Source: Thermoanaerobaculia bacterium
Lineage (GTDB): Bacteria > Acidobacteriota > Thermoanaerobaculia > Multivoradales > Multivoraceae
Direction of reading: 5' to 3'
Length of the DNA stretch: 64,000 nt
Assembly (NCBI GenBank): GCA_963666565.1
Contig: OY762911.1
Span: 3,392,001 to 3,456,000, forward strand
In this document: positions 1-64,000 of the stretch, piece by piece
Numbering within the stretch: position 1 is the stretch's first letter
Layout of the letters: each line of letters starts with the position of its first letter
Program-made: the position numbers and the translations under genes
The notes under the pieces: generated by a model
What the model saw: only the letters and a program-made list of their open reading frames with translations
Databases searched by the model: none
Told to the model about the DNA's origin: nothing

Positions 1-894
1 TGGAACGCGGATCCGGCCCCGAACAACTACGCGGGCGTGACCGCCGGCGCGGCGATTCACGTGGGGCCGGCGCCGCCGGCCGGCTTTCCGGAGGAGTTCG
101 ACTTCGCCGTGCCGCTCGAGTGCCCGCAACTCGACCGCACAGGCCTGGAGGACGCGCTCGGCCGGCTGCCGATCCTGAACATCGATCACCACCCGGGCAA
201 CCGGCTCTACGGCCGCGCCAACTGGGTCGACACGAAGGCGCCCGCGGTGGCCGAGATGGTCATGCGCCTGGCGGCGGCGCTCGACGCGGACATCGACGAG
301 ACGACCGCCACGGCGCTGTACCTCGGCCTGTCGACCGACACCGGCAGCTTCCGGTTCTCGAACGCGACGCCGCGGGCCTTCGAGGCGGCGGCCGAACTCG
401 TGCGCCTCGGCGCCCGCCCGGAGAAGGTGGCCGGCTGGGTCTACGAGTCCCGGTCTCCGGGCGCGGTGCGGCTGCTGGCCGAGATGCTCGGAACGCTGGA
501 ACTACACCGCGGCGGCCGGGTCGCAAGCGCGCGCCTGGAACTCCCGATGTTCGAGCGCGCCGGAGCCGACCGGACGGACTCCGAGGGCCTGATCGACCAC
601 CCGCGCTCGATCCGCGGCGTCGAGGCCGTCGCGCTCTTCCGGGAGCGGCCGGAGGGAGACGTCAAGGTGTCGCTCCGGAGCCGGGGAACGATCGACGTCA
701 GCGCCGTGGCGGCCCGGCGCGGCGGCGGCGGCCACCGCAACGCGGCCGGCTGCCTGATCGAGGGCCGGGAGGCCGAGCGTGCCGTGCTCGCCGAACTCGG
801 GGCCGCCGTGGAGACCGAGGCAGCCGAGACCGAGGCGGCCGCGACGACCGGCGCGGACGAACCGCACGTAGCGGCGGGCGAGGCGACCCGATGA
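1..894 (+). CDS. nrnA: DHH/DHHA1 family phosphoesterase (NrnA-like), 5'-truncated by the window edge
   Basis: IDHH, TDTGSF and GGGH(RNAAG) motifs; typical position upstream of truB; frame open from position 1. Confidence 0.85.
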   Translation, partial: WNADPAPNNYAGVTAGAAIHVGPAPPAGFPEEFDFAVPLECPQLDRTGLEDALGRLPILNIDHHPGNRLYGRANWVDTKAPAVAEMVMRLAAALDADIDETTATALYLGLSTDTGSFRFSNATPRAFEAAAELVRLGARPEKVAGWVYESRSPGAVRLLAEMLGTLELHRGGRVASARLELPMFERAGADRTDSEGLIDHPRSIRGVEAVALFRERPEGDVKVSLRSRGTIDVSAVAARRGGGGHRNAAGCLIEGREAERAVLAELGAAVETEAAETEAAATTGADEPHVAAGEATR

Positions 895-1838
895 CTTCCG
901 GCGCCGAACGTCACGGCCTGCTGCTCGTCGACAAGCGGCCCGGCGGCACGTCCCATGACGTGGTCCGGACCGCGAGGCGGGCGCTCGGCGAACGAAAGAT
1001 CGGCCACTGCGGCACCCTCGACCCGAACGCTACGGGCCTGCTGCTCCTGACCGTCGGCCGGGGCACCCGGCTGACGCGCTTTCTGATCCAGGCGCCCAAG
1101 GTCTACGAGGGCGAGATCCGGTTCGGCGCGGCCACCGACACCTACGACGCGGCGGGCGAGACGACGTCCGAGGGCTCGACCGACGGACTGACGCCGGAGC
1201 AGGTGGCCGAGGCGATGAAGGAGTTCGAGGGGCCGCAGCACCAATTGCCGCCCCCCTACTCCGCCAAGAAGATCGGCGGCCGGAAGTACTACGAACTCGC
1301 CCGCCGGGGGCAGGACTTCGAGCGCCAGGGCAAGGACGTCGAGATCTACGAGTTCGAGCCGCGCGGCGCGCTCGGCGATCCCGGGCCCGACCTGATCGCG
1401 TTCCGGCTGAGCTGCTCCACCGGCGCCTACGCGCGTTCGCTCGCCCACGACCTCGGCGAGCGCCTCGGCTGCGGCGGCCACCTGGCGACGCTCAGGCGCC
1501 TGCGGATCGGCACGTTCGAGGTCCGGGAAGCGATCGACCTCGAGCGGCTCGAGGAAGCCGCGCGGGCCGGGGAACCGTTCGAGACAGCGGAACTCGGTTC
1601 GGCCTGGGTGCCGTTCGACGAGATCCCGCTGCCCTTCCCCACGGCGCCGATGGACGCCGTCCAGGAGCAGCGGGTCGCCCACGGCCAGACCGTCCTGGCG
1701 CCGGCCCTCGACGCCGGCGAGGGCGACTGGGTCCGTCTCACGGACGGCCGCGGCCGTTTCCTCGCGGTCGCCACGGTGGCCGAGCGGATCGGCGACCGGG
1801 GCTTGACGGTCGTCCAGCCGAGGATCGTTTTCCGCTAG
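891..1838 (+). CDS. truB: tRNA pseudouridine(55) synthase
   Basis: VDK..G.TSHDVV, GHCGTLDP, PPYSAKK, CSTGAYARSL; ATG at 891 overlaps the upstream stop (ATGA). Confidence 0.95.
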   Translation: MTSGAERHGLLLVDKRPGGTSHDVVRTARRALGERKIGHCGTLDPNATGLLLLTVGRGTRLTRFLIQAPKVYEGEIRFGAATDTYDAAGETTSEGSTDGLTPEQVAEAMKEFEGPQHQLPPPYSAKKIGGRKYYELARRGQDFERQGKDVEIYEFEPRGALGDPGPDLIAFRLSCSTGAYARSLAHDLGERLGCGGHLATLRRLRIGTFEVREAIDLERLEEAARAGEPFETAELGSAWVPFDEIPLPFPTAPMDAVQEQRVAHGQTVLAPALDAGEGDWVRLTDGRGRFLAVATVAERIGDRGLTVVQPRIVFR

Positions 1839-1845
1839 CCGCCCG

Positions 1846-1854
1846 TGCTACACT
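1846..1854 (+). promoter_or_regulatory. Extended -10 promoter (TGcTACACT) for rpsO-pnp
   Basis: TGnTAnnnT match just after the truB stop, ~100 nt before rpsO. Confidence 0.55.
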
Positions 1855-1955
1855 CCGCGCCGCGAAAGAACCGGGAACCACGAAGGAAACCGCAAGAAGG
1901 CGACACGAGAAAGAACAGCAGAACGGAACAAGCAGAGTCAGCGAGGAATCAGAGC

Positions 1956-2225
1956 GTGCCACAGACAACCGAAGTGAAGGACCAGATCATCCGGGACTTC
2001 CGTCTCCACGAGACGGACACCGGATCGCCCGAGGTCCAGGTCGCGCTGCTGACGAACCGCATCAACGAGCTCACCGAGCACTTCAAGGTCCACAAGCACG
2101 ACCACCACGGCCGGCGCGGCCTGCTGAAGCTGGTCGGACGGCGCCGGCGTCTGCTCGGCTACCTGCGCGACCAGAGCTTCGACCGCTACCGGACGACGAT
2201 CGAGCGTCTCGGCCTCCGCAGGTAG
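1956..2225 (+). CDS. rpsO: 30S ribosomal protein S15
   Basis: [30 protein letters not shown]; GTG start at 1956 after GAGG gives the canonical 89 aa. Confidence 0.97.
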
Positions 2226-2425
2226 TCCCTGCGACGGTCGCGGCGCCCTGAACGGCGCCGCGCCCCGGAAAGAGACCCGCTCGGCCGCCCGCCCGGCGAC
2301 CGGACTCCAGGCGTTCCCACGCCGGAAGCCCCGCGTCCGCCAGGGAAGGCATGGACCCGGGAAGACATGAACCCGCCGGCAGAGGGCCGGCGGCGCACAC
2401 ACAGAGAAGGAAGCAAGAGACAAAC

Positions 2426-4711
2426 ATGAAGTTCACCAAGGACATCCCGATCGGGAACGCCACCCTGACCCTGGAATCCGGACGCCTGGCCAAACAGGCG
2501 AACGGTTCCTGCACCGTGCGGCTCGGCGAGACGATCGTCCTCACCACCGCCTGCATGGCGTCCGACAGCACGCCCCGCGGCTTTCTGCCCCTGACCGTCG
2601 ACTACCGCGAGTACACCTCGGCGGCCGGGCGGATTCCGGGCGGCTTCTTCAAGCGCGAGGGGCGGCCCTCCGAGAAGGAGATCATCACCTGCCGCCTGAC
2701 GGACCGGCCCCTGCGGCCGCTGTTCCCGTCCGGCTACTTCTTCGAGACCCAGATCATCAGCCTCGTGCTCTCCGCCGACCAGGAGAACGATCCGGACATT
2801 CTCGCCATCAACGGCGCGTCGACGGCCCTCGTGCTCTCCGACATCCCGTTCTACCACCCGGTCGGCGCCGTCCGGGTCGGCCTGATCGACGGCGAGATCG
2901 TGTTCAACCCGACCGGCGCCGAGCGCGACGTGTCCGACCTGGACCTGATCGTCGTCGGCACCGAGGACGCCGTGACGATGGTCGAGGCGGCCGCGAACCA
3001 GCTCGACGAGGACGTGATTCTCGACTGCATCTTCGCCGGCCACCGGGAACTCCAGAAGATCGTCCGCGCCCAGCAGGAGCTGTTCCGCGAGATGGACCTG
3101 GAGAAGCCCGACTGGGAGGCCCCCGAGGCCTACACGCCCGAGTTCCGGGCCGAGGTCGAAAACGCCATCTGGGACGACTTCACGGCGGCCCTGAACACGC
3201 CGGGCAAGTTCGAGCGCCGCGACGCGGTCAAGGCCGTCGTCAACGGGTTCGTCGAGAGCCTGCCCGAGGACGACGAGCGCCGGGACCAGGTCCGCAAGAT
3301 CGTCGGCGAACTCGAGGACAAGGCGCTCCGCGAGATCGTGATGAAGCAGGGCAAGCGCTTCGACAACCGGGCGCTCGACGAGGTCCGGCAGCTCGATACG
3401 GAGACCGGGCTGCTGCCCCGCGTCCACGGCTCGGCGCTGTTCCAGCGCGGCGAGACCCAGGCCCTGGCCTCGGTCACGCTCGGCACCCGGCGCGACGCCC
3501 AGATCGTCGAGGAGTACGAGGGGGAAACCCACCAGAAGTTCCTCCTCCACTACAACTTCCCGCCCTTCTCGGTGGGCGAGGTCCGTTTCCTGCGCGGCGC
3601 GAGCCGCCGCGAGATCGGGCATGGCGTGCTGGCGCGCCGGGCCCTGGTGCCGGTGCTCCCGCACGAGGAGGACTTCCCCTACACGGTGCGGGTCGTGTCG
3701 GAGATCCTGGAGTCGAACGGGTCGTCCTCGATGGCGACCGTCTGCTCCGGCTCGCTGGCGCTGTTCGACGCCGGCGTGCCGATGCTGGCGCCGGTCGCCG
3801 GCGTCGCGATGGGCCTGGTCAAGGATGGCGACGACTTCGCCGTCCTGACCGACATCGCCGGCCAGGAGGACCACCACGGCGACATGGACTTCAAGGTCGC
3901 CGGCACCCGCGGCGGCATCACGGCGCTGCAGATGGACATCAAGATCACGGGCGTGACGCGCGAGATCATGGGCCAGGCGCTGACCCAGGCTCGCGCCGGG
4001 CGGCTGCACATCCTGGACCACATGGCTGCCGAGATCGGCGAGCCGCGCGAGGAGATGTCGGACTACGCGCCGCGCCTGCACGTCATGCAGGTCGCCCGCG
4101 ACCGGATCCGCGACGTGATCGGACCGGGCGGCAAGACGATCCGCGGCATCACGGAGGAGACGGGCTGCCAGGTCGACATCGAGGACGACGGCCGCGTCGT
4201 CGTCGCGTCGCCCAACTCCACCGCGGCGGAGCGCGCGATCGCGATGATCGAGCGGCTCACCGAGGTGCCGGAGATCGACAAGGTCTACACCGGCCAGGTG
4301 CGCCGGGTGGAACCCTTCGGCGCGTTCGTCGAGATCCTCCCCGGCACGGACGGGCTGGTCCACATCAGCGAACTCGCGCCCTACCGGGTCGGCGAGATCG
4401 GCGACCTGGTTACCGAGGGCGACGAGATGACGGTCAAGGTCATCGACATCGACCCGTCCGGCAAGGTGCGGCTCTCCCGCAAGGCGGTCATCATGGACGC
4501 CCCCGACTTCGACCCGAAGGACTACGAGGGCATGGGCGTTCCGGCGCCGGCCGGCGGCGACCGCAGGGGCGGTCGCGGCGGTCCTGGCGGCCGCGGTGGG
4601 CGAGGTCGTCCCGGCGGACGCGGCGGCCGCGGCGGCGGCCCGGGCGGACGTGGCGGCCGGGGACGGCGTCCCCGTCCCGGCGGCGGCGGTCGCGGACCGC
4701 GCCGCGACTAG
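2426..4711 (+). CDS. pnp: Polyribonucleotide nucleotidyltransferase (PNPase) with RGG-rich C-terminal tail
   Basis: GRIPGGFFKREGRP, RREIGHG, ESNGSSSMA, GDMDFKVAG, KH and S1 domains. Confidence 0.98.
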   Translation: MKFTKDIPIGNATLTLESGRLAKQANGSCTVRLGETIVLTTACMASDSTPRGFLPLTVDYREYTSAAGRIPGGFFKREGRPSEKEIITCRLTDRPLRPLFPSGYFFETQIISLVLSADQENDPDILAINGASTALVLSDIPFYHPVGAVRVGLIDGEIVFNPTGAERDVSDLDLIVVGTEDAVTMVEAAANQLDEDVILDCIFAGHRELQKIVRAQQELFREMDLEKPDWEAPEAYTPEFRAEVENAIWDDFTAALNTPGKFERRDAVKAVVNGFVESLPEDDERRDQVRKIVGELEDKALREIVMKQGKRFDNRALDEVRQLDTETGLLPRVHGSALFQRGETQALASVTLGTRRDAQIVEEYEGETHQKFLLHYNFPPFSVGEVRFLRGASRREIGHGVLARRALVPVLPHEEDFPYTVRVVSEILESNGSSSMATVCSGSLALFDAGVPMLAPVAGVAMGLVKDGDDFAVLTDIAGQEDHHGDMDFKVAGTRGGITALQMDIKITGVTREIMGQALTQARAGRLHILDHMAAEIGEPREEMSDYAPRLHVMQVARDRIRDVIGPGGKTIRGITEETGCQVDIEDDGRVVVASPNSTAAERAIAMIERLTEVPEIDKVYTGQVRRVEPFGAFVEILPGTDGLVHISELAPYRVGEIGDLVTEGDEMTVKVIDIDPSGKVRLSRKAVIMDAPDFDPKDYEGMGVPAPAGGDRRGGRGGPGGRGGRGRPGGRGGRGGGPGGRGGRGRRPRPGGGGRGPRRD

Positions 4712-4732
4712 GCGCGGATCGGCGCGCGGGTC

Positions 4733-4803
4733 GGTGCGCGGGTCTTCTGACCCGCTGCCGCCGAAGGCGGCCAGAAAACGCGCCGGCCGAAGGCCGGCTC
4801 CAC
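4733..4803 (+). repeat. REP-like hairpin repeat family A, copy 1
   Basis: GGTGCGCGGGTC-TTCT-GACCCGCtgCCGCC-GAA-GGCGG...GCCGGCC-GAA-GGCCGGC; near-identical copies at 6374, 47070 and 56416. Confidence 0.9.
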
Positions 4804-5125
4804 CGTGGCGGCGCCGCCAGGAGGCGCACCCGTCCGGGCCGGCGTCCGGGCGAGGACTGTCGGCCGCTGCGGGACGTTTGCGGGGTTGTACCCGCCGGCC
4901 GGCTGAACGTCGTGCGCTGACGACCTCACGGTTGGCGCTTGCGTCCTCGCCCGGACACCGTCGCGGACTGGTCGTCGTCGGACTGCGGAGGTCGGCTCGT
5001 GGCTCCCGCCGGAAGCTGAACGGTCGGGCGGCGGTAGACGGGACGGCGGGCCAGGAGGTTCCCGAAACGCCGGAGGCGATGCTGACGGTGGTGTCGGCCG
5101 GCCGACTTGCCTCGGACAGCGAAAG

Positions 5126-6343
5126 TCAGTCGGCTGCGGCGCGCAGGGCGGCGCGGTAGACGTCGCGGAAGGGGACGTCTCGCTCACGGGCGATACGGCG
5201 GACGTCTTCGTACTCGGGGCCTGGCCCGAGAGAGCGGCCGGCGACGGTGGCGCGCTTGACCTTGACGTCGCCGTAGGGCGTCGTCACCGTGGAGATCGAG
5301 CGCGCGGCCTCCAGGCGGTCGACGATGGTACGGCGGCAACCCAGGGAGCCGGTTTCCAGGAGGAGGCGTTCGGCCAGGCGGGAGGACTGCTCCGGGCGGC
5401 AGATGACGGTCAGGGCTACTCCGGGGCGGGACTTCTTCATCTGCACGGCGGTGGCGAAGACGTCGAGAGCGCCGGTTTCGAGCAGGGACTCCGCGGCCTG
5501 GCCGATCGTCTCGCCCGTGGCGTCGTCGACTTGGCATTCCAGGACGGCGACCTGGCGCCACGGACCACCGGCGGTGACCAGGGGCGTCGTCCGCTGTAGG
5601 CGCAGGGCGTTGGGACGGTCGGGCACTTCCCGGCTGCCCAGGCCGATCCCGAGACCTTCGATCCGCCGCGGCGTTTCCGCGGCGAACGGCTCGAACTCGT
5701 CGACGAGTTCCCGAACGATGACGGCGCCGGTCGGCGTCGTGAATTCGCCCGCGACGCTGCCTGAGACGATCGGAACACCCTGGAGCAGGAGTGCCGTCGC
5801 GGGCGCCGGCACGGGCATCACGCCGTGGCGAGTCGACACCGTGCCGCTACCCACCACGATGGCCGACGACGAGACCCGGACCGGGCCGAAGCGCTCGAAC
5901 GCGACCGCCGCGCCGACCAGATCGACGATGGAGTCGTCCGCGCCGACCTCGTGGAAGTGAACCTCATCGAGGCCGACCCCGTGGACCTCGGCCTCCGCCT
6001 CCCCCAGCCGCCGGAACAGCGCCGAGGCGCGCTCGACGGCGCCCTGATCGAGGCCGCTCCCTTCGATCATGCGCAGAATCGTCGACAGACTCCGATGCGA
6101 AGCGCCCTCGCCGCCACTCCCCTCGACCGGACGCCCGTCCCGCAGCACGGAGAACCGGACTCCGGCCAAGCCGCCCCGCTTCGACCGCTCCGCCTGCAGT
6201 TCGACTCCCGGAAGTCCCAGCCGTTCGACCATCTCTTCAAGCAGTGCCATTGGCAATCCGAGGTCCAGGCACGCTCCCAGGAACATGTCCCCGGAGATCC
6301 CGCTCGGGCAATCCAGGTGCAGATGAAACGGACCGTCCGTCAT
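5126..6343 (-). CDS. larC: Nickel-pincer cofactor biosynthesis protein LarC (nickel insertase)
   Basis: DCPSGISGDMFLGA, VHFHEVGADDSIVD, HG.MPVPAPAT, TPTGA, MKKSRPG, PEYED. Confidence 0.93.
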   Translation of the reverse strand: MTDGPFHLHLDCPSGISGDMFLGACLDLGLPMALLEEMVERLGLPGVELQAERSKRGGLAGVRFSVLRDGRPVEGSGGEGASHRSLSTILRMIEGSGLDQGAVERASALFRRLGEAEAEVHGVGLDEVHFHEVGADDSIVDLVGAAVAFERFGPVRVSSSAIVVGSGTVSTRHGVMPVPAPATALLLQGVPIVSGSVAGEFTTPTGAVIVRELVDEFEPFAAETPRRIEGLGIGLGSREVPDRPNALRLQRTTPLVTAGGPWRQVAVLECQVDDATGETIGQAAESLLETGALDVFATAVQMKKSRPGVALTVICRPEQSSRLAERLLLETGSLGCRRTIVDRLEAARSISTVTTPYGDVKVKRATVAGRSLGPGPEYEDVRRIARERDVPFRDVYRAALRAAAD

Positions 6344-6373
6344 GGGAGGGACCCTAGCAATCCGAACGTAGTA

Positions 6374-6450
6374 GTGGAGCCGGCCTTGCGGGCGGCGCAA
6401 GTTTCCGGCCGCCTTCGGCGGGAGCGGGTCAGAAGACCCGCGCACCCAGC
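6374..6450 (-). repeat. REP-like family A, copy 2 (inverted relative to copy 1)
   Basis: Reverse complement reads GCTGGGTGCGCGGGTCTTCTGACCCGCTCCCGCCGAAGGCGGCC...AAGGCCGGCTCCAC. Confidence 0.9.
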
Positions 6451-6458
6451 AGGCGGCA

Positions 6459-6484
6459 GCCGGCGGGGACGCCGGCGTACCCAG
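6459..6484 (-). repeat. Short REP-like variant (GGGTRCGCCGGCGTCCNCGCCGGC)
   Basis: Reverse complement CTGGGTACGCCGGCGTCCCCGCCGGC matches 52527-52550. Confidence 0.65.
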
Positions 6485-6564
6485 TGTGCGAACAACTCGC
6501 CATCGGAGACGACCTGCGGCCGGCGCGGCTCCGGCGCCGCGTACCGCCGACCTGAATACGTCCA

Positions 6565-6738
6565 GCCAGCCGGGGGCCGAAGGAGGGGTCCCAGGGGGCT
6601 GGAGGCAACCGACTCCCCGCGCCGTTCCATGAACCGGCGCCGAGGCGAAGGGCAGCCGACCGAAGCGAGCGCCAACTTCCCTTGAACCGAGAAGGCGCGA
6701 GCGTCCCCTGGGACCCCCTCCTTCGGCCCCCGGCTGGC
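6565..6738 (+). mobile_element. Long-stem intergenic element family B, copy 1 (MITE/REPIN-like or structured RNA)
   Basis: ~33 bp inverted arms 6565-6597 / 6705-6738 (1 indel); core AAGCGAGCGCCAAC...AAGGCGCGAGCG. Confidence 0.6.
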
Positions 6739-6804
6739 GGGTGCGCCCCCGGCAGCCGCCTCGCGCCTCGGCGGCCAGCGCCAGCCCAGGCTGGCGGGTA
6801 CAAC

Positions 6805-7527
6805 TCACAACAGCCGCCGTTCGCGCATCGACGTCCAGCGCCGGCCGCCGGCGAGGACGAGGTGGTCGACGAGGTCGACGCCGACCGCGGACGCGGCGCG
6901 GGAGAGGCGGCGGGTGAAGGCGACGTCTTCGGGGCTGGGTTCCGGGTCGCCGCTCGGGTGGTTGTGGAAGACGACCACCGCGGTCGCGCCGAGACGGAGC
7001 GCTTCCTTGAGGACGGCCCGGGGTTCGACGGAGGTGCGGTCCAGGCCGCCGACGAAGTGTTCGCGCTCGGCGATGATCCGGCCGCGGACGTCGGTGTAGA
7101 TCGCTCCCATCGCCTCCTGGTCGAAGCGCGCGTAGCGGAGGTTGAGGTAGCGGGCGACCGACGCGACGTCGCCCAGCGGCTTCCGCTCCGGCAGTTGCGC
7201 CCGCGCCAGCCGCCGGGCCAGTTCGACCGCGGCCAGGACGGTGGCCGCCTTGGCATCGCCCAGACCCTTGCGGCGCAACGACGGCAGATCGTGCTCCACC
7301 AGCAGGCCGAGCGCGGGCAGGCCGCCCAGCCCCCGGCCCTCGTCGTAGAGCAAGTCGCGCGCGAGCTCGAGTACGGAGAAGCCGCGGTGACCGGTCCGCA
7401 GCAGAATGGCGACGAGTTCGGAGTCGGTCAGGACGCCGGGCCCGTGCGCGAGCAGCCGCTCGCGCGGACGTTCCTCTGCCGGGACTTCGCGGAGCGTGCC
7501 GGCGGTCGGCGGGGTGTTCGGGCGCAT
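6805..7527 (-). CDS. radC: RadC family JAB-domain protein
   Basis: EERPRERLL, LTDSELVAILLRTG, HNHPSGDPEPSPED, DHLV; GGAGG ribosome-binding site. Confidence 0.93.
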   Translation of the reverse strand: MRPNTPPTAGTLREVPAEERPRERLLAHGPGVLTDSELVAILLRTGHRGFSVLELARDLLYDEGRGLGGLPALGLLVEHDLPSLRRKGLGDAKAATVLAAVELARRLARAQLPERKPLGDVASVARYLNLRYARFDQEAMGAIYTDVRGRIIAEREHFVGGLDRTSVEPRAVLKEALRLGATAVVVFHNHPSGDPEPSPEDVAFTRRLSRAASAVGVDLVDHLVLAGGRRWTSMRERRLL

Positions 7528-7596
7528 CGGTCCTCCTGTGGACCTAGACGGATCCGGCGCCGGAAAGCCAGTCTTCGCTGGTACGCTGCCGCGGCC

Positions 7597-8529
7597 ATGC
7601 GCGGACTCGACCTGCCCGCGTTTCTGAGACTCGACGCGCCTGCCCGGGAACCCGCCGTCTCGGTGCTTCCCGTTCCCTACGAGCGGACGACCTCCTGGGG
7701 ACAAGGCGCCGTGAACGGACCGGCCGCCCTGCTGCAGGCGTCTCACTACGTCGAGCTCTACGACGAGGAACTGGAGGTCGAGCCGTGCCGCATCGGCATC
7801 GAGACGCTGCCGCCGGTGGACGTAGACGGCAGCGACGGGTCCGTCCTGCGACGCATCAGCGCCGCCGTCGAGGCCGCGCTTCGCAACGGACGGTTCCCGG
7901 CAGCCCTCGGCGGCGAGCACACGGTGACGCCGGCCCTGGTGCGGGGCGCGCTCGACGCCGGCGCCTCCAACCTGGGCACGCCCGACGCCGGCGCTGCCGG
8001 CCTCGGCGTGGTCCAGTTCGACGCCCACGCGGATCTCCGCCAGACCTATGGCGGCACGGCCTGGAACCATGCCTGCGCCATGAGCCGCGTGCTGGATCTC
8101 GGTTTGCCGACGCTGGCCGTCGGCATCCGTTCGCTGACCCGGCCGGAGGCCGCGCGGATAGCGAACGAGCGTCTCCCGATCGTCTGGGCGGAGCAGCTCG
8201 ACGCCCTTCCCCGGCCGGAACTCGAAGCCCTGTTCGAAGGGCTCCTGGCTTCGCTTCCCGAGACGGTGTATCTGACCTTCGACCTCGACTTCTTCGATCC
8301 GTCCGTGTTGCCGGCGACCGGAACGCCCGAGCCGGGGGGCGGCGACTGGTATCAGGCGCTGGCGCTGCTGCGCCGGCTGTTCGACCGCAAGCGGGTGATC
8401 GCGATGGACATCGTCGAGCTGGCGCCGATCCCCGGCAACCCGGCCAGCGACTTCACCGCCGCCAAACTGCTCTACAAGTGCATCGGCTACCGCTTTCGGC
8501 GGCAACTGGCCGGAATGGCCGACGCCTGA
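7597..8529 (+). CDS. speB: Agmatinase (ureohydrolase family)
   Basis: GGEHTVT, FDAHADLR, DLDFFDPS, TGTPEPGG. Confidence 0.88.
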   Translation: MRGLDLPAFLRLDAPAREPAVSVLPVPYERTTSWGQGAVNGPAALLQASHYVELYDEELEVEPCRIGIETLPPVDVDGSDGSVLRRISAAVEAALRNGRFPAALGGEHTVTPALVRGALDAGASNLGTPDAGAAGLGVVQFDAHADLRQTYGGTAWNHACAMSRVLDLGLPTLAVGIRSLTRPEAARIANERLPIVWAEQLDALPRPELEALFEGLLASLPETVYLTFDLDFFDPSVLPATGTPEPGGGDWYQALALLRRLFDRKRVIAMDIVELAPIPGNPASDFTAAKLLYKCIGYRFRRQLAGMADA

Positions 8530-8536
8530 ATCTCCG

Positions 8537-10057
8537 TCAGACGCCGATCAGTCCGCCCGCGACGTAGACCCAGAACACGATCAGCACCAGGCCGATCAGG
8601 TTCAGCCACACCCCGGCCCGGACCATCTGCGGGATCGTGATCTCGCCGGAACCGAAGACGATCGCGTTGGGCGGCGTCGCCACCGGCATCATGAAGGCGC
8701 AGCTCGCCGCCAGCGTGGCGGGCACGATGAGGAGCAACGGGTCGACGTCGATGGCCGCCGCCGTCGCGCCGAGAATCGGCAGGAACGTGACCGTGGTGGC
8801 CGTGTTGCTGGTCACCTCGGTCAGCAGGATGAGCAGGGCGGCCGCTCCCAGCACGAGGATGAGCGGGGGCGTCCCTTCGAGCACCCGCAACAGCCCGCCG
8901 ATGAACTGGTCGACGCCGGTGGCGCGGATGGAGGCGGCGAGGCTCAGGCCGCCGCCGAAGAGCACGAGAATGCCCCAAGGGGCCTCCAGCGCCTTCTTCC
9001 AGCTCAGCAGGAAGACGCCGCGGCGCGGGTCGACCGGGGCCGCGAAGAGGCACAGGGCGGCGGCGATGGCGATTCCCGCGTCCGTCAGGCCCGAGAACGG
9101 CGCGACGCCGCCGATCTCGACCTGAACGAGCCAGCTCCCGGTGGTCCACAACGCCGCGGTGACGGCGAAGATGGCCAGCACGCCCTTCTCGGGACCCGAC
9201 ATCGGCCCCATCTTCCGCAGTTCGCTGCGGATGAGTTCCGCGCCCCCGGGCACCTCCCGGATACGCAGCGGAAAGGCGACGCGCGTCAGCACGATCCAGG
9301 CCAGGGGCAGGAACAGCACGCTCAGGCCGAGGCCGAACGGCAGCCAGTCGGCGAAGGTGATCTCGCGCCCGTAGGTGTCGCTCACGAACGCCATCATCTC
9401 CAGGTTGGGCGGCGTGCCGATCTTCGTCGCGACCCCGCCGATGGACGCCCCGTAGGCCGTTCCCAGAAGCAGGCAGATGGCGAACGGGAAGGTGGCGCCG
9501 GCCGGCGGCGCCTCGTCGCCCAGGCGCTGGCGGACGAGACCGATCACCGACAGGGCGATCGGCAGCATCATGACCGTCGTCGCCGTGTTCGATATCCACA
9601 TGCTGAGGGCGGCGCTGGCGATCATGAAGCCGAGCACCACGCGCCGGGGCCGGCTGCCGACGAGCAGGATGATGTGGAGCGCCATCCGCCGGTGAAGCCC
9701 CCAGGTCTGCATGGCCAGCGCGATCATGAAGCCGCCCAGGAAGAGGTAGATGTTCGGGTGGGCGTAGGGCGCCGCGACCTGCCGGATGCCGAGCTCGCCG
9801 CCGGTCAGGAACGGAATCGCCGCCAGGGGCAGCAGCGCCGTGGCCGGCACCGGCAGGGCCTCGGACAGCCACAGCGCCGCCATCAGGACGCCTACCGCCG
9901 CCACCGCGCGGCCGGCGCCGGAGAGGCCGGAGACGATCTCGCCGTCGGCGCCGACGGCGGCCTCCGGAATCGCGAAGTAGACCAGCGCCGCGAGGACCGG
10001 CGCTCCGATCAGCCCGACGCGGGCGAGCGCGCCGGCGCCGCGGTCCCGTTCACTCAC
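8537..10057 (-). CDS. SLC13/DASS family sodium:dicarboxylate/sulfate symporter
   Basis: SMWISNTAT, IGTPPN, TEVTSNTAT, PVATPPNAIVF; many TM segments. Confidence 0.9.
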   Translation of the reverse strand: MSERDRGAGALARVGLIGAPVLAALVYFAIPEAAVGADGEIVSGLSGAGRAVAAVGVLMAALWLSEALPVPATALLPLAAIPFLTGGELGIRQVAAPYAHPNIYLFLGGFMIALAMQTWGLHRRMALHIILLVGSRPRRVVLGFMIASAALSMWISNTATTVMMLPIALSVIGLVRQRLGDEAPPAGATFPFAICLLLGTAYGASIGGVATKIGTPPNLEMMAFVSDTYGREITFADWLPFGLGLSVLFLPLAWIVLTRVAFPLRIREVPGGAELIRSELRKMGPMSGPEKGVLAIFAVTAALWTTGSWLVQVEIGGVAPFSGLTDAGIAIAAALCLFAAPVDPRRGVFLLSWKKALEAPWGILVLFGGGLSLAASIRATGVDQFIGGLLRVLEGTPPLILVLGAAALLILLTEVTSNTATTVTFLPILGATAAAIDVDPLLLIVPATLAASCAFMMPVATPPNAIVFGSGEITIPQMVRAGVWLNLIGLVLIVFWVYVAGGLIGV

Positions 10058-11759
10058 TCCCCTCGCTGCCTCCTCGACGGACGTGGCGGCGGAGATAGGA
10101 CCTGGTCATCGTCGCGACCGCGCCCGAGAGCAGCAGCAGCGAGATCAGGTTCGGGAAGGACATGAGACCCAGGGCCACGTCGCCGAAGGTCCACACGGTG
10201 GTCAACGGCAGCAGGCAGCCCATGAAGAAGAAGCCGACGTAGACCCAGCGGTAGACGGGAATCGCCTTCGCGCCGAACAGGTACTCGGTCGAGCGGTCGC
10301 CGTAGTAGGACCAGGAGATCGCCGTCGAGATGGCGAACAGCAGGACCGACAGGGTGACGATCAGGTCGCCGCGGTCGCCCGGCAGGCCGAGACTGAAGGC
10401 CCGCGCCGTGAGCGGCGCCCCGTTCAGCAGAGCGCCTCCCTCGATCCTCGGTTCGGCGCCCTCGGCAAGGAGGGAACCGTCCGCGGCGAGTTCCAGCGTG
10501 CCGCTCCAGGCGGCGCCCTCGGCATCGACCACGCGTGCGTCGACGATCGTCGCGTGAAGGAAGACGAACGAGCCGCCGGCCGTTCCGTCCACGACCTGAA
10601 GCGCGCCGCCGCCCAGGCCGGATCGCTCCTCGCGCGCCGCGAGCAGCTCCGAGTCGTCGTCGAGGACCCGGTGAATGCCCTCGATCTCGTCGAGCCCGAA
10701 GCTCTGCGGCGCGGGATCGCGCCAGGCGTCCGTCGTCACGATGACCAGGCCGGTCATCGTGCAGATGACCAGGGTGTCGATGAACGGTTCGAGCGAAGCG
10801 ACGAGGCCCTCGCGCACCGGCTCGTCCGTCTTCGCCGTGGCGTGGGCGATCGGCGCGCTGCCCTGCCCCGCCTCGTTGCTGAACAGGCCGCGGCGGATGC
10901 CCCACATCATCGTCATCAGGAAGGAGCCGGCGGCGCCGCCGACCATCGAGGTCGGCCGGAACGCCTGCTCGACGATCAGGGCGAGGCTGGCCGGCACGCT
11001 CTCGATGTTCGCGAGCAGGATGAAGAGGGCGCCGCCGACGTAGATCACCGCCATGCCGGGGGCGAGAATCGAGGTCACCCGGCCGATGCGCCGGATGCCG
11101 CCGATGATGACCAGGGCCACGAGGGAAGCGAAGACCAGGCCGCTCCATACCGGCGCCAGGCCGAACTGGGATTCGAGCTGGTCGGCCATCGTGTTCGCCT
11201 GGTTCATGTTGCCGGTGCCGAAGGAACAGATGACGGCGAGGCCGGCGAACAGCATGGCCATCCACTTCCATTGCTGGCCAAGGCCCTTCTCGATGTAGTA
11301 CATCGGACCGCCGGAGACGGACCCGTCCTTGTGTACCTGCCGGTGGGCAACGGCCAGCGTGCACTCCGCGAACTTGAGCGCCATGCCGAAGAACGCAGTG
11401 ACCCACATCCAGAACAGCGCGCCGGGACCGCCCATGCGGATGGCGATGGCGACTCCGGCGATGTTGCCGATGCCGACGGTCGCGGAGAGGGCGGTGGTCA
11501 GCGCCTGGAAGTGGACCAGGTCGCCCTCGTCGTTCGGGTCGTTGTACTTGCCGCCGAGGATGGCCCAGGCGTGCCGGAAGCCGCGCAACTGGATCAGGCC
11601 CAGGCGGACGGTCACGAACAGGCCGGTGCCCAGCAGCACCAGGGCGAGGAGGGGCGCCTGCGGCGGCGTGTTCCAGACCACGCCCTCCAGCCAGCGCGCC
11701 ACCGGACCGAGCAGTCCGTTCACCCCATCCGCGATCGAACCGAACAGTTCCTCGGGCAT
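10050..11759 (-). CDS. Alanine/glycine:cation symporter (AGCS)
   Basis: ATVGIGNIAGVA, GGPGALFWMW, GGPMYYI, RGLFSNEAGQGSAP. Confidence 0.92.
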   Translation of the reverse strand: MPEELFGSIADGVNGLLGPVARWLEGVVWNTPPQAPLLALVLLGTGLFVTVRLGLIQLRGFRHAWAILGGKYNDPNDEGDLVHFQALTTALSATVGIGNIAGVAIAIRMGGPGALFWMWVTAFFGMALKFAECTLAVAHRQVHKDGSVSGGPMYYIEKGLGQQWKWMAMLFAGLAVICSFGTGNMNQANTMADQLESQFGLAPVWSGLVFASLVALVIIGGIRRIGRVTSILAPGMAVIYVGGALFILLANIESVPASLALIVEQAFRPTSMVGGAAGSFLMTMMWGIRRGLFSNEAGQGSAPIAHATAKTDEPVREGLVASLEPFIDTLVICTMTGLVIVTTDAWRDPAPQSFGLDEIEGIHRVLDDDSELLAAREERSGLGGGALQVVDGTAGGSFVFLHATIVDARVVDAEGAAWSGTLELAADGSLLAEGAEPRIEGGALLNGAPLTARAFSLGLPGDRGDLIVTLSVLLFAISTAISWSYYGDRSTEYLFGAKAIPVYRWVYVGFFFMGCLLPLTTVWTFGDVALGLMSFPNLISLLLLSGAVATMTRSYLRRHVRRGGSEGSE

Positions 11760-11782
11760 CGTGCGTCAGTCTCCCCTGCCAG

Positions 11783-12946
11783 CTAGACGTAGTTGGCCGG
11801 ATGGCCGGTGGCGAAGACCAGAACGGACTCGCCGCGACGGATGGTACCGGAGTCCCTGAGCCGAACGACCGCCGCCATCGCCGCCGCCGTCTCGGGACCG
11901 ATCAGGAGCCCTTCCCGCGCCGCGATCGTCCGGGTCGTCTCCGCCACCAGATCCTCCTCAACGGCCACCGCCGTGCCGCCGCTCTCGCGCACCGCCCGCA
12001 GGACGAGGAAATCGCCGATCGCCTGCGGCACCCGCAGGCCCCACACCCGGGTCTCGGGCGACTCCCAGGGATCGGCCCGCTCGCCGCCGTCCCGGAAGGC
12101 CCGCACGATCGGAGCGCAGCCGGCCATCTGCACAACCGCGAACTTCGCGGGCGGCCCGCTGAGCAGGCCCAGTTCGCGCAACTCGGCGAACGCCTTCGCC
12201 ATGCCGACGATCCCCGTACCGCCGCCGGTCGGGTAGACGATCCAGTCCGGCAGCCGCCAGCCGAACTGCTCGGCGACCTCGAAGCCCATCGTCTTCTTGC
12301 CCTCGGCGCGGTAGGGCTCGCGCAGGGTCGAGAGATCCTGGAATCCGCCTCCACGTTCCCGCAGCGCGGCGCCGGCGTCGACCAGGGTGCCGCCCCCCTC
12401 GATCGTCTCCGCGCCGAAGAGGCGGCAGCGTTCGACGACGGTCGCCGGGGTGTCTTCCGGCACCGCCACGCGGCACGGCAGACCGGCAGCGGCCGCGTAG
12501 GCGGCGGCCGAGACGCCCGCGTTGCCGGCGCTCGGAACCTGGACGCCGGGGGCACCGAGTTCCCGGGCCCGGTTCACGGCCACGGAAAGCCCCCGGTCCT
12601 TGAAGGAACCCGTCGGATTGCCCGCCTCGTTCTTGACGAAGAGCCGAACGCCTTCGGGAGCCGAGCGACGGAGCCTCGCCACGGGGGTTCCCCCTTCGCC
12701 GAGATCGACCCGGCCGTGGAAGTCGGCCAGCGGCAGCAACTCGCGGTAGCGCCAGAGCGTCCACGGCCGGTGCCGAAGATCGCGCGCGAGCGCCCGGCCC
12801 CGCCGCGGGTCCAGCCGGTAGCTCACCAGCCACGGCTTGCCGGCGGGCGAGAGGAAGGCAGGCTCGTCCAGGGGCGCCTCGACACCGGTGGCGGAACAGA
12901 CCAGGCGGTCCGCCCAACCCTCTCTGCTCCGGTCGTCCGCGGCCAT
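11783..12946 (-). CDS. Threonine synthase-like PLP-dependent enzyme
   Basis: LWRYRELLP, LGEGGTP, NPTGSFKDRG, EPYRAEGKKTMG, YPTGGG. Confidence 0.85.
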   Translation of the reverse strand: MAADDRSREGWADRLVCSATGVEAPLDEPAFLSPAGKPWLVSYRLDPRRGRALARDLRHRPWTLWRYRELLPLADFHGRVDLGEGGTPVARLRRSAPEGVRLFVKNEAGNPTGSFKDRGLSVAVNRARELGAPGVQVPSAGNAGVSAAAYAAAAGLPCRVAVPEDTPATVVERCRLFGAETIEGGGTLVDAGAALRERGGGFQDLSTLREPYRAEGKKTMGFEVAEQFGWRLPDWIVYPTGGGTGIVGMAKAFAELRELGLLSGPPAKFAVVQMAGCAPIVRAFRDGGERADPWESPETRVWGLRVPQAIGDFLVLRAVRESGGTAVAVEEDLVAETTRTIAAREGLLIGPETAAAMAAVVRLRDSGTIRRGESVLVFATGHPANYV

Positions 12947-13006
12947 CCTCCGATCCCCCCGGCGAACCCTACCAGCGCGGCCCGGACGGCGCCGTCCAGT
13001 TGTACA

Positions 13007-13051
13007 CAAGCCATTGAAAAACAACAACTTAGGGCGAAACTGTGCTATCAT
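13007..13051. promoter_or_regulatory. AT-rich divergent promoter region: dyad IHF-like site and extended -10 (TGcTATCAT, 13043-13051)
   Basis: CAAGCCATTGAAAAACAACAACTTAG matches WATCAANNNNTTR with 1 mismatch on each strand. Confidence 0.5.
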
Positions 13052-13084
13052 TGCCGCCTCGCATCAATATCTGGGCATTCGCGC

Positions 13085-14926
13085 ATGAGTCAACGTATCG
13101 GTCGTTTCGAGATCCTCCGCCGCCTGGAGGCGAGAGCCGAAGCGGCCTCGTACCTGGGCCGCGACACCCGGGACGACGGTTCCGTCATCGTCGACACCTG
13201 GACCGACGAGACAGCCGAAGCCCAGGCCCTGTTCCTGCAGCGCGCCGCCGCGGTCGAACGTCTGGAGCACGACTCGATCGCCCGCATCCTCGACTTCGGG
13301 ATCGACGGCTCGACCTCCTGCCGGATCGAGCAGTCCCGGGGCAACGAAACGCTGGCGGCCCGCCTGGAACGCTGCGACGAACTGCCCATCCGGACCGCCC
13401 TGGGCTGGCTGGCCCAGGTCGCGCGGGCGCTGGAGTACGCGCACAGCCGGGGAGTCGTGCACGGAGACCTCCACCCGGGAGAGATCGCGATCCGCTCGGA
13501 CGACGCGGTCACCGTTCGCGGGTTCGCGAATCCGCGGCCGCGGGCGCACGTCCGCTACCAGGCACCGGAACTGCTGCGCGGCGAGACGACCGACGCGCGA
13601 ACGGACGTCTACGCGTTCGGCGTACTCGCACACCGGGCCCTGACCTTCCGGGCCGGCGAGCGGCGGATGCCCGCGCGCCGGCTCAGGCCGAAGGACCGGC
13701 GTCTCCTGCGGAAGACGATCAGGGAGCAACTCGAGCCGCACGTCGCGCGATCGCTGACGCCGGTTCTCGAAGCCTGCCTGAAGGACGATCCCGGCAAGCG
13801 CGCGGCGAGCTTCACCCCGGTCGTGAGCGCCCTGGAGGGCGCGCACCAGGAGCTCGTCGCCGCGGCCGCGAACGAAGAGGCGGCGCCGGCCGAACCGAAC
13901 GACTGGACGGAAGCCGCGGTTCTGAACGAGCCCGGGACCTCCGATTCCGCCCTCGTCGACGTCGAACTCGACGGAGGCGCCCCGGCGCCCGACGCCTCCT
14001 CCCCCGCCCCCAGCCTCGACAGCGTCGCCGACGCGATCCGGCGACCGCCCCGTTCCCGCCTGCGGCGCCGCTGGCTGACCTTCGCGACGGTCGCCGGCAC
14101 CGCGCTCTGGCTCGGCGGCACGCTGTGGTGGTCCAAGGGCAGTCCGCTCGCCGGCTCGGAAGCCCCCGCGGCGCGGACTGAGTCCCCGGCCGCGGCCCGC
14201 CCGTCCCCCACTGAGAAAGAGGCCGCGGCCGGCGAGGCCGCGAAGCCAGCCGAACGGCCAGCGAGCGCCGGCGCCCCGAAGGACGCGGCGCTCCCGTCCC
14301 TCGAAGCGGGCCCGCCCCCCGCCGGCAGCGGCGTCGGCCGCCTCGCCCTGGCGCCCGCCTGGGACCCGGACATCACCGTCTCCATCGACGGCGAACCGCC
14401 CGTGGGACTCGATCGACGGAGGGTGTTCGAAGTCGAGGCCGATGTCGACCACGTGCTGACCTTCGAACTCGCCACCCGCGACTACCAGATCCGGGAGCAG
14501 GTCGTCACCCAGGTCGGCCTCGGCCGCCTGCTGGAAACGCCGGTGCCGCTCGTCCGGCCCGGCGCCGTCAGCATCGCTCCGGCGTCCGACTCGGAGCGGG
14601 AGCGGCCCGTCTTCGTCCGCATCGGCGACGAGGCGATCGGCTGGACGCCCATCCTCCGCCTGCCCCTGCCGGCGGGCGACCACGTCGTCAGCCTGCTCCG
14701 CAATCCGACCTGGCGGCCGGAGGACAGGATCGACCACCGGATCCGCGTGAGGTCCCGGCAGGAGACGACGGTGCGCTTCGACCTGGAAGCCGAGCCGCCC
14801 GTCCTGATCGTCGACGGCCGCGCGGTCGGCGACGTGCCGCCGGCGACGGAGGCGGCGCCCGAAGCCGCGGTCCGGGCTTCGGACGCGGCCGCGCGCCCGG
14901 CGTCCGCCGCGACGCCGACCGACTGA
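13085..14926 (+). CDS. Membrane-anchored Hanks-type pseudokinase with C-terminal PEGA-like beta domains
   Basis: IGRFEILRRL start, LEYAHSRGVVHGDL, YQAPE, TDVYAFG; one TM segment (WLTFATVAGTALWLGGTLWW); catalytic residues missing. Confidence 0.75.
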   Translation: MSQRIGRFEILRRLEARAEAASYLGRDTRDDGSVIVDTWTDETAEAQALFLQRAAAVERLEHDSIARILDFGIDGSTSCRIEQSRGNETLAARLERCDELPIRTALGWLAQVARALEYAHSRGVVHGDLHPGEIAIRSDDAVTVRGFANPRPRAHVRYQAPELLRGETTDARTDVYAFGVLAHRALTFRAGERRMPARRLRPKDRRLLRKTIREQLEPHVARSLTPVLEACLKDDPGKRAASFTPVVSALEGAHQELVAAAANEEAAPAEPNDWTEAAVLNEPGTSDSALVDVELDGGAPAPDASSPAPSLDSVADAIRRPPRSRLRRRWLTFATVAGTALWLGGTLWWSKGSPLAGSEAPAARTESPAAARPSPTEKEAAAGEAAKPAERPASAGAPKDAALPSLEAGPPPAGSGVGRLALAPAWDPDITVSIDGEPPVGLDRRRVFEVEADVDHVLTFELATRDYQIREQVVTQVGLGRLLETPVPLVRPGAVSIAPASDSERERPVFVRIGDEAIGWTPILRLPLPAGDHVVSLLRNPTWRPEDRIDHRIRVRSRQETTVRFDLEAEPPVLIVDGRAVGDVPPATEAAPEAAVRASDAAARPASAATPTD

Positions 14927-15000
14927 ACGCCACGGGCGCCTGGGCCAGACCCTGAGCGGCCGGGTGCTGTAGGCTGACCGGGAAAGGACGCCGAGGGACG

Positions 15001-15993
15001 ATGGCCGAGACGATCGAGTTGACGGCGCCGCCCGCGACGACCGCCGCGAAGGACGAGCAGGCCCTCGAAGTCAGCGTACTCGTGCCGGTCCTCAACGAGA
15101 GTGCGACGGTGTCCACCCTGGCCCGGCGCGTCCTCGCGAACCTGGACTCCATCGGCGTCCGGGCGGAGGTCGTGTTCATCGACGACGGCTCGACCGACGA
15201 CACCGCGGATCTCGTTCGCCGCGAGCACGACCGCGACCCTCGCGTGCGGCTCGTCCGGCTGCGCCGGAACTTCGGCAAGGCGGCCGCGCTCTCCGCCGGC
15301 GTCGACCACTCCAGCGGCCGGATTCTGGTGACGATGGACGGCGACCTGCAGGACGACCCGGACGAGATTCCCCGTCTGCTGCAGGCGCTGGAGGACGGCC
15401 CCCTCGACCTGGTCTCCGGCTGGAAGCGCACCCGGCGCGATCCGTGGCGCCGCCGGCTCGCCTCCAGGGTCTTCAACTGGGTGACGCGCACCCTCTCGAA
15501 CGTCCGGCTCCACGACTTCAATTCCGGCTTCAAGGCCTACCGCCGGGAAGTTCTGGAGCAGGTCGCCGTCTACGGCGAGCTGCATCGCTACATTCCGGTG
15601 CTCGCCAGCCGCCGCGGCTTTCTCGTCGGCGAGCTCCCGGTGGCGCACCATCCCCGCCGCGCCGGCCGCAGCCGCTACGGCTGGGACCGCTCGTACAAGG
15701 GGCCGGTCGACCTGATCACGGTGCTGTTCATCAGCCGCTTCACCCGCCGCCCGCTGCACCTGTTCGGCCCCATCGGTCTGATCAGCTTCGCCGCGGGCCT
15801 GGGCATCTGTTCCTACCTCGCGGCGCTGTGGTTCGCCGGCGCCTCCCTCTCCAACCGGCCGCTGCTGCTGCTCGGGGTCCTGCTGATGGTGCTGGGAATT
15901 CAGATCGTCACGACCGGGCTCATCGGCGAACTGATCACCTTCAAGAACTTCCGCCGGCCGGACAGCTACTCCGTGCGCGAGCGGGTCGGCTGA
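15001..15993 (+). CDS. GT2 polyprenol-phosphate glycosyltransferase (ArnC/DPM1-like)
   Basis: DDGSTD, RRNFGKAAAL, MDGDLQDDP, GELHRYIP; two C-terminal TM segments. Confidence 0.9.
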   Translation: MAETIELTAPPATTAAKDEQALEVSVLVPVLNESATVSTLARRVLANLDSIGVRAEVVFIDDGSTDDTADLVRREHDRDPRVRLVRLRRNFGKAAALSAGVDHSSGRILVTMDGDLQDDPDEIPRLLQALEDGPLDLVSGWKRTRRDPWRRRLASRVFNWVTRTLSNVRLHDFNSGFKAYRREVLEQVAVYGELHRYIPVLASRRGFLVGELPVAHHPRRAGRSRYGWDRSYKGPVDLITVLFISRFTRRPLHLFGPIGLISFAAGLGICSYLAALWFAGASLSNRPLLLLGVLLMVLGIQIVTTGLIGELITFKNFRRPDSYSVRERVG

Positions 15994-16023
15994 ACCCGGA
16001 TCTCCGCCGGCAGGAGCGCGACG

Positions 16024-17280
16024 CTGCGCATCCTCTTCCTCACCCAGACCTATCCACGCTGGCCGGGCGACGGGGCCGGCCCGTTCATCCGGGAGCTGGC
16101 CCGCGGGCTGGTGCGAGCCGGCGACCGGGTGACCGTCCTCGCGCCGCGGGCGCCCCAGGTGCGCCGCGCCTGGAACGACGACGGCGTCGAGGTCCGCTCC
16201 TTCGCCTACGCTCCCCGGCGACTCGAGCTGCTCGGCTACGGCCGGAGCCTCGCGGCGGACGAACGTGTCCGGCCGGGCGCCGCGCTGGCGGCGCCGCTCT
16301 ACCTGCGGGCAGCGGCGGCGGCGACAGGACGCCTCCTGGCGCGCGGGCGCTTCGACGTGCTCCACGCCCACTGGGTCGCGCCCAACGGGCTGGTGGCGTT
16401 GTGGCCGGGAATCCTGCGGCGGGGCGCCCTGATCGCCGCCGGACTCCACGGCAGCGACGTGTTCCTGGCCGAGAAGGCGCTGGTCCGCCCCGCCGTCCGC
16501 CGCGCGCTGGCCCGCTGCGGGCTGCTCACCGGTTGCTCGCCCGAGCTAGTCGAGAGGGTGCGGCGGATCGGCTTCGAGGGCAAGCCGTCCCGGGTCATTC
16601 CCTACGGCGTCGACGTCGAGATGTTCCGTCCGGCGGCCGAGAGATCGGCGGCGTCGGGCGAAGGCGGCTGGCGCCAACGCCTGGGCATCCCGGCGGACGC
16701 CGCCCTCCTGCTCGGCGTCGGCCGGCTGGCGACGAAGAAGGGCTTCCAGGTGCTGATCGACGTCCTTCCCGACCTGCTCGCCCGGTTTCGCGACCTGCAC
16801 GCGATCGTCGCCGGCGACGGCGACCGGATGCCGGAGTTCCGGGCCGCGGTCGCCGGCTGGAGTGCCGAGCATGCCGCCCGGATGCACCTTCCCGGCGGCG
16901 TCGCCCACGACGATCTGCCCGCCCTCTACCGGAGCGCGGACCTGTTCGTCCTTCCGGCCGTCCACGACCCCCAGGGGAACGTCGACGGCCTGCCGAACGT
17001 GATCCTGGAGGCGCTGGCGAGCGGCCTGCCGGTGGTGGCGAGCGGGATCTCCGGCATTCCGCTGGCGGTCGAGTCGGGCGTGCAGGGCGTCCTCGTGCCC
17101 GAGCAGGACCGGCCGGCGCTCCGGGAGGCCGTCGCCGGGCTGCTGGCCAACCCGGAACGGCGCCGCCAGATGGGCGCCCGCGCCCGCGCCCGCGCCGTCT
17201 CCGAACTGACCTGGGACATGGCGGCCGGAAAGTACCGGCAGGCCTACCTCGACGCTCTGGCGGAGGACGCCTCGCCGTGA
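16024..17280 (+). CDS. GT4 glycosyltransferase, probable CTG start
   Basis: (M)RILFLTQTYP N-terminus, HAHW, GRLATKKG, DGLPNVILEALASG; AGGAG 7 nt before CTG. Confidence 0.85.
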   Translation: MRILFLTQTYPRWPGDGAGPFIRELARGLVRAGDRVTVLAPRAPQVRRAWNDDGVEVRSFAYAPRRLELLGYGRSLAADERVRPGAALAAPLYLRAAAAATGRLLARGRFDVLHAHWVAPNGLVALWPGILRRGALIAAGLHGSDVFLAEKALVRPAVRRALARCGLLTGCSPELVERVRRIGFEGKPSRVIPYGVDVEMFRPAAERSAASGEGGWRQRLGIPADAALLLGVGRLATKKGFQVLIDVLPDLLARFRDLHAIVAGDGDRMPEFRAAVAGWSAEHAARMHLPGGVAHDDLPALYRSADLFVLPAVHDPQGNVDGLPNVILEALASGLPVVASGISGIPLAVESGVQGVLVPEQDRPALREAVAGLLANPERRRQMGARARARAVSELTWDMAAGKYRQAYLDALAEDASP

Positions 17281-18017
17281 GTCGCTCCGCCGACGACCGG
17301 CCCCTCGATCCGCGGCGCCGGAGACTCTGGTGGACGGTCCTCGGCGCCGCGATGACGCTGCCCACCGTGGCGTCGCTCGCCTACTTCGTCTGGCTCGAGG
17401 GCACGGCCTGGGTGGCGCCGGTGTACCTGGGGACCAAGGCGCTCCAGTTCGCCGGCCCGCTGGCGGCGCTGGGCGCCCTGCTGGCGGCGAGGTTCGGAAC
17501 GGCGAGACCGGGCCGGTCGGTCGCCCTGGGACTGGGCACCGGAATCGCCGGGGCCGCCGGCACGTGGTTCTCCTACGCGCTTCTCCTTCGCGGCGGCGAG
17601 ATGGCCTCCACCGCCGCCGGGGCGATCGCGGTCAAGCTGGCCGACTTTCGTCTCGACACGCTGGAGCGCTACGTCGCGGCGGCCATCCTGATCAGCTTCG
17701 TCCACTCCTGGCTCGAGGAGGTCTACTGGCGAGCCTTCGTCTACGGCCGGCTGCGCCGGCTGACGTCTTCCGGGTGGTCGCACCCGGTGGCCGCCGTCGG
17801 CTTCGCCGCCCACCACGTGGTGGTCATCGGCGTCTACCTCGGCGACGCCCCGGTCCTCGTGCTGGCCCTCATGTCGCTGCCGGTCGTCCTCGGGGGCATC
17901 CTGTGGTCGCTCCTCTACCGCGCCACGGGCAACCGCCTGCTGGCGCCCTGGCTCAGCCATGTCTGTCTCGACCTCGCCATCATGTTCGTGGGCTACGACC
18001 TGATCTTCGGCGGCTGA
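17277..18017 (+). CDS. CPBP (CAAX/Abi) family intramembrane metalloprotease
   Basis: EEVYWR, FAAHH and LSH motifs; multiple TM segments. Confidence 0.8.
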   Translation: MSRSADDRPLDPRRRRLWWTVLGAAMTLPTVASLAYFVWLEGTAWVAPVYLGTKALQFAGPLAALGALLAARFGTARPGRSVALGLGTGIAGAAGTWFSYALLLRGGEMASTAAGAIAVKLADFRLDTLERYVAAAILISFVHSWLEEVYWRAFVYGRLRRLTSSGWSHPVAAVGFAAHHVVVIGVYLGDAPVLVLALMSLPVVLGGILWSLLYRATGNRLLAPWLSHVCLDLAIMFVGYDLIFGG

Positions 18018-19066
18018 ACGCCTGCATCGAGTTCGCCGCGCGAGACGGGCAGGCCCCGTTCGCGCAGCCAGTCGTCGTTGTAGATCGTGCTCAGGTAGCG
18101 GGTCCCGGAATCCGGGAACAGGGTCGCCACGCGCGCGCCCGGCGGCAATTCCGGCAGGACCTGCCGCACGCCCCAGAGCGCCGCGCCGCTCGAGCCGCCC
18201 ACCAGCATCGCCTCGTCGCGGGCGAGTTCGCGCGCCGCCAGGAACGCCTCCGCGTCGCTGACCTGCAGCATCCTGTCGAAGATCTCGAACTCGGGACAGT
18301 CGATGATCTCCTCGTCGCCCAGTCCCTCGAGCAGGTAGCGGCCGGCGGGCGCGGACGAGTCGGCCGCGCCGGTGAGAGCCGCGAAATGCCGGCTGAAGAC
18401 GGATCCTTCGACGTCGACCGCGACCACCTGGATCGCCGGATCCCGCTCCTTCAGGAAGCGGCCGACCCCGGAGACCGTGCCGCCCGTGCCGACGCCGCCG
18501 ACGAAGACGTCGATGCGCCCCTCCATCTGCCGCCAGATTTCCGGCGCCGTCGTCGCGTAGTGGCACTCGTTGTTGTCGCGGTTGTTGTGCTGGTCCGGGA
18601 AGAAGGCTCCCGGTTCCTCCGCAACCAGGCTCAGCGCCTTCCGGTTGTACGACTCCGGGTGCTCCGGCGGCAGGTCGCCGTCCACCAGGACCAGTTCGAC
18701 GCCCAGGGCCCGCAGGCAGTCGAGCTTCTCGCGGCTGGTCTGGCGGCGGACGACGGCGCGGCAGCGCAGCCCCCGGGTCGTGGCCATCATCGCCAGCCCC
18801 ATCGCGGTGTTGCCGGAGGACGCTTCGATCACCAGCCCTCCGGGCGCCAGGCGGCCGGACGCGAGCGCCCGGTCCACGAGGTAACGCGCGACCCGGTCCT
18901 TCACGCTGCCCATCGGGTTGAGGTACTCGAGCTTCGCGAACACCTCGGCGCCGGCGCCGCCCGGCGAACGGCGGAGACGCACCATCGGCGTACCGCCGAT
19001 CGCCTCGCAGACGTCCTCGCAGACGCCCGGCGAGACGGGTTCGAGTGGGACCGCCGCCGCCTTCAA
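17993..19066 (-). CDS. PLP-dependent cysteine synthase / cystathionine beta-synthase family protein
   Basis: IGGTPMVRL, NPMGSVKDR, SSGNTA, GVGTGGT, GGSSGA, PDSGTRYLS. Confidence 0.88.
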   Translation of the reverse strand: MKAAAVPLEPVSPGVCEDVCEAIGGTPMVRLRRSPGGAGAEVFAKLEYLNPMGSVKDRVARYLVDRALASGRLAPGGLVIEASSGNTAMGLAMMATTRGLRCRAVVRRQTSREKLDCLRALGVELVLVDGDLPPEHPESYNRKALSLVAEEPGAFFPDQHNNRDNNECHYATTAPEIWRQMEGRIDVFVGGVGTGGTVSGVGRFLKERDPAIQVVAVDVEGSVFSRHFAALTGAADSSAPAGRYLLEGLGDEEIIDCPEFEIFDRMLQVSDAEAFLAARELARDEAMLVGGSSGAALWGVRQVLPELPPGARVATLFPDSGTRYLSTIYNDDWLRERGLPVSRGELDAGVQPPKIRS

Positions 19067-19076
19067 GGTACCGAGA

Positions 19077-19820
19077 CTACTCCGCTCCGCCGGTCCCGAG
19101 CAGCCGGTCCCGGACGATCTGCATGTCCTCCCAGGTCTTGCGCTTGAAGGACGGATCCCGAAGCAGGAACGCGGGGTGGTAGGTCACCCGGACCGGCACG
19201 CCTCCGGCCTCGTGCCAGGTTCCGCGCAGGCGGCCCAGCGCGCTCTTCGTCCCCAGCAACTGCTGCGCCGCCACCCTGCCCAGGGCCACGATGACCCGTG
19301 GCGCGACGAGTTCGATCTGGCGATCGAGAAAGGGGCGGCAGGCCGCGGTCTCGTCGGGCTGCGGATCCCGGTTGTTCGGAGGCCTGCACTTCACGACGTT
19401 CGTGATGTAGACGTCCTCGCGCCGCAGGTCGATCGCCCGGATGATCCGGGTCAGAAGCTGTCCGGCCGGTCCCACGAACGGCAGCCCCTGCCGGTCCTCC
19501 TGGAAGCCCGGACCCTCGCCCACGAACATCAGGTCCGCGTCGCCGTCGCCGTCCCCGAATACGACCCTGTTGCGGCCGCCGCACAGGCCGCACGCGGTGC
19601 AGCCCCGGGCCTCCTCCGCGACCGCCAGCAGACGCTCCAGCCGGCTACCCGGCGCGGGCGTCGCGGCCGGCGTGGGCGTTGCGGCTACCGTGGGCGCTGC
19701 GGCCGGCGCGGCTGCCGCGGGTGGAGCGGCTGCCGCCGGCCCGGGCGGATAGGCGTCGGTGAAGCCCAGATCCCGCAGGAGGCCGATCTCCCGCGACGGC
19801 GGCAGGCGCGTCCGGTTCAC
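19077..19820 (-). CDS. Family 4 uracil-DNA glycosylase (4Fe-4S)
   Basis: CTACGL, GEGPG..ED, PFVGPAG, NVVKCRPP, TYHPA. Confidence 0.92.
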   Translation of the reverse strand: MNRTRLPPSREIGLLRDLGFTDAYPPGPAAAAPPAAAAPAAAPTVAATPTPAATPAPGSRLERLLAVAEEARGCTACGLCGGRNRVVFGDGDGDADLMFVGEGPGFQEDRQGLPFVGPAGQLLTRIIRAIDLRREDVYITNVVKCRPPNNRDPQPDETAACRPFLDRQIELVAPRVIVALGRVAAQQLLGTKSALGRLRGTWHEAGGVPVRVTYHPAFLLRDPSFKRKTWEDMQIVRDRLLGTGGAE

Positions 19821-21049
19821 GATGCCGCGCCCGCGAACAGCTCCAGCAGCCGGCCCGCCAGTTCGTCCTTCGACTGCTTCGGAAACCGCTCCGCTTCCCC
19901 GTTGCCCCCGAAGACGACGACCTCGTTGTCGGCGGACTCGAAACCGATGTCCCGCCGGGAGACGTCGTTGGCCACGATCCAGTGCGCGCGCTTGGCTTTC
20001 AGCTTGGCTCGCGCGAAGCGCTCGAGCTCCTCCGTCTCGGCGGCGAAGCCGACCCGGATCGCCTTCGGCGCCGCGGCCGCCAGGCCGGCAAGCAGGTCCG
20101 GGTTCTGCTCGAGCTCCAGCACCAGGCCGTCGCCGCCCGATTTCTTCAGCTTCTGCGCCGCGCATTCGCGGGGCCGGTAGTCGGCGACGGCGGCGGCCAT
20201 GATCACGAGGTCCGCGTCCGCCGCGGCCTCCTGGAGCGCCGCTTCCATCGCCGCCGCCGACACGACGTCGACGCGCCGTACGCCGGCGGGGGTCTCGAGC
20301 TTCACCGGGCCGGCGATCAGCGTCACGACCGCGCCCCGAATCGCCGCCTGACGCGCCAGAGCGAAACCCATGCGGCCGCTCGACCGGTTGCCGAGGAAAC
20401 GCACCGGGTCGATCGCCTCGTAGGTCGGGCCGGCGGTCACGACGACCTTGCCGCCGGCGAGCGGACCCACCGCGGCGCCTTCGCCGCCCTCGGGCAGGGC
20501 GAGGATGCGGCTCACCGCGTCGACGACCGCCTCCGGTTCGGCCATCCGCCCCCAACCCCGCTCGCCCGAAGCCAGCGCGCCTTCTACCGGGCCGACGATC
20601 TCGACGCCGCGGTCGCGCAGAGCGGCCACGCCGGCCTCCACCGGGGCCTTCCGCCACATCGCGTCGTGCATGGCCGGCGCCACCACGACCGGCCCCTCGA
20701 ACATCAGCGCGGCGGTGCTCAGGAAGTCGTCCGCCAGCCCCAGGGCCAGCCGGGCCAGCGTGTTCGCCGTCGCCGGCGCGATGCAGAGCAGGTCGGCCCA
20801 TTGCGCGGCCTCGACGTGCAGCTCCGCGCCGTCCGTGCCGCCGTCCCGCGAGAGATAGTCCTGACCGTAGACCCGCTCGCCGCTCAGCACTTCCAGGGTG
20901 AGCGGCGAGACGAAGCTCTCGGCGGCCAGCGTCGGCGCGCAGCGCACGTCCATGCCGCGCTCGCGCAGGCGGCGGACCAGGTAGGCCCCCTTGTAGGCGG
21001 CGATGCCGCCGGTGATTCCCAGGAGAACTCTGGCCGCCCGTTCAGGCAC
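19817..21049 (-). CDS. coaBC: Phosphopantothenoylcysteine decarboxylase/ligase
   Basis: GGIAAYK, APATAN, PAMH, TAGPT.EAIDPVRFLGNRSSGRMG, AAVADY, GFAAET. Confidence 0.96.
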   Translation of the reverse strand: MPERAARVLLGITGGIAAYKGAYLVRRLRERGMDVRCAPTLAAESFVSPLTLEVLSGERVYGQDYLSRDGGTDGAELHVEAAQWADLLCIAPATANTLARLALGLADDFLSTAALMFEGPVVVAPAMHDAMWRKAPVEAGVAALRDRGVEIVGPVEGALASGERGWGRMAEPEAVVDAVSRILALPEGGEGAAVGPLAGGKVVVTAGPTYEAIDPVRFLGNRSSGRMGFALARQAAIRGAVVTLIAGPVKLETPAGVRRVDVVSAAAMEAALQEAAADADLVIMAAAVADYRPRECAAQKLKKSGGDGLVLELEQNPDLLAGLAAAAPKAIRVGFAAETEELERFARAKLKAKRAHWIVANDVSRRDIGFESADNEVVVFGGNGEAERFPKQSKDELAGRLLELFAGAAS

Positions 21050-21076
21050 CTGTACCGTCCTGACGCGGCGGGCCGG

Positions 21077-21346
21077 TCAGTTGACGGCGCCGGGGGGCCC
21101 CAAGCCGCCGTGCTCCGCGTCCGCGCCCTCTTCGTCGGCGCCGTCTTCCGACGACTCGGGCGCCTCGCCGTAGTCCCACTCGACGAGTTCGTTCTGGATC
21201 TCCTTCATGGCGTGCCGCGCGAGCTTCGGGCTCTCCCGCGGCATCCTCTCCTGGGCGCCCCGGATCAACTGCTCGGCACGGCGCGCGGCGAGGAGCACGT
21301 AACGGAACTTGCTGTCGATCTTCTCAGGAATACGGTTCATGTGCAT
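21077..21346 (-). CDS. rpoZ: RNA polymerase omega subunit (start may be 21340)
   Basis: IDSKFRYVLLAARRAEQL; located between gmk and coaBC. Confidence 0.9.
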   Translation of the reverse strand: MHMNRIPEKIDSKFRYVLLAARRAEQLIRGAQERMPRESPKLARHAMKEIQNELVEWDYGEAPESSEDGADEEGADAEHGGLGPPGAVN

Positions 21347-22022
21347 GAAAGTCCGCCAGAACGCGCTTCACGCGTTCCCGCATTCGCCCCCTCCGCTGTC
21401 GTTTCTCGAGAATGATGGCCGCCAGTACCGTGCTCGCGGCCTCAGCGCGGTCGTTGACGATAACATAGTCGTAGTCCCAGACCCGGTCCACTTCGCCCAG
21501 CGAGCCGGCCAGACGCTGGTCGATTTCGGGCGCGCCGTCCAGGTCCCGCCCCCGCAGCCGGGACACGAGCGCTTCGTAGCTGGGCGGCATGACGAAGATG
21601 CCCCAGACCGCGGTCCGCAGGAGGCCCCCGGTGCCGCCGGGCAGGGACATCACCTGCCTGGCGCCCTGCACGTCGATGTCGAGCAGGACGTCGACTCCCC
21701 GCCCGATGCGCGGCAGCACCTCGTCCGCCGCCGTGCCGTAGAGATTGCCGTGTACCTCCGCCCACTCGAGGAACCGGCCCTCGGCCACCATCCGGTCAAA
21801 CACCGCGCGCTCGACGAAGTGGTAGTCCCGCCCGTCGCGCTCGTTCTCGCGGGGCCGGCGGGTCGTATGGCTGATCGAGAACTCGACCCCCTCGACGAGC
21901 CGCATGCCGTGATGCACCAGCGTCGTCTTGCCGGCGCCCGACGGCGCCGAGAGGATGAACAGTTCCCCCCGGCCGGCGCGCGGCGCCTCCGCGGCGCCCG
22001 GTACCGTGTTCGCGCTGTTCAT
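21324..22022 (-). CDS. gmk: Guanylate kinase
   Basis: SAPSGAGKTT, TTRRPR..E.DGRDYHF, GNLYGT, DIDVQGA. Confidence 0.96.
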   Translation of the reverse strand: MNSANTVPGAAEAPRAGRGELFILSAPSGAGKTTLVHHGMRLVEGVEFSISHTTRRPRENERDGRDYHFVERAVFDRMVAEGRFLEWAEVHGNLYGTAADEVLPRIGRGVDVLLDIDVQGARQVMSLPGGTGGLLRTAVWGIFVMPPSYEALVSRLRGRDLDGAPEIDQRLAGSLGEVDRVWDYDYVIVNDRAEAASTVLAAIILEKRQRRGRMRERVKRVLADFHAHEPYS

Positions 22023-22032
22023 CCGGCTGCAG

Positions 22033-22905
22033 TCATTCGACGTTCTGCGCCTGTTCGCGCAACTGCTCGCAGAGCACCTTACCTTCGACCACCGCGCGCT
22101 GCATCTCCAGGTCGCGGCACTTGGCGCCGACCGTGTTCAACTCGCGCAGAATCTCCTGGCTGAGGAAGACGAGCCGGCGGCCGACCGCCCCTTCCTCCGC
22201 CATCGCCGCGGCGAAGCCGTCGAGGTGGCCTTCCAGACGCTCCAGTTCCTCCTCGATGTCGCTGCGTTCCACCAGCAGCGCGACTTCCTGCACCAGCCGC
22301 GCCGGGTCGAGCCGGTCGCCGTCCGCCAGCAGTTCGCCGACCCGGCGCTCCAGCTCGCCGGCCATCGCGCCGACGACCTCGCCCCGGCGCGCCGCCAGGT
22401 CGCGGACGCGCGCGCGGAGCGAGGCAAGATGCCCCTGCAGCGCATCGGCCAGCACCCGGCCCTCCCGCTCCCGTTCCGCCGCCAGCGACGAGAGCGCGCG
22501 CCGGCAGGCGTCCATCGCCAGCGACCGCTCCTCGGCGCCGGCGCCGGCGCCCGAATCCGGCCGATGCTGCCGTACCGCGGACAAAAGCTCCCCCGCGCCG
22601 AGCGGCGAGTCAACGACGCCCCGCCGGCGCCAGCGCCGGACCGTCGCCAGCAGCGCCTCGACCGCCGCGTCGTCCACGTCGGCCGGCGCGTCAGGCGCCG
22701 GTCCGATCTCGACGCCGATTTCCACCCGGCCCCGACGGACCTCGGCCGCGACCGCCGACCGCAGATCCGGCTCCAGGCGCCTGAGCGGCGGCGGCACGCG
22801 CACCGCGACGTCCAGGCTGCGGTGGTTCACGGAGCGCGCCGTCACCGTCGCGCGGCGCGGACCGTCTCCCGCGGACGCCTCGCCGTAGCCGGTCATGCTC
22901 CTCAT
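22033..22905 (-). CDS. yicC: YicC/YloC family endoribonuclease
   Basis: MRSMTGYG, SVNHR, DIEEELERL, RELNT.GAK, REQAQNVE. Confidence 0.92.
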   Translation of the reverse strand: MRSMTGYGEASAGDGPRRATVTARSVNHRSLDVAVRVPPPLRRLEPDLRSAVAAEVRRGRVEIGVEIGPAPDAPADVDDAAVEALLATVRRWRRRGVVDSPLGAGELLSAVRQHRPDSGAGAGAEERSLAMDACRRALSSLAAEREREGRVLADALQGHLASLRARVRDLAARRGEVVGAMAGELERRVGELLADGDRLDPARLVQEVALLVERSDIEEELERLEGHLDGFAAAMAEEGAVGRRLVFLSQEILRELNTVGAKCRDLEMQRAVVEGKVLCEQLREQAQNVE

Positions 22906-24098
22906 CGCCGCCCTCCTCCTTCGGCAGCCGGAAACAGCCCGAGTTCCTCGAGCAGGCAGCCGGCCGCCCGTTCGCTCGCTCCGGACTCCCCCAGGCTCGG
23001 CCTCAGTTCCGCCAGCGCCGCGCGCATCGCATCGATTCGGCTTCGGCGGCCCAGCAGGCGGGTCGCCGCGGCAGCCATCCGTTCCCCGTCCGCCCGGCCC
23101 TGCAGCAGTTCCGGCACCGCCGGGCGGCCCAGAACCAGGTTGACCAGGCTGACGAAGGGCAGATCCACCAGCAGGCGCCCGATCGCGTACGTGAGGGGCG
23201 AGACCCGGTAGACCACGACCATGGGCGTTCCGAGAAGTCCGACCTCGAGGGTCGCCGTGCCGGAGGCGCAGAACGCGAGATGAGAACCCGCGACCGCGGC
23301 GAAGCGGTCCGAGCGCACGATCTCCAGCGCGTCTTCGTTCAGCGGCCCCCTGGCGATCAGGCGCCGGACCAGATCCGGATCGACCGTGGGCGCCTGGATC
23401 AGACGAACCAGGCCCGCCGGCCCCGCACCGCCGGCCAGGGCCGCCGCCGCCCTCAGCATGGGCGGCAGGATCCGGCGAACCTCGCTGTTGCGCGAGCCGG
23501 GAAGCAGCGCGAGCACGGGCCGTTCCGGCAGTCCCGGCGTCCGTTCCCACGCCGACTCGAGTTCCGGAACGTCGTCGACCAGCGGGTGGCCCACGTGATC
23601 CACGCGGAGGTCGCGACCCCGGTAGACCTCCACCTCGAACGGAAAGAGGACGAGCATGCGCTCGACGAGGCGCGCGATCGTCCGCACCCGCCGCCGGCGC
23701 CACGCCCACACCTGGGGCGAAACGTAGTACAGCACCGGCACGCCGCGGCGGTGGAGCCGGCGCGCGAGCCGCAGGTTGAAGTCGGGAAAGTCGACGAGGA
23801 CGGCCAGGCGGGGCCGGCGCTCGTCGGCCGCCCGCAGCAGCCCGTGGAAGACGCGGCGGATCCGCGGCAGCTCCCTCGCCACCTCGGCGATGCCCACGAC
23901 GGCGACCTCGTCGCTGTGGGCGACCGCGTCGAGCCCGGCCGCGGCCATCGCGTCGCCGCCGAGCCCGAAGAAGCGGATGGACCGCCGGTCGCCGGCCAGC
24001 CGGGCCGCCGCCGCCATGAGTCCGGCCGCGTGGCGGTCGCCCGAGGCCTCGCCGGCGGAGATCAGGACGTTCAGGGAATCGGCGCTGGCGGCGACCAT
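22902..24098 (-). CDS. lpxB: Lipid-A-disaccharide synthase
   Basis: AGEASGD, DFPDFN, YVSPQVWAWR, GHPLVD, LPGSR..E, SGTATLE. Confidence 0.95.
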   Translation of the reverse strand: MVAASADSLNVLISAGEASGDRHAAGLMAAAARLAGDRRSIRFFGLGGDAMAAAGLDAVAHSDEVAVVGIAEVARELPRIRRVFHGLLRAADERRPRLAVLVDFPDFNLRLARRLHRRGVPVLYYVSPQVWAWRRRRVRTIARLVERMLVLFPFEVEVYRGRDLRVDHVGHPLVDDVPELESAWERTPGLPERPVLALLPGSRNSEVRRILPPMLRAAAALAGGAGPAGLVRLIQAPTVDPDLVRRLIARGPLNEDALEIVRSDRFAAVAGSHLAFCASGTATLEVGLLGTPMVVVYRVSPLTYAIGRLLVDLPFVSLVNLVLGRPAVPELLQGRADGERMAAAATRLLGRRSRIDAMRAALAELRPSLGESGASERAAGCLLEELGLFPAAEGGGRR

Positions 24099-24268
24099 GG
24101 GAACGGGAACATCAGCCAGGCGAGCAGGAGGCCGCCGCCGACCATGCCGGCCATCATCTGGAGGAAGAGCCGCGCCCTGTCCCTGAACCGCCGCCGCCAA
24201 AGCACGGCGAAGAACAGGCTGACCTGCAGCGCGTAGATCACCATCAGGGCGAAGTGGCTCGTCAGCAC
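24071..24268 (-). CDS. Small two-TM membrane protein (65 aa)
   Basis: Two hydrophobic helices; GTG start immediately after the upstream gene; overlaps the lpxB start. Confidence 0.7.
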   Translation of the reverse strand: MLTSHFALMVIYALQVSLFFAVLWRRRFRDRARLFLQMMAGMVGGGLLLAWLMFPFPWSPPAPIP

Positions 24269-24272
24269 GGAG

Positions 24273-24686
24273 TCAGTCCTTCGAGCCGTTGGCGATGTCC
24301 CAGGCGTCGAGCACGGCGAGCAGGTTCAGGAGGCCGGCGGTGAGCAGGAACGCCTTGCCGTACTCGAAGGTCGAAGAGAGGATGTCGCCCCGATACTCCA
24401 CGAGGTAGCGGGCGAGGAAGTAGGGAGCGCCGGCGCCCATCGAACTCAGCGTCGCCAGACGGCTGAGGGGCTGCTCCGGCACGACGACGTAGAGATGGCC
24501 CTGCAGCCAGCACCCGAACAGAAAGGAAAACAGGACGACGCCGCCGACGACGGCGGCCCGCCGGGGCTTCCTCAGCAGCAGGTGGCCGGACCCGGGCAGC
24601 GCCCAGGCCGCCGCCGCGACCAGCAGCGGCCGCAGGAAGCCGTCGGCCTGCGAGGGGGCGCCGGCTGGTGGCGGAGTCTTCGTCAT
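24273..24686 (-). CDS. Membrane protein (possibly DUF6677-like)
   Basis: AWALPGSGH...EYGKAFLLTAGLLNLLAVLDAWD; about 3-4 hydrophobic segments. Confidence 0.75.
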   Translation of the reverse strand: MTKTPPPAGAPSQADGFLRPLLVAAAAWALPGSGHLLLRKPRRAAVVGGVVLFSFLFGCWLQGHLYVVVPEQPLSRLATLSSMGAGAPYFLARYLVEYRGDILSSTFEYGKAFLLTAGLLNLLAVLDAWDIANGSKD

Positions 24687-24744
24687 GCGTGCGCGGCGGG
24701 CTCGGCCACTGGGACCTGGCTGCTTCCTCCAGCCCGCGGCGGGC

Positions 24745-25068
24745 CTACTCGTCGGAGTTGAGGCGTTCCCTGAGTTCCTTGCCGGGCTTGAAGTAGGGGA
24801 TCTTCTTGGACGGAACGTCGACCCTGGCGCCGGTCTTCGGATTGCGGCCGATCCTGGAACCCCGTTCCCGAATGCGGAAGCTGCCGAACCCGCGAAGTTC
24901 GATCTTGTCGCCGTCCTTCAGGGAATCGACGATGCTCTCGAACACCGTGCTGACGATGACCTCGGCGTCCTTCTTCGTCAGGCTGGCGCTCCGGGCCACC
25001 TCCTCGACCAACTGAGCCTTCGTCACGCCCTGGCGGATGTCGGAAGGGAACTGGATCGCGTCTTTCAT
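24745..25068 (-). CDS. ihfB: Integration host factor beta / HU family DNA-binding protein
   Basis: TKAQLV, IELRGFGSF, GRNPKTG, PYFKPGKELRE; directly downstream of rpsA. Confidence 0.88.
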   Translation of the reverse strand: MKDAIQFPSDIRQGVTKAQLVEEVARSASLTKKDAEVIVSTVFESIVDSLKDGDKIELRGFGSFRIRERGSRIGRNPKTGARVDVPSKKIPYFKPGKELRERLNSDE

Positions 25069-25097
25069 TCTCGGCTCCTCCCACGGGTCGGCCGTCG

Positions 25098-27110
<2,013 letters not shown>

Positions 27111-27250
27111 GGGTTCCTGTGTTCTCGCCGCGATCCCTGAGGCCGCGGCGGTACGCGTTTCAAGGTGATTCGGATGGCGACAGGCCGCCCTTGGGCGAAC
27201 CGCCGGGAGCAGCCGCCAGGGGACGAATCGACGCCGGGGTCAGACGGACA

Positions 27251-27279
27251 AGTATAGGGACGGGGCCGCACATGGTCAA
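27251..27279 (-). promoter_or_regulatory. Sigma70 promoter of the rpsA operon
   Basis: TTGACC-17 nt-TATACT on the minus strand. Confidence 0.8.
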
Positions 27280-27318
27280 CCGCTCCGGGCTTCGCTCTTC
27301 GATCCCGCTCGATCGCGC

Positions 27319-28422
27319 TTAGTCCCTGATTTCAAGGGACTTACGGGCCGGGTCGCGGCGCCGGCCCAGACGGTCGAGCGCCCAGCGCGCGTGGCTTCCG
27401 ACGACCGGGTCGCCGCTGCCCAGAGCCTGTTCGAGTACCGGAGCGTAGGCTTCGTCCGCCCGGTTCCCCATCGCGACGGCCGCGTTGCGCCGCAGTCCGG
27501 AGCGGCCGGACCGCTTCATCGGACTGCGCCGGAAGCGGTCGCGGTAGTCGTCCTCGGAGATCGCCAGGAGCGCGGCCAGGTCGAGTTCCGCCCGCTTCGC
27601 AGGCAGCCCGAAGAACCCGCCGCGGCGCCGCCCGGCAGGCGCCGCCCGGCGCCGGTTCCACGGGCAGACCTCCTGGCAGACGTCGCAGCCGAACACCCAG
27701 TCGCCCATCCTGGAGCGCGCATCCTCGGGAATGTCCCCGCGGTGCTCGATCGTCCAGTAGCTGATGCACCGCTCCGCGTCCAGCACGTAGGGCGCCGGCA
27801 GCGCTCCGGTCGGACAGGCGTCCAGGCACCGCCGGCAGTCTCCGCAGAGGTCCTCCGCCAGCGGTTCCGCCGGCTCGAGATCCAGGGTCAGGAAGAGCTC
27901 GCCGAGCAGGAACCAGGAGCCGCTCCGGTCGAGCAGTTGCGTGTTCTTGGCCACGGCGCCGAGGCCGGCCCGCGCCGCCAGGGCCCGCTCCAGCACGGGC
28001 CCGGTATCGACGTAGAGACGCGCGCCGGCGCCCGGAAACGCCCCCCGGATACGCGCGGAGAGCGCGCGCAGGCGGCGCTCCATCACGTCGTGGTAGTCGT
28101 CGCCGCGGGCGTAGCGCGCCACCCGGGGCCAGAGGTCGCCCGCGGGTTCCGGCTCGCCTTCCAGCGGGTGGTAGTGCAGCGCGACGCAGAGCGCCGAGCG
28201 GGCGCCGTCGAGCAGCGTGGCCGGGACCGCGCGGCGGCCCGTCCGGCGGCCAAGCCAGGACATCGAGGCGAAGAGGCCGCGCTCCAGCCGGCGCAGGAAG
28301 GAGGCGCCGGCGCCGGCCTGCGGCGCCAGCGCGGCGACGCCGGCGCGGTCGAAGCCGGCCTCGAGCGCCCAGCCGATCAGCAGGTCGGCGCGGCTCTTCG
28401 GGCTGGCGGCGGGCCCGCTCAC
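27319..28422 (-). CDS. queG: Epoxyqueuosine reductase
   Basis: ARYARGDDYH, VDTGPVLER, CGDCRRCLDACPT, CISYWTIE, GCDVCQEVCPWN. Confidence 0.95.
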   Translation of the reverse strand: MSGPAASPKSRADLLIGWALEAGFDRAGVAALAPQAGAGASFLRRLERGLFASMSWLGRRTGRRAVPATLLDGARSALCVALHYHPLEGEPEPAGDLWPRVARYARGDDYHDVMERRLRALSARIRGAFPGAGARLYVDTGPVLERALAARAGLGAVAKNTQLLDRSGSWFLLGELFLTLDLEPAEPLAEDLCGDCRRCLDACPTGALPAPYVLDAERCISYWTIEHRGDIPEDARSRMGDWVFGCDVCQEVCPWNRRRAAPAGRRRGGFFGLPAKRAELDLAALLAISEDDYRDRFRRSPMKRSGRSGLRRNAAVAMGNRADEAYAPVLEQALGSGDPVVGSHARWALDRLGRRRDPARKSLEIRD

Positions 28423-28925
28423 CGGGCGCGGTCCGGCGGAACCAGGATTTCGAAGCGGGTCGGATGGTCGTCCTCCGGCCCGGCCGGCACCTCCTCCGAC
28501 GCCTCCACTCGCCAGCCGCCGAGCGGAGACAGATCGACCGCCGTGTCGCCTTCGACGTCGGCAAGCACACGGGTCAGGTACACGCGGTCCGCGCAGCGGA
28601 ACGCGGCGGCGAAGAGGCCGGCGCCGCCGATGACGAACAACTCCTCCTCCCCCGCCTCGCGGGCGGCCGCGATCGCATCTTCGAGCGAGCGATGCGGGTG
28701 CGCCCCCGGGGCCTCGAAGTCCGGCCGACCGCTCAGCACGATGCAGGTTCTGCCGGGCAGCGGCCGGCAGCCGATCTCCCGCCAGGTGCGCCGCCCCATG
28801 ACCACGTGGTGGCCCGTCGTCAGCCGCTTGAATCGCCGCACGTCCGTCCGCAGCCGCCAGGGCAGCCGGCCGTCGAGCCCGATCGTGCCGTTGGCCGCCG
28901 CGGCGAGAATCGCCGAGACCTTCAC
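28419..28925 (-). CDS. folA: Dihydrofolate reductase
   Basis: IG.DGRLPW, MGRRTW, RPLPGR, VIGGA. Confidence 0.93.
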   Translation of the reverse strand: MKVSAILAAAANGTIGLDGRLPWRLRTDVRRFKRLTTGHHVVMGRRTWREIGCRPLPGRTCIVLSGRPDFEAPGAHPHRSLEDAIAAAREAGEEELFVIGGAGLFAAAFRCADRVYLTRVLADVEGDTAVDLSPLGGWRVEASEEVPAGPEDDHPTRFEILVPPDRAR

Positions 28926-28950
28926 GCCGCCGCTCCGGCCCCTCGCCCTC

Positions 28951-29745
28951 TCAGACCGCGACCGCGGCGCGGATCGGCGGATGGGGCTCGTAGCCCACGA
29001 GTTCGAAGTCGTCCAGCGTGAAGTCGAAGACGGAACGGACGTCCGGGTTGAGACGCATCGTGGGCAGCGGCCGCGGTTTCCGGCTCAACTGCTCCCGCGC
29101 CTGGTCGACGTGGTTGCGGTACAGGTGGGCGTCGCCGAACGTGTGGACGAACTCGCCGGGCGCCAGGCCGCAGGTCCGGGCGACCATCAGGAGGAGCAGC
29201 GAGTACGAGGCGATGTTGAACGGCACTCCCAGGAACAGGTCGCCACTCCGCTGGTAGAGCTGGCACGAGAGGCGTCCCCCGGCGACGTAGAACTGGAAGA
29301 GCGTGTGGCAGGGCGGCAGGGCCATCGAGTCGACCTCGGCGACGTTCCAGGCGCTGACGATCAAGCGACGCGACGTCGGCTCGCTGCGGATGCGCTCGAT
29401 CACGGCGCCGATCTGGTCGATCGACCGGCCGTCCGGGGCGGGCCAGGACCGCCACTGCGAGCCGTAGACGGGACCGAGGTCGCCGTGCTCGTCCGCCCAT
29501 TCGTCCCAGATCGTCACGCCGTGCCGGTGCAGGTAGTCGACGTTCGTGTCGCCGCGCAGGAACCACAGCAACTCGACGACGATCGACCGCAGATGCAACC
29601 GCTTCGTGGTCAGCAGCGGGAACCCGTCCGCCAGGTCGAAGCGCAACTGCCGGCCGAACACGCTGCGGGTGCCCGTGCCCGTGCGGTCGTCGCGCACCGC
29701 GCCCTCCTCCAGGACTTCCCGCAACAGGTCGAGGTACTGGCGCAT
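28951..29745 (-). CDS. thyA: Thymidylate synthase
   Basis: [35 protein letters not shown]; 264 aa. Confidence 0.98.
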
Positions 29746-29805
29746 CGCGGTCGGCTCAGGTTCGCGGCCCCGGCAGCCGGCGAATCGCCGTCACACTAGC
29801 AGCCG

Positions 29806-30732
29806 TCAGGCGTCCTCGAGCAGTCGCAGCAACGCCGTCCTCCGCTCCTCGTCGGCGATTCCGCGGAACTTGCGGCGCAGCCGCCGGCGCAGGTACGCCC
29901 GCTCCCATCGCGGCCGGTGGAGGTCGTAGCAACGCAACTGGGAAGCCCGGTAGAACCGCTCGACTTCGGGCGACAGGATTCGAGTCCCGGACGATCCCGT
30001 CGTGGCGCCGCGCAGGTGCCAGGCGCGGGCGCCCTCGACCTGACGCTGGCGCCAGCCCTTCCGCGCCAGCCGCAACCCCAGGTCGGCGTCTTCGAAGTAC
30101 AGGAAGAAACCCTCGTCGAAGCCGCCGACTTCCTCGAACGCGGCTCGCCGCACGAGCAGGCAGGCCGCCGAGAACCAGCCCCGCCCGAGCAGCGGCCGGA
30201 GCAGCCGCGGCAGCAGGCGATGGTTCCAGGCTCCCCCCTCGAACCGGTTGCGAAACCTCTGGACCGCCTCCCCCGGGACGCCGACGGGAGGCGCCCAGAC
30301 GAACTGCGGCGAGCCGTCCGGGTAGTGAAGGGCGGGCGCGGCAACGCCGAGCCGGGAATCGGCGTCGAGCGCTTTCGCCAGCCGCCGCAGGGACGCTCCG
30401 TCGATCCATGCGTCGGGGTTGAGGAGCAGCAGGTGGCGGCCCGAGGCCTCGCGCGCCGCCAGGTTACAGCCGGCGCCGAAACCGAGGTTGCGTTCCGAGA
30501 CGATCGGCCGCAACCGCATCGACGGAACCGGCGCCTCCGCCTGGACGTCCCGGACCGCTCCCTCCGAGCCGTCCGTCGACGCGTTGTCCACGACGATGGC
30601 CTCCAGGCGTCCACGAGGCGGCGGCCATTCCCCGGCCGCCGCGCACAGCCGCTCCAGGCACTCCCGGAGGTGACGCCCGGCGTTGTGATTGACGATCAGG
30701 ACGCTGACCGCGGGTGCGCCGCTTCCCGTCAC
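29806..30732 (-). CDS. GT2 glycosyltransferase (WbbL/rhamnosyltransferase-like)
   Basis: VDNASTDGS, NLGFGAGCN, LNPD, GGFDEGFFLYFEDAD. Confidence 0.88.
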   Translation of the reverse strand: MTGSGAPAVSVLIVNHNAGRHLRECLERLCAAAGEWPPPRGRLEAIVVDNASTDGSEGAVRDVQAEAPVPSMRLRPIVSERNLGFGAGCNLAAREASGRHLLLLNPDAWIDGASLRRLAKALDADSRLGVAAPALHYPDGSPQFVWAPPVGVPGEAVQRFRNRFEGGAWNHRLLPRLLRPLLGRGWFSAACLLVRRAAFEEVGGFDEGFFLYFEDADLGLRLARKGWRQRQVEGARAWHLRGATTGSSGTRILSPEVERFYRASQLRCYDLHRPRWERAYLRRRLRRKFRGIADEERRTALLRLLEDA

Positions 30733-31970
30733 GAGGGCCGTCCTCCGGCTGCCCGCCACGCGGTCTCCACTTCGATCGCGAACTGCTCCGCCGCCCGCGC
30801 CCAGGTCAGCGACCGGAGACGCTCCGGTCCCTCGGCCTGGACGGCGCCCCGTGCCTCGCGATCGAACAGCAGCCGCCGCAACCCCTGGGTCACCGCGTCC
30901 ACGTCCAGCCGGTCGCATCGGAGCGGATAGTCGGGCCAGAGTTCGAGCAGCGCCGGCGCGTCCGCCACGAGCGCCGGCACGCCGGCAGCCAGCGACTCGA
31001 GCGGCGGCAGCCCGTAGCCCTCGTACGCGGACACGTAGACCGTCCCGGCGGCGCTCGCGTACAGCTCCGGCAGGATCCGGTCGTCGACATAGCCGGTCCG
31101 GACCACGCGGTCGGCGCAGCCGCTCGTCCGAACCATCCGGTCCAGATCCTCCGGCCGGGGCAACTGGTTGCCGCCGGCGACCACGATCCGAAGCTCGTCG
31201 ACGGCCAACTCGGCCGCGCCGGTCGCCTCCCCGGCCGTCGCCGGCTCTCGCAGCAGCCGGGTCAGGCCCGCCAGCACCAGGTCGAGCCGGCGGCGCGGCA
31301 GGATGGAACCCGGAACCAGCAGGTACGGCCGCCGCACCCCCAGGCTCGTCAGGCTCGCGCTCGCTCCGGCGGCGCCGCGGCGGACCGCGCGTCCGGCCCG
31401 CTCGAAGCGGGGGGACACGCCCAGCGGCGCGACCGCGATCCGCTCCTCCGGCACGCCGTACCGGTTCCGCAGTTCGGCGGCGGTACGGCCCGTGTCGGTC
31501 AGCACCCTGGTCGCCGAGCGGGCGGCGCGGCGCGCGAGAAAGCGCCGACGCCACCTCTCGCGGAAGCCGAAGTCGCGCGGCAGGATCTCGAAGGACACGT
31601 CGTGGATCGTGACGAGAGTGGGTCGAGGGCCCCCGCGAGGAAGGCTGTAACCCGGCGAGAAGAGGATGTCCACGGGTCGCCGCCGGAGAATCCGCGGCAG
31701 CCGGAACTGCTCCCACAGGACCGGATGCGCGCCGGGACGCCCGTCGAACACGGCTTCGCACAAGCGCCCATCCGGCGTCTCCCCGCTCCACAGCGGGTGC
31801 TCGAAGGGATCGCCCCTGAAGAACAGCTTCAGGCGCCAGCCGCGCGCCCGGAGCGTGCCGCGGAGAGCCGCCAGCAGCTCCTCCACGTACCTGCCGACGC
31901 CGGTCGGCGCACCCTCCATCTCGCAGGCGACGACGCCGATGGACTCCGGCCCCGCGGCGCGCCGCGTCAT
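30729..31970 (-). CDS. GT4 glycosyltransferase
   Basis: TGVGRY, TIHDV, YEGYGLPPLES. Confidence 0.87.
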   Translation of the reverse strand: MTRRAAGPESIGVVACEMEGAPTGVGRYVEELLAALRGTLRARGWRLKLFFRGDPFEHPLWSGETPDGRLCEAVFDGRPGAHPVLWEQFRLPRILRRRPVDILFSPGYSLPRGGPRPTLVTIHDVSFEILPRDFGFRERWRRRFLARRAARSATRVLTDTGRTAAELRNRYGVPEERIAVAPLGVSPRFERAGRAVRRGAAGASASLTSLGVRRPYLLVPGSILPRRRLDLVLAGLTRLLREPATAGEATGAAELAVDELRIVVAGGNQLPRPEDLDRMVRTSGCADRVVRTGYVDDRILPELYASAAGTVYVSAYEGYGLPPLESLAAGVPALVADAPALLELWPDYPLRCDRLDVDAVTQGLRRLLFDREARGAVQAEGPERLRSLTWARAAEQFAIEVETAWRAAGGRPS

Positions 31971-33094
31971 CGGGCGCCGACCGCCCGCGAGACGCCGCCG
32001 TCCGCGATCTCGCCGTAGATGCCGACCACCTCCTCGGCGGCTCGGCGCCAGGAGAAGGAGGCCGCGCGCTCCAGGCCGGCCCGCCGGTACCGCTCGCGCC
32101 GCGACGGTTCCCGCAGCAGGCTCTCCAGGCCGCGCCGGATCGCCTCCACGTCGAAGGGATCGACGCAGACAGCGGCGTCTCCGGCCACCTCGACAAGCGA
32201 CGACCGGTTCGAGGTCAGGACCGGTGTGCCGCACGCCATCGCCTCCACCACCGGCAGCCCGAACCCTTCGACCAGGGACGGATAGGCCACCACCGAGGCG
32301 GCGTTGTAGAGGGCGACGAGATCCTCTTCGGACACCGCGCCCAGCCGGCGGACGAAGTCCGGCCAGGCGCCCTTGAACACGGCGTCCCGCTTCCAGCCGC
32401 CGCCGCCCACCAGCGCCAGCGGAATCCGGCCTCGCAGGTCCGGGTCGAGCCGGCCGTAGGCCTCGATCAGCCGGGCGACGTTCTTTCGGGGCTCGAGCGT
32501 CCCCACCGAAAGGACGAACGGGCCGTCGAGCCCGAACCGGTCCGCGAGCCGCCGCCGGGCAACCTCCAGTTCGCCGGCGTCGAACGCGGCGAAGGCGGCC
32601 GAGGCCGCCTCGTGGACCACCCGCAGCCGCTCGGCAGGCAGCGCGAACCAGTTCCGCACTTCGGCGGCGGTGGCCTCCGACACGGCGACGATCGTCGCCT
32701 CCCGGGCCACCGCCCGCAGCGTCGCCAGCAGGCACTGGTTCCGGTTCGCCGGCACGTGGAACCGCGGGTGGGTGAGGAACGTCAGGTCGTGGATCGTGAA
32801 GACCACGGGCCCGTCGAAACAGGCGGGGTCGGCGAACGTCGGGATATGGAACAGGTCGAGATCCCGGCGGCGCGGCCAGCGGCCCGGTCCGCGCCGCACG
32901 GTTCCCGGCAGGTCCCGGAGCAGCCGCTTCCAGCCGGCGGCATCGACCTCCGCGCCGAGCGCGTAGAGCGCCAGGCTCGGCGTGCCGCCGCGCTCCTCCG
33001 ACAGCTCGGCGAGCGCCTCCAGCAGACTCGCCGAGTACCGGGCGACGCCGTCCCGGGGCCCGAACAGCTTGCTCACGTCGAAGCCGACGCGCAT
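31967..33094 (-). CDS. GT4 glycosyltransferase
   Basis: [28 protein letters not shown]. Confidence 0.9.
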
Positions 33095-33101
33095 GCCGGC
33101 C

Positions 33102-33395
33102 TCAGGCGCCCCGCGCTTCCCGCCTCGCCTCGGCGCGAATGCCGTTGGCCACCGACCGCAGCCTCCTCGCGGCGCCGGCCCGCAGTTGTCCGGCGCCGTC
33201 GAGCTGCTCGATCAGGGGCAGGATGTCGGCGTGAAGCGGATCCACGCCCGCCGCCTCCTTCGCCCGCGACCACACCGCCACGCGAAACCGGTCGTAGGCG
33301 CCCACGCCGACGACGCGCCGCAGCGCCAACCGCAGCGGCCGCGCAGGGCCGGAACGGGCAAGCCGTCCCAGGAAGGCAACGATGACCCGCCCCAT
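33102..33395 (-). CDS. Hypothetical protein (97 aa)
   Basis: ATG start 9 nt after a TAGCCT -10-like hexamer; ends 7 nt before the GT4 gene. Confidence 0.5.
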   Translation of the reverse strand: MGRVIVAFLGRLARSGPARPLRLALRRVVGVGAYDRFRVAVWSRAKEAAGVDPLHADILPLIEQLDGAGQLRAGAARRLRSVANGIRAEARREARGA

Positions 33396-33522
33396 GGCTC
33401 GCGGAGGCTACAACAACGGAAGGGAACCGGCCGGCGCGCCTCGGCGCCAGCCAGGAACCGGACCGTGCGGCGGTCGTCGGACGCAAGGACGGCAGGCGCG
33501 AGCCGGGCAACAAGCCGGGAGA

Positions 33523-34995
33523 TCAGACGTCGAGCGCCGCGATCAGGCCGATTACGTCGTCGTACAGCGCGGCGCGCTGACGGCGGAGCCGCTTCACCGT
33601 GCCCCGGCGGAACCCGCCCGCCCAGAGCGCCCGCAGACCGTGGCGGAGTTCGCCGATGAACCGGTGGTAGCGAAGGCCCAGCAGGGCGGAAAGCGCGCAC
33701 AGGACCAGCATTCCCGCGACCCGGGCCCACAGCGCCTCCGGCCTCCAGTCGAACCCGGGCAGAGGCTCGGTCCAGGCCAGGCCAACCGCCAGGCTGGCGG
33801 CGAACCAGGCCGCGGGCAGGACGATGAGTCCCAGGAACATCTTGAGTCCCGCCTGCTCCTTGCGGCTCGCGGAGAGCTTTCTCGCGCCGAGAGCGACGAG
33901 AAGGGCGGCCGGAAGGTTGACGAGGTTGCCGATCAGGACGACCGTCGGCAGCAGCAGCAGCATGAGCAGGGCCTCGACGAAGAGAAGCGTCATGCGCCAG
34001 GCCGTCCGCCGGAGCGGCGCGCCGTCCAGATCCCGGTCGCTCAGGCCCAGCAACCGCAGCGCCTCCCCGTAGCGGGTCGCCCGAACGACGAGCCGGTCCA
34101 CCACGCGAGGATCGATCGCGCGCTGCTTCCGGTAGCCCGCCCAGACGCGGGCGAAGCCGTCGTCCCGTTCCTCCATCGGCGCCCGGCGCAGGCGCGGACC
34201 GCCCCCGCGCGCCGCGTGTTCCGCCCGCACGAGGGATCGCACCTGTTCCATCGCCCGGTGGAGCTTCCAGCTCTCCGTCGGGTGGGTGACCTCGATCAGG
34301 CGCTGCTGGATCAGTCCGGTCAGGCGGTCGACGAAGGTGCCCTCCCCCGCCGTCCGGCCGGGGTCCGCCGGCTTCGCTCCGGCTCGACCGGGCCGGAGGT
34401 CCTCCGGCAGGTCGACCGGCGGATGGAACTTGACCAGGGCCCGGGACCGGAACGCGTGCTTGCGTTCGTAGTGCAGCCCCACCGGCACCAGCGCCGGATC
34501 GCCGCCGCCCTCCTGGGCCAGTTGGAACAGGCGCGCGGCGCCGGCCCGCAGATCGAGCAGTTGGGGCTCGTCGTGCGTCGCACCTTCGGGAAAGATGGCG
34601 ACGAGGGACCGCCGGGCGGCCGCCGCGAGCGCACCGAGGCTCCGCTGGTTCGCGGCCCGGCGTTCCTCGCCGCTCCCGAGCCCGCCGGCTTCGCCCCGGT
34701 CGCGGCGGCGGTAGAGCGGCACCGCGCCGGCCGCCCGCAGCATCCAGCCGACGACCGGCAGGCGGAACAGGCCGTGGCGGGCGCCGAACGTGACCGGCCG
34801 CGGGCTGAAGCCGAGGATCAGGATGCCGTCCGCCAGGCCGTTCGGGTGCCAGGCGACGAGCAGGCCGCCTCCCTCCGGCGGCACGTTCTCGCTGCCGGCC
34901 ACCTCGACGCTGCGGAAGAAGAGCCTGGCCAGCAGCCGCAGAAACCACCTCAGGCTGCGCATTCCGAGCCCGTGCTCGACCGCCCCGACCACCAC
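33523..34995 (-). CDS. PlsC-family glycerolipid acyltransferase with C-terminal TM segments
   Basis: HPNGLAD, GAVPLYRR, IFPEG motifs; start could be ATG 34962. Confidence 0.83.
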   Translation of the reverse strand: MVVGAVEHGLGMRSLRWFLRLLARLFFRSVEVAGSENVPPEGGGLLVAWHPNGLADGILILGFSPRPVTFGARHGLFRLPVVGWMLRAAGAVPLYRRRDRGEAGGLGSGEERRAANQRSLGALAAAARRSLVAIFPEGATHDEPQLLDLRAGAARLFQLAQEGGGDPALVPVGLHYERKHAFRSRALVKFHPPVDLPEDLRPGRAGAKPADPGRTAGEGTFVDRLTGLIQQRLIEVTHPTESWKLHRAMEQVRSLVRAEHAARGGGPRLRRAPMEERDDGFARVWAGYRKQRAIDPRVVDRLVVRATRYGEALRLLGLSDRDLDGAPLRRTAWRMTLLFVEALLMLLLLPTVVLIGNLVNLPAALLVALGARKLSASRKEQAGLKMFLGLIVLPAAWFAASLAVGLAWTEPLPGFDWRPEALWARVAGMLVLCALSALLGLRYHRFIGELRHGLRALWAGGFRRGTVKRLRRQRAALYDDVIGLIAALDV

Positions 34996-35069
34996 CCTGT
35001 TGCACTCCCTCCGCTTTCGGTCAGTCTACGCCACCGGCGCGCCGGCGAACCGTCCGACCGGTCGGTCGC

Positions 35070-35099
35070 TTGACAGCCCGCCGCCGGCCCCCTTAGCGT
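35070..35099 (+). promoter_or_regulatory. Sigma70-like promoter for a small ORF
   Basis: TTGACA-18 nt-TAGCGT. Confidence 0.55.
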
Positions 35100-35128
35100 C
35101 GTCTCACGATGCAAGGGAAGGAGGCGCC

Positions 35129-35218
35129 ATGACACCGCCGGGCCATCTTCAGCCCCCGGTTGCCCCGACGCCGATCGCCGAGGGGAACCAGCCGGGGGCC
35201 GCCGAGTCCACGGCCTGA
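35129..35218 (+). CDS. Candidate 29-aa small protein MTPPGHLQPPVAPTPIAEGNQPGAAESTA
   Basis: Strong AAGGAGG RBS 4 nt before ATG, preceded by a promoter-like motif. Confidence 0.4.
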   Translation: MTPPGHLQPPVAPTPIAEGNQPGAAESTA

Positions 35219-35384
35219 GTGGACCACTGAGTTCCGGCCGCTCGACCGTCGCCTGAACCGCCCGAGCGTCCGGCGGATCTTCCATCCGAACCGGACCGCG
35301 CCAGGGCAAAGCAGAACGAGTCGCGGCCCATCGGGCCCCAGCCGCCCACCGCGAAAACGCATCCATTCCAGGCCCGGGACACCT

Positions 35385-35412
35385 TGAGAGCGCAGGTTCG
35401 CCTGCGCTCTCA
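35385..35412. other. Perfect 12-bp hairpin with TTCG loop upstream of comM
   Basis: TGAGAGCGCAGG-TTCG-CCTGCGCTCTCA; no U-tract. Confidence 0.7.
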
Positions 35413-35468
35413 CTGCGTTCGGGGAGGTCCGGAACACGGTTCCGGAGCTTCCTCGCGTCTTAGTCAGT

Positions 35469-36992
35469 GTGATCGCGTACATGAACTCCGCGACGCCCTG
35501 GGGCATCGAAGCGCGGGAAGTCCAGGTGGAAGTCGCGGCCTACTTCGGCCTGCCAGCGATGCAGTTGATCGGACTGCCGGACACCGCCGTTCGGGAGAGC
35601 CGCGACCGCGTACGCGCGGCGATCCGCAGCAGCGGCTACGACCTCAAGAGCCGCAACGTCGTCATCAACCTGGCGCCCGCCGACCTGCGCAAGGAAGGCA
35701 ACCAGCTCGACCTGCCGATCGCGCTGGGCCTCCTGACCGCCAACCGCGAACTCTCCCCCGAGGCCCTCGAGGGCCGAATGGCCTGCGGCGAACTCGGGCT
35801 CGACGGCGAGGTGCGGCCCGTCCGCGGCGCCCTGTCGATCGCCGAACTGGCCGGCAAGCTCGGCGTGCGCGAACTGCTGCTCCCGGCGGCGAACAGCCGC
35901 CAGGCGGCCTCGCTGCCCGGAACGCGGGTGATCCCTGTCGCCCATCTCCGCGAGGCGATCGAGCACCTGACGGGCGACCGGACGATCGCGCCCGCGACGC
36001 CGATGCCGCCGCTCCGGGCCTTGAGCGGCGCCGAACCCGACTTCTCCGACGTCCGGGGCCAGGAGACGGCCAAGCGTGCGCTCGAGATCGCCGCGGCGGG
36101 CGGCCACAACGTCCTCTTCGTCGGGCCTCCGGGAACCGGCAAGACGATGCTGGCCCGGCGCCTGCCCGGCATCCTGCCGCCGCTCACCGACGCGGAAGCG
36201 ATCACCGTGACGAAGATCCACTCGCTCTCCGGCGGCGCCCGCGGCGCCGACCGGCTGGTCTGGACGCGGCCGTTCAGGAGTCCGCACGCCGGCGTCTCGT
36301 CCTCGGGGCTGATCGGCGGAGGCGCCATGCCCAGACCCGGGGAGATCAGCCTGGCGCACGCCGGCGTGCTGTTCCTCGACGAGCTTCCCGAGTTTCGGCG
36401 CGACGCGCTCGAGGCCCTGCGCCAGCCGCTCGAGGACGGCATGGTCACGGTCGCCCGGGCCCGGGCCCGGCTCACCTTTCCCGCCCGCTTCACCCTGGTC
36501 GCCGCCTGCAACCCCTGCCGCTGCGGCCACTTCGGCGATCCCCGGGCGGACTGCGTCTGCACGGCGCACGACATCGACCGCTATCGCCGCCAGCTCTCCG
36601 GCCCCCTGCTCGACCGGATCGATCTCCACGTCGAGATGCCGGTTCCCAGCCTGGACGAACTGAAGGGACCTCCCTGCGAGACTTCTGCCAGGATCGCCAG
36701 GAGAGTCGACGCGGCGCGCCGCCTCCAGCTACCCCGTTTCCCTCCCGGCCATCCGTCGCCGCTCAACGGCGCGCTGAGCCGCCGGGTTCTCGAGGAGTAC
36801 GCCCGGCCCACCGAAGCGGCGCAGAGCCTCCTCGACGCGGCCTTCGAGCGGCTGGCGATGTCGGCCCGGGCGCTGGCGCGAGCCCTCAAGGTGGCCCGCA
36901 CGATCGCCGATCTGGACTCGTCCCCGGAGGTCGACGTCACCCACGTTGCGGAAGCGATCCAGTATCGGCCGCTGGATCGGAGCAACCCGTGA
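35469..36992 (+). CDS. comM: YifB/ComM Mg-chelatase-like AAA+ ATPase
   Basis: GLPDTAVRESRDRV, GPPGTGKT, RPFRSPH, LFLDELPEF, SGPLLDRID. Confidence 0.92.
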   Translation: MIAYMNSATPWGIEAREVQVEVAAYFGLPAMQLIGLPDTAVRESRDRVRAAIRSSGYDLKSRNVVINLAPADLRKEGNQLDLPIALGLLTANRELSPEALEGRMACGELGLDGEVRPVRGALSIAELAGKLGVRELLLPAANSRQAASLPGTRVIPVAHLREAIEHLTGDRTIAPATPMPPLRALSGAEPDFSDVRGQETAKRALEIAAAGGHNVLFVGPPGTGKTMLARRLPGILPPLTDAEAITVTKIHSLSGGARGADRLVWTRPFRSPHAGVSSSGLIGGGAMPRPGEISLAHAGVLFLDELPEFRRDALEALRQPLEDGMVTVARARARLTFPARFTLVAACNPCRCGHFGDPRADCVCTAHDIDRYRRQLSGPLLDRIDLHVEMPVPSLDELKGPPCETSARIARRVDAARRLQLPRFPPGHPSPLNGALSRRVLEEYARPTEAAQSLLDAAFERLAMSARALARALKVARTIADLDSSPEVDVTHVAEAIQYRPLDRSNP

Positions 36993-37145
36993 CGTCGACG
37001 CGGAAGGCGGCCGGGCGGGGTCCACTCTCCGCCTCGCCCGGCCGCCGGCCTGTGGGGCCTGCCGTTTGCTGCTACAGTTCGCGCCGGTCGACCCGCTTGA
37101 AGCCCGGCGCCTCGTGCAGGCGGCGGAACGCCAGCTTGCGCGACG

Positions 37146-37174
37146 TTGACATTCAACGGAATCGGAACGAGAAT
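37146..37174 (+). promoter_or_regulatory. Sigma70-like promoter for the M23 peptidase gene
   Basis: TTGACA-17 nt-GAGAAT in an AT-richer patch. Confidence 0.5.
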
Positions 37175-37250
37175 ATTCGGAATGGTCGATCCATCGCTCG
37201 ACGGCGAGCCACGCGGATAACGACCAGCGCGCCGAGACCTCCACGTCGAG

Positions 37251-38138
37251 ATGCCGTCCAGGCTCCATACGATCGTCTTCGTCCCTCACTCGATGAGGCG
37301 GACGCGGCAGTTCCGGATCAGCGGCCGCTGGCTCGCCGCCATCGGGGTCGCGGCCGGGCTCGCGCTCGGCGTCTCCGGCTGGGTGACTGTCCACCAGGTC
37401 CGGTCGGCGGCGGAGCTTCGGGACCTGGAACGAATCCAGCGCGAGAACGCGGACCTTCGCCGGGCCAACGCCGCCTACGAGGAGAGCGTGTCCCGGCTGC
37501 AGCAGGAGCTGACCGAGGCGGAAGACCGCACCCGCGACCTGGCGATCGTCGCCGGGCTCGAGCGGATCGTCGGCGGCGAACCGGAGAGCCGGCTGTCGGA
37601 AACCGGCGCGGGCGGCGCCTTCACCAGCCTCAGCACGCCGGACGGTTCCGATCTGTCCCTGCTCGAGGCCCGGGCGTCGCTGCTCGGGGGGCGGCTCGAC
37701 GCCGTCGGCGACGCGTTCCGGGATCGCCGGCTCCTCCTCCGCTCGACTCCCTTGATCTGGCCGGTGCGCGGCGTGATCAACAGCGGCTTCGGCTTCCGGC
37801 GCGATCCGATCACGGGCCAGCGGGCCCACCACGCCGGTCTCGACATCTCGGCGGACCGCGGCGTTCCGGTGCGCGCGACCGCCGACGGAATTGTCGTGCG
37901 CGCGGAACGGATGGGCAACCTGGGCCGGGCCGTCTACATACTCCACCGCTTCGGCTACGAGACGCGCTACGGACACCTGGCGGAGATCCTGGTCGAAGAG
38001 GGTCGGGAGGTCCGCCGCGGCGACGTGGTGGGCCGCGTCGGCAACTCCGGGCGGACGACGGGCTACCACCTGCACTACGAGGTCCGGCTGGAAGGCGACG
38101 CCCGCAACCCGTTCGAGTATCTGCGGAACCAGGGCTGA
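37251..38138 (+). CDS. M23 family metallopeptidase (TM + coiled coil + LytM domain)
   Basis: HAGLD, YGHL, HLHYEV. Confidence 0.92.
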   Translation: MPSRLHTIVFVPHSMRRTRQFRISGRWLAAIGVAAGLALGVSGWVTVHQVRSAAELRDLERIQRENADLRRANAAYEESVSRLQQELTEAEDRTRDLAIVAGLERIVGGEPESRLSETGAGGAFTSLSTPDGSDLSLLEARASLLGGRLDAVGDAFRDRRLLLRSTPLIWPVRGVINSGFGFRRDPITGQRAHHAGLDISADRGVPVRATADGIVVRAERMGNLGRAVYILHRFGYETRYGHLAEILVEEGREVRRGDVVGRVGNSGRTTGYHLHYEVRLEGDARNPFEYLRNQG

Positions 38139-38304
38139 GCGACCGCCGCGTCACGAGACGCCGCGCTAGGATGCCGTCGCATCGCCCGCTGACGGACGAT
38201 GCGACCGGGTCGCTGGCGGCGCGGAGACGCTCCGCCAGGGTTCCCAGCCTCCCTTCCCAGCATCGGACGGTGCCCCCGTCGCGCGCACCGATGGCAACGA
38301 GCCC

Positions 38305-41166
<2,862 letters not shown>

Positions 41167-41212
41167 GCCCTCCTCCGTTCCCGGCGCGGTCGCCCGACTG
41201 ATAGCGTTCCGC

Positions 41213-42673
41213 ATGGAAACGCCTCCCCTCGCGCTGACCTTCGACGACGTCCTGCTGGCCCCCGGCCTGTCGGAGGTCCATCCGAACGACGTCGACCTGG
41301 GAACCCGCCTCACCCGCGGCATCGGCCTGAACATCCCGCTGGTGTCGGCGGCGATGGACACCGTCACCGAGGCCGAACTCGCGATCGCCCTCGCCCAGGA
41401 GGGCGGCATCGGCGTGGTCCACAAGAACCTGTCGATCGAGGCCCAGGCCACGGAGGTCGACCGGGTCAAGCGCTCCGAAGCCGGCATGATCGTCAACCCG
41501 ATCACGATCCGTCCCGAACAGCGGATCCACGAAGCGCTGGATCTGATGGCGCGCTACAAGATCTCGGGCGTTCCGGTCACGGACCGCGACGGCCACCTGG
41601 TCGGCATCCTGACCAACCGCGACCTCCGGTTCGAGACGGACACGAACCTGCCCGTTTCCGCGCTGATGACCCGCGAGAACCTGGTCACCGTGCCGGTCGG
41701 CACGACCCTGGACCAGGCGAAGGCCGAGCTGCACCGCAATCGCATCGAGAAGCTGCTCGTCACGGACGACGAGGGCAACCTGAAGGGCCTGATCACGGTC
41801 AAGGACATCCAGAAGATGATGGACTTCCCCATCGCCTGCAAGGACGACCTGGGCCGGCTGCGGGTCGCGGCCGCGGTCGGGACGGGCGGCGACTGCCTGG
41901 ACCGGGCCGCGGCGCTGGCGGCGGCCCAGGCGGACGTGCTGGTGGTCGACTCGTCCCACGCCCACAGCCGCGGGGTGCTGGACGCGCTGGAGCGGATCCG
42001 CGAGGCGCTTCCCGACGTTCAGCTTCTTGCCGGCAACGTCGCGACGGCCGAGGGCGCCCGGGCGCTGGCCGAGCGGGGCGCGGACGGCATCAAGGTCGGC
42101 ATCGGCCCCGGCAGCATCTGCACCACGCGGGTCGTCACCGGCGCCGGCATGCCCCAGGTGACGGCGATCCAGGACGCGGCTTCCGAAGCCGGCGACCTGC
42201 CGGTGGTCGCGGACGGCGGCATCCGGTTCTCGGGCGACCTGACGAAGGCGCTCGCCTGCGGCGCCCACAGCGTGATGGTCGGTTCGCTGCTCGCCGGCAC
42301 GGAAGAGAGCCCCGGCGAGACGATCCTCTACCAGGGGCGCAGCTACAAGGCGTACCGCGGCATGGGCTCGCTGTCGGCGATGGCCGAGGGCAGCGCCGAC
42401 CGCTACTTCCAGTCCGGCGACCAACCGCTGGCGAAGCTGGTGCCGGAAGGCATCGAGGGCATGGTGCCGCACAAGGGCAGCGTCCACCAGGTGATCGGCC
42501 AGCTCACCGGCGGCCTCCGCTCCGGCATGGGCCTCTCCGGCTGCGCCAGCGTCGCCGAACTCAGAACCGGCGCCCGCATGATCCAGGTCACCGCCGCCGG
42601 CCAGAAGGAAGGCCACGCGCACGACGTCGTCATCACGAAGGAGGCGCCCAACTACTGGGTCGACCGGAACTGA
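41213..42673 (+). CDS. guaB: IMP dehydrogenase
   Basis: [11 protein letters not shown] pair, [17 protein letters not shown]. Confidence 0.97.
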
Positions 42674-42686
42674 GCGGAGTGGACCC

Positions 42687-42864
42687 GCCAGTCCGGGAGG
42701 CCAGGGGGGCGGCCCACTGCGGCCGCTCGCGCTTGGTCGGAAGATGAGAGGTTGGCGCTCGCTCCACTCCGCTCGCTTCGGCACGTCGTCGGTTTCCGGG
42801 TTGGCGTCGGAAGTCGCTCGCTTCGAGTCCGCAGGGGCCCGCCCCCCTGGCCTCCCGGACTGGC
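42687..42864 (-). mobile_element. Long-stem element family B, copy 2
   Basis: 36-bp arms 42687-42722 / 42829-42864 (34/36 complementary); reverse-complement core GGAGCGAGCGCCAAC...AAGCGCGAGCG. Confidence 0.6.
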
Positions 42865-43020
42865 TGGACGGCATCGGTGTGCCGTGACTTCGGGGCGGCC
42901 TCGATTTGGCAGGTCGGTGGTTTCGGGAATGGCACAGCAAGTCGCTCGAGTCCCCGGGGGACTGCCCTTGATCCCGGGACTGGCTGGACGGCATCGGCAT
43001 GCCGTGACTGCGGGGCTGCC
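42857..43020 (+). repeat. Imperfect direct repeat with 120-bp period
   Basis: GGACTGGCTGGACGGCATCGG..TGCCGTGACT.CGGGGC at 42857 and 42977. Confidence 0.85.
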
Positions 43021-44267
43021 TACCAGGAACGGGGATCGAGATCGTAGGGAAGTGGCGTGAGGTTGGTCATGCCGTCCTCCGTGACGACGACGAGGTCCTC
43101 GAGTCGCACTCCCCAGCCGGCTTCCGGATCGTAGAGTCCAGGCTCGATCGTCACGACGTCGCCGGCGGCGAGTTCGTCGGTTCCCGGCCCGGTCTTGCGG
43201 AAGCTGGGAAGTTCGTGCAACTCGTAGCCGACGCCGTGGCCCAGGAGGTGGAAGTAGCCGCTCTGGGAACCGGGGTTCTTGTCGGCCACGTCGAAGCCCA
43301 CGTTCTCGAAGAAGCGGCAGATGCGTTCGTGCAGGGTCCAGCCGCGCACGCCGGGCCGCACGGCGCCGAGACTGGTCTCGAGCGCTTCGAGCACGAGGCG
43401 GTGCGCCCGCGCCAGATCCTCCGGGGGCTCTCCGACGCAGAAAGTCCTCGTGCAGTCGGCGAACAGGAGGCCGCGCGGGAACAGATCGACGACCACGGAC
43501 TCGCCTGCGCGCAGCACCCGGTCCGGGGTGCCGGTGCTGTGACCCGTGGCGCCCTCTTCCCCCGGAGCGACGACGGAACTCTCGGGCTGTTCCAGACCGT
43601 GCGCGGCGAACACTTGAGCCGCAGCTCCCTTGACCCGGGCCACGGTGACGCGTTCGTCGTGCAGCCAGAGCTCCCCGCTATCCCGTACCGAACTGCCGGC
43701 CAGCATCCGCGCGACCGACTCGAAGGCCTCGACCGTCGCTCGCGCGGCGGAGGCGATGCCCGCGATCTCCCTCTGCGTCTTCTTCCGGCGCAGCGCCAGC
43801 ATCAGGCCCCGGCCGGAGACGGGCTGCCGTTTCCCTTCCTCCAGTGTCCGAGCCAGGTCCAGGGTCGATCCGGCCGGCGGCCGTCCGGCGAGGACGACCC
43901 TGCCGGTCCCGGTCCCGGCGCGTTCGAACGCCGAGTTCACCGCGGCGGCGAGAATCTCCTCGCTGCTCTTGCCGTCGCGCCGCAACGCCTCCATCCCGAA
44001 ATCGGCGGGATGAACCAGCTCCACGCCCTCCGCCTCCGCCAGGGCCGCCTCCTCCCGCTCCATCGACGTGAAGTAGACGAGCCAGGCACCGGGGCCATTC
44101 GCCACCACGCAGGCATGTCCCAACCGAGCGCCGCCGACGAAGGGCGCCAGATCCGGGTCGCGACTCGACCCGGCCAGGACCACGAGGGCCTCGGCCTTCT
44201 CTTCGGCAAGAAGCGCCCCCAGGAGCTCGCTGCGCGGCCAGGTCATTTCACCCAGGCACAGATTCAT
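43020..44267 (-). CDS. M24 family Xaa-Pro aminopeptidase-like protein
   Basis: DLFP, DCTRTF, HLLGHGVG..LHE.P, TIEPGLY, GVRLED. Confidence 0.88.
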   Translation of the reverse strand: MNLCLGEMTWPRSELLGALLAEEKAEALVVLAGSSRDPDLAPFVGGARLGHACVVANGPGAWLVYFTSMEREEAALAEAEGVELVHPADFGMEALRRDGKSSEEILAAAVNSAFERAGTGTGRVVLAGRPPAGSTLDLARTLEEGKRQPVSGRGLMLALRRKKTQREIAGIASAARATVEAFESVARMLAGSSVRDSGELWLHDERVTVARVKGAAAQVFAAHGLEQPESSVVAPGEEGATGHSTGTPDRVLRAGESVVVDLFPRGLLFADCTRTFCVGEPPEDLARAHRLVLEALETSLGAVRPGVRGWTLHERICRFFENVGFDVADKNPGSQSGYFHLLGHGVGYELHELPSFRKTGPGTDELAAGDVVTIEPGLYDPEAGWGVRLEDLVVVTEDGMTNLTPLPYDLDPRSW

Positions 44268-44327
44268 GAACCGCTATCCGCCCATCGCCCGACGGCGGGT
44301 GCACCCGACACGAACACGCGACCGCCC

Positions 44328-44657
44328 TCAGACGTGGTCGTTCAGGAAGGCCTCGAACCGCATCTTCGGCGCGGCGCCCGTCATGCGGCCCAGGATCTCG
44401 CCGTCCTTGAACAGGATGAAATGCGGGATGCCCTGGACGCCGTAGCGCACGGCCACGTCCTGGGCGTGGTCGACGTCCAGCTTGGCGATGCGGACGCGCC
44501 CATCGTACTCGCCGGCCAGTTCGTCCAGGATCGGCGCCACCATGCGGCAGGGGCCGCACCAGGTCGCCCAGAAGTCGACCAGCACCGGGGTATCCGACCC
44601 CAGCACCTGGTCCTCGAAGCTCTGGCTGTCCACGTTGAAGATCTGTTCGCTTGCCAT
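44328..44657 (-). CDS. trxA: Thioredoxin
   Basis: DFWATWCGPCR. Confidence 0.95.
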   Translation of the reverse strand: MASEQIFNVDSQSFEDQVLGSDTPVLVDFWATWCGPCRMVAPILDELAGEYDGRVRIAKLDVDHAQDVAVRYGVQGIPHFILFKDGEILGRMTGAAPKMRFEAFLNDHV

Positions 44658-44674
44658 CGGATTCGTTCCTCGCG

Positions 44675-45622
44675 TCAGTTTGATTGGTCCGTGCGTCGAA
44701 AGTACTCGCGGGCGGCGTCCGCGTCCCGGCCGATCTGGGCGGACAGGTCCATCATCGACGAGAAGAGCTTCTCTTCCCGCAGGTGCCTGCAGAACGAGAG
44801 ATGTACCCGCTCGCCGTAGACGTCGCTCGAGAAGTCGAGGATGTGACTCTCGACCACCCGCCGGTAGTTCTCGTAGACGGTAGGCCGGGTGCCGATGTTC
44901 GTGACCGACCGGAAGGTCGCCTCGAAGCTCGGAAAGTACACCTTCGTCACGTAGACGCCGTTGTGGGGGCAGAGCTCGTTGTCCGGCGTCAGGTTGATCG
45001 TCGGCCAGCCGAGCCGCTGGCCCATGCGGTCGCCCCGGGCGATCGTGCCCGTCATCGCGTAGGGGCGGCCGAGGAGGGCGTTCGCCTCCTCGATCCGGCC
45101 GTCGAGGACCAGCCTCCGTATGCGGCTGCTGGAAACCCGCTCGCCGTCCGTCCGGACCTCGTCGATCTCCACCGCGGCGAAGCCGAGCGACGCGCCCATC
45201 TCCTTCAGCAGCGCGATGTCGCCCTCCCGCCTCCGCCCGAAGGTGAAGTGCGAACCGACGTAGAGCTCCGCGACCGCCAGCCTGCCGTGCAGGAAGTCGC
45301 GGACGAACGTCCGCGCCCGGGTGTTCGAGAACTCGTGGGTGAAGCCGATCGTCAGCACGTATTCCAGGCCCGCTTCCCGCAGAAGATCCTCCTTCTGGGC
45401 CTGGGTCACCAGCCGGGGCGGCGCCTCCTCCGGCCGGACGACGCTCAGCGGATGCGGGTCGAAGGTGATGACCGCCGAGGGCGCTCCGCGTTCGCGCGCG
45501 CGGCCCGCGACCATGTCGAGCACGCTCTGCTGCCCGATGTGGATGCCGTCGTAGTTGCCGATCGTCGCGACCACCCCGCGCGGCAGCTCGGTCGACGCCA
45601 TGGCGTCGCGGATCGCCTGCAT
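44675..45622 (-). CDS. ribF: Bifunctional riboflavin kinase / FAD synthetase
   Basis: GNYDGIHIGQ, SSSRIR, GWPTIN, NIGTRPT, ESHILD. Confidence 0.94.
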   Translation of the reverse strand: MQAIRDAMASTELPRGVVATIGNYDGIHIGQQSVLDMVAGRARERGAPSAVITFDPHPLSVVRPEEAPPRLVTQAQKEDLLREAGLEYVLTIGFTHEFSNTRARTFVRDFLHGRLAVAELYVGSHFTFGRRREGDIALLKEMGASLGFAAVEIDEVRTDGERVSSSRIRRLVLDGRIEEANALLGRPYAMTGTIARGDRMGQRLGWPTINLTPDNELCPHNGVYVTKVYFPSFEATFRSVTNIGTRPTVYENYRRVVESHILDFSSDVYGERVHLSFCRHLREEKLFSSMMDLSAQIGRDADAAREYFRRTDQSN

Positions 45623-47064
45623 CAGGAACGCGCCTCCGCGACCGCCGCCACGGGCGTGACGGCGGCGGGGCCGAAGCCCACGATCCGCCCGACGGAGTCG
45701 TCGGCGAAGGCGTCGGTGATCTCGACGTCGACGATCCGGCCGGCGGCGAACGCGCCCAGGTCGGGAGTCCCCGGACCGTCGCCGGCAACGTCGTTGATCA
45801 GGACGCGGCCGTCGACCTCCGGCGCCATCCCCTGGTGGCGCGCCTGGAGCAGGTGCCCCGTCTCTTCGCACGGCCCCTCGACCAGCATCGGCAGCGTCCT
45901 GCCGACAAGACGCCGCCGCCGCTCCAGCGCGATGTCGCGCTGAAGCTCGAGCAGGCGCTCCCGGCGTTCCTCCGCGACCCGGCGCGGCGGCCGGTCCGGC
46001 AGCGAAGCGGACGGCGTGTCGCCTTCCGGGCTGTAGAGAAACGCGCCCAGGTGGTCGAAGCGCACCTCGGAGACGAACTCGAGCAGCCGCTCGAAAGCGG
46101 GCTCGTCCTCGCCCGGAAAACCGACGATGAAGGTCGTCCGCAGGCTGATCTCCGGGTCGAGCTCGCGCGCCCGCTCGAAGATCCGCCGGTAGCGCTCGGC
46201 CGATCCGCCCCGGCGCATCGCCCGCAACACCTCCCGGTCGGCGTGCTGGAGCGGCATGTCGAGGTAGGACGCCACCCGCGGTTCGCTCGCCATCAGGCCG
46301 AGCAGCGACTCGTCCAGGGTGGTCGGATAGGCGTAGAGGAACCGGATCCATTCCGCGTCCGTCTCCGCCAGCAGGACCTCCACCAGGCGGGCGAGGCCGT
46401 GCCGGCCGTAGCCGAGATCCTCGCCGTAGCGCGTCGTGTCCTGCGCCACGAGCACGAGTTCGCGGGCGCCCCGCGCCACCAGGTCCCGCGCCTCGAGGAC
46501 CAGGCTCTCGATGGGGCGGCTGCGGAGGCGTCCCCGCCACACCGGAATCGCGCAGAAGGTACACGGGTTGTTGCAGCCCTCGGCGACCTTCAGGTACGCG
46601 TACCCGCCGGTGGTCAGCAGCCGCGAGTCCCGGTGGTCGAACACCAGGTGGGACGCCGCCGGTTCCGCCGCGGGCGCGCCGCCGAGCTGCACCAGGGCGC
46701 CGACCCGCCGCAGCGAATCGAGATCGACGAAGCCGTCGATCTCCGGGATCTCGGCGGCGAGTTCCCGGCCGTAACGGTTCGCCATGCAGCCCGCCACGAG
46801 CACCTGCCGCACCGCCTCCCCGGCGTCCGCCTTGCGGGCGGCGACGTCGAGGATGGCGTCGATCGACTCCTCCCGGGCCTCGTCGATGAAGCCGCAGGTG
46901 TTGACGATGACCGTCTCGGCCCGGTCCAGGTCCCCGACCAGCTCGAAGCCCTGGCGGTCGAGGACTCCGAGCATGACCTCGCTGTCGACGTGGTTCTTGG
47001 CGCAACCGAGACTGACCAGGCCGACGCGGTGTCCGGCCGCGTCGGCCGGCGGGCCGGTCTCCAC
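45622..47064 (-). CDS. rimO: Ribosomal protein S12 methylthiotransferase (start uncertain: GTG 47064 or 47250)
   Basis: SLGCAKN.VDSE, NTCGFI, EGCNNPCTFCAIP, APEVDG. Confidence 0.93.
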   Translation of the reverse strand: METGPPADAAGHRVGLVSLGCAKNHVDSEVMLGVLDRQGFELVGDLDRAETVIVNTCGFIDEAREESIDAILDVAARKADAGEAVRQVLVAGCMANRYGRELAAEIPEIDGFVDLDSLRRVGALVQLGGAPAAEPAASHLVFDHRDSRLLTTGGYAYLKVAEGCNNPCTFCAIPVWRGRLRSRPIESLVLEARDLVARGARELVLVAQDTTRYGEDLGYGRHGLARLVEVLLAETDAEWIRFLYAYPTTLDESLLGLMASEPRVASYLDMPLQHADREVLRAMRRGGSAERYRRIFERARELDPEISLRTTFIVGFPGEDEPAFERLLEFVSEVRFDHLGAFLYSPEGDTPSASLPDRPPRRVAEERRERLLELQRDIALERRRRLVGRTLPMLVEGPCEETGHLLQARHQGMAPEVDGRVLINDVAGDGPGTPDLGAFAAGRIVDVEITDAFADDSVGRIVGFGPAAVTPVAAVAEARS

Positions 47065-47069
47065 CCGCG

Positions 47070-47222
47070 GCTGGGGGCGCGGGTCCGGCGACCCGCTCCC
47101 GCCGCGGGCGGCCAGGGAACGCTGGGTGCGCGGGTCTTCTGACCCGCTCCCGCCGTAGGCGGCCAGAGAACGCTGGGTGCGCGGGTCTTCTGACCCGCTC
47201 CCGCCGTAGGCGGCCAGAGAAC
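47070..47222 (+). repeat. Tandem array of three 51-bp family A units
   Basis: GCTGGGTGCGCGGGTCTTCTGACCCGCTCCCGCCGTAGGCGGCCAGAGAAC at 47121 and 47172; diverged unit at 47070. Confidence 0.95.
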
Positions 47223-47270
47223 GCGCCACCCTGGTCGGGCCTTCGGTCACGGTCGCGCCGGCAGCCCGCG

Positions 47271-49142
47271 TCAGGACGCGGCGGCCGCCGCCCGGCGGGG
47301 AGCGCGCCCCGACGGATCGAGGTCGTCCAGCAGCTTCTCGCGGCCGATGTGTCGTCCGCCCATCACGTCCTGCGCGGTGCGGTACTTCAGGTCGTCCTCG
47401 TTGTGCCACAGCTCGTGGAAGAGCTGCTTCACCCGCCGCCGCGACATGCGGCAGAAGAGATCGCAGAGCGCCGCGGAGTGGGCGGCGTCCGCCTTGCCGG
47501 CCTGCTCCTCGGACTGGGCGCGGGAGACCGAGGCGGCCATCGCGAAGAGTTCGTTGACGACGTCGACGAGCCGGAAGAGGAACATCTGCCGCCGCTCCAT
47601 CTTCTCCCGGTACACGAGCATCCCGTGGAAGCTCTCGCGCGCCAGCTTGCGCGCCGCGCGGTCGATGAAGCGCAGGTGCCTGCCGTACTTGCCGTACCCG
47701 GCGTAGCGGGGCCAGCGGCTCCAGGCCAGCCAGCGGGTCGGGTACCACCAGGCGTAGAACAGGCCGATCTTCGGCAGCGCCATCAGCTTGGCGCCCGTGC
47801 CGGCGCGCCGGTCGATCAGGGTGCCGGCAACCTGCAGGTGCTTGTCCACCGCCTCGCGGGCCATGATCAGGTGCATGATCTCGCTGGAACCCTCGAAGAT
47901 GCGGTTGATCCGGAAGTCCCGCATCATCCGTTCGATGCCGACCGGGTCCTCGCCCCGGTCGCGCAGCGACGACTCCGTCTCGTAGCCGCGGCCGCCGCGC
48001 ACCTGCATCGTCTCGTCGATGATCTGCCAGCCGCGCCAGGTGTTCCACTCCTTGCAGGCCGCGCTTTCGAGCCGCAGGTCGAGCCGCTTGTCGTTCGACA
48101 TGTGGCTGGCCAGCTTGACGATCGCCTCCATCGCGAAGCCGTAGGCCGCGATGTCGGAGATCTTCTGGGCGATCGCCTCGTGCTTGCCGATCGGCACGCC
48201 CCACTGAATCCGGCTGCCGCCGAACTCTCGCACCGCCTTGAGGCAGTACTTGGCGGCGCCCACCGAGCTGTTCGGAATCGACAGGCGGCCGTCGTTCAGC
48301 GTCGTGAGGGCGATCTTGAGCCCCCTGCCCTCCTTGCCGATCAGGTTCTCCTTCGGCACCCTCACGTTGTCGAACGCGATGACGCCGTTGGCCAGGGCGT
48401 TCAGGCCCATGAAGTGGCAGCGGCGCTCCACCTCGACGCCGTCCCAGTCCGTCTCGACGACGAAGGAGCTGATCTTCTCCGTCGCCGGATCCATCGCCAT
48501 GACGACGAGCAGCTTCGCCTTCGTGCCGTTCGTGCACCAGAGCTTGGTGCCGTTCAGCACGTAGGAGTCGCCGTCGAGCACGGCGGAGGTCGAGAGCCGG
48601 GCCGGGTCGGAACCGACCTCCGGCTCGGTCAGGGCGAAGGCCGAGATCTCGCCCGAGGCGCAGCGAGGCAGGTACTTCCGCTTCAGTTCCTCGCTGCCGA
48701 AGAGAGCGACCGGCTGCGGCACGCCGATCGACTGGTGCGCCGAGAGCAGCGCCGTCAGGTTGCCGTCGAACGAGCCGATCATCTCCATCACCTGGGCGTA
48801 CTCGACCTGGTCGAAGCCGAGGCCGCCGTACTCCGTCGGGATCTTCATGCCGAAGGCGCCCAGCCGGGCGAGGCCGTCGAGCACGTGGTCGGGGTAGTCC
48901 TCGGAAACGTCGATCTCGACCGGATCGACCTCGTCGCGCAGGAAGTCCGTCAGCGCGGAGTAGAACGACTCGAACTCGGGCCGCCATTCGTCGCGCGAGG
49001 GATAGGGGTTGATCAGGTCGAAGCGAAAGTTGCCCAGGAACAGCTCCTTCATGAAGGAGGGGTTCTTCCACTCCTTCTGGCGCGATTCCTCGGCGACCGC
49101 TCTCGCCTTCTCTTCACTCACTTGAACCTGCTGCTGGCTCAT
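47271..49142 (-). CDS. Acyl-CoA dehydrogenase (long, VLCAD/ACAD9-like)
   Basis: FALTEPEVGSD, GTKLWCTNG, GGRGYE, RIFEGSSEI. Confidence 0.9.
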   Translation of the reverse strand: MSQQQVQVSEEKARAVAEESRQKEWKNPSFMKELFLGNFRFDLINPYPSRDEWRPEFESFYSALTDFLRDEVDPVEIDVSEDYPDHVLDGLARLGAFGMKIPTEYGGLGFDQVEYAQVMEMIGSFDGNLTALLSAHQSIGVPQPVALFGSEELKRKYLPRCASGEISAFALTEPEVGSDPARLSTSAVLDGDSYVLNGTKLWCTNGTKAKLLVVMAMDPATEKISSFVVETDWDGVEVERRCHFMGLNALANGVIAFDNVRVPKENLIGKEGRGLKIALTTLNDGRLSIPNSSVGAAKYCLKAVREFGGSRIQWGVPIGKHEAIAQKISDIAAYGFAMEAIVKLASHMSNDKRLDLRLESAACKEWNTWRGWQIIDETMQVRGGRGYETESSLRDRGEDPVGIERMMRDFRINRIFEGSSEIMHLIMAREAVDKHLQVAGTLIDRRAGTGAKLMALPKIGLFYAWWYPTRWLAWSRWPRYAGYGKYGRHLRFIDRAARKLARESFHGMLVYREKMERRQMFLFRLVDVVNELFAMAASVSRAQSEEQAGKADAAHSAALCDLFCRMSRRRVKQLFHELWHNEDDLKYRTAQDVMGGRHIGREKLLDDLDPSGRAPRRAAAAAS

Positions 49143-49260
49143 CTGGTCGGCTCCTGTGGGGTGCTCTCTGCTGCTTGTGGGGAGTTTCGGCGCCCGATGC
49201 GGCTCGGGGCCGGGCCATTCTATCCGGCGGCGGGGAAACCGCCGCCGGGCCCCGGGCGGC

Positions 49261-50811
49261 TCAGTCTTCGGCGGCGCCCCAGCCGCCGCCGCCCGGCGTC
49301 TCGAGCACGAGCACGTCGCCCGGCATAACGTCCGCCTGGTCGACGGAGGCCAGCTCGCGCACTCCCCCGCCGGCGCGCCGGATGCGGGCGCGGCCCGGCG
49401 TCCCGCTCCCGCCGCCGTCGACGCCGTAGGGACGCTCCACCCGGTGCTGGCCCAGCACCGAGACCTGCTGCGGGGTGAGGAACCGCAGCTCGCGGCGCAG
49501 CCCGTCGCCGCCCGGATACCGGCCCGAGCCGCCCGAGCCGCGGCGCACGGCGAACCGCTCGAGCCGCACCGGATAGCGGTGCTCCAGCACCTCGGGATCG
49601 GTGATCCGGGTGTTCGTCATGTGGGTGTGGACGCCGCTGGCACCGGCGAATCCCGGCCCGGCGCCCGCGCCGCCGCCGACCGTCTCGTAGTAGCCGAAGG
49701 TGTCGTCGCCGAACAGGGTGTTGTTCATCGTGCCCTGGCCGCAGGCGCAGAGACCGAGGGCCTTGATCAGGGTGTCGACCACCCGCTGGCTGGTCTCGAC
49801 GTTGCCCCCGACGACCGCCGGGCAGAGGTTCGGGTCGGGCGGGAAGTCGGGGTTCAGCATGCCGGGCGGGATCTCGATCTCGATCGGCTCCAGCAACCCC
49901 TCGTTCAACTGAAGCGGCACGCCGATCAGCAGCCGCAGGACGTAGATCGTGGCGCTGCGGACGATCGCCGGGGTCGCGTTCAGGTTGCCGGGATGGACCG
50001 GCGCGCTGCCCGTGAAGTCGATCCGCGCCGAACCGCGGTCCACCGTTACCTCGACCTCGATCGGCGAACCGTCGTCCAGGCGTTCCCGGGCGTGGAACGA
50101 CTGCCGCCCGGTCTTCCGCGCGTGTTCCTCGAGAGCGGTCCGCATCCGGTCGGCGGCGCGCGAATGGAGCGCCGACATGTGGAGGCGCACCTCCTCCTCG
50201 CCGCTGTCCTCCGCGAGCTTCCGCAGGGCGGCCACGCCGCGCCGGTTCGCGGCGACGGCCGCGCCCAGGTCGGCGAGGTTCTCGGCCACGGAGCGCGACG
50301 GCGCCGGGCCGCGGCCGAGCAGCGCCTCCATCCGCTCCCACCGCGGCTCTCCTCCCCGGACGAGGTAGCGCGGCGCGATGACGACGCCCTCCTCCGCCAG
50401 GTTCCGGGCCTCCGGCGGCATGGAGCCCGGCCGGATGCCGCCCAGTTCGGCGTGGTGGGCGCGGTTGGCGACGTAGCCGAGCAACCGGTCCTCCACGAAC
50501 GCCGGCGAGATGACCGTGATGTCGGGCAGGTGGGATCCTCCATAGCCGGGATGGTTCGTCACGGCGACATCGCCCGGGCCGAGTGCGAGTTCCGCCGCGA
50601 CCCCGCGCACGCACTCGCCGAGCGCTCCCAGGTGGACGGGGATGTGCGGCGCGTTGACCAGCAACCGGCCATCCGCGTCGAGCAGTCCGCACGAGAAGTC
50701 GAGCCGCTCCTTGACGTTCACCGACATGGCGGTCCGCTGCAGCATGACGCCCATCTCGGAAGCGACGGCGGCGAACCGGTTGCCGAACAGCTCGAGACGA
50801 ACGGGGTCCAC
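49261..50811 (-). CDS. Hydantoinase B / 5-oxoprolinase B-domain protein
   Basis: [52 protein letters not shown]. Confidence 0.88.
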
Positions 50812-50891
50812 GGGCGGAGTCTACGCGGGGGCCTCGGGAGTCGCTAAGGTACCGCTTCCAACGAGACTTCCCTGCACCCTGGAGCGCCGCG

Positions 50892-52514
<1,623 letters not shown>

Positions 52515-52526
52515 CGCGGCGGAAAC

Positions 52527-52570
52527 GGGTGCGCCGGCGTCCACGCCGGCATCCGGCGCGAAGCGCCGGC
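52527..52570 (+). repeat. REP-like double hairpin between convergent genes
   Basis: GGGTGC-GCCGGCG-TCCA-CGCCGGC-at-CCGGCGC-GAA-GCGCCGG. Confidence 0.65.
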
Positions 52571-52662
52571 TGCCATCCGCGCGCCCGATGACGGGCGCAC
52601 GGACTGGTTCACGGGTGACGCGGATCGCGCCACCCGGGTCCCGGACCTTCTGCCGCGCTAGC

Positions 52663-53529
52663 TCAGTCCGCCGACACTCCCAAGTGCTCGTTGAACCACG
52701 AGACGAGCGCACTCTCGGCGCGCTCGCCGTCCTCGCCGCGGAAACCGTGGGCGGCGCCCTCGATGACGATCAGCTTCGAGGCGACGTTCGCCTCGTCGAA
52801 GGCGGCCTTGATCCTCTCGCTGTTGGCGATCGGCACGAGCTGGTCCTGGTCGCCGTGGATCAGCAGGGTCGGCGGATCGTCCTCGCTGACGAACAGGATC
52901 GGCGAGATGTCGGCGGCCTTGGCGGGGTCGAAGTCGAGGGCCGGGAAACGGTCGTTCGGACCGACGATCCCCTGCAGGTCGACCGGCGGGAAGTAGGCGA
53001 CGACGGCCGCCACCCGGTTGCCGGTCCGCTCGATCGGGTCCTTGCTCTCGGCGTCTCCTTCGTCCGAGGCGTTGCCGAGCATCAGCGACAGGTGGCCGCC
53101 GGCGCTGCCGCCGAAGACGCCCATCCGGTCCGGGTCGATGCCGAAGTCGTCCGCGTTCAGGCGGATGTAGCGCACCGCCCGCCGCACGTCGGCGACCGCG
53201 TCGGGCACCTTGAACAGCGGCGCCGAGCCGTGGCGGACCATGAACACGGCGTAGCCGTGGTCCAGAAGATCGCCCACCGCGCCGGACCGGCCGCTCTCGC
53301 CAGCCACGATCCGGTGCGGGTCGGACCAGCGGGAGAACCAGCCGCCGCTGACCATGAAGAGCACGGCCGCTCCGTTCTGCTCTTCGGGCACCAGGGCGTC
53401 GAAGGTCATGGCCATGCCCATCTTGTGTCCGTAGACGACGTCGGCGTGGACGTCCGCGGCGGCGCCGCCGGCAACCAGCGGGGCGGCCAGCAGGGCCGCG
53501 GCGAGGAGGAGGGGGAGTGCGCGCTTCAT
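52663..53529 (-). CDS. Secreted alpha/beta hydrolase (esterase)
   Basis: Signal peptide, SGGW, GGSAGGH, HGDQD, HGF. Confidence 0.85.
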   Translation of the reverse strand: MKRALPLLLAAALLAAPLVAGGAAADVHADVVYGHKMGMAMTFDALVPEEQNGAAVLFMVSGGWFSRWSDPHRIVAGESGRSGAVGDLLDHGYAVFMVRHGSAPLFKVPDAVADVRRAVRYIRLNADDFGIDPDRMGVFGGSAGGHLSLMLGNASDEGDAESKDPIERTGNRVAAVVAYFPPVDLQGIVGPNDRFPALDFDPAKAADISPILFVSEDDPPTLLIHGDQDQLVPIANSERIKAAFDEANVASKLIVIEGAAHGFRGEDGERAESALVSWFNEHLGVSAD

Positions 53530-53646
53530 CTGTGTTCTCCTGATGTGTCGTGTCCTGATGTCCGGTGGATGTTCCGGCGCCCGAGGAATCCAGGCCCTCC
53601 GCGGATCGCTCCCGCGGACCGCGCCGGCGCCCGAGTCGTCCCCGCC

Positions 53647-55326
53647 CTACGGCCGGGCGCCTCCCGTTGTCTCCTGCGGCGACGCCGCGGGCCTGTCCCG
53701 TTCCGCGGCAACCATATCCGCCACGTCGGCGAGGAGCTCTTTCGCGTCGTAGACGATGCCGTCCTTGATCGTGTAGCGGACACCGCCGACCCGCTCCGGG
53801 CGGCCGGTGTCGTCGTTCAGCCGGACCGCGCCGGTGCCGTAGAGCACCTTCAGGTTGGCGATCGGGTTCTCGTCCACGACCAGCAGGTCGGCGAGCATCC
53901 CCTCACGCACGATCCCGAACTCGATGTCGGCGCCACTCGCCTTCGCGAGTTCCTCGGCGCCGTTCATCGTCGCCGAGCGGATGACCTCGAGCGGATGGAA
54001 GCCCGCCTCCTGCAGCATCTCCAGTTCGAGGATCGTGCCGAACCCGTAGGTCTGGTAGATAAAGCCCGAGTCGGAGCCCACGGTGACCCGGCCGCCGCGG
54101 TTCTTGTACTCGTTCAGGAACCGCATCCAGACGCGGTAGAAGTTCTTCCAGGCCACCTCGTCCGCGGTCGTCCAGTAGAACCAGTACGAGCCGTGGTCCA
54201 GGCGGCTGGGGACGTAGAACTCGGCGAGGCTCGGCAGCGTGTAGTCCGCGTGCCAGTCGGCGTTGCGCGCCCGCATCACGTCGCGGCCGGCGGAGTAGAT
54301 CGCCATCGTCGGGTTGATGAAGAAGTCGAGTTCCAGGAACTCCTCAAGCAGGGCGTTCCAGCGCTCGCCGCCGGGCTCGACCATGCTCCACTGCCGAGCC
54401 ACCTGACCGAAGCGGAACTGCTCGTCCATGTAGTTCATCTCGGCCGGCCAGGGCTGCACGTCGTGGCGCTCGTACATCGACTCGAACAGGCCGTAGAAGT
54501 GGGTCATCCCGACCAGGCCCAGGCGCGCGGAGTCGATCGCGTTCATGTTGGCGACGCCCATCTGGTCGAGGTGGGCGGTCGATCCCATGCCCAGACTCCT
54601 CGACTCGTCCAGCAGCGCCGCCATGATCTTCGGGGGAAACGCGCCGAGCTTGAGACCGTCCACGCCCTTCTCGTGGGCGTAACGCACCCACTCGCGGGCA
54701 TCGGCGGGGGTGCGGATGTCGCGGTCCTTCCACTCCTTGCCGCTGCCCGGACGCTGGTACGAGACGAACCGCGGCGCGGCGATCTCGTTCGTGCGGCTGC
54801 GCTCCTTCTCGCTCAGGTCCCACTCCAGCGGACCGGTAGGCACGCCGCGCGCGGTCGTGATGCCGTGCGCCAGCCACAGCTTGTAGACGTAGTCCGCCCG
54901 CGGCGCCTTGGGTACGCCGCCGGTGTGGACGTGAAGATCGACCAGGCCCGGCAGCACCCAGGAGCCGGAGAGATCGAGCTCACGGTCGGCGTCCTTCGGG
55001 CGCCGGCTCTCGTCGATCTCGGTGTTGGCCATGCCCAGGCTCTTGATCTCCTCGATCCGGTTGCCCTCGATGACGATGTCGACCGGCCCCATCGGCGGTG
55101 CGCCGGTGCCGTCGACCACCATCACGCCGCGCAGAATCAGCCGGTCGAAGGGGCCCTCGCCTTCTCCTTCCGGCCGCGGGGGCGCCGGTTCGACCAGCTT
55201 CGGCTCTTCTTCCTCTTCCGCGGCCACGGGCACTGCCGCCAGCCACGTCAGGGACAGGCAGACCAGGCCGAGCACGGGGAAGCGCCTTCGCGCGCGTTGT
55301 CCGGGAGGGACGAGTGACGATCGCAT
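53647..55326 (-). CDS. Secreted amidohydrolase family protein
   Basis: PGLVDLHVH, GSDSG, ADLLVV; AAGGAG RBS before ATG 55326; hydrophobic leader. Confidence 0.82.
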   Translation of the reverse strand: MRSSLVPPGQRARRRFPVLGLVCLSLTWLAAVPVAAEEEEEPKLVEPAPPRPEGEGEGPFDRLILRGVMVVDGTGAPPMGPVDIVIEGNRIEEIKSLGMANTEIDESRRPKDADRELDLSGSWVLPGLVDLHVHTGGVPKAPRADYVYKLWLAHGITTARGVPTGPLEWDLSEKERSRTNEIAAPRFVSYQRPGSGKEWKDRDIRTPADAREWVRYAHEKGVDGLKLGAFPPKIMAALLDESRSLGMGSTAHLDQMGVANMNAIDSARLGLVGMTHFYGLFESMYERHDVQPWPAEMNYMDEQFRFGQVARQWSMVEPGGERWNALLEEFLELDFFINPTMAIYSAGRDVMRARNADWHADYTLPSLAEFYVPSRLDHGSYWFYWTTADEVAWKNFYRVWMRFLNEYKNRGGRVTVGSDSGFIYQTYGFGTILELEMLQEAGFHPLEVIRSATMNGAEELAKASGADIEFGIVREGMLADLLVVDENPIANLKVLYGTGAVRLNDDTGRPERVGGVRYTIKDGIVYDAKELLADVADMVAAERDRPAASPQETTGGARP

Positions 55327-55360
55327 GAACTCTGCTCCTTGCGTTCTGCGGCGCAAGCTC

Positions 55361-56371
55361 CTAGGCGCGCGAGAGCGAAGGGCGCTCGTCCGAATCGACG
55401 ACGGCGCTCAGATAGAGCAGCGCCTGCCCTGGCTGCGGCGCCCGCACCAGCAGGTTGTGGGTGGCGGCGAGCACGTCGCGGCGGCTGATCTGGCCCACCA
55501 GCTGGCGGCCGCGGAGCACCGGCAGCCGGCGGTACGGCGTGCTCTTGAAGATGCGCGCGATGGACAGGATGTCCGTGTCCTCGGAGATCGTGCGCGCCTT
55601 GCGGTCCATGAACGCGGAGGCGTCGGTCGAATCGAGCTCGAAGTCCCCCGGCTCGCCCGCTTCGTCCGGCGCCGCCAGGTCCTCGAGGCCGAGTTCGCCG
55701 CTGCGCTCGCGCAGGATCGCCCGCCGGCCCTCGATCGCCGAGGTCAGGTGATGCTCGGCCGCGAGCACGTCGCGGCGGCTGACCTGACCCACCAGGGCGC
55801 CGCCGTCGACCACCGGCAGCCGGCGGTACTCCGTATCGAGAAAGCGCTGGGCGATCTCCAGCAGCGGCTCGGTGCCGTCGATCACCCGGCCGAAGTCCGT
55901 GTTCATGAAGGCATCGACCGGCGCCGCCGGCAACTGGTCGTAGGCCAGGCCGAGCAGCACCTCCATCGAGAACTTCTCGGAGAAGACGCCGAGCAGCTTG
56001 CCGTCGCCGTCGACGACCGGCGCGCCCGATATCCGGTTCCTGAGCAGCAGTCCGATCGCGTCGAGAGCCGACATGCCGGCCTGCAGCTTGACCAGGCGGG
56101 TGGCCATGAAGTCGCGGGAGCGGGTGCGCCGGCTCCGGGCCAGCCCCCGTTCGTCCGCGGCGCGAGCCGTCACCGTGAGGACCGCCAGGCAACTCTTCTC
56201 CGACAGCATCCCGAGGTAACGGCGCCCCTCGCCGATCACCGGCGCGCCGGTGATGCGGTGGCGCAGGAGGGCGCTGACGCCGTCGTAGACGTGGGTGCGC
56301 GGATGCACCGTGACCAGCCTGGTCACCATGACGTCCCGCGCGAGCTGGGGCTTGTCGATCGTCTTGTCCAT
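55361..56371 (-). CDS. Four-CBS-domain protein
   Basis: Two GAPV...SEK repeats followed by two YRRLPV...SRRDVL repeats. Confidence 0.85.
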   Translation of the reverse strand: MDKTIDKPQLARDVMVTRLVTVHPRTHVYDGVSALLRHRITGAPVIGEGRRYLGMLSEKSCLAVLTVTARAADERGLARSRRTRSRDFMATRLVKLQAGMSALDAIGLLLRNRISGAPVVDGDGKLLGVFSEKFSMEVLLGLAYDQLPAAPVDAFMNTDFGRVIDGTEPLLEIAQRFLDTEYRRLPVVDGGALVGQVSRRDVLAAEHHLTSAIEGRRAILRERSGELGLEDLAAPDEAGEPGDFELDSTDASAFMDRKARTISEDTDILSIARIFKSTPYRRLPVLRGRQLVGQISRRDVLAATHNLLVRAPQPGQALLYLSAVVDSDERPSLSRA

Positions 56372-56415
56372 CGGGCCGCTTCATCGTAGCAGCGGGGCGG
56401 TGGCCACGGCGGCGC

Positions 56416-56487
56416 GGGCCTCGCGGCCGGCGCGTTGTTTTCGGCCGCCTTCGGCGGCAGCGGGTCGGAAGACCCGCGCACCCAGCG
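56416..56487 (-). repeat. REP-like family A copy
   Basis: Reverse complement GCTGGGTGCGCGGGTCTTCCGACCCGCTGCCGCCGAAGGCGGCCGAAAAC. Confidence 0.9.
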
Positions 56488-56590
56488 GACGGCCAAGTCC
56501 GCGCGCGACAGCGCGGCCTCGCGGCTGCGAGCGCTGTTAGAGTTGCCGTTTCCGCAAGTCCAGGTTCACCGTCCGTCAAGGGAGAGTTCC

Positions 56591-57910
56591 ATGACTCGTT
56601 CCGCCCAAGCGTTTCGCCTGCTGACCGCGCTTCTCGCGGTCGCCTTTCTGAGCCTCGGTCTCGTCGCCTGCGACCAGAGCCGCGCCGACGTCCCGGTCGA
56701 GGGACCCCGCGACCTTGCGCGCGTGGCCCCTGAGACCGTCGGCATGTCGAGCGACCGGCTCGCGCGCCTCGACGACGCCATGCAGGGGCTCGTCGACGAC
56801 GGTCTGCTCGCCGGCATCACGACGATGATCTCGCGCCACGGCAAGGTCGCGCACTTCGGCACGTTCGGCCATCGCGACCTCGAGGCCGGTTCCGAGATGA
56901 CCGAGGACGTCATCTTCCGCATCTACTCGATGACCAAGCCGATCACCGGCGTCGCTCTGATGATCCTCTACGAGGAAGGCAAGTTCCGGCTCTCCGACCC
57001 GGTCCACCGCTACATCCCCGAGTTCGAGGGCCTGGTCGTCGCCAAGGAGGACGGGCCGAACGGCCAGCCGATCACCGAGCCGGCCGATCACCCGATGACC
57101 ATCCGCGAGCTGATGGCGCACACCGCCGGACTCAGCTACGGCATCTTCTCGGACACCCAGGTCGACGCGATGTACCGGGAGGCGGGCGTCATCGTCGACC
57201 CCGACCAGACCCTCAAGGGCATGATCGAGGCGCTGTCGGAGATCCCGCTGCTGTACCAGCCGGGCTCGAGATGGCACTACAGCGTCGCCGTCGACGTCCA
57301 GGGCTACCTGGTCGAGGTCCTGTCGGGCCAGCCCTTCGACGAGTTCCTGAACGAACGCCTGTTCGGCCCGCTGGGCATGAACGACACCGCGTTCCATGTA
57401 GCGGCCGACAAGGCGGACCGCTTCGCCCAGGTCTACACCCACGACGAGGACGGCAACCTGATGGCCCAGGAGGGCTTCGGCGGGCGCCGCAGCTACCTCG
57501 ATCCGCCCGCCCACCTCTCCGGCGGCGGCGGCCTGGTGTCCACCACGATGGACTACATGCGCTTCTCCCAGATGCTGCTGAACGGCGGCGAGCTGGACGG
57601 CGTCCGCATCCTCGCGCCCTCCACCGTCAAGCTGATGCACCTGAACCACCTGCCCCGCGAACTCAAGGAGATGTCGCCCGGCACCGGCTTCGGCCTGGAC
57701 TTCGCCGTCGTCCTCGACCCGGTCGCCGCCGACGGCATCTCGAAGGGAGAGTACTACTGGGGCGGCGCCGCCGGCACCTGGTTCTGGATCGATCCGAAGG
57801 AAGACCTCGTCTTCGTCGGAATGATCCAGCACTTCGGCCCGCGGCGACCCGACGTCCGCTCGCTGAGCCGGCGCCTCACCTACCAGGCGATCCTCGAACC
57901 GGCGTCGTAG
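56591..57910 (+). CDS. Serine hydrolase (beta-lactamase-like) lipoprotein
   Basis: Lipobox LVAC, SMTK, HTAGL, WHYS, WGGAAGT. Confidence 0.88.
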   Translation: MTRSAQAFRLLTALLAVAFLSLGLVACDQSRADVPVEGPRDLARVAPETVGMSSDRLARLDDAMQGLVDDGLLAGITTMISRHGKVAHFGTFGHRDLEAGSEMTEDVIFRIYSMTKPITGVALMILYEEGKFRLSDPVHRYIPEFEGLVVAKEDGPNGQPITEPADHPMTIRELMAHTAGLSYGIFSDTQVDAMYREAGVIVDPDQTLKGMIEALSEIPLLYQPGSRWHYSVAVDVQGYLVEVLSGQPFDEFLNERLFGPLGMNDTAFHVAADKADRFAQVYTHDEDGNLMAQEGFGGRRSYLDPPAHLSGGGGLVSTTMDYMRFSQMLLNGGELDGVRILAPSTVKLMHLNHLPRELKEMSPGTGFGLDFAVVLDPVAADGISKGEYYWGGAAGTWFWIDPKEDLVFVGMIQHFGPRRPDVRSLSRRLTYQAILEPAS

Positions 57911-57958
57911 CGAGCCGGCGGGAGGCCGCGGCCGTCAATCGACCGGCAACGACTCTCA

Positions 57959-58143
57959 GCCCGGCCCAAGGGCATGAAGGGGTCGGGTCCCAGGTGCCTC
58001 TGAACGAGCGACGGCCCAAGCAGCACGGGCACCGACGTCGAACCGGAGCGAGTGAAGCGGAGCGAGCGCAAACCCCACCCCCCTCTTCTCAAGCGCGAGC
58101 GTCAGCTGGGACCCGACCCCTTCATGCCCGCCCAAGGCCGGGC
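57959..58143 (+). mobile_element. Long-stem element family B, copy 3
   Basis: Perfect 24-bp arms 57970-57993 / 58106-58129 plus an outer 8-bp stem; core GGAGCGAGCGCAAAC...AAGCGCGAGCG. Confidence 0.6.
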
Positions 58144-58196
58144 GGGTGCGTCCGATGCCCGTCCGGACTGCTGTACAGGCATCCGACGCTCCGTCG

Positions 58197-59444
58197 CTAA
58201 CGCTTCGCCCGCTTGCCGAACATGATCCCCGCGACACGGCGGATCTGGATTTCCTCGGAGCCTTCCGTGATCCGGTACCGCCGGTGGTGGCGGTAGATGT
58301 GCTCGAACGGCATGTGCCGGGTGTAGCCGATGCCGCCGTGGGTCTGGATGGCGCGGTCGGCGGCGTTGCAGACGAGGCGGTTCGCGCGGTAGTTGCACAT
58401 GGAGACCTTGTCGGTGACTTCCATGTGGTGCTCCCGGTCGAGCTCCCAGGCCGTCTTGTAGACCAGGTTGCGGACCATCTCGCATTCGGTCTGGAGTTCG
58501 GCGAGGGGGAACTGGATCGCCTGGTTGAGCCATAGCGGTTTGCCGAAGACGGTCCGCTTGCGCGCATACTCGACGCTCCGGTCGATGCAGTACTGCGCCG
58601 CGCCGACGCCGGAGGCGGCCTGACGGATGCGGTTCTCGTGGACGAAGGTCTGGGCCAGCGCCAGGCCGCGGCCCTCTTCGCCGAGGATCGCCTCGTTCGG
58701 CACGCGCACCTCGGTCAAGGAGACCTCGGCGTGGTCGGTCGGCATGTTGAAGGTCCACCACATGAAGGGGACCTCGAAGCCCGGCGAGTCGGTCGGCACG
58801 ATGAAGCAGGTGACGCCGTCCGCCTTTCCCGGATCGCCCGAAGTGCGGGCGAAGATCAGGTCGTGTGTGGCCGCGTGAAGGCCCGAGTTGAACCGCTTGG
58901 CGCCGTTGATCACCCAGTCGTCGCCGTCGCGGATTCCGGAGGTCTCGAGCCAGGTCGCGTCCGAGCCGTGGTCGGGCTCGGTCAGGCCGAAGCCCATCCG
59001 CACCGCTCCGGTCATCATCCCCTCCATGAACCGCTCCTTCTGGTCGGGCGTTCCGAAGCGGTGCATCATGATGACGGTCGGGAAGTTGCCGACGATCGAG
59101 GACTCGTTCTGCAGGTCGTTGTGCAGGCCGAGGCCCTTCGCGGCCAGGTGCTCCCGGATCACCGCCATCGCCAGGTTCGAGCCGTCCTGGCCGCCGAGTT
59201 CCTTCGGCAGACCGAATCGGAGGTGGCCGGCGGCGTCGGCGCGGCGCTTCATCTCGCGCAGCAGCGCTTCCCACTCGGGCCGCGGCTTGCCGTCGTTCTC
59301 GAAGTCGGTCCGCGCCCACTCCCGGCGCTGGTCGAAGAAGCGGACGTTGTCGTCCTGCCGCTCCAGCGGCTTGATCTCGCGCTCGATGAAGTCGTCGAGC
59401 TCGGCCAGCTTGTCCCTGATGTCCTGGGGAATCTCGAAGTCCAT
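58197..59444 (-). CDS. Acyl-CoA dehydrogenase
   Basis: FGLTEPDHGSDA, NGAKRF, QTHGGIG, RITEGSEEIQ. Confidence 0.9.
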   Translation of the reverse strand: MDFEIPQDIRDKLAELDDFIEREIKPLERQDDNVRFFDQRREWARTDFENDGKPRPEWEALLREMKRRADAAGHLRFGLPKELGGQDGSNLAMAVIREHLAAKGLGLHNDLQNESSIVGNFPTVIMMHRFGTPDQKERFMEGMMTGAVRMGFGLTEPDHGSDATWLETSGIRDGDDWVINGAKRFNSGLHAATHDLIFARTSGDPGKADGVTCFIVPTDSPGFEVPFMWWTFNMPTDHAEVSLTEVRVPNEAILGEEGRGLALAQTFVHENRIRQAASGVGAAQYCIDRSVEYARKRTVFGKPLWLNQAIQFPLAELQTECEMVRNLVYKTAWELDREHHMEVTDKVSMCNYRANRLVCNAADRAIQTHGGIGYTRHMPFEHIYRHHRRYRITEGSEEIQIRRVAGIMFGKRAKR

Positions 59445-59483
59445 GGTTCTCCCGCTGCGACTGTCGGCGCGCCGGCCCTCCGG

Positions 59484-60398
59484 CTAACCGGCTGCCAGGT
59501 AGGCGTCGATGATCTCCCCCAGCCGTTCCGGCGCGTCGAAGTGGACCATGTGGCCCGCCTCCGGGATCTCGACGTGGTGAACGTTGCGGAACAGGCGCAC
59601 CCGGCGCTCGATCTCGTCGGGCGCCGCCGGGGTGTCGTGGTCGATGCCGCCGCGGCCCCGGTAGAAGTCGGCGGAACGGCCGCCGGTGACCACCAGCACC
59701 GGGCAGGTCACCCAGGGCCAGCGCTCCTCCGACAGCCGGCTCGACATCGTGAGCCCCGTCGTCTCGACCTGCGGGTCCCACTTCCACTGCAGGCCGCCGT
59801 GCGGGTGTTCGGTCGTGCCGATCTCCACCAGGTGCCGCGCCAGGTCGTGATCGAGCCCTGGATGGAATCGGCAGTACAGCCGCCAGGCGTCGTCCAGGTC
59901 CATCATCGGCCGCTTGTGGCCTCCCGGCCGCAGCAGGCTCGTGTGGCCGTTCTGCAGCCGGAACTGCCGGTCCTCCACCCGCATGTCGCCCTCGCGGAAG
60001 GGGGCGCCGACGCCGTCGATGTTGACGATCGCGCTCGGCACCTCGTTGAACACCGCCGCGTAGTGGCTGACGATGTGGCCGCCCAGGCTGTGGCCCACCA
60101 GCACCGGGCGTTCCAGTTGAAGATGAAACATCACGGCGTGGAGATCGGCGATGAAGTGCGGCAAGGCGTAAACGCCGGGCTTGCCGCTGTCGCCGTGGCC
60201 GCGCAGGTCGAAGGAGACGACCCGGTAGCGGTCGCGGAACCGGTTCGCCAGCGGCTCGAACGCCATCGCCAGGTCCTGCATCCCGTGCAGCAGGACGAGA
60301 GGCGGCGCGCCCTCGTTGCCGTAGTCGTAGACCTGCAGTTCGATGCCGCCCGCGCCGGACAGGCGCAGACTCCGGGGCGAAGACGGGTTTTCCGGCAT
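59484..60398 (-). CDS. Alpha/beta hydrolase
   Basis: [24 protein letters not shown]. Confidence 0.88.
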
Positions 60399-60529
60399 GG
60401 CGCCCGAGGATACGCCAAGCACGGCGGACGTCCCGGCCCGGCCGGTCGAGGGCCCGCGTACCGGCGAGTCGTCCGCGCCGAGTACACTCCACCGCGCAGG
60501 CCCACCAACAGCCCGGAGAACCCGACGAG

Positions 60530-62581
<2,052 letters not shown>

Positions 62582-62617
62582 CCCGGGCCGCTCGGGAAGG
62601 GTGACCGCGACGCCGCG

Positions 62618-64000
<1,383 letters not shown>

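What the first reader, a model, noticed from the sequence alone, without database searches (positions are those of the whole stretch)
6565..58143. Dispersed ~175-185 bp element whose long terminal stems differ between copies but stay paired around a conserved core
Seen: three intergenic copies at 6565-6738 (+), 42687-42864 (-) and 57959-58143 (+). Shared layout: CAGCC-[left arm]...AGCGAGCGC(C/A)AAC-N15-17-AAG(G)CGCGAGCG-[right arm]-GGCGGGT. The arms differ between copies (ggggccgaaggaggggtcccagggg; gggaggccaggggggcgggcccctgcgg; gggcatgaaggggtcgggtcccag) yet each is 24-36 bp near-perfectly self-complementary. Copies 2 and 3 also share CGAGCGAC...ACCGACG.CG..CCG.AGCGAG. Classical MITEs conserve the TIR sequence; here pairing and the internal core are conserved instead. 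Inference: a structured ncRNA family or a non-autonomous ssDNA/HUH-type mobile element. The GAGC repeats recall HUH Rep-binding elements (resemblance only). No cognate enzyme is in the window.
Basis: partly seen in the sequence, partly recalled or inferred. Interest (0 to 1): 0.8.

Follow-up and report, generated by a model that had tools for sequence, protein, structure and literature searches.

The report
Structured three-way-junction repeat element family
The three look-alike stretches belong to a family of about 86 copies of a roughly 200-base non-coding repeat that folds into a very long stem closing two smaller hairpins, has come and gone between related species, and matches no described RNA or transposon family.

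Summary
The three copies belong to a family of 86 full-length and about 8 partial copies in this 4.79 Mb, 70% GC genome. Copies average only 63% identity, yet each keeps a terminal stem of about 37 bp (median 35 matches, 2 mismatches). Two inner hairpins also covary. On 33 copies from two other species, 97.1% of cells pair against 80.1% in shuffles, and 28 of 36 pairs change on both sides. Changes are almost all Watson-Crick to Watson-Crick. G-U makes up 1.5% of pairs, against 6.4% in this genome's tRNAs. Copies sit just behind stop codons in a preferred orientation (62 of 86). They are present or absent at the same locus in different species, with no target duplication seen. No Rfam family matches and no parent insertion sequence was found. 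Strong matches are confined to the genus; weak matches with the same architecture occur elsewhere in the order. Best reading: a REPIN- or MITE-like non-autonomous element whose folded single strand, probably DNA, is what matters. The enzyme is unknown and a link to an HUH enzyme is not shown.

The parts
6551..6751 (+). Copy 1, full length (model positions 1-205)
   Evidence: G000:C1:3398551-3398751; folds at -73.6 kcal/mol as DNA, z -7.6
6560..6597 (+). Copy 1, left arm of the long closing stem P1 (GTCCAGCC, variable segment, GGAGGGGTCCCAGGGG)
6604..6657 (+). Copy 1, inner hairpin P2 (GGCAACCGAC ... GAAGGGCAGCC around a variable apical part)
   Evidence: alignment columns 62-70 pair with 105-114, e.g. 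GC:45 AU:26 CG:7 at one pair
6664..6703 (+). Copy 1, inner hairpin P3 (AGCGAGCGC ... GCGCGAGCG: GC pairs, tandem G.A/A.G, GCGC stem, pyrimidine-rich loop)
   Evidence: columns 123-130 pair with 160-167, e.g. GC:65 CG:14 AU:3
6705..6742 (+). Copy 1, right arm of P1, ending in GGCGGGT
6781..6802 (+). Collapsed terminal hairpin (CCAGCC-CA-GGCTGGCGGGT), probably the remnant of a second copy whose interior was lost
   Evidence: read directly; a comparable arms-only remnant lies at genome 1397997-1398042
42674..42878 (-). Copy 2, full length. Right arm 42683-42722, P3 42724-42763, left arm 42829-42869. Its GGCGGGT end lies 8 nt from the stop codon of the IMP dehydrogenase gene (41213-42673, +)
42900..42995 (-). 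Partial fourth copy (model positions about 1-105, left half only), in tandem with copy 2 and absent from the same locus in G001 and G003
   Evidence: (genome 3434900-3434995)
57945..58156 (+). Copy 3, full length, member of the young 18-copy subfamily. Left arm 57956-57996, P3 58061-58101, right arm 58103-58147
57911..58196 (+). Whole block between the two convergent stop codons at the copy-3 locus. Ten related species have only 5-16 nt here, so the inserted unit (~290 nt) is longer than the ~205-nt conserved element
   Evidence: metatranscriptome contigs of relatives also join 57897 to 58195 with 5 letters between

Best explanation
The element is a non-coding, non-autonomous interspersed repeat. 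The conserved part is about 205 nt and the inserted unit is about 250-290 nt. Its behaviour resembles REPINs and MITEs. What is preserved is the fold of one strand: a ~37-bp closing stem (P1) around a three-way junction with two hairpins (P2, P3) and a few fixed junction motifs.

Shown here: the family, the fold, the covariation, gain, loss and replacement at fixed intergenic sites, a position just behind stop codons, and restriction of strong matches to the genus.

Inferred: the fold matters as single-stranded DNA, as for REP/REPIN hairpins or IS200/IS605 ends. A structure-specific enzyme acting in trans copies or moves it. Arm complementarity is kept partly by selection for copying competence and partly by hairpin-templated correction (template switching or repair within the palindrome). 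This would explain why substitutions, and even an indel, appear on both arms at once with almost no G.T intermediates. Once inserted, the element is probably co-transcribed into the 3' untranslated region of the upstream gene. That could explain the orientation bias through selection on mRNA effects.
For: Family size and divergence: 94 hits, 86 full length, mean identity 63%.

Pairing within each copy: median 35 matched bp, 2 mismatches and 0 gaps in the arms; 82 of 86 copies have at least 25 matched bp. Cross-copy arms do not pair.

Covariation: 30 of 36 RNAalifold pairs show double-sided changes among 82 copies. On 33 copies from G037 and G034 that were not used to build the model, 97.1% of cells pair against 80.1% shuffled (0 of 500 shuffles reach it) and 41-52% when partners are slid. 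28 of 36 pairs change on both sides.

Watson-Crick only: WC 1112, GT 17, AC 9, other 25, against 71 G-U in 1104 tRNA stem pairs of the same genome.

Gain and loss: the copy-3 locus holds the element in 2 of 19 loci fetched from 31 genus genomes (one copy truncated), while 10 have 5-16 nt spacers. The copy-2 locus is full in 2 of 11 relatives, holds short hairpin remnants in 3, and lacks the element in the others. One locus is filled in G037 and empty in G000; the insert is ~250 nt with no target duplication.

Copy number varies: 86 (G000), 68 (G037), 27 (G034), 16, 4, 0, 0.

Same-locus pairs: of 575 pair positions, 454 are unchanged, 91 changed on both sides WC to WC, 13 involve G-U, 8 are broken and 9 are other. 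This includes a mirrored one-base insertion in L018/L273.

Nearby REP units share the element's orientation: 32 of 33 upstream and 9 of 9 downstream.
Against: No enzyme is linked to the element. The only Y1_Tnp (RAYT-like) ORF of the genome is flanked by REP arrays, and the nearest copy of this element is more than 45 kb away. G006 (at least 30 copies, 98% complete) and G037 (68 copies, 94% complete) gave no Y1 match. No TnpB was found, and no long version carrying an ORF was found.

Orientation follows the neighbouring gene (62 of 86 against 26 of 86) and not replication direction (36 of 86). This is the reverse of what IS200/IS605-type lagging-strand ssDNA insertion would predict, and it fits an RNA-level role.

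Conserved non-canonical features, such as the tandem G.A in P3 and the internal loops in P2, are typical of RNA motifs.

Pairing is also kept at same-locus copies, which a purely selfish element need not do. However, only 5 of 16 same-locus copies are each other's nearest relative, so replacement could account for it.

Element boundaries are fuzzy and only one clean filled/empty pair was analysed. No transposition intermediate or excision was seen. The only runs available were contigs.
Confidence: 0.5

Rival explanations
1. It is a cis-acting RNA element of 3' untranslated regions. It would be co-transcribed with the upstream gene and act as a very stable hairpin that blocks 3' exonucleases, serves as an RNase III site, or insulates convergent genes. 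It spread as a repeat but is kept at each locus by host selection, as described for Correia, ERIC and REP/BIME elements (recalled, not read here).
For: 62 of 86 copies have a well-scoring ORF whose stop codon lies within 250 nt (mostly 0-40 nt) of the same end of the element, in one relative orientation, against 26 of 86 for the other end. There is no replication-strand bias. The folds are very stable. A tandem G.A and internal loops are conserved. Pairing is kept at same-locus copies between species.
Against: G-U pairs are about four times rarer than in this genome's tRNAs, and G-U against A-C counts do not single out a strand (17 against 9; 34 against 19). The element is dispensable at any given locus. 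Two complete genomes of the genus have none. There is no U-tract after the stem. No expression data exist for the organism.
Confidence: 0.22
2. It is a free-standing structured non-coding RNA gene family, possibly a new RNA class or ribozyme carried by a repeat. Each copy would be transcribed on its own, and the three-way junction would be the functional core.
For: A multi-helix fold with covariation in three helices. Junction motifs are conserved while helices vary. The same architecture with different sequence occurs in three other genera of the order.
Against: There is no Rfam match of any kind. G-U is scarce. 86 copies with rapid turnover and presence/absence between species is unusual for an RNA gene. 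No conserved promoter or terminator was identified, and this was not tested thoroughly. No neighbouring protein gene is conserved.
Confidence: 0.13
3. The perfect arms are a by-product of mutation and not of function. Long quasi-palindromes are corrected to perfect ones by replication template switching or repair within the hairpin, so an otherwise decaying old repeat keeps looking structured.
For: Changes are almost only WC to WC. Transversion flips are common (for example CG:39 GC:37 at one pair). A mirrored indel exists. Paired sites diverge at about two thirds of the unpaired rate (19% against 30%). Template-switch correction of quasi-palindromes is established in E. coli (PMC7202029, abstract seen in the listing).
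Against: Conserved imperfections (tandem G.A, bulges, internal loops) and conserved junction sequence should be erased by pure correction, but they persist across subfamilies and species. New insertions and copy-number swings need an active spreading process. This reading explains how the arms are maintained, not the origin or spread of the element. It is therefore better seen as one component of the main explanation.
Confidence: 0.1

Closest known systems
REPINs (REP doublets forming hairpins) mobilised by RAYT / TnpA-REP tyrosine HUH transposases
   Same: Both are non-coding, intergenic and present in tens to hundreds of copies. Both are inherited vertically within a lineage. Both form a long hairpin from two inverted arms around a spacer, with compensatory changes across the hairpin (PMC3116915, passages read). 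Neither makes a target duplication. In this genome the element lies beside true REPs and in their orientation.
   Different: The arms are not copies of the genome's REP. The conserved part is the central three-way junction, not the ends. The element is about 200 nt with two inner covarying hairpins. The RAYT-like gene is not flanked by it. Species without a detectable Y1 gene still carry many copies.
   Same: They are small, non-autonomous, intergenic and often just downstream of genes. They are co-transcribed and their inverted ends form long hairpins. Effects on mRNA can depend on orientation.
   Different: Those families have conserved terminal inverted repeats and usually a short target duplication (TA). 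Here no duplication was seen at the one clean filled/empty site, the middle of the arms is hypervariable, and no parent insertion sequence shares the ends.
   Same: They lie directly behind the stop codon of a gene in a fixed orientation. Their sequence is highly variable but an imperfect long hairpin is kept, and it is recognised as folded single-stranded DNA.
   Different: The copies are dispersed singly around the chromosome and not in cassette arrays. Nearby pairs are mostly inverted (9 of the 12 nearest-neighbour pairs I counted by hand within 5 kb; coordinates). The consensus ends are GTCCAGCC / GGCGGGTG, not GTTRRRY core sites. The length of about 200 nt and the structured centre do not fit. 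No integron integrase search was made.
IS200/IS605-family ends and their non-autonomous derivatives (PATEs)
   Same: Transposition depends on single-strand hairpins, makes no target duplication and uses asymmetric ends.
   Different: No TnpB was found, and the only Y1 ORF is the REP-associated one. There is no strand bias relative to replication. The hairpin is ten times longer than those ends (recalled).

Membership tests
REPIN / REP-RAYT system | The element consists of two inverted copies of the genome's REP sequence | tested here: not met
   The REP of this genome (GGGTCRGARGACCCGCGCACCC, 915 sites with up to 4 mismatches) is a separate family. The arms of this element carry none of it. 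Only a 6-8 nt resemblance (GCACCC) exists at one end.
REPIN / REP-RAYT system | A cognate single-copy RAYT gene is flanked by the same repeats | tested here: not met
   The one Y1_Tnp match (ORF 748983-749858) is flanked by REP arrays. The nearest copies of this element lie at 693423 and 794671.
REPIN / REP-RAYT system | A long hairpin in the single strand, with compensatory changes | tested here: met
REPIN / REP-RAYT system | Presence of the element depends on presence of a RAYT across genomes | tested here: inconclusive
   Y1_Tnp was found in 19 of 31 genus genomes. Among genomes without a match, copy counts are 0, 0, 4, 16 and 48 (the 48 are a short variant) in five complete genomes, at least 30 in G006 and 68 in G037. 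The comparison is confounded by kinship and assembly state.
MITE (derivative of a DDE insertion sequence) | A target-site duplication flanks the insert | tested here: not met
   G037 filled against G000 empty: the junctions are ...gttcag|gcgcat... and ...gggatcg|ctcacg..., with no repeat of 3 bp or more. None is evident at the copy-3 locus. Only one clean pair was available.
MITE (derivative of a DDE insertion sequence) | A full-length insertion sequence in the genome or relatives shares the ends | tested here: not met
   None of the 94 nhmmer hits lies in the five IS110 copies or the six copies of the Rep-like IS. The ends of the Rep-like IS, read directly, are unrelated. Paired copies flank ordinary genes and not transposases. 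ISfinder was not available.
MITE (derivative of a DDE insertion sequence) | Terminal inverted repeats are conserved in sequence | tested here: inconclusive
   The outer 8-10 nt and the inner ~17 bp of the arms are conserved, while the middle 12-15 bp is hypervariable. The true ends of the inserted unit lie 20-55 nt further out and differ between subfamilies.
Any Rfam 15 RNA family | A match to a curated covariance model | tested here: not met
   0 matches at gathering score in the 64-kb window. Only 3 chance-level hits (E 3.8-6.6) were found around copy 1. No family recurred over the element in 20 loci at E up to 5.
Integron attC site | R''/R' core sites (RYYYAAC / GTTRRRY; recalled) and arrangement in cassette arrays with one orientation | tested here: not met
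   The consensus ends are GTCCAGCC and GGCGGGTG. Copies are dispersed on both strands. An integron integrase was not searched for.
IS200/IS605 family (PATE) | TnpA (Y1) and/or TnpB encoded by related full-length elements | tested here: not met
   No TnpB-type match. There is a single Y1 match, of RAYT type by its REP context.

The most novel reading that the evidence does not exclude
The conserved three-way junction is the recognition module of a mobilisation or processing system not yet described. One possibility is a structure-specific enzyme, not the known RAYT, that copies a folded ~200-nt single strand and rebuilds one arm from the other. That would explain mirrored substitutions and indels and the near absence of wobble pairs. 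The other possibility is that the element is a new class of multi-copy structured RNA, possibly catalytic. The same architecture with unrelated arm sequences in three other genera of the order would then mark an old, order-wide system.
Probability: 0.2. Interest if true: 0.8.

Novelty: new variant of a known kind. Interest (0 to 1): 0.55.

Why it matters
Small structured repeats such as REPINs, Correia and ERIC elements shape bacterial intergenic space, but for most of them the copying mechanism is unknown. This family offers an unusually clean data set. It has 86 diverged copies per genome, dozens of related genomes with the same loci filled, empty or replaced, and three helices that change almost only by complete Watson-Crick swaps. 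That makes two questions directly testable. First, is hairpin complementarity in such elements kept by selection or by templated correction between the arms? Second, which enzyme reads a 200-nt folded strand? For annotation, the covariance model built here separates these elements from genes and from the REP family in an uncultured Acidobacteriota lineage. In the contig-level runs of the organism that were laid on the window, contigs stop at or near the copies.

Tried and rejected
Rfam, three ways: nothing.

Derivative of the 1869-nt Rep-like, CTAG-associated insertion sequence noted earlier in this genome: six near-identical copies were found, but neither BLAST nor direct reading of its ends shows any likeness.

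IS110 bridge-RNA-like origin: five identical IS110 copies exist, but none of the 94 family hits lies in them.

TnpB/omega-RNA: no TnpB.

Retroelement: one clear RVT_1 match at 378700-379110 and one weak match; the nearest full copy in the list starts at 443298.

Composite transposon: nearby inverted pairs of the element flank ordinary genes (a restriction-modification system, PTPS, RuvB, ApbE, an alcohol dehydrogenase). 4 of 14 ORFs matched no Pfam family, and none of the matches is a transposase.

Replication-strand bias: none, 36 of 86.

Strand choice from wobble pairs: G.T against A.C counts of 34:19 and 17:9 are too weak to name a strand.

Hammerhead-like reading of the junction: considered from the junction strand lengths (recalled core motifs); no Rfam ribozyme model matched.

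Expression: no RNA run of the organism was found. The two metatranscriptomes hold only relatives at 90-99% likeness as contigs, and the organism's own runs are contigs of unknown library type, so nothing can be said about transcription.

Search of earlier notes by sequence: no look-alike.

Literature: 'Candidatus Multivorans' gave 0 papers. A six-term search for MITE/compensatory/hairpin papers gave nothing describing this element among the 12 titles listed.

A class-wide model search failed once for technical reasons and was repeated.

My gene calls come from a crude codon-score ORF picker, so the 62 of 86 and 26 of 86 figures are approximate.

Full report
**What is in the window.** The three stretches are as described. 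A three-way alignment shows 78% mean column identity. The window is G000:C1:3392001-3456000 of a single-contig genome of 4,786,144 bases with 70.2% GC.

**The family.** blastn and three rounds of nhmmer find 94 hits on both strands all around the chromosome. 86 of them cover at least 140 of 194 model positions. The window also holds a partial copy (42900-42995, minus strand) in tandem with copy 2 and a collapsed terminal hairpin at about 6781-6802. The copies are old and diverse. Mean pairwise identity is 63%. One young cluster has 18 copies (86% identity, including copy 3), and 17 copies are singletons at a 27% distance cut.

**The fold.**
- Each copy folds alone into the same shape: a closing stem of about 37 bp around two inner hairpins. 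z-scores against dinucleotide shuffles are -7.6, -5.8 and -4.5 for the three window copies.
- I aligned the left arm to the reverse complement of the right arm within each copy. The median is 35 matches, 2 mismatches and 0 gaps. The totals are 2939 matches, 174 mismatches and 105 gap columns. 82 of 86 copies have at least 25 matched pairs.
- Arms of different copies do not fit each other: the median score is 20 against 58, and 0.13% of 1500 cross pairs reach the same-copy median.
- On a MAFFT alignment of 82 copies (4 truncated or composite copies left out), RNAalifold predicts 36 pairs, and 30 of them have changes on both sides.
- P2 pairs GGC-AA-GYG-AC with G-RCG-CA-GCC around a variable tip.
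- P3 is GC pairs, a tandem G.A/A.G, then a GCGC stem that switches to GCCC/GGGC, ACCC/GGGT or GCAC/GTGC, with a pyrimidine-rich loop.
- So the 'GAGC repeats' are the two strands of a hairpin.
- Conservation is not only structural. The outer GTCCAGCC / GGCGGGTG, the inner ~17 bp of the arms and the junction strands are conserved in sequence. The middle 12-15 bp of the arms, the P2 tip and the P3 loop vary.

**Independent test of the fold.** I built a covariance model from the 82 copies. It aligned 33 copies from two other species (G037, G034) that played no part in building it. On these:
- 97.1% of 1163 cells form standard pairs, against 80.1% after shuffling partners (0 of 500 shuffles as high) and 41-52% when partners are slid by 1-3 columns.
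- 28 of 36 pairs change on both sides (196 cells).
- Only 15 cells show a one-sided change.

The alignment is fitted to the model, which favours pairing. The slid and shuffled controls and the alignment-free arm test point the same way.

**An unusual signature.** Pairs are almost exclusively Watson-Crick: 1112 WC, 17 G.T, 9 A.C and 25 other. Stems of this genome's own tRNAs, as drawn by ARAGORN, have 71 G-U in 1104 pairs, or 6.4%. tRNAs carry some fixed G-U positions, so this is a rough yardstick. Transversion swaps with no wobble route are common, for example CG:39 against GC:37 at one pair.

**Where the copies sit.**
- Using a crude codon-score ORF picker, 62 of 86 copies have a well-scoring ORF on the opposite strand whose stop codon lies within 250 nt of the GGCGGGTG end, mostly 0-40 nt away. 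26 of 86 have a co-oriented ORF ending near the other end.
- In the window, Pfam names the neighbours. Copy 1 lies between a RadC-like gene's stop and a nickel-insertion (LarC-type) gene's start. Copy 2 is 8 nt behind the IMP dehydrogenase stop. Copy 3 lies between convergent beta-lactamase-family and acyl-CoA dehydrogenase genes.
- Orientation does not follow replication: 36 of 86 are co-directional with the fork, by GC skew.
- The genome also holds about 915 copies of a 22-nt REP, often as arrays or inverted pairs. Where a REP lies within 300 nt of the element it almost always has the same orientation: 32 of 33 upstream and 9 of 9 downstream.

**Gain, loss and replacement.**
- Copy-3 locus. 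19 loci were fetched from a search of 31 genus genomes. 2 hold the element (G037 complete, G034 truncated by another insertion). 10 have only 5-16 nt between the two stop codons. 3 have 65-105 nt of other sequence. 2 have other large inserts. 2 could not be assessed. The block present in G000 is about 290 nt, longer than the conserved 205 nt.
- Copy-2 locus. Among 11 relatives, 2 have a full copy, 3 have a ~45-nt hairpin remnant that starts like the element, 4 lack it, and 2 have unrelated sequence.
- One site is filled in G037 and empty in G000 (1440788-1440819). The insert is about 250 nt: 44 nt of GGC/GAC-rich sequence, the element, then 17 nt. No target duplication is present.
- Alignment of the flanks of the young subfamily confirms that similarity runs 20-55 nt beyond the model on both sides, with variants.
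- Copy numbers differ widely between species: 68 and 27, and 16, 4, 0, 0 plus 48 of a shorter variant in five complete genomes.

**Same-locus copies.** 16 pairs of copies share flanking genes between G000 and G037 or G034. Their unpaired positions differ at 30% and their paired positions at 19%. Of 575 pair positions, 454 are unchanged, 91 changed on both sides from one Watson-Crick pair to another, 13 involve G-U, 8 are broken and 9 are other. One pair (L018/L273) even shows a one-base insertion mirrored on the other arm. Only 5 of the 16 relatives' copies have the same-locus G000 copy as their nearest relative. Others rank 2nd to 38th and sometimes belong to another subfamily. So part of this pattern is replacement of one variant by another at the same site, not change in place.

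**Distribution.**
- The model finds strong matches in every genome of the genus that was searched (6 of 6 and 8 of 8 in the two draws).
- It finds only weak full-length matches (33-55 bits) in 3 of 54 other genomes of the order.
- It finds nothing in the 62 genomes outside the genus in the class-level draw (8 of the same order, 54 of other orders), with the stricter filters used for large sets.
- The weak matches fold into the same architecture (35-45-bp closing stem and inner hairpins) with unrelated arm sequences.
- A scan of named genome records with a 22-letter core pattern hit mostly MAGs labelled Acidobacteriota, Thermoanaerobaculia, Holophagales or 'Candidatus Multivorans'.

**Search for a partner.**
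- The genome has one Y1_Tnp (RAYT-like) ORF, flanked by REP arrays and far from any copy of this element.
That sequence's ends are unrelated.
- Y1_Tnp is found in 19 of 31 genus genomes. The two complete genomes without the element also lack it, but G006, G037, G033 and G010 carry the element without a Y1 match. The test is inconclusive.
- Nearby inverted pairs of the element flank ordinary genes.
- Of the 35 window ORFs scanned, 34 matched other, non-transposase families and one matched nothing.

**Reading.** The family behaves like REPINs and MITE-type repeats: non-coding, intergenic, multi-copy, hairpin-forming, gained and lost between species. Three things are new here:
- The layout: a conserved three-way junction, hypervariable mid-arms, and two further covarying hairpins.
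- The element fails the defining tests for REPIN, MITE, attC and IS200/IS605 derivatives (see the membership table).
- Wobble pairs are almost completely avoided.

This last point, the mirrored indel and the absence of a target duplication make a DNA-level, hairpin-dependent process the best guess. Arm-to-arm templated correction may contribute. Template switching at quasi-palindromes is established in E. coli (PMC7202029, abstract seen in the listing). The gene-linked orientation and the conserved tandem G.A keep an RNA-level role alive. No expression data could be obtained. I put the structured mobile-element reading at about 0.5, a 3'-UTR RNA element at about 0.2, a free-standing RNA family at about 0.13, and pure mutational maintenance of a dead repeat at about 0.1.

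Noticed in passing
window 6406-6449 (+); genome-wide: A two-hairpin REP unit (GGCCGCCTTCGGCGGG-AGC-GGGTCAGAAGACCCGCGCACCCAG) lies about 100 nt upstream of copy 1. The genome has 915 sites matching its 22-nt core with up to 4 mismatches, often in tandem arrays of 2-7 or as inverted pairs about 100 nt apart. A single RAYT-like ORF (genome 748983-749858) is followed by four such units.
   Followed up: partly
G010 (complete genome of the same genus), e.g. G010:C1:2678059-2678198: This species carries 48 matches that are mostly 110-150 nt long and cover only model positions about 30-179. They form a shorter variant family that lacks the outer part of the long stem.
   Followed up: no
e.g. G034:C2:1959825-1960093, G037:C21:1781-2056, G022:C1:997195-997467, G033:C1:1994614-1994885: Several genomes hold copies of about 270 nt that still match the model end to end, so they carry an insert of about 70 nt. 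The position and nature of the insert were not examined.
   Followed up: no
genome 208419-212111 (locus L236): A three-gene restriction-modification island (Eco57I-type methylase, BsuBI/PstI-type endonuclease, RAMA-domain protein) has a lower GC content (65.8%). It sits exactly between two inverted copies of the element.
   Followed up: partly
flank on the stop-codon side of many copies, e.g. loci L002, L015, L067; G037 locus L251: Between the upstream stop codon and the GGCGGGTG end there is often a run of short imperfect GGC/GAC-rich tandem repeats (for example gcggcggag or gcgcggcg units). At the one clean insertion this run belongs to the inserted block.
   Followed up: partly
copy-3 locus in G034 (L107) and G011 (L113): Two relatives share a different insert of about 1.1 kb at this same intergenic site. 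In G034 it has cut away most of the element and left only its last ~60 nt. The site looks like a hot spot for several kinds of insertion.
   Followed up: no
genome 347495, 725427, 740466, 804435, 2464105 (IS110); 130132, 2129448, 2194481, 2432164, 3152977, 4483696 (1869-nt element): There are five IS110-family copies with identical match scores, and six near-identical copies (98.7-100%) of a 1869-nt element ending in ...GGAGTCTAG. Both are recently active and neither is related to the finding.
   Followed up: partly
window 45835-47142 (+): A 435-codon ORF picked by my crude caller has a low coding score (37.4) and no Pfam match at E up to 1e-5. It may not be a real gene, or it may be an unnamed one.
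   Followed up: no
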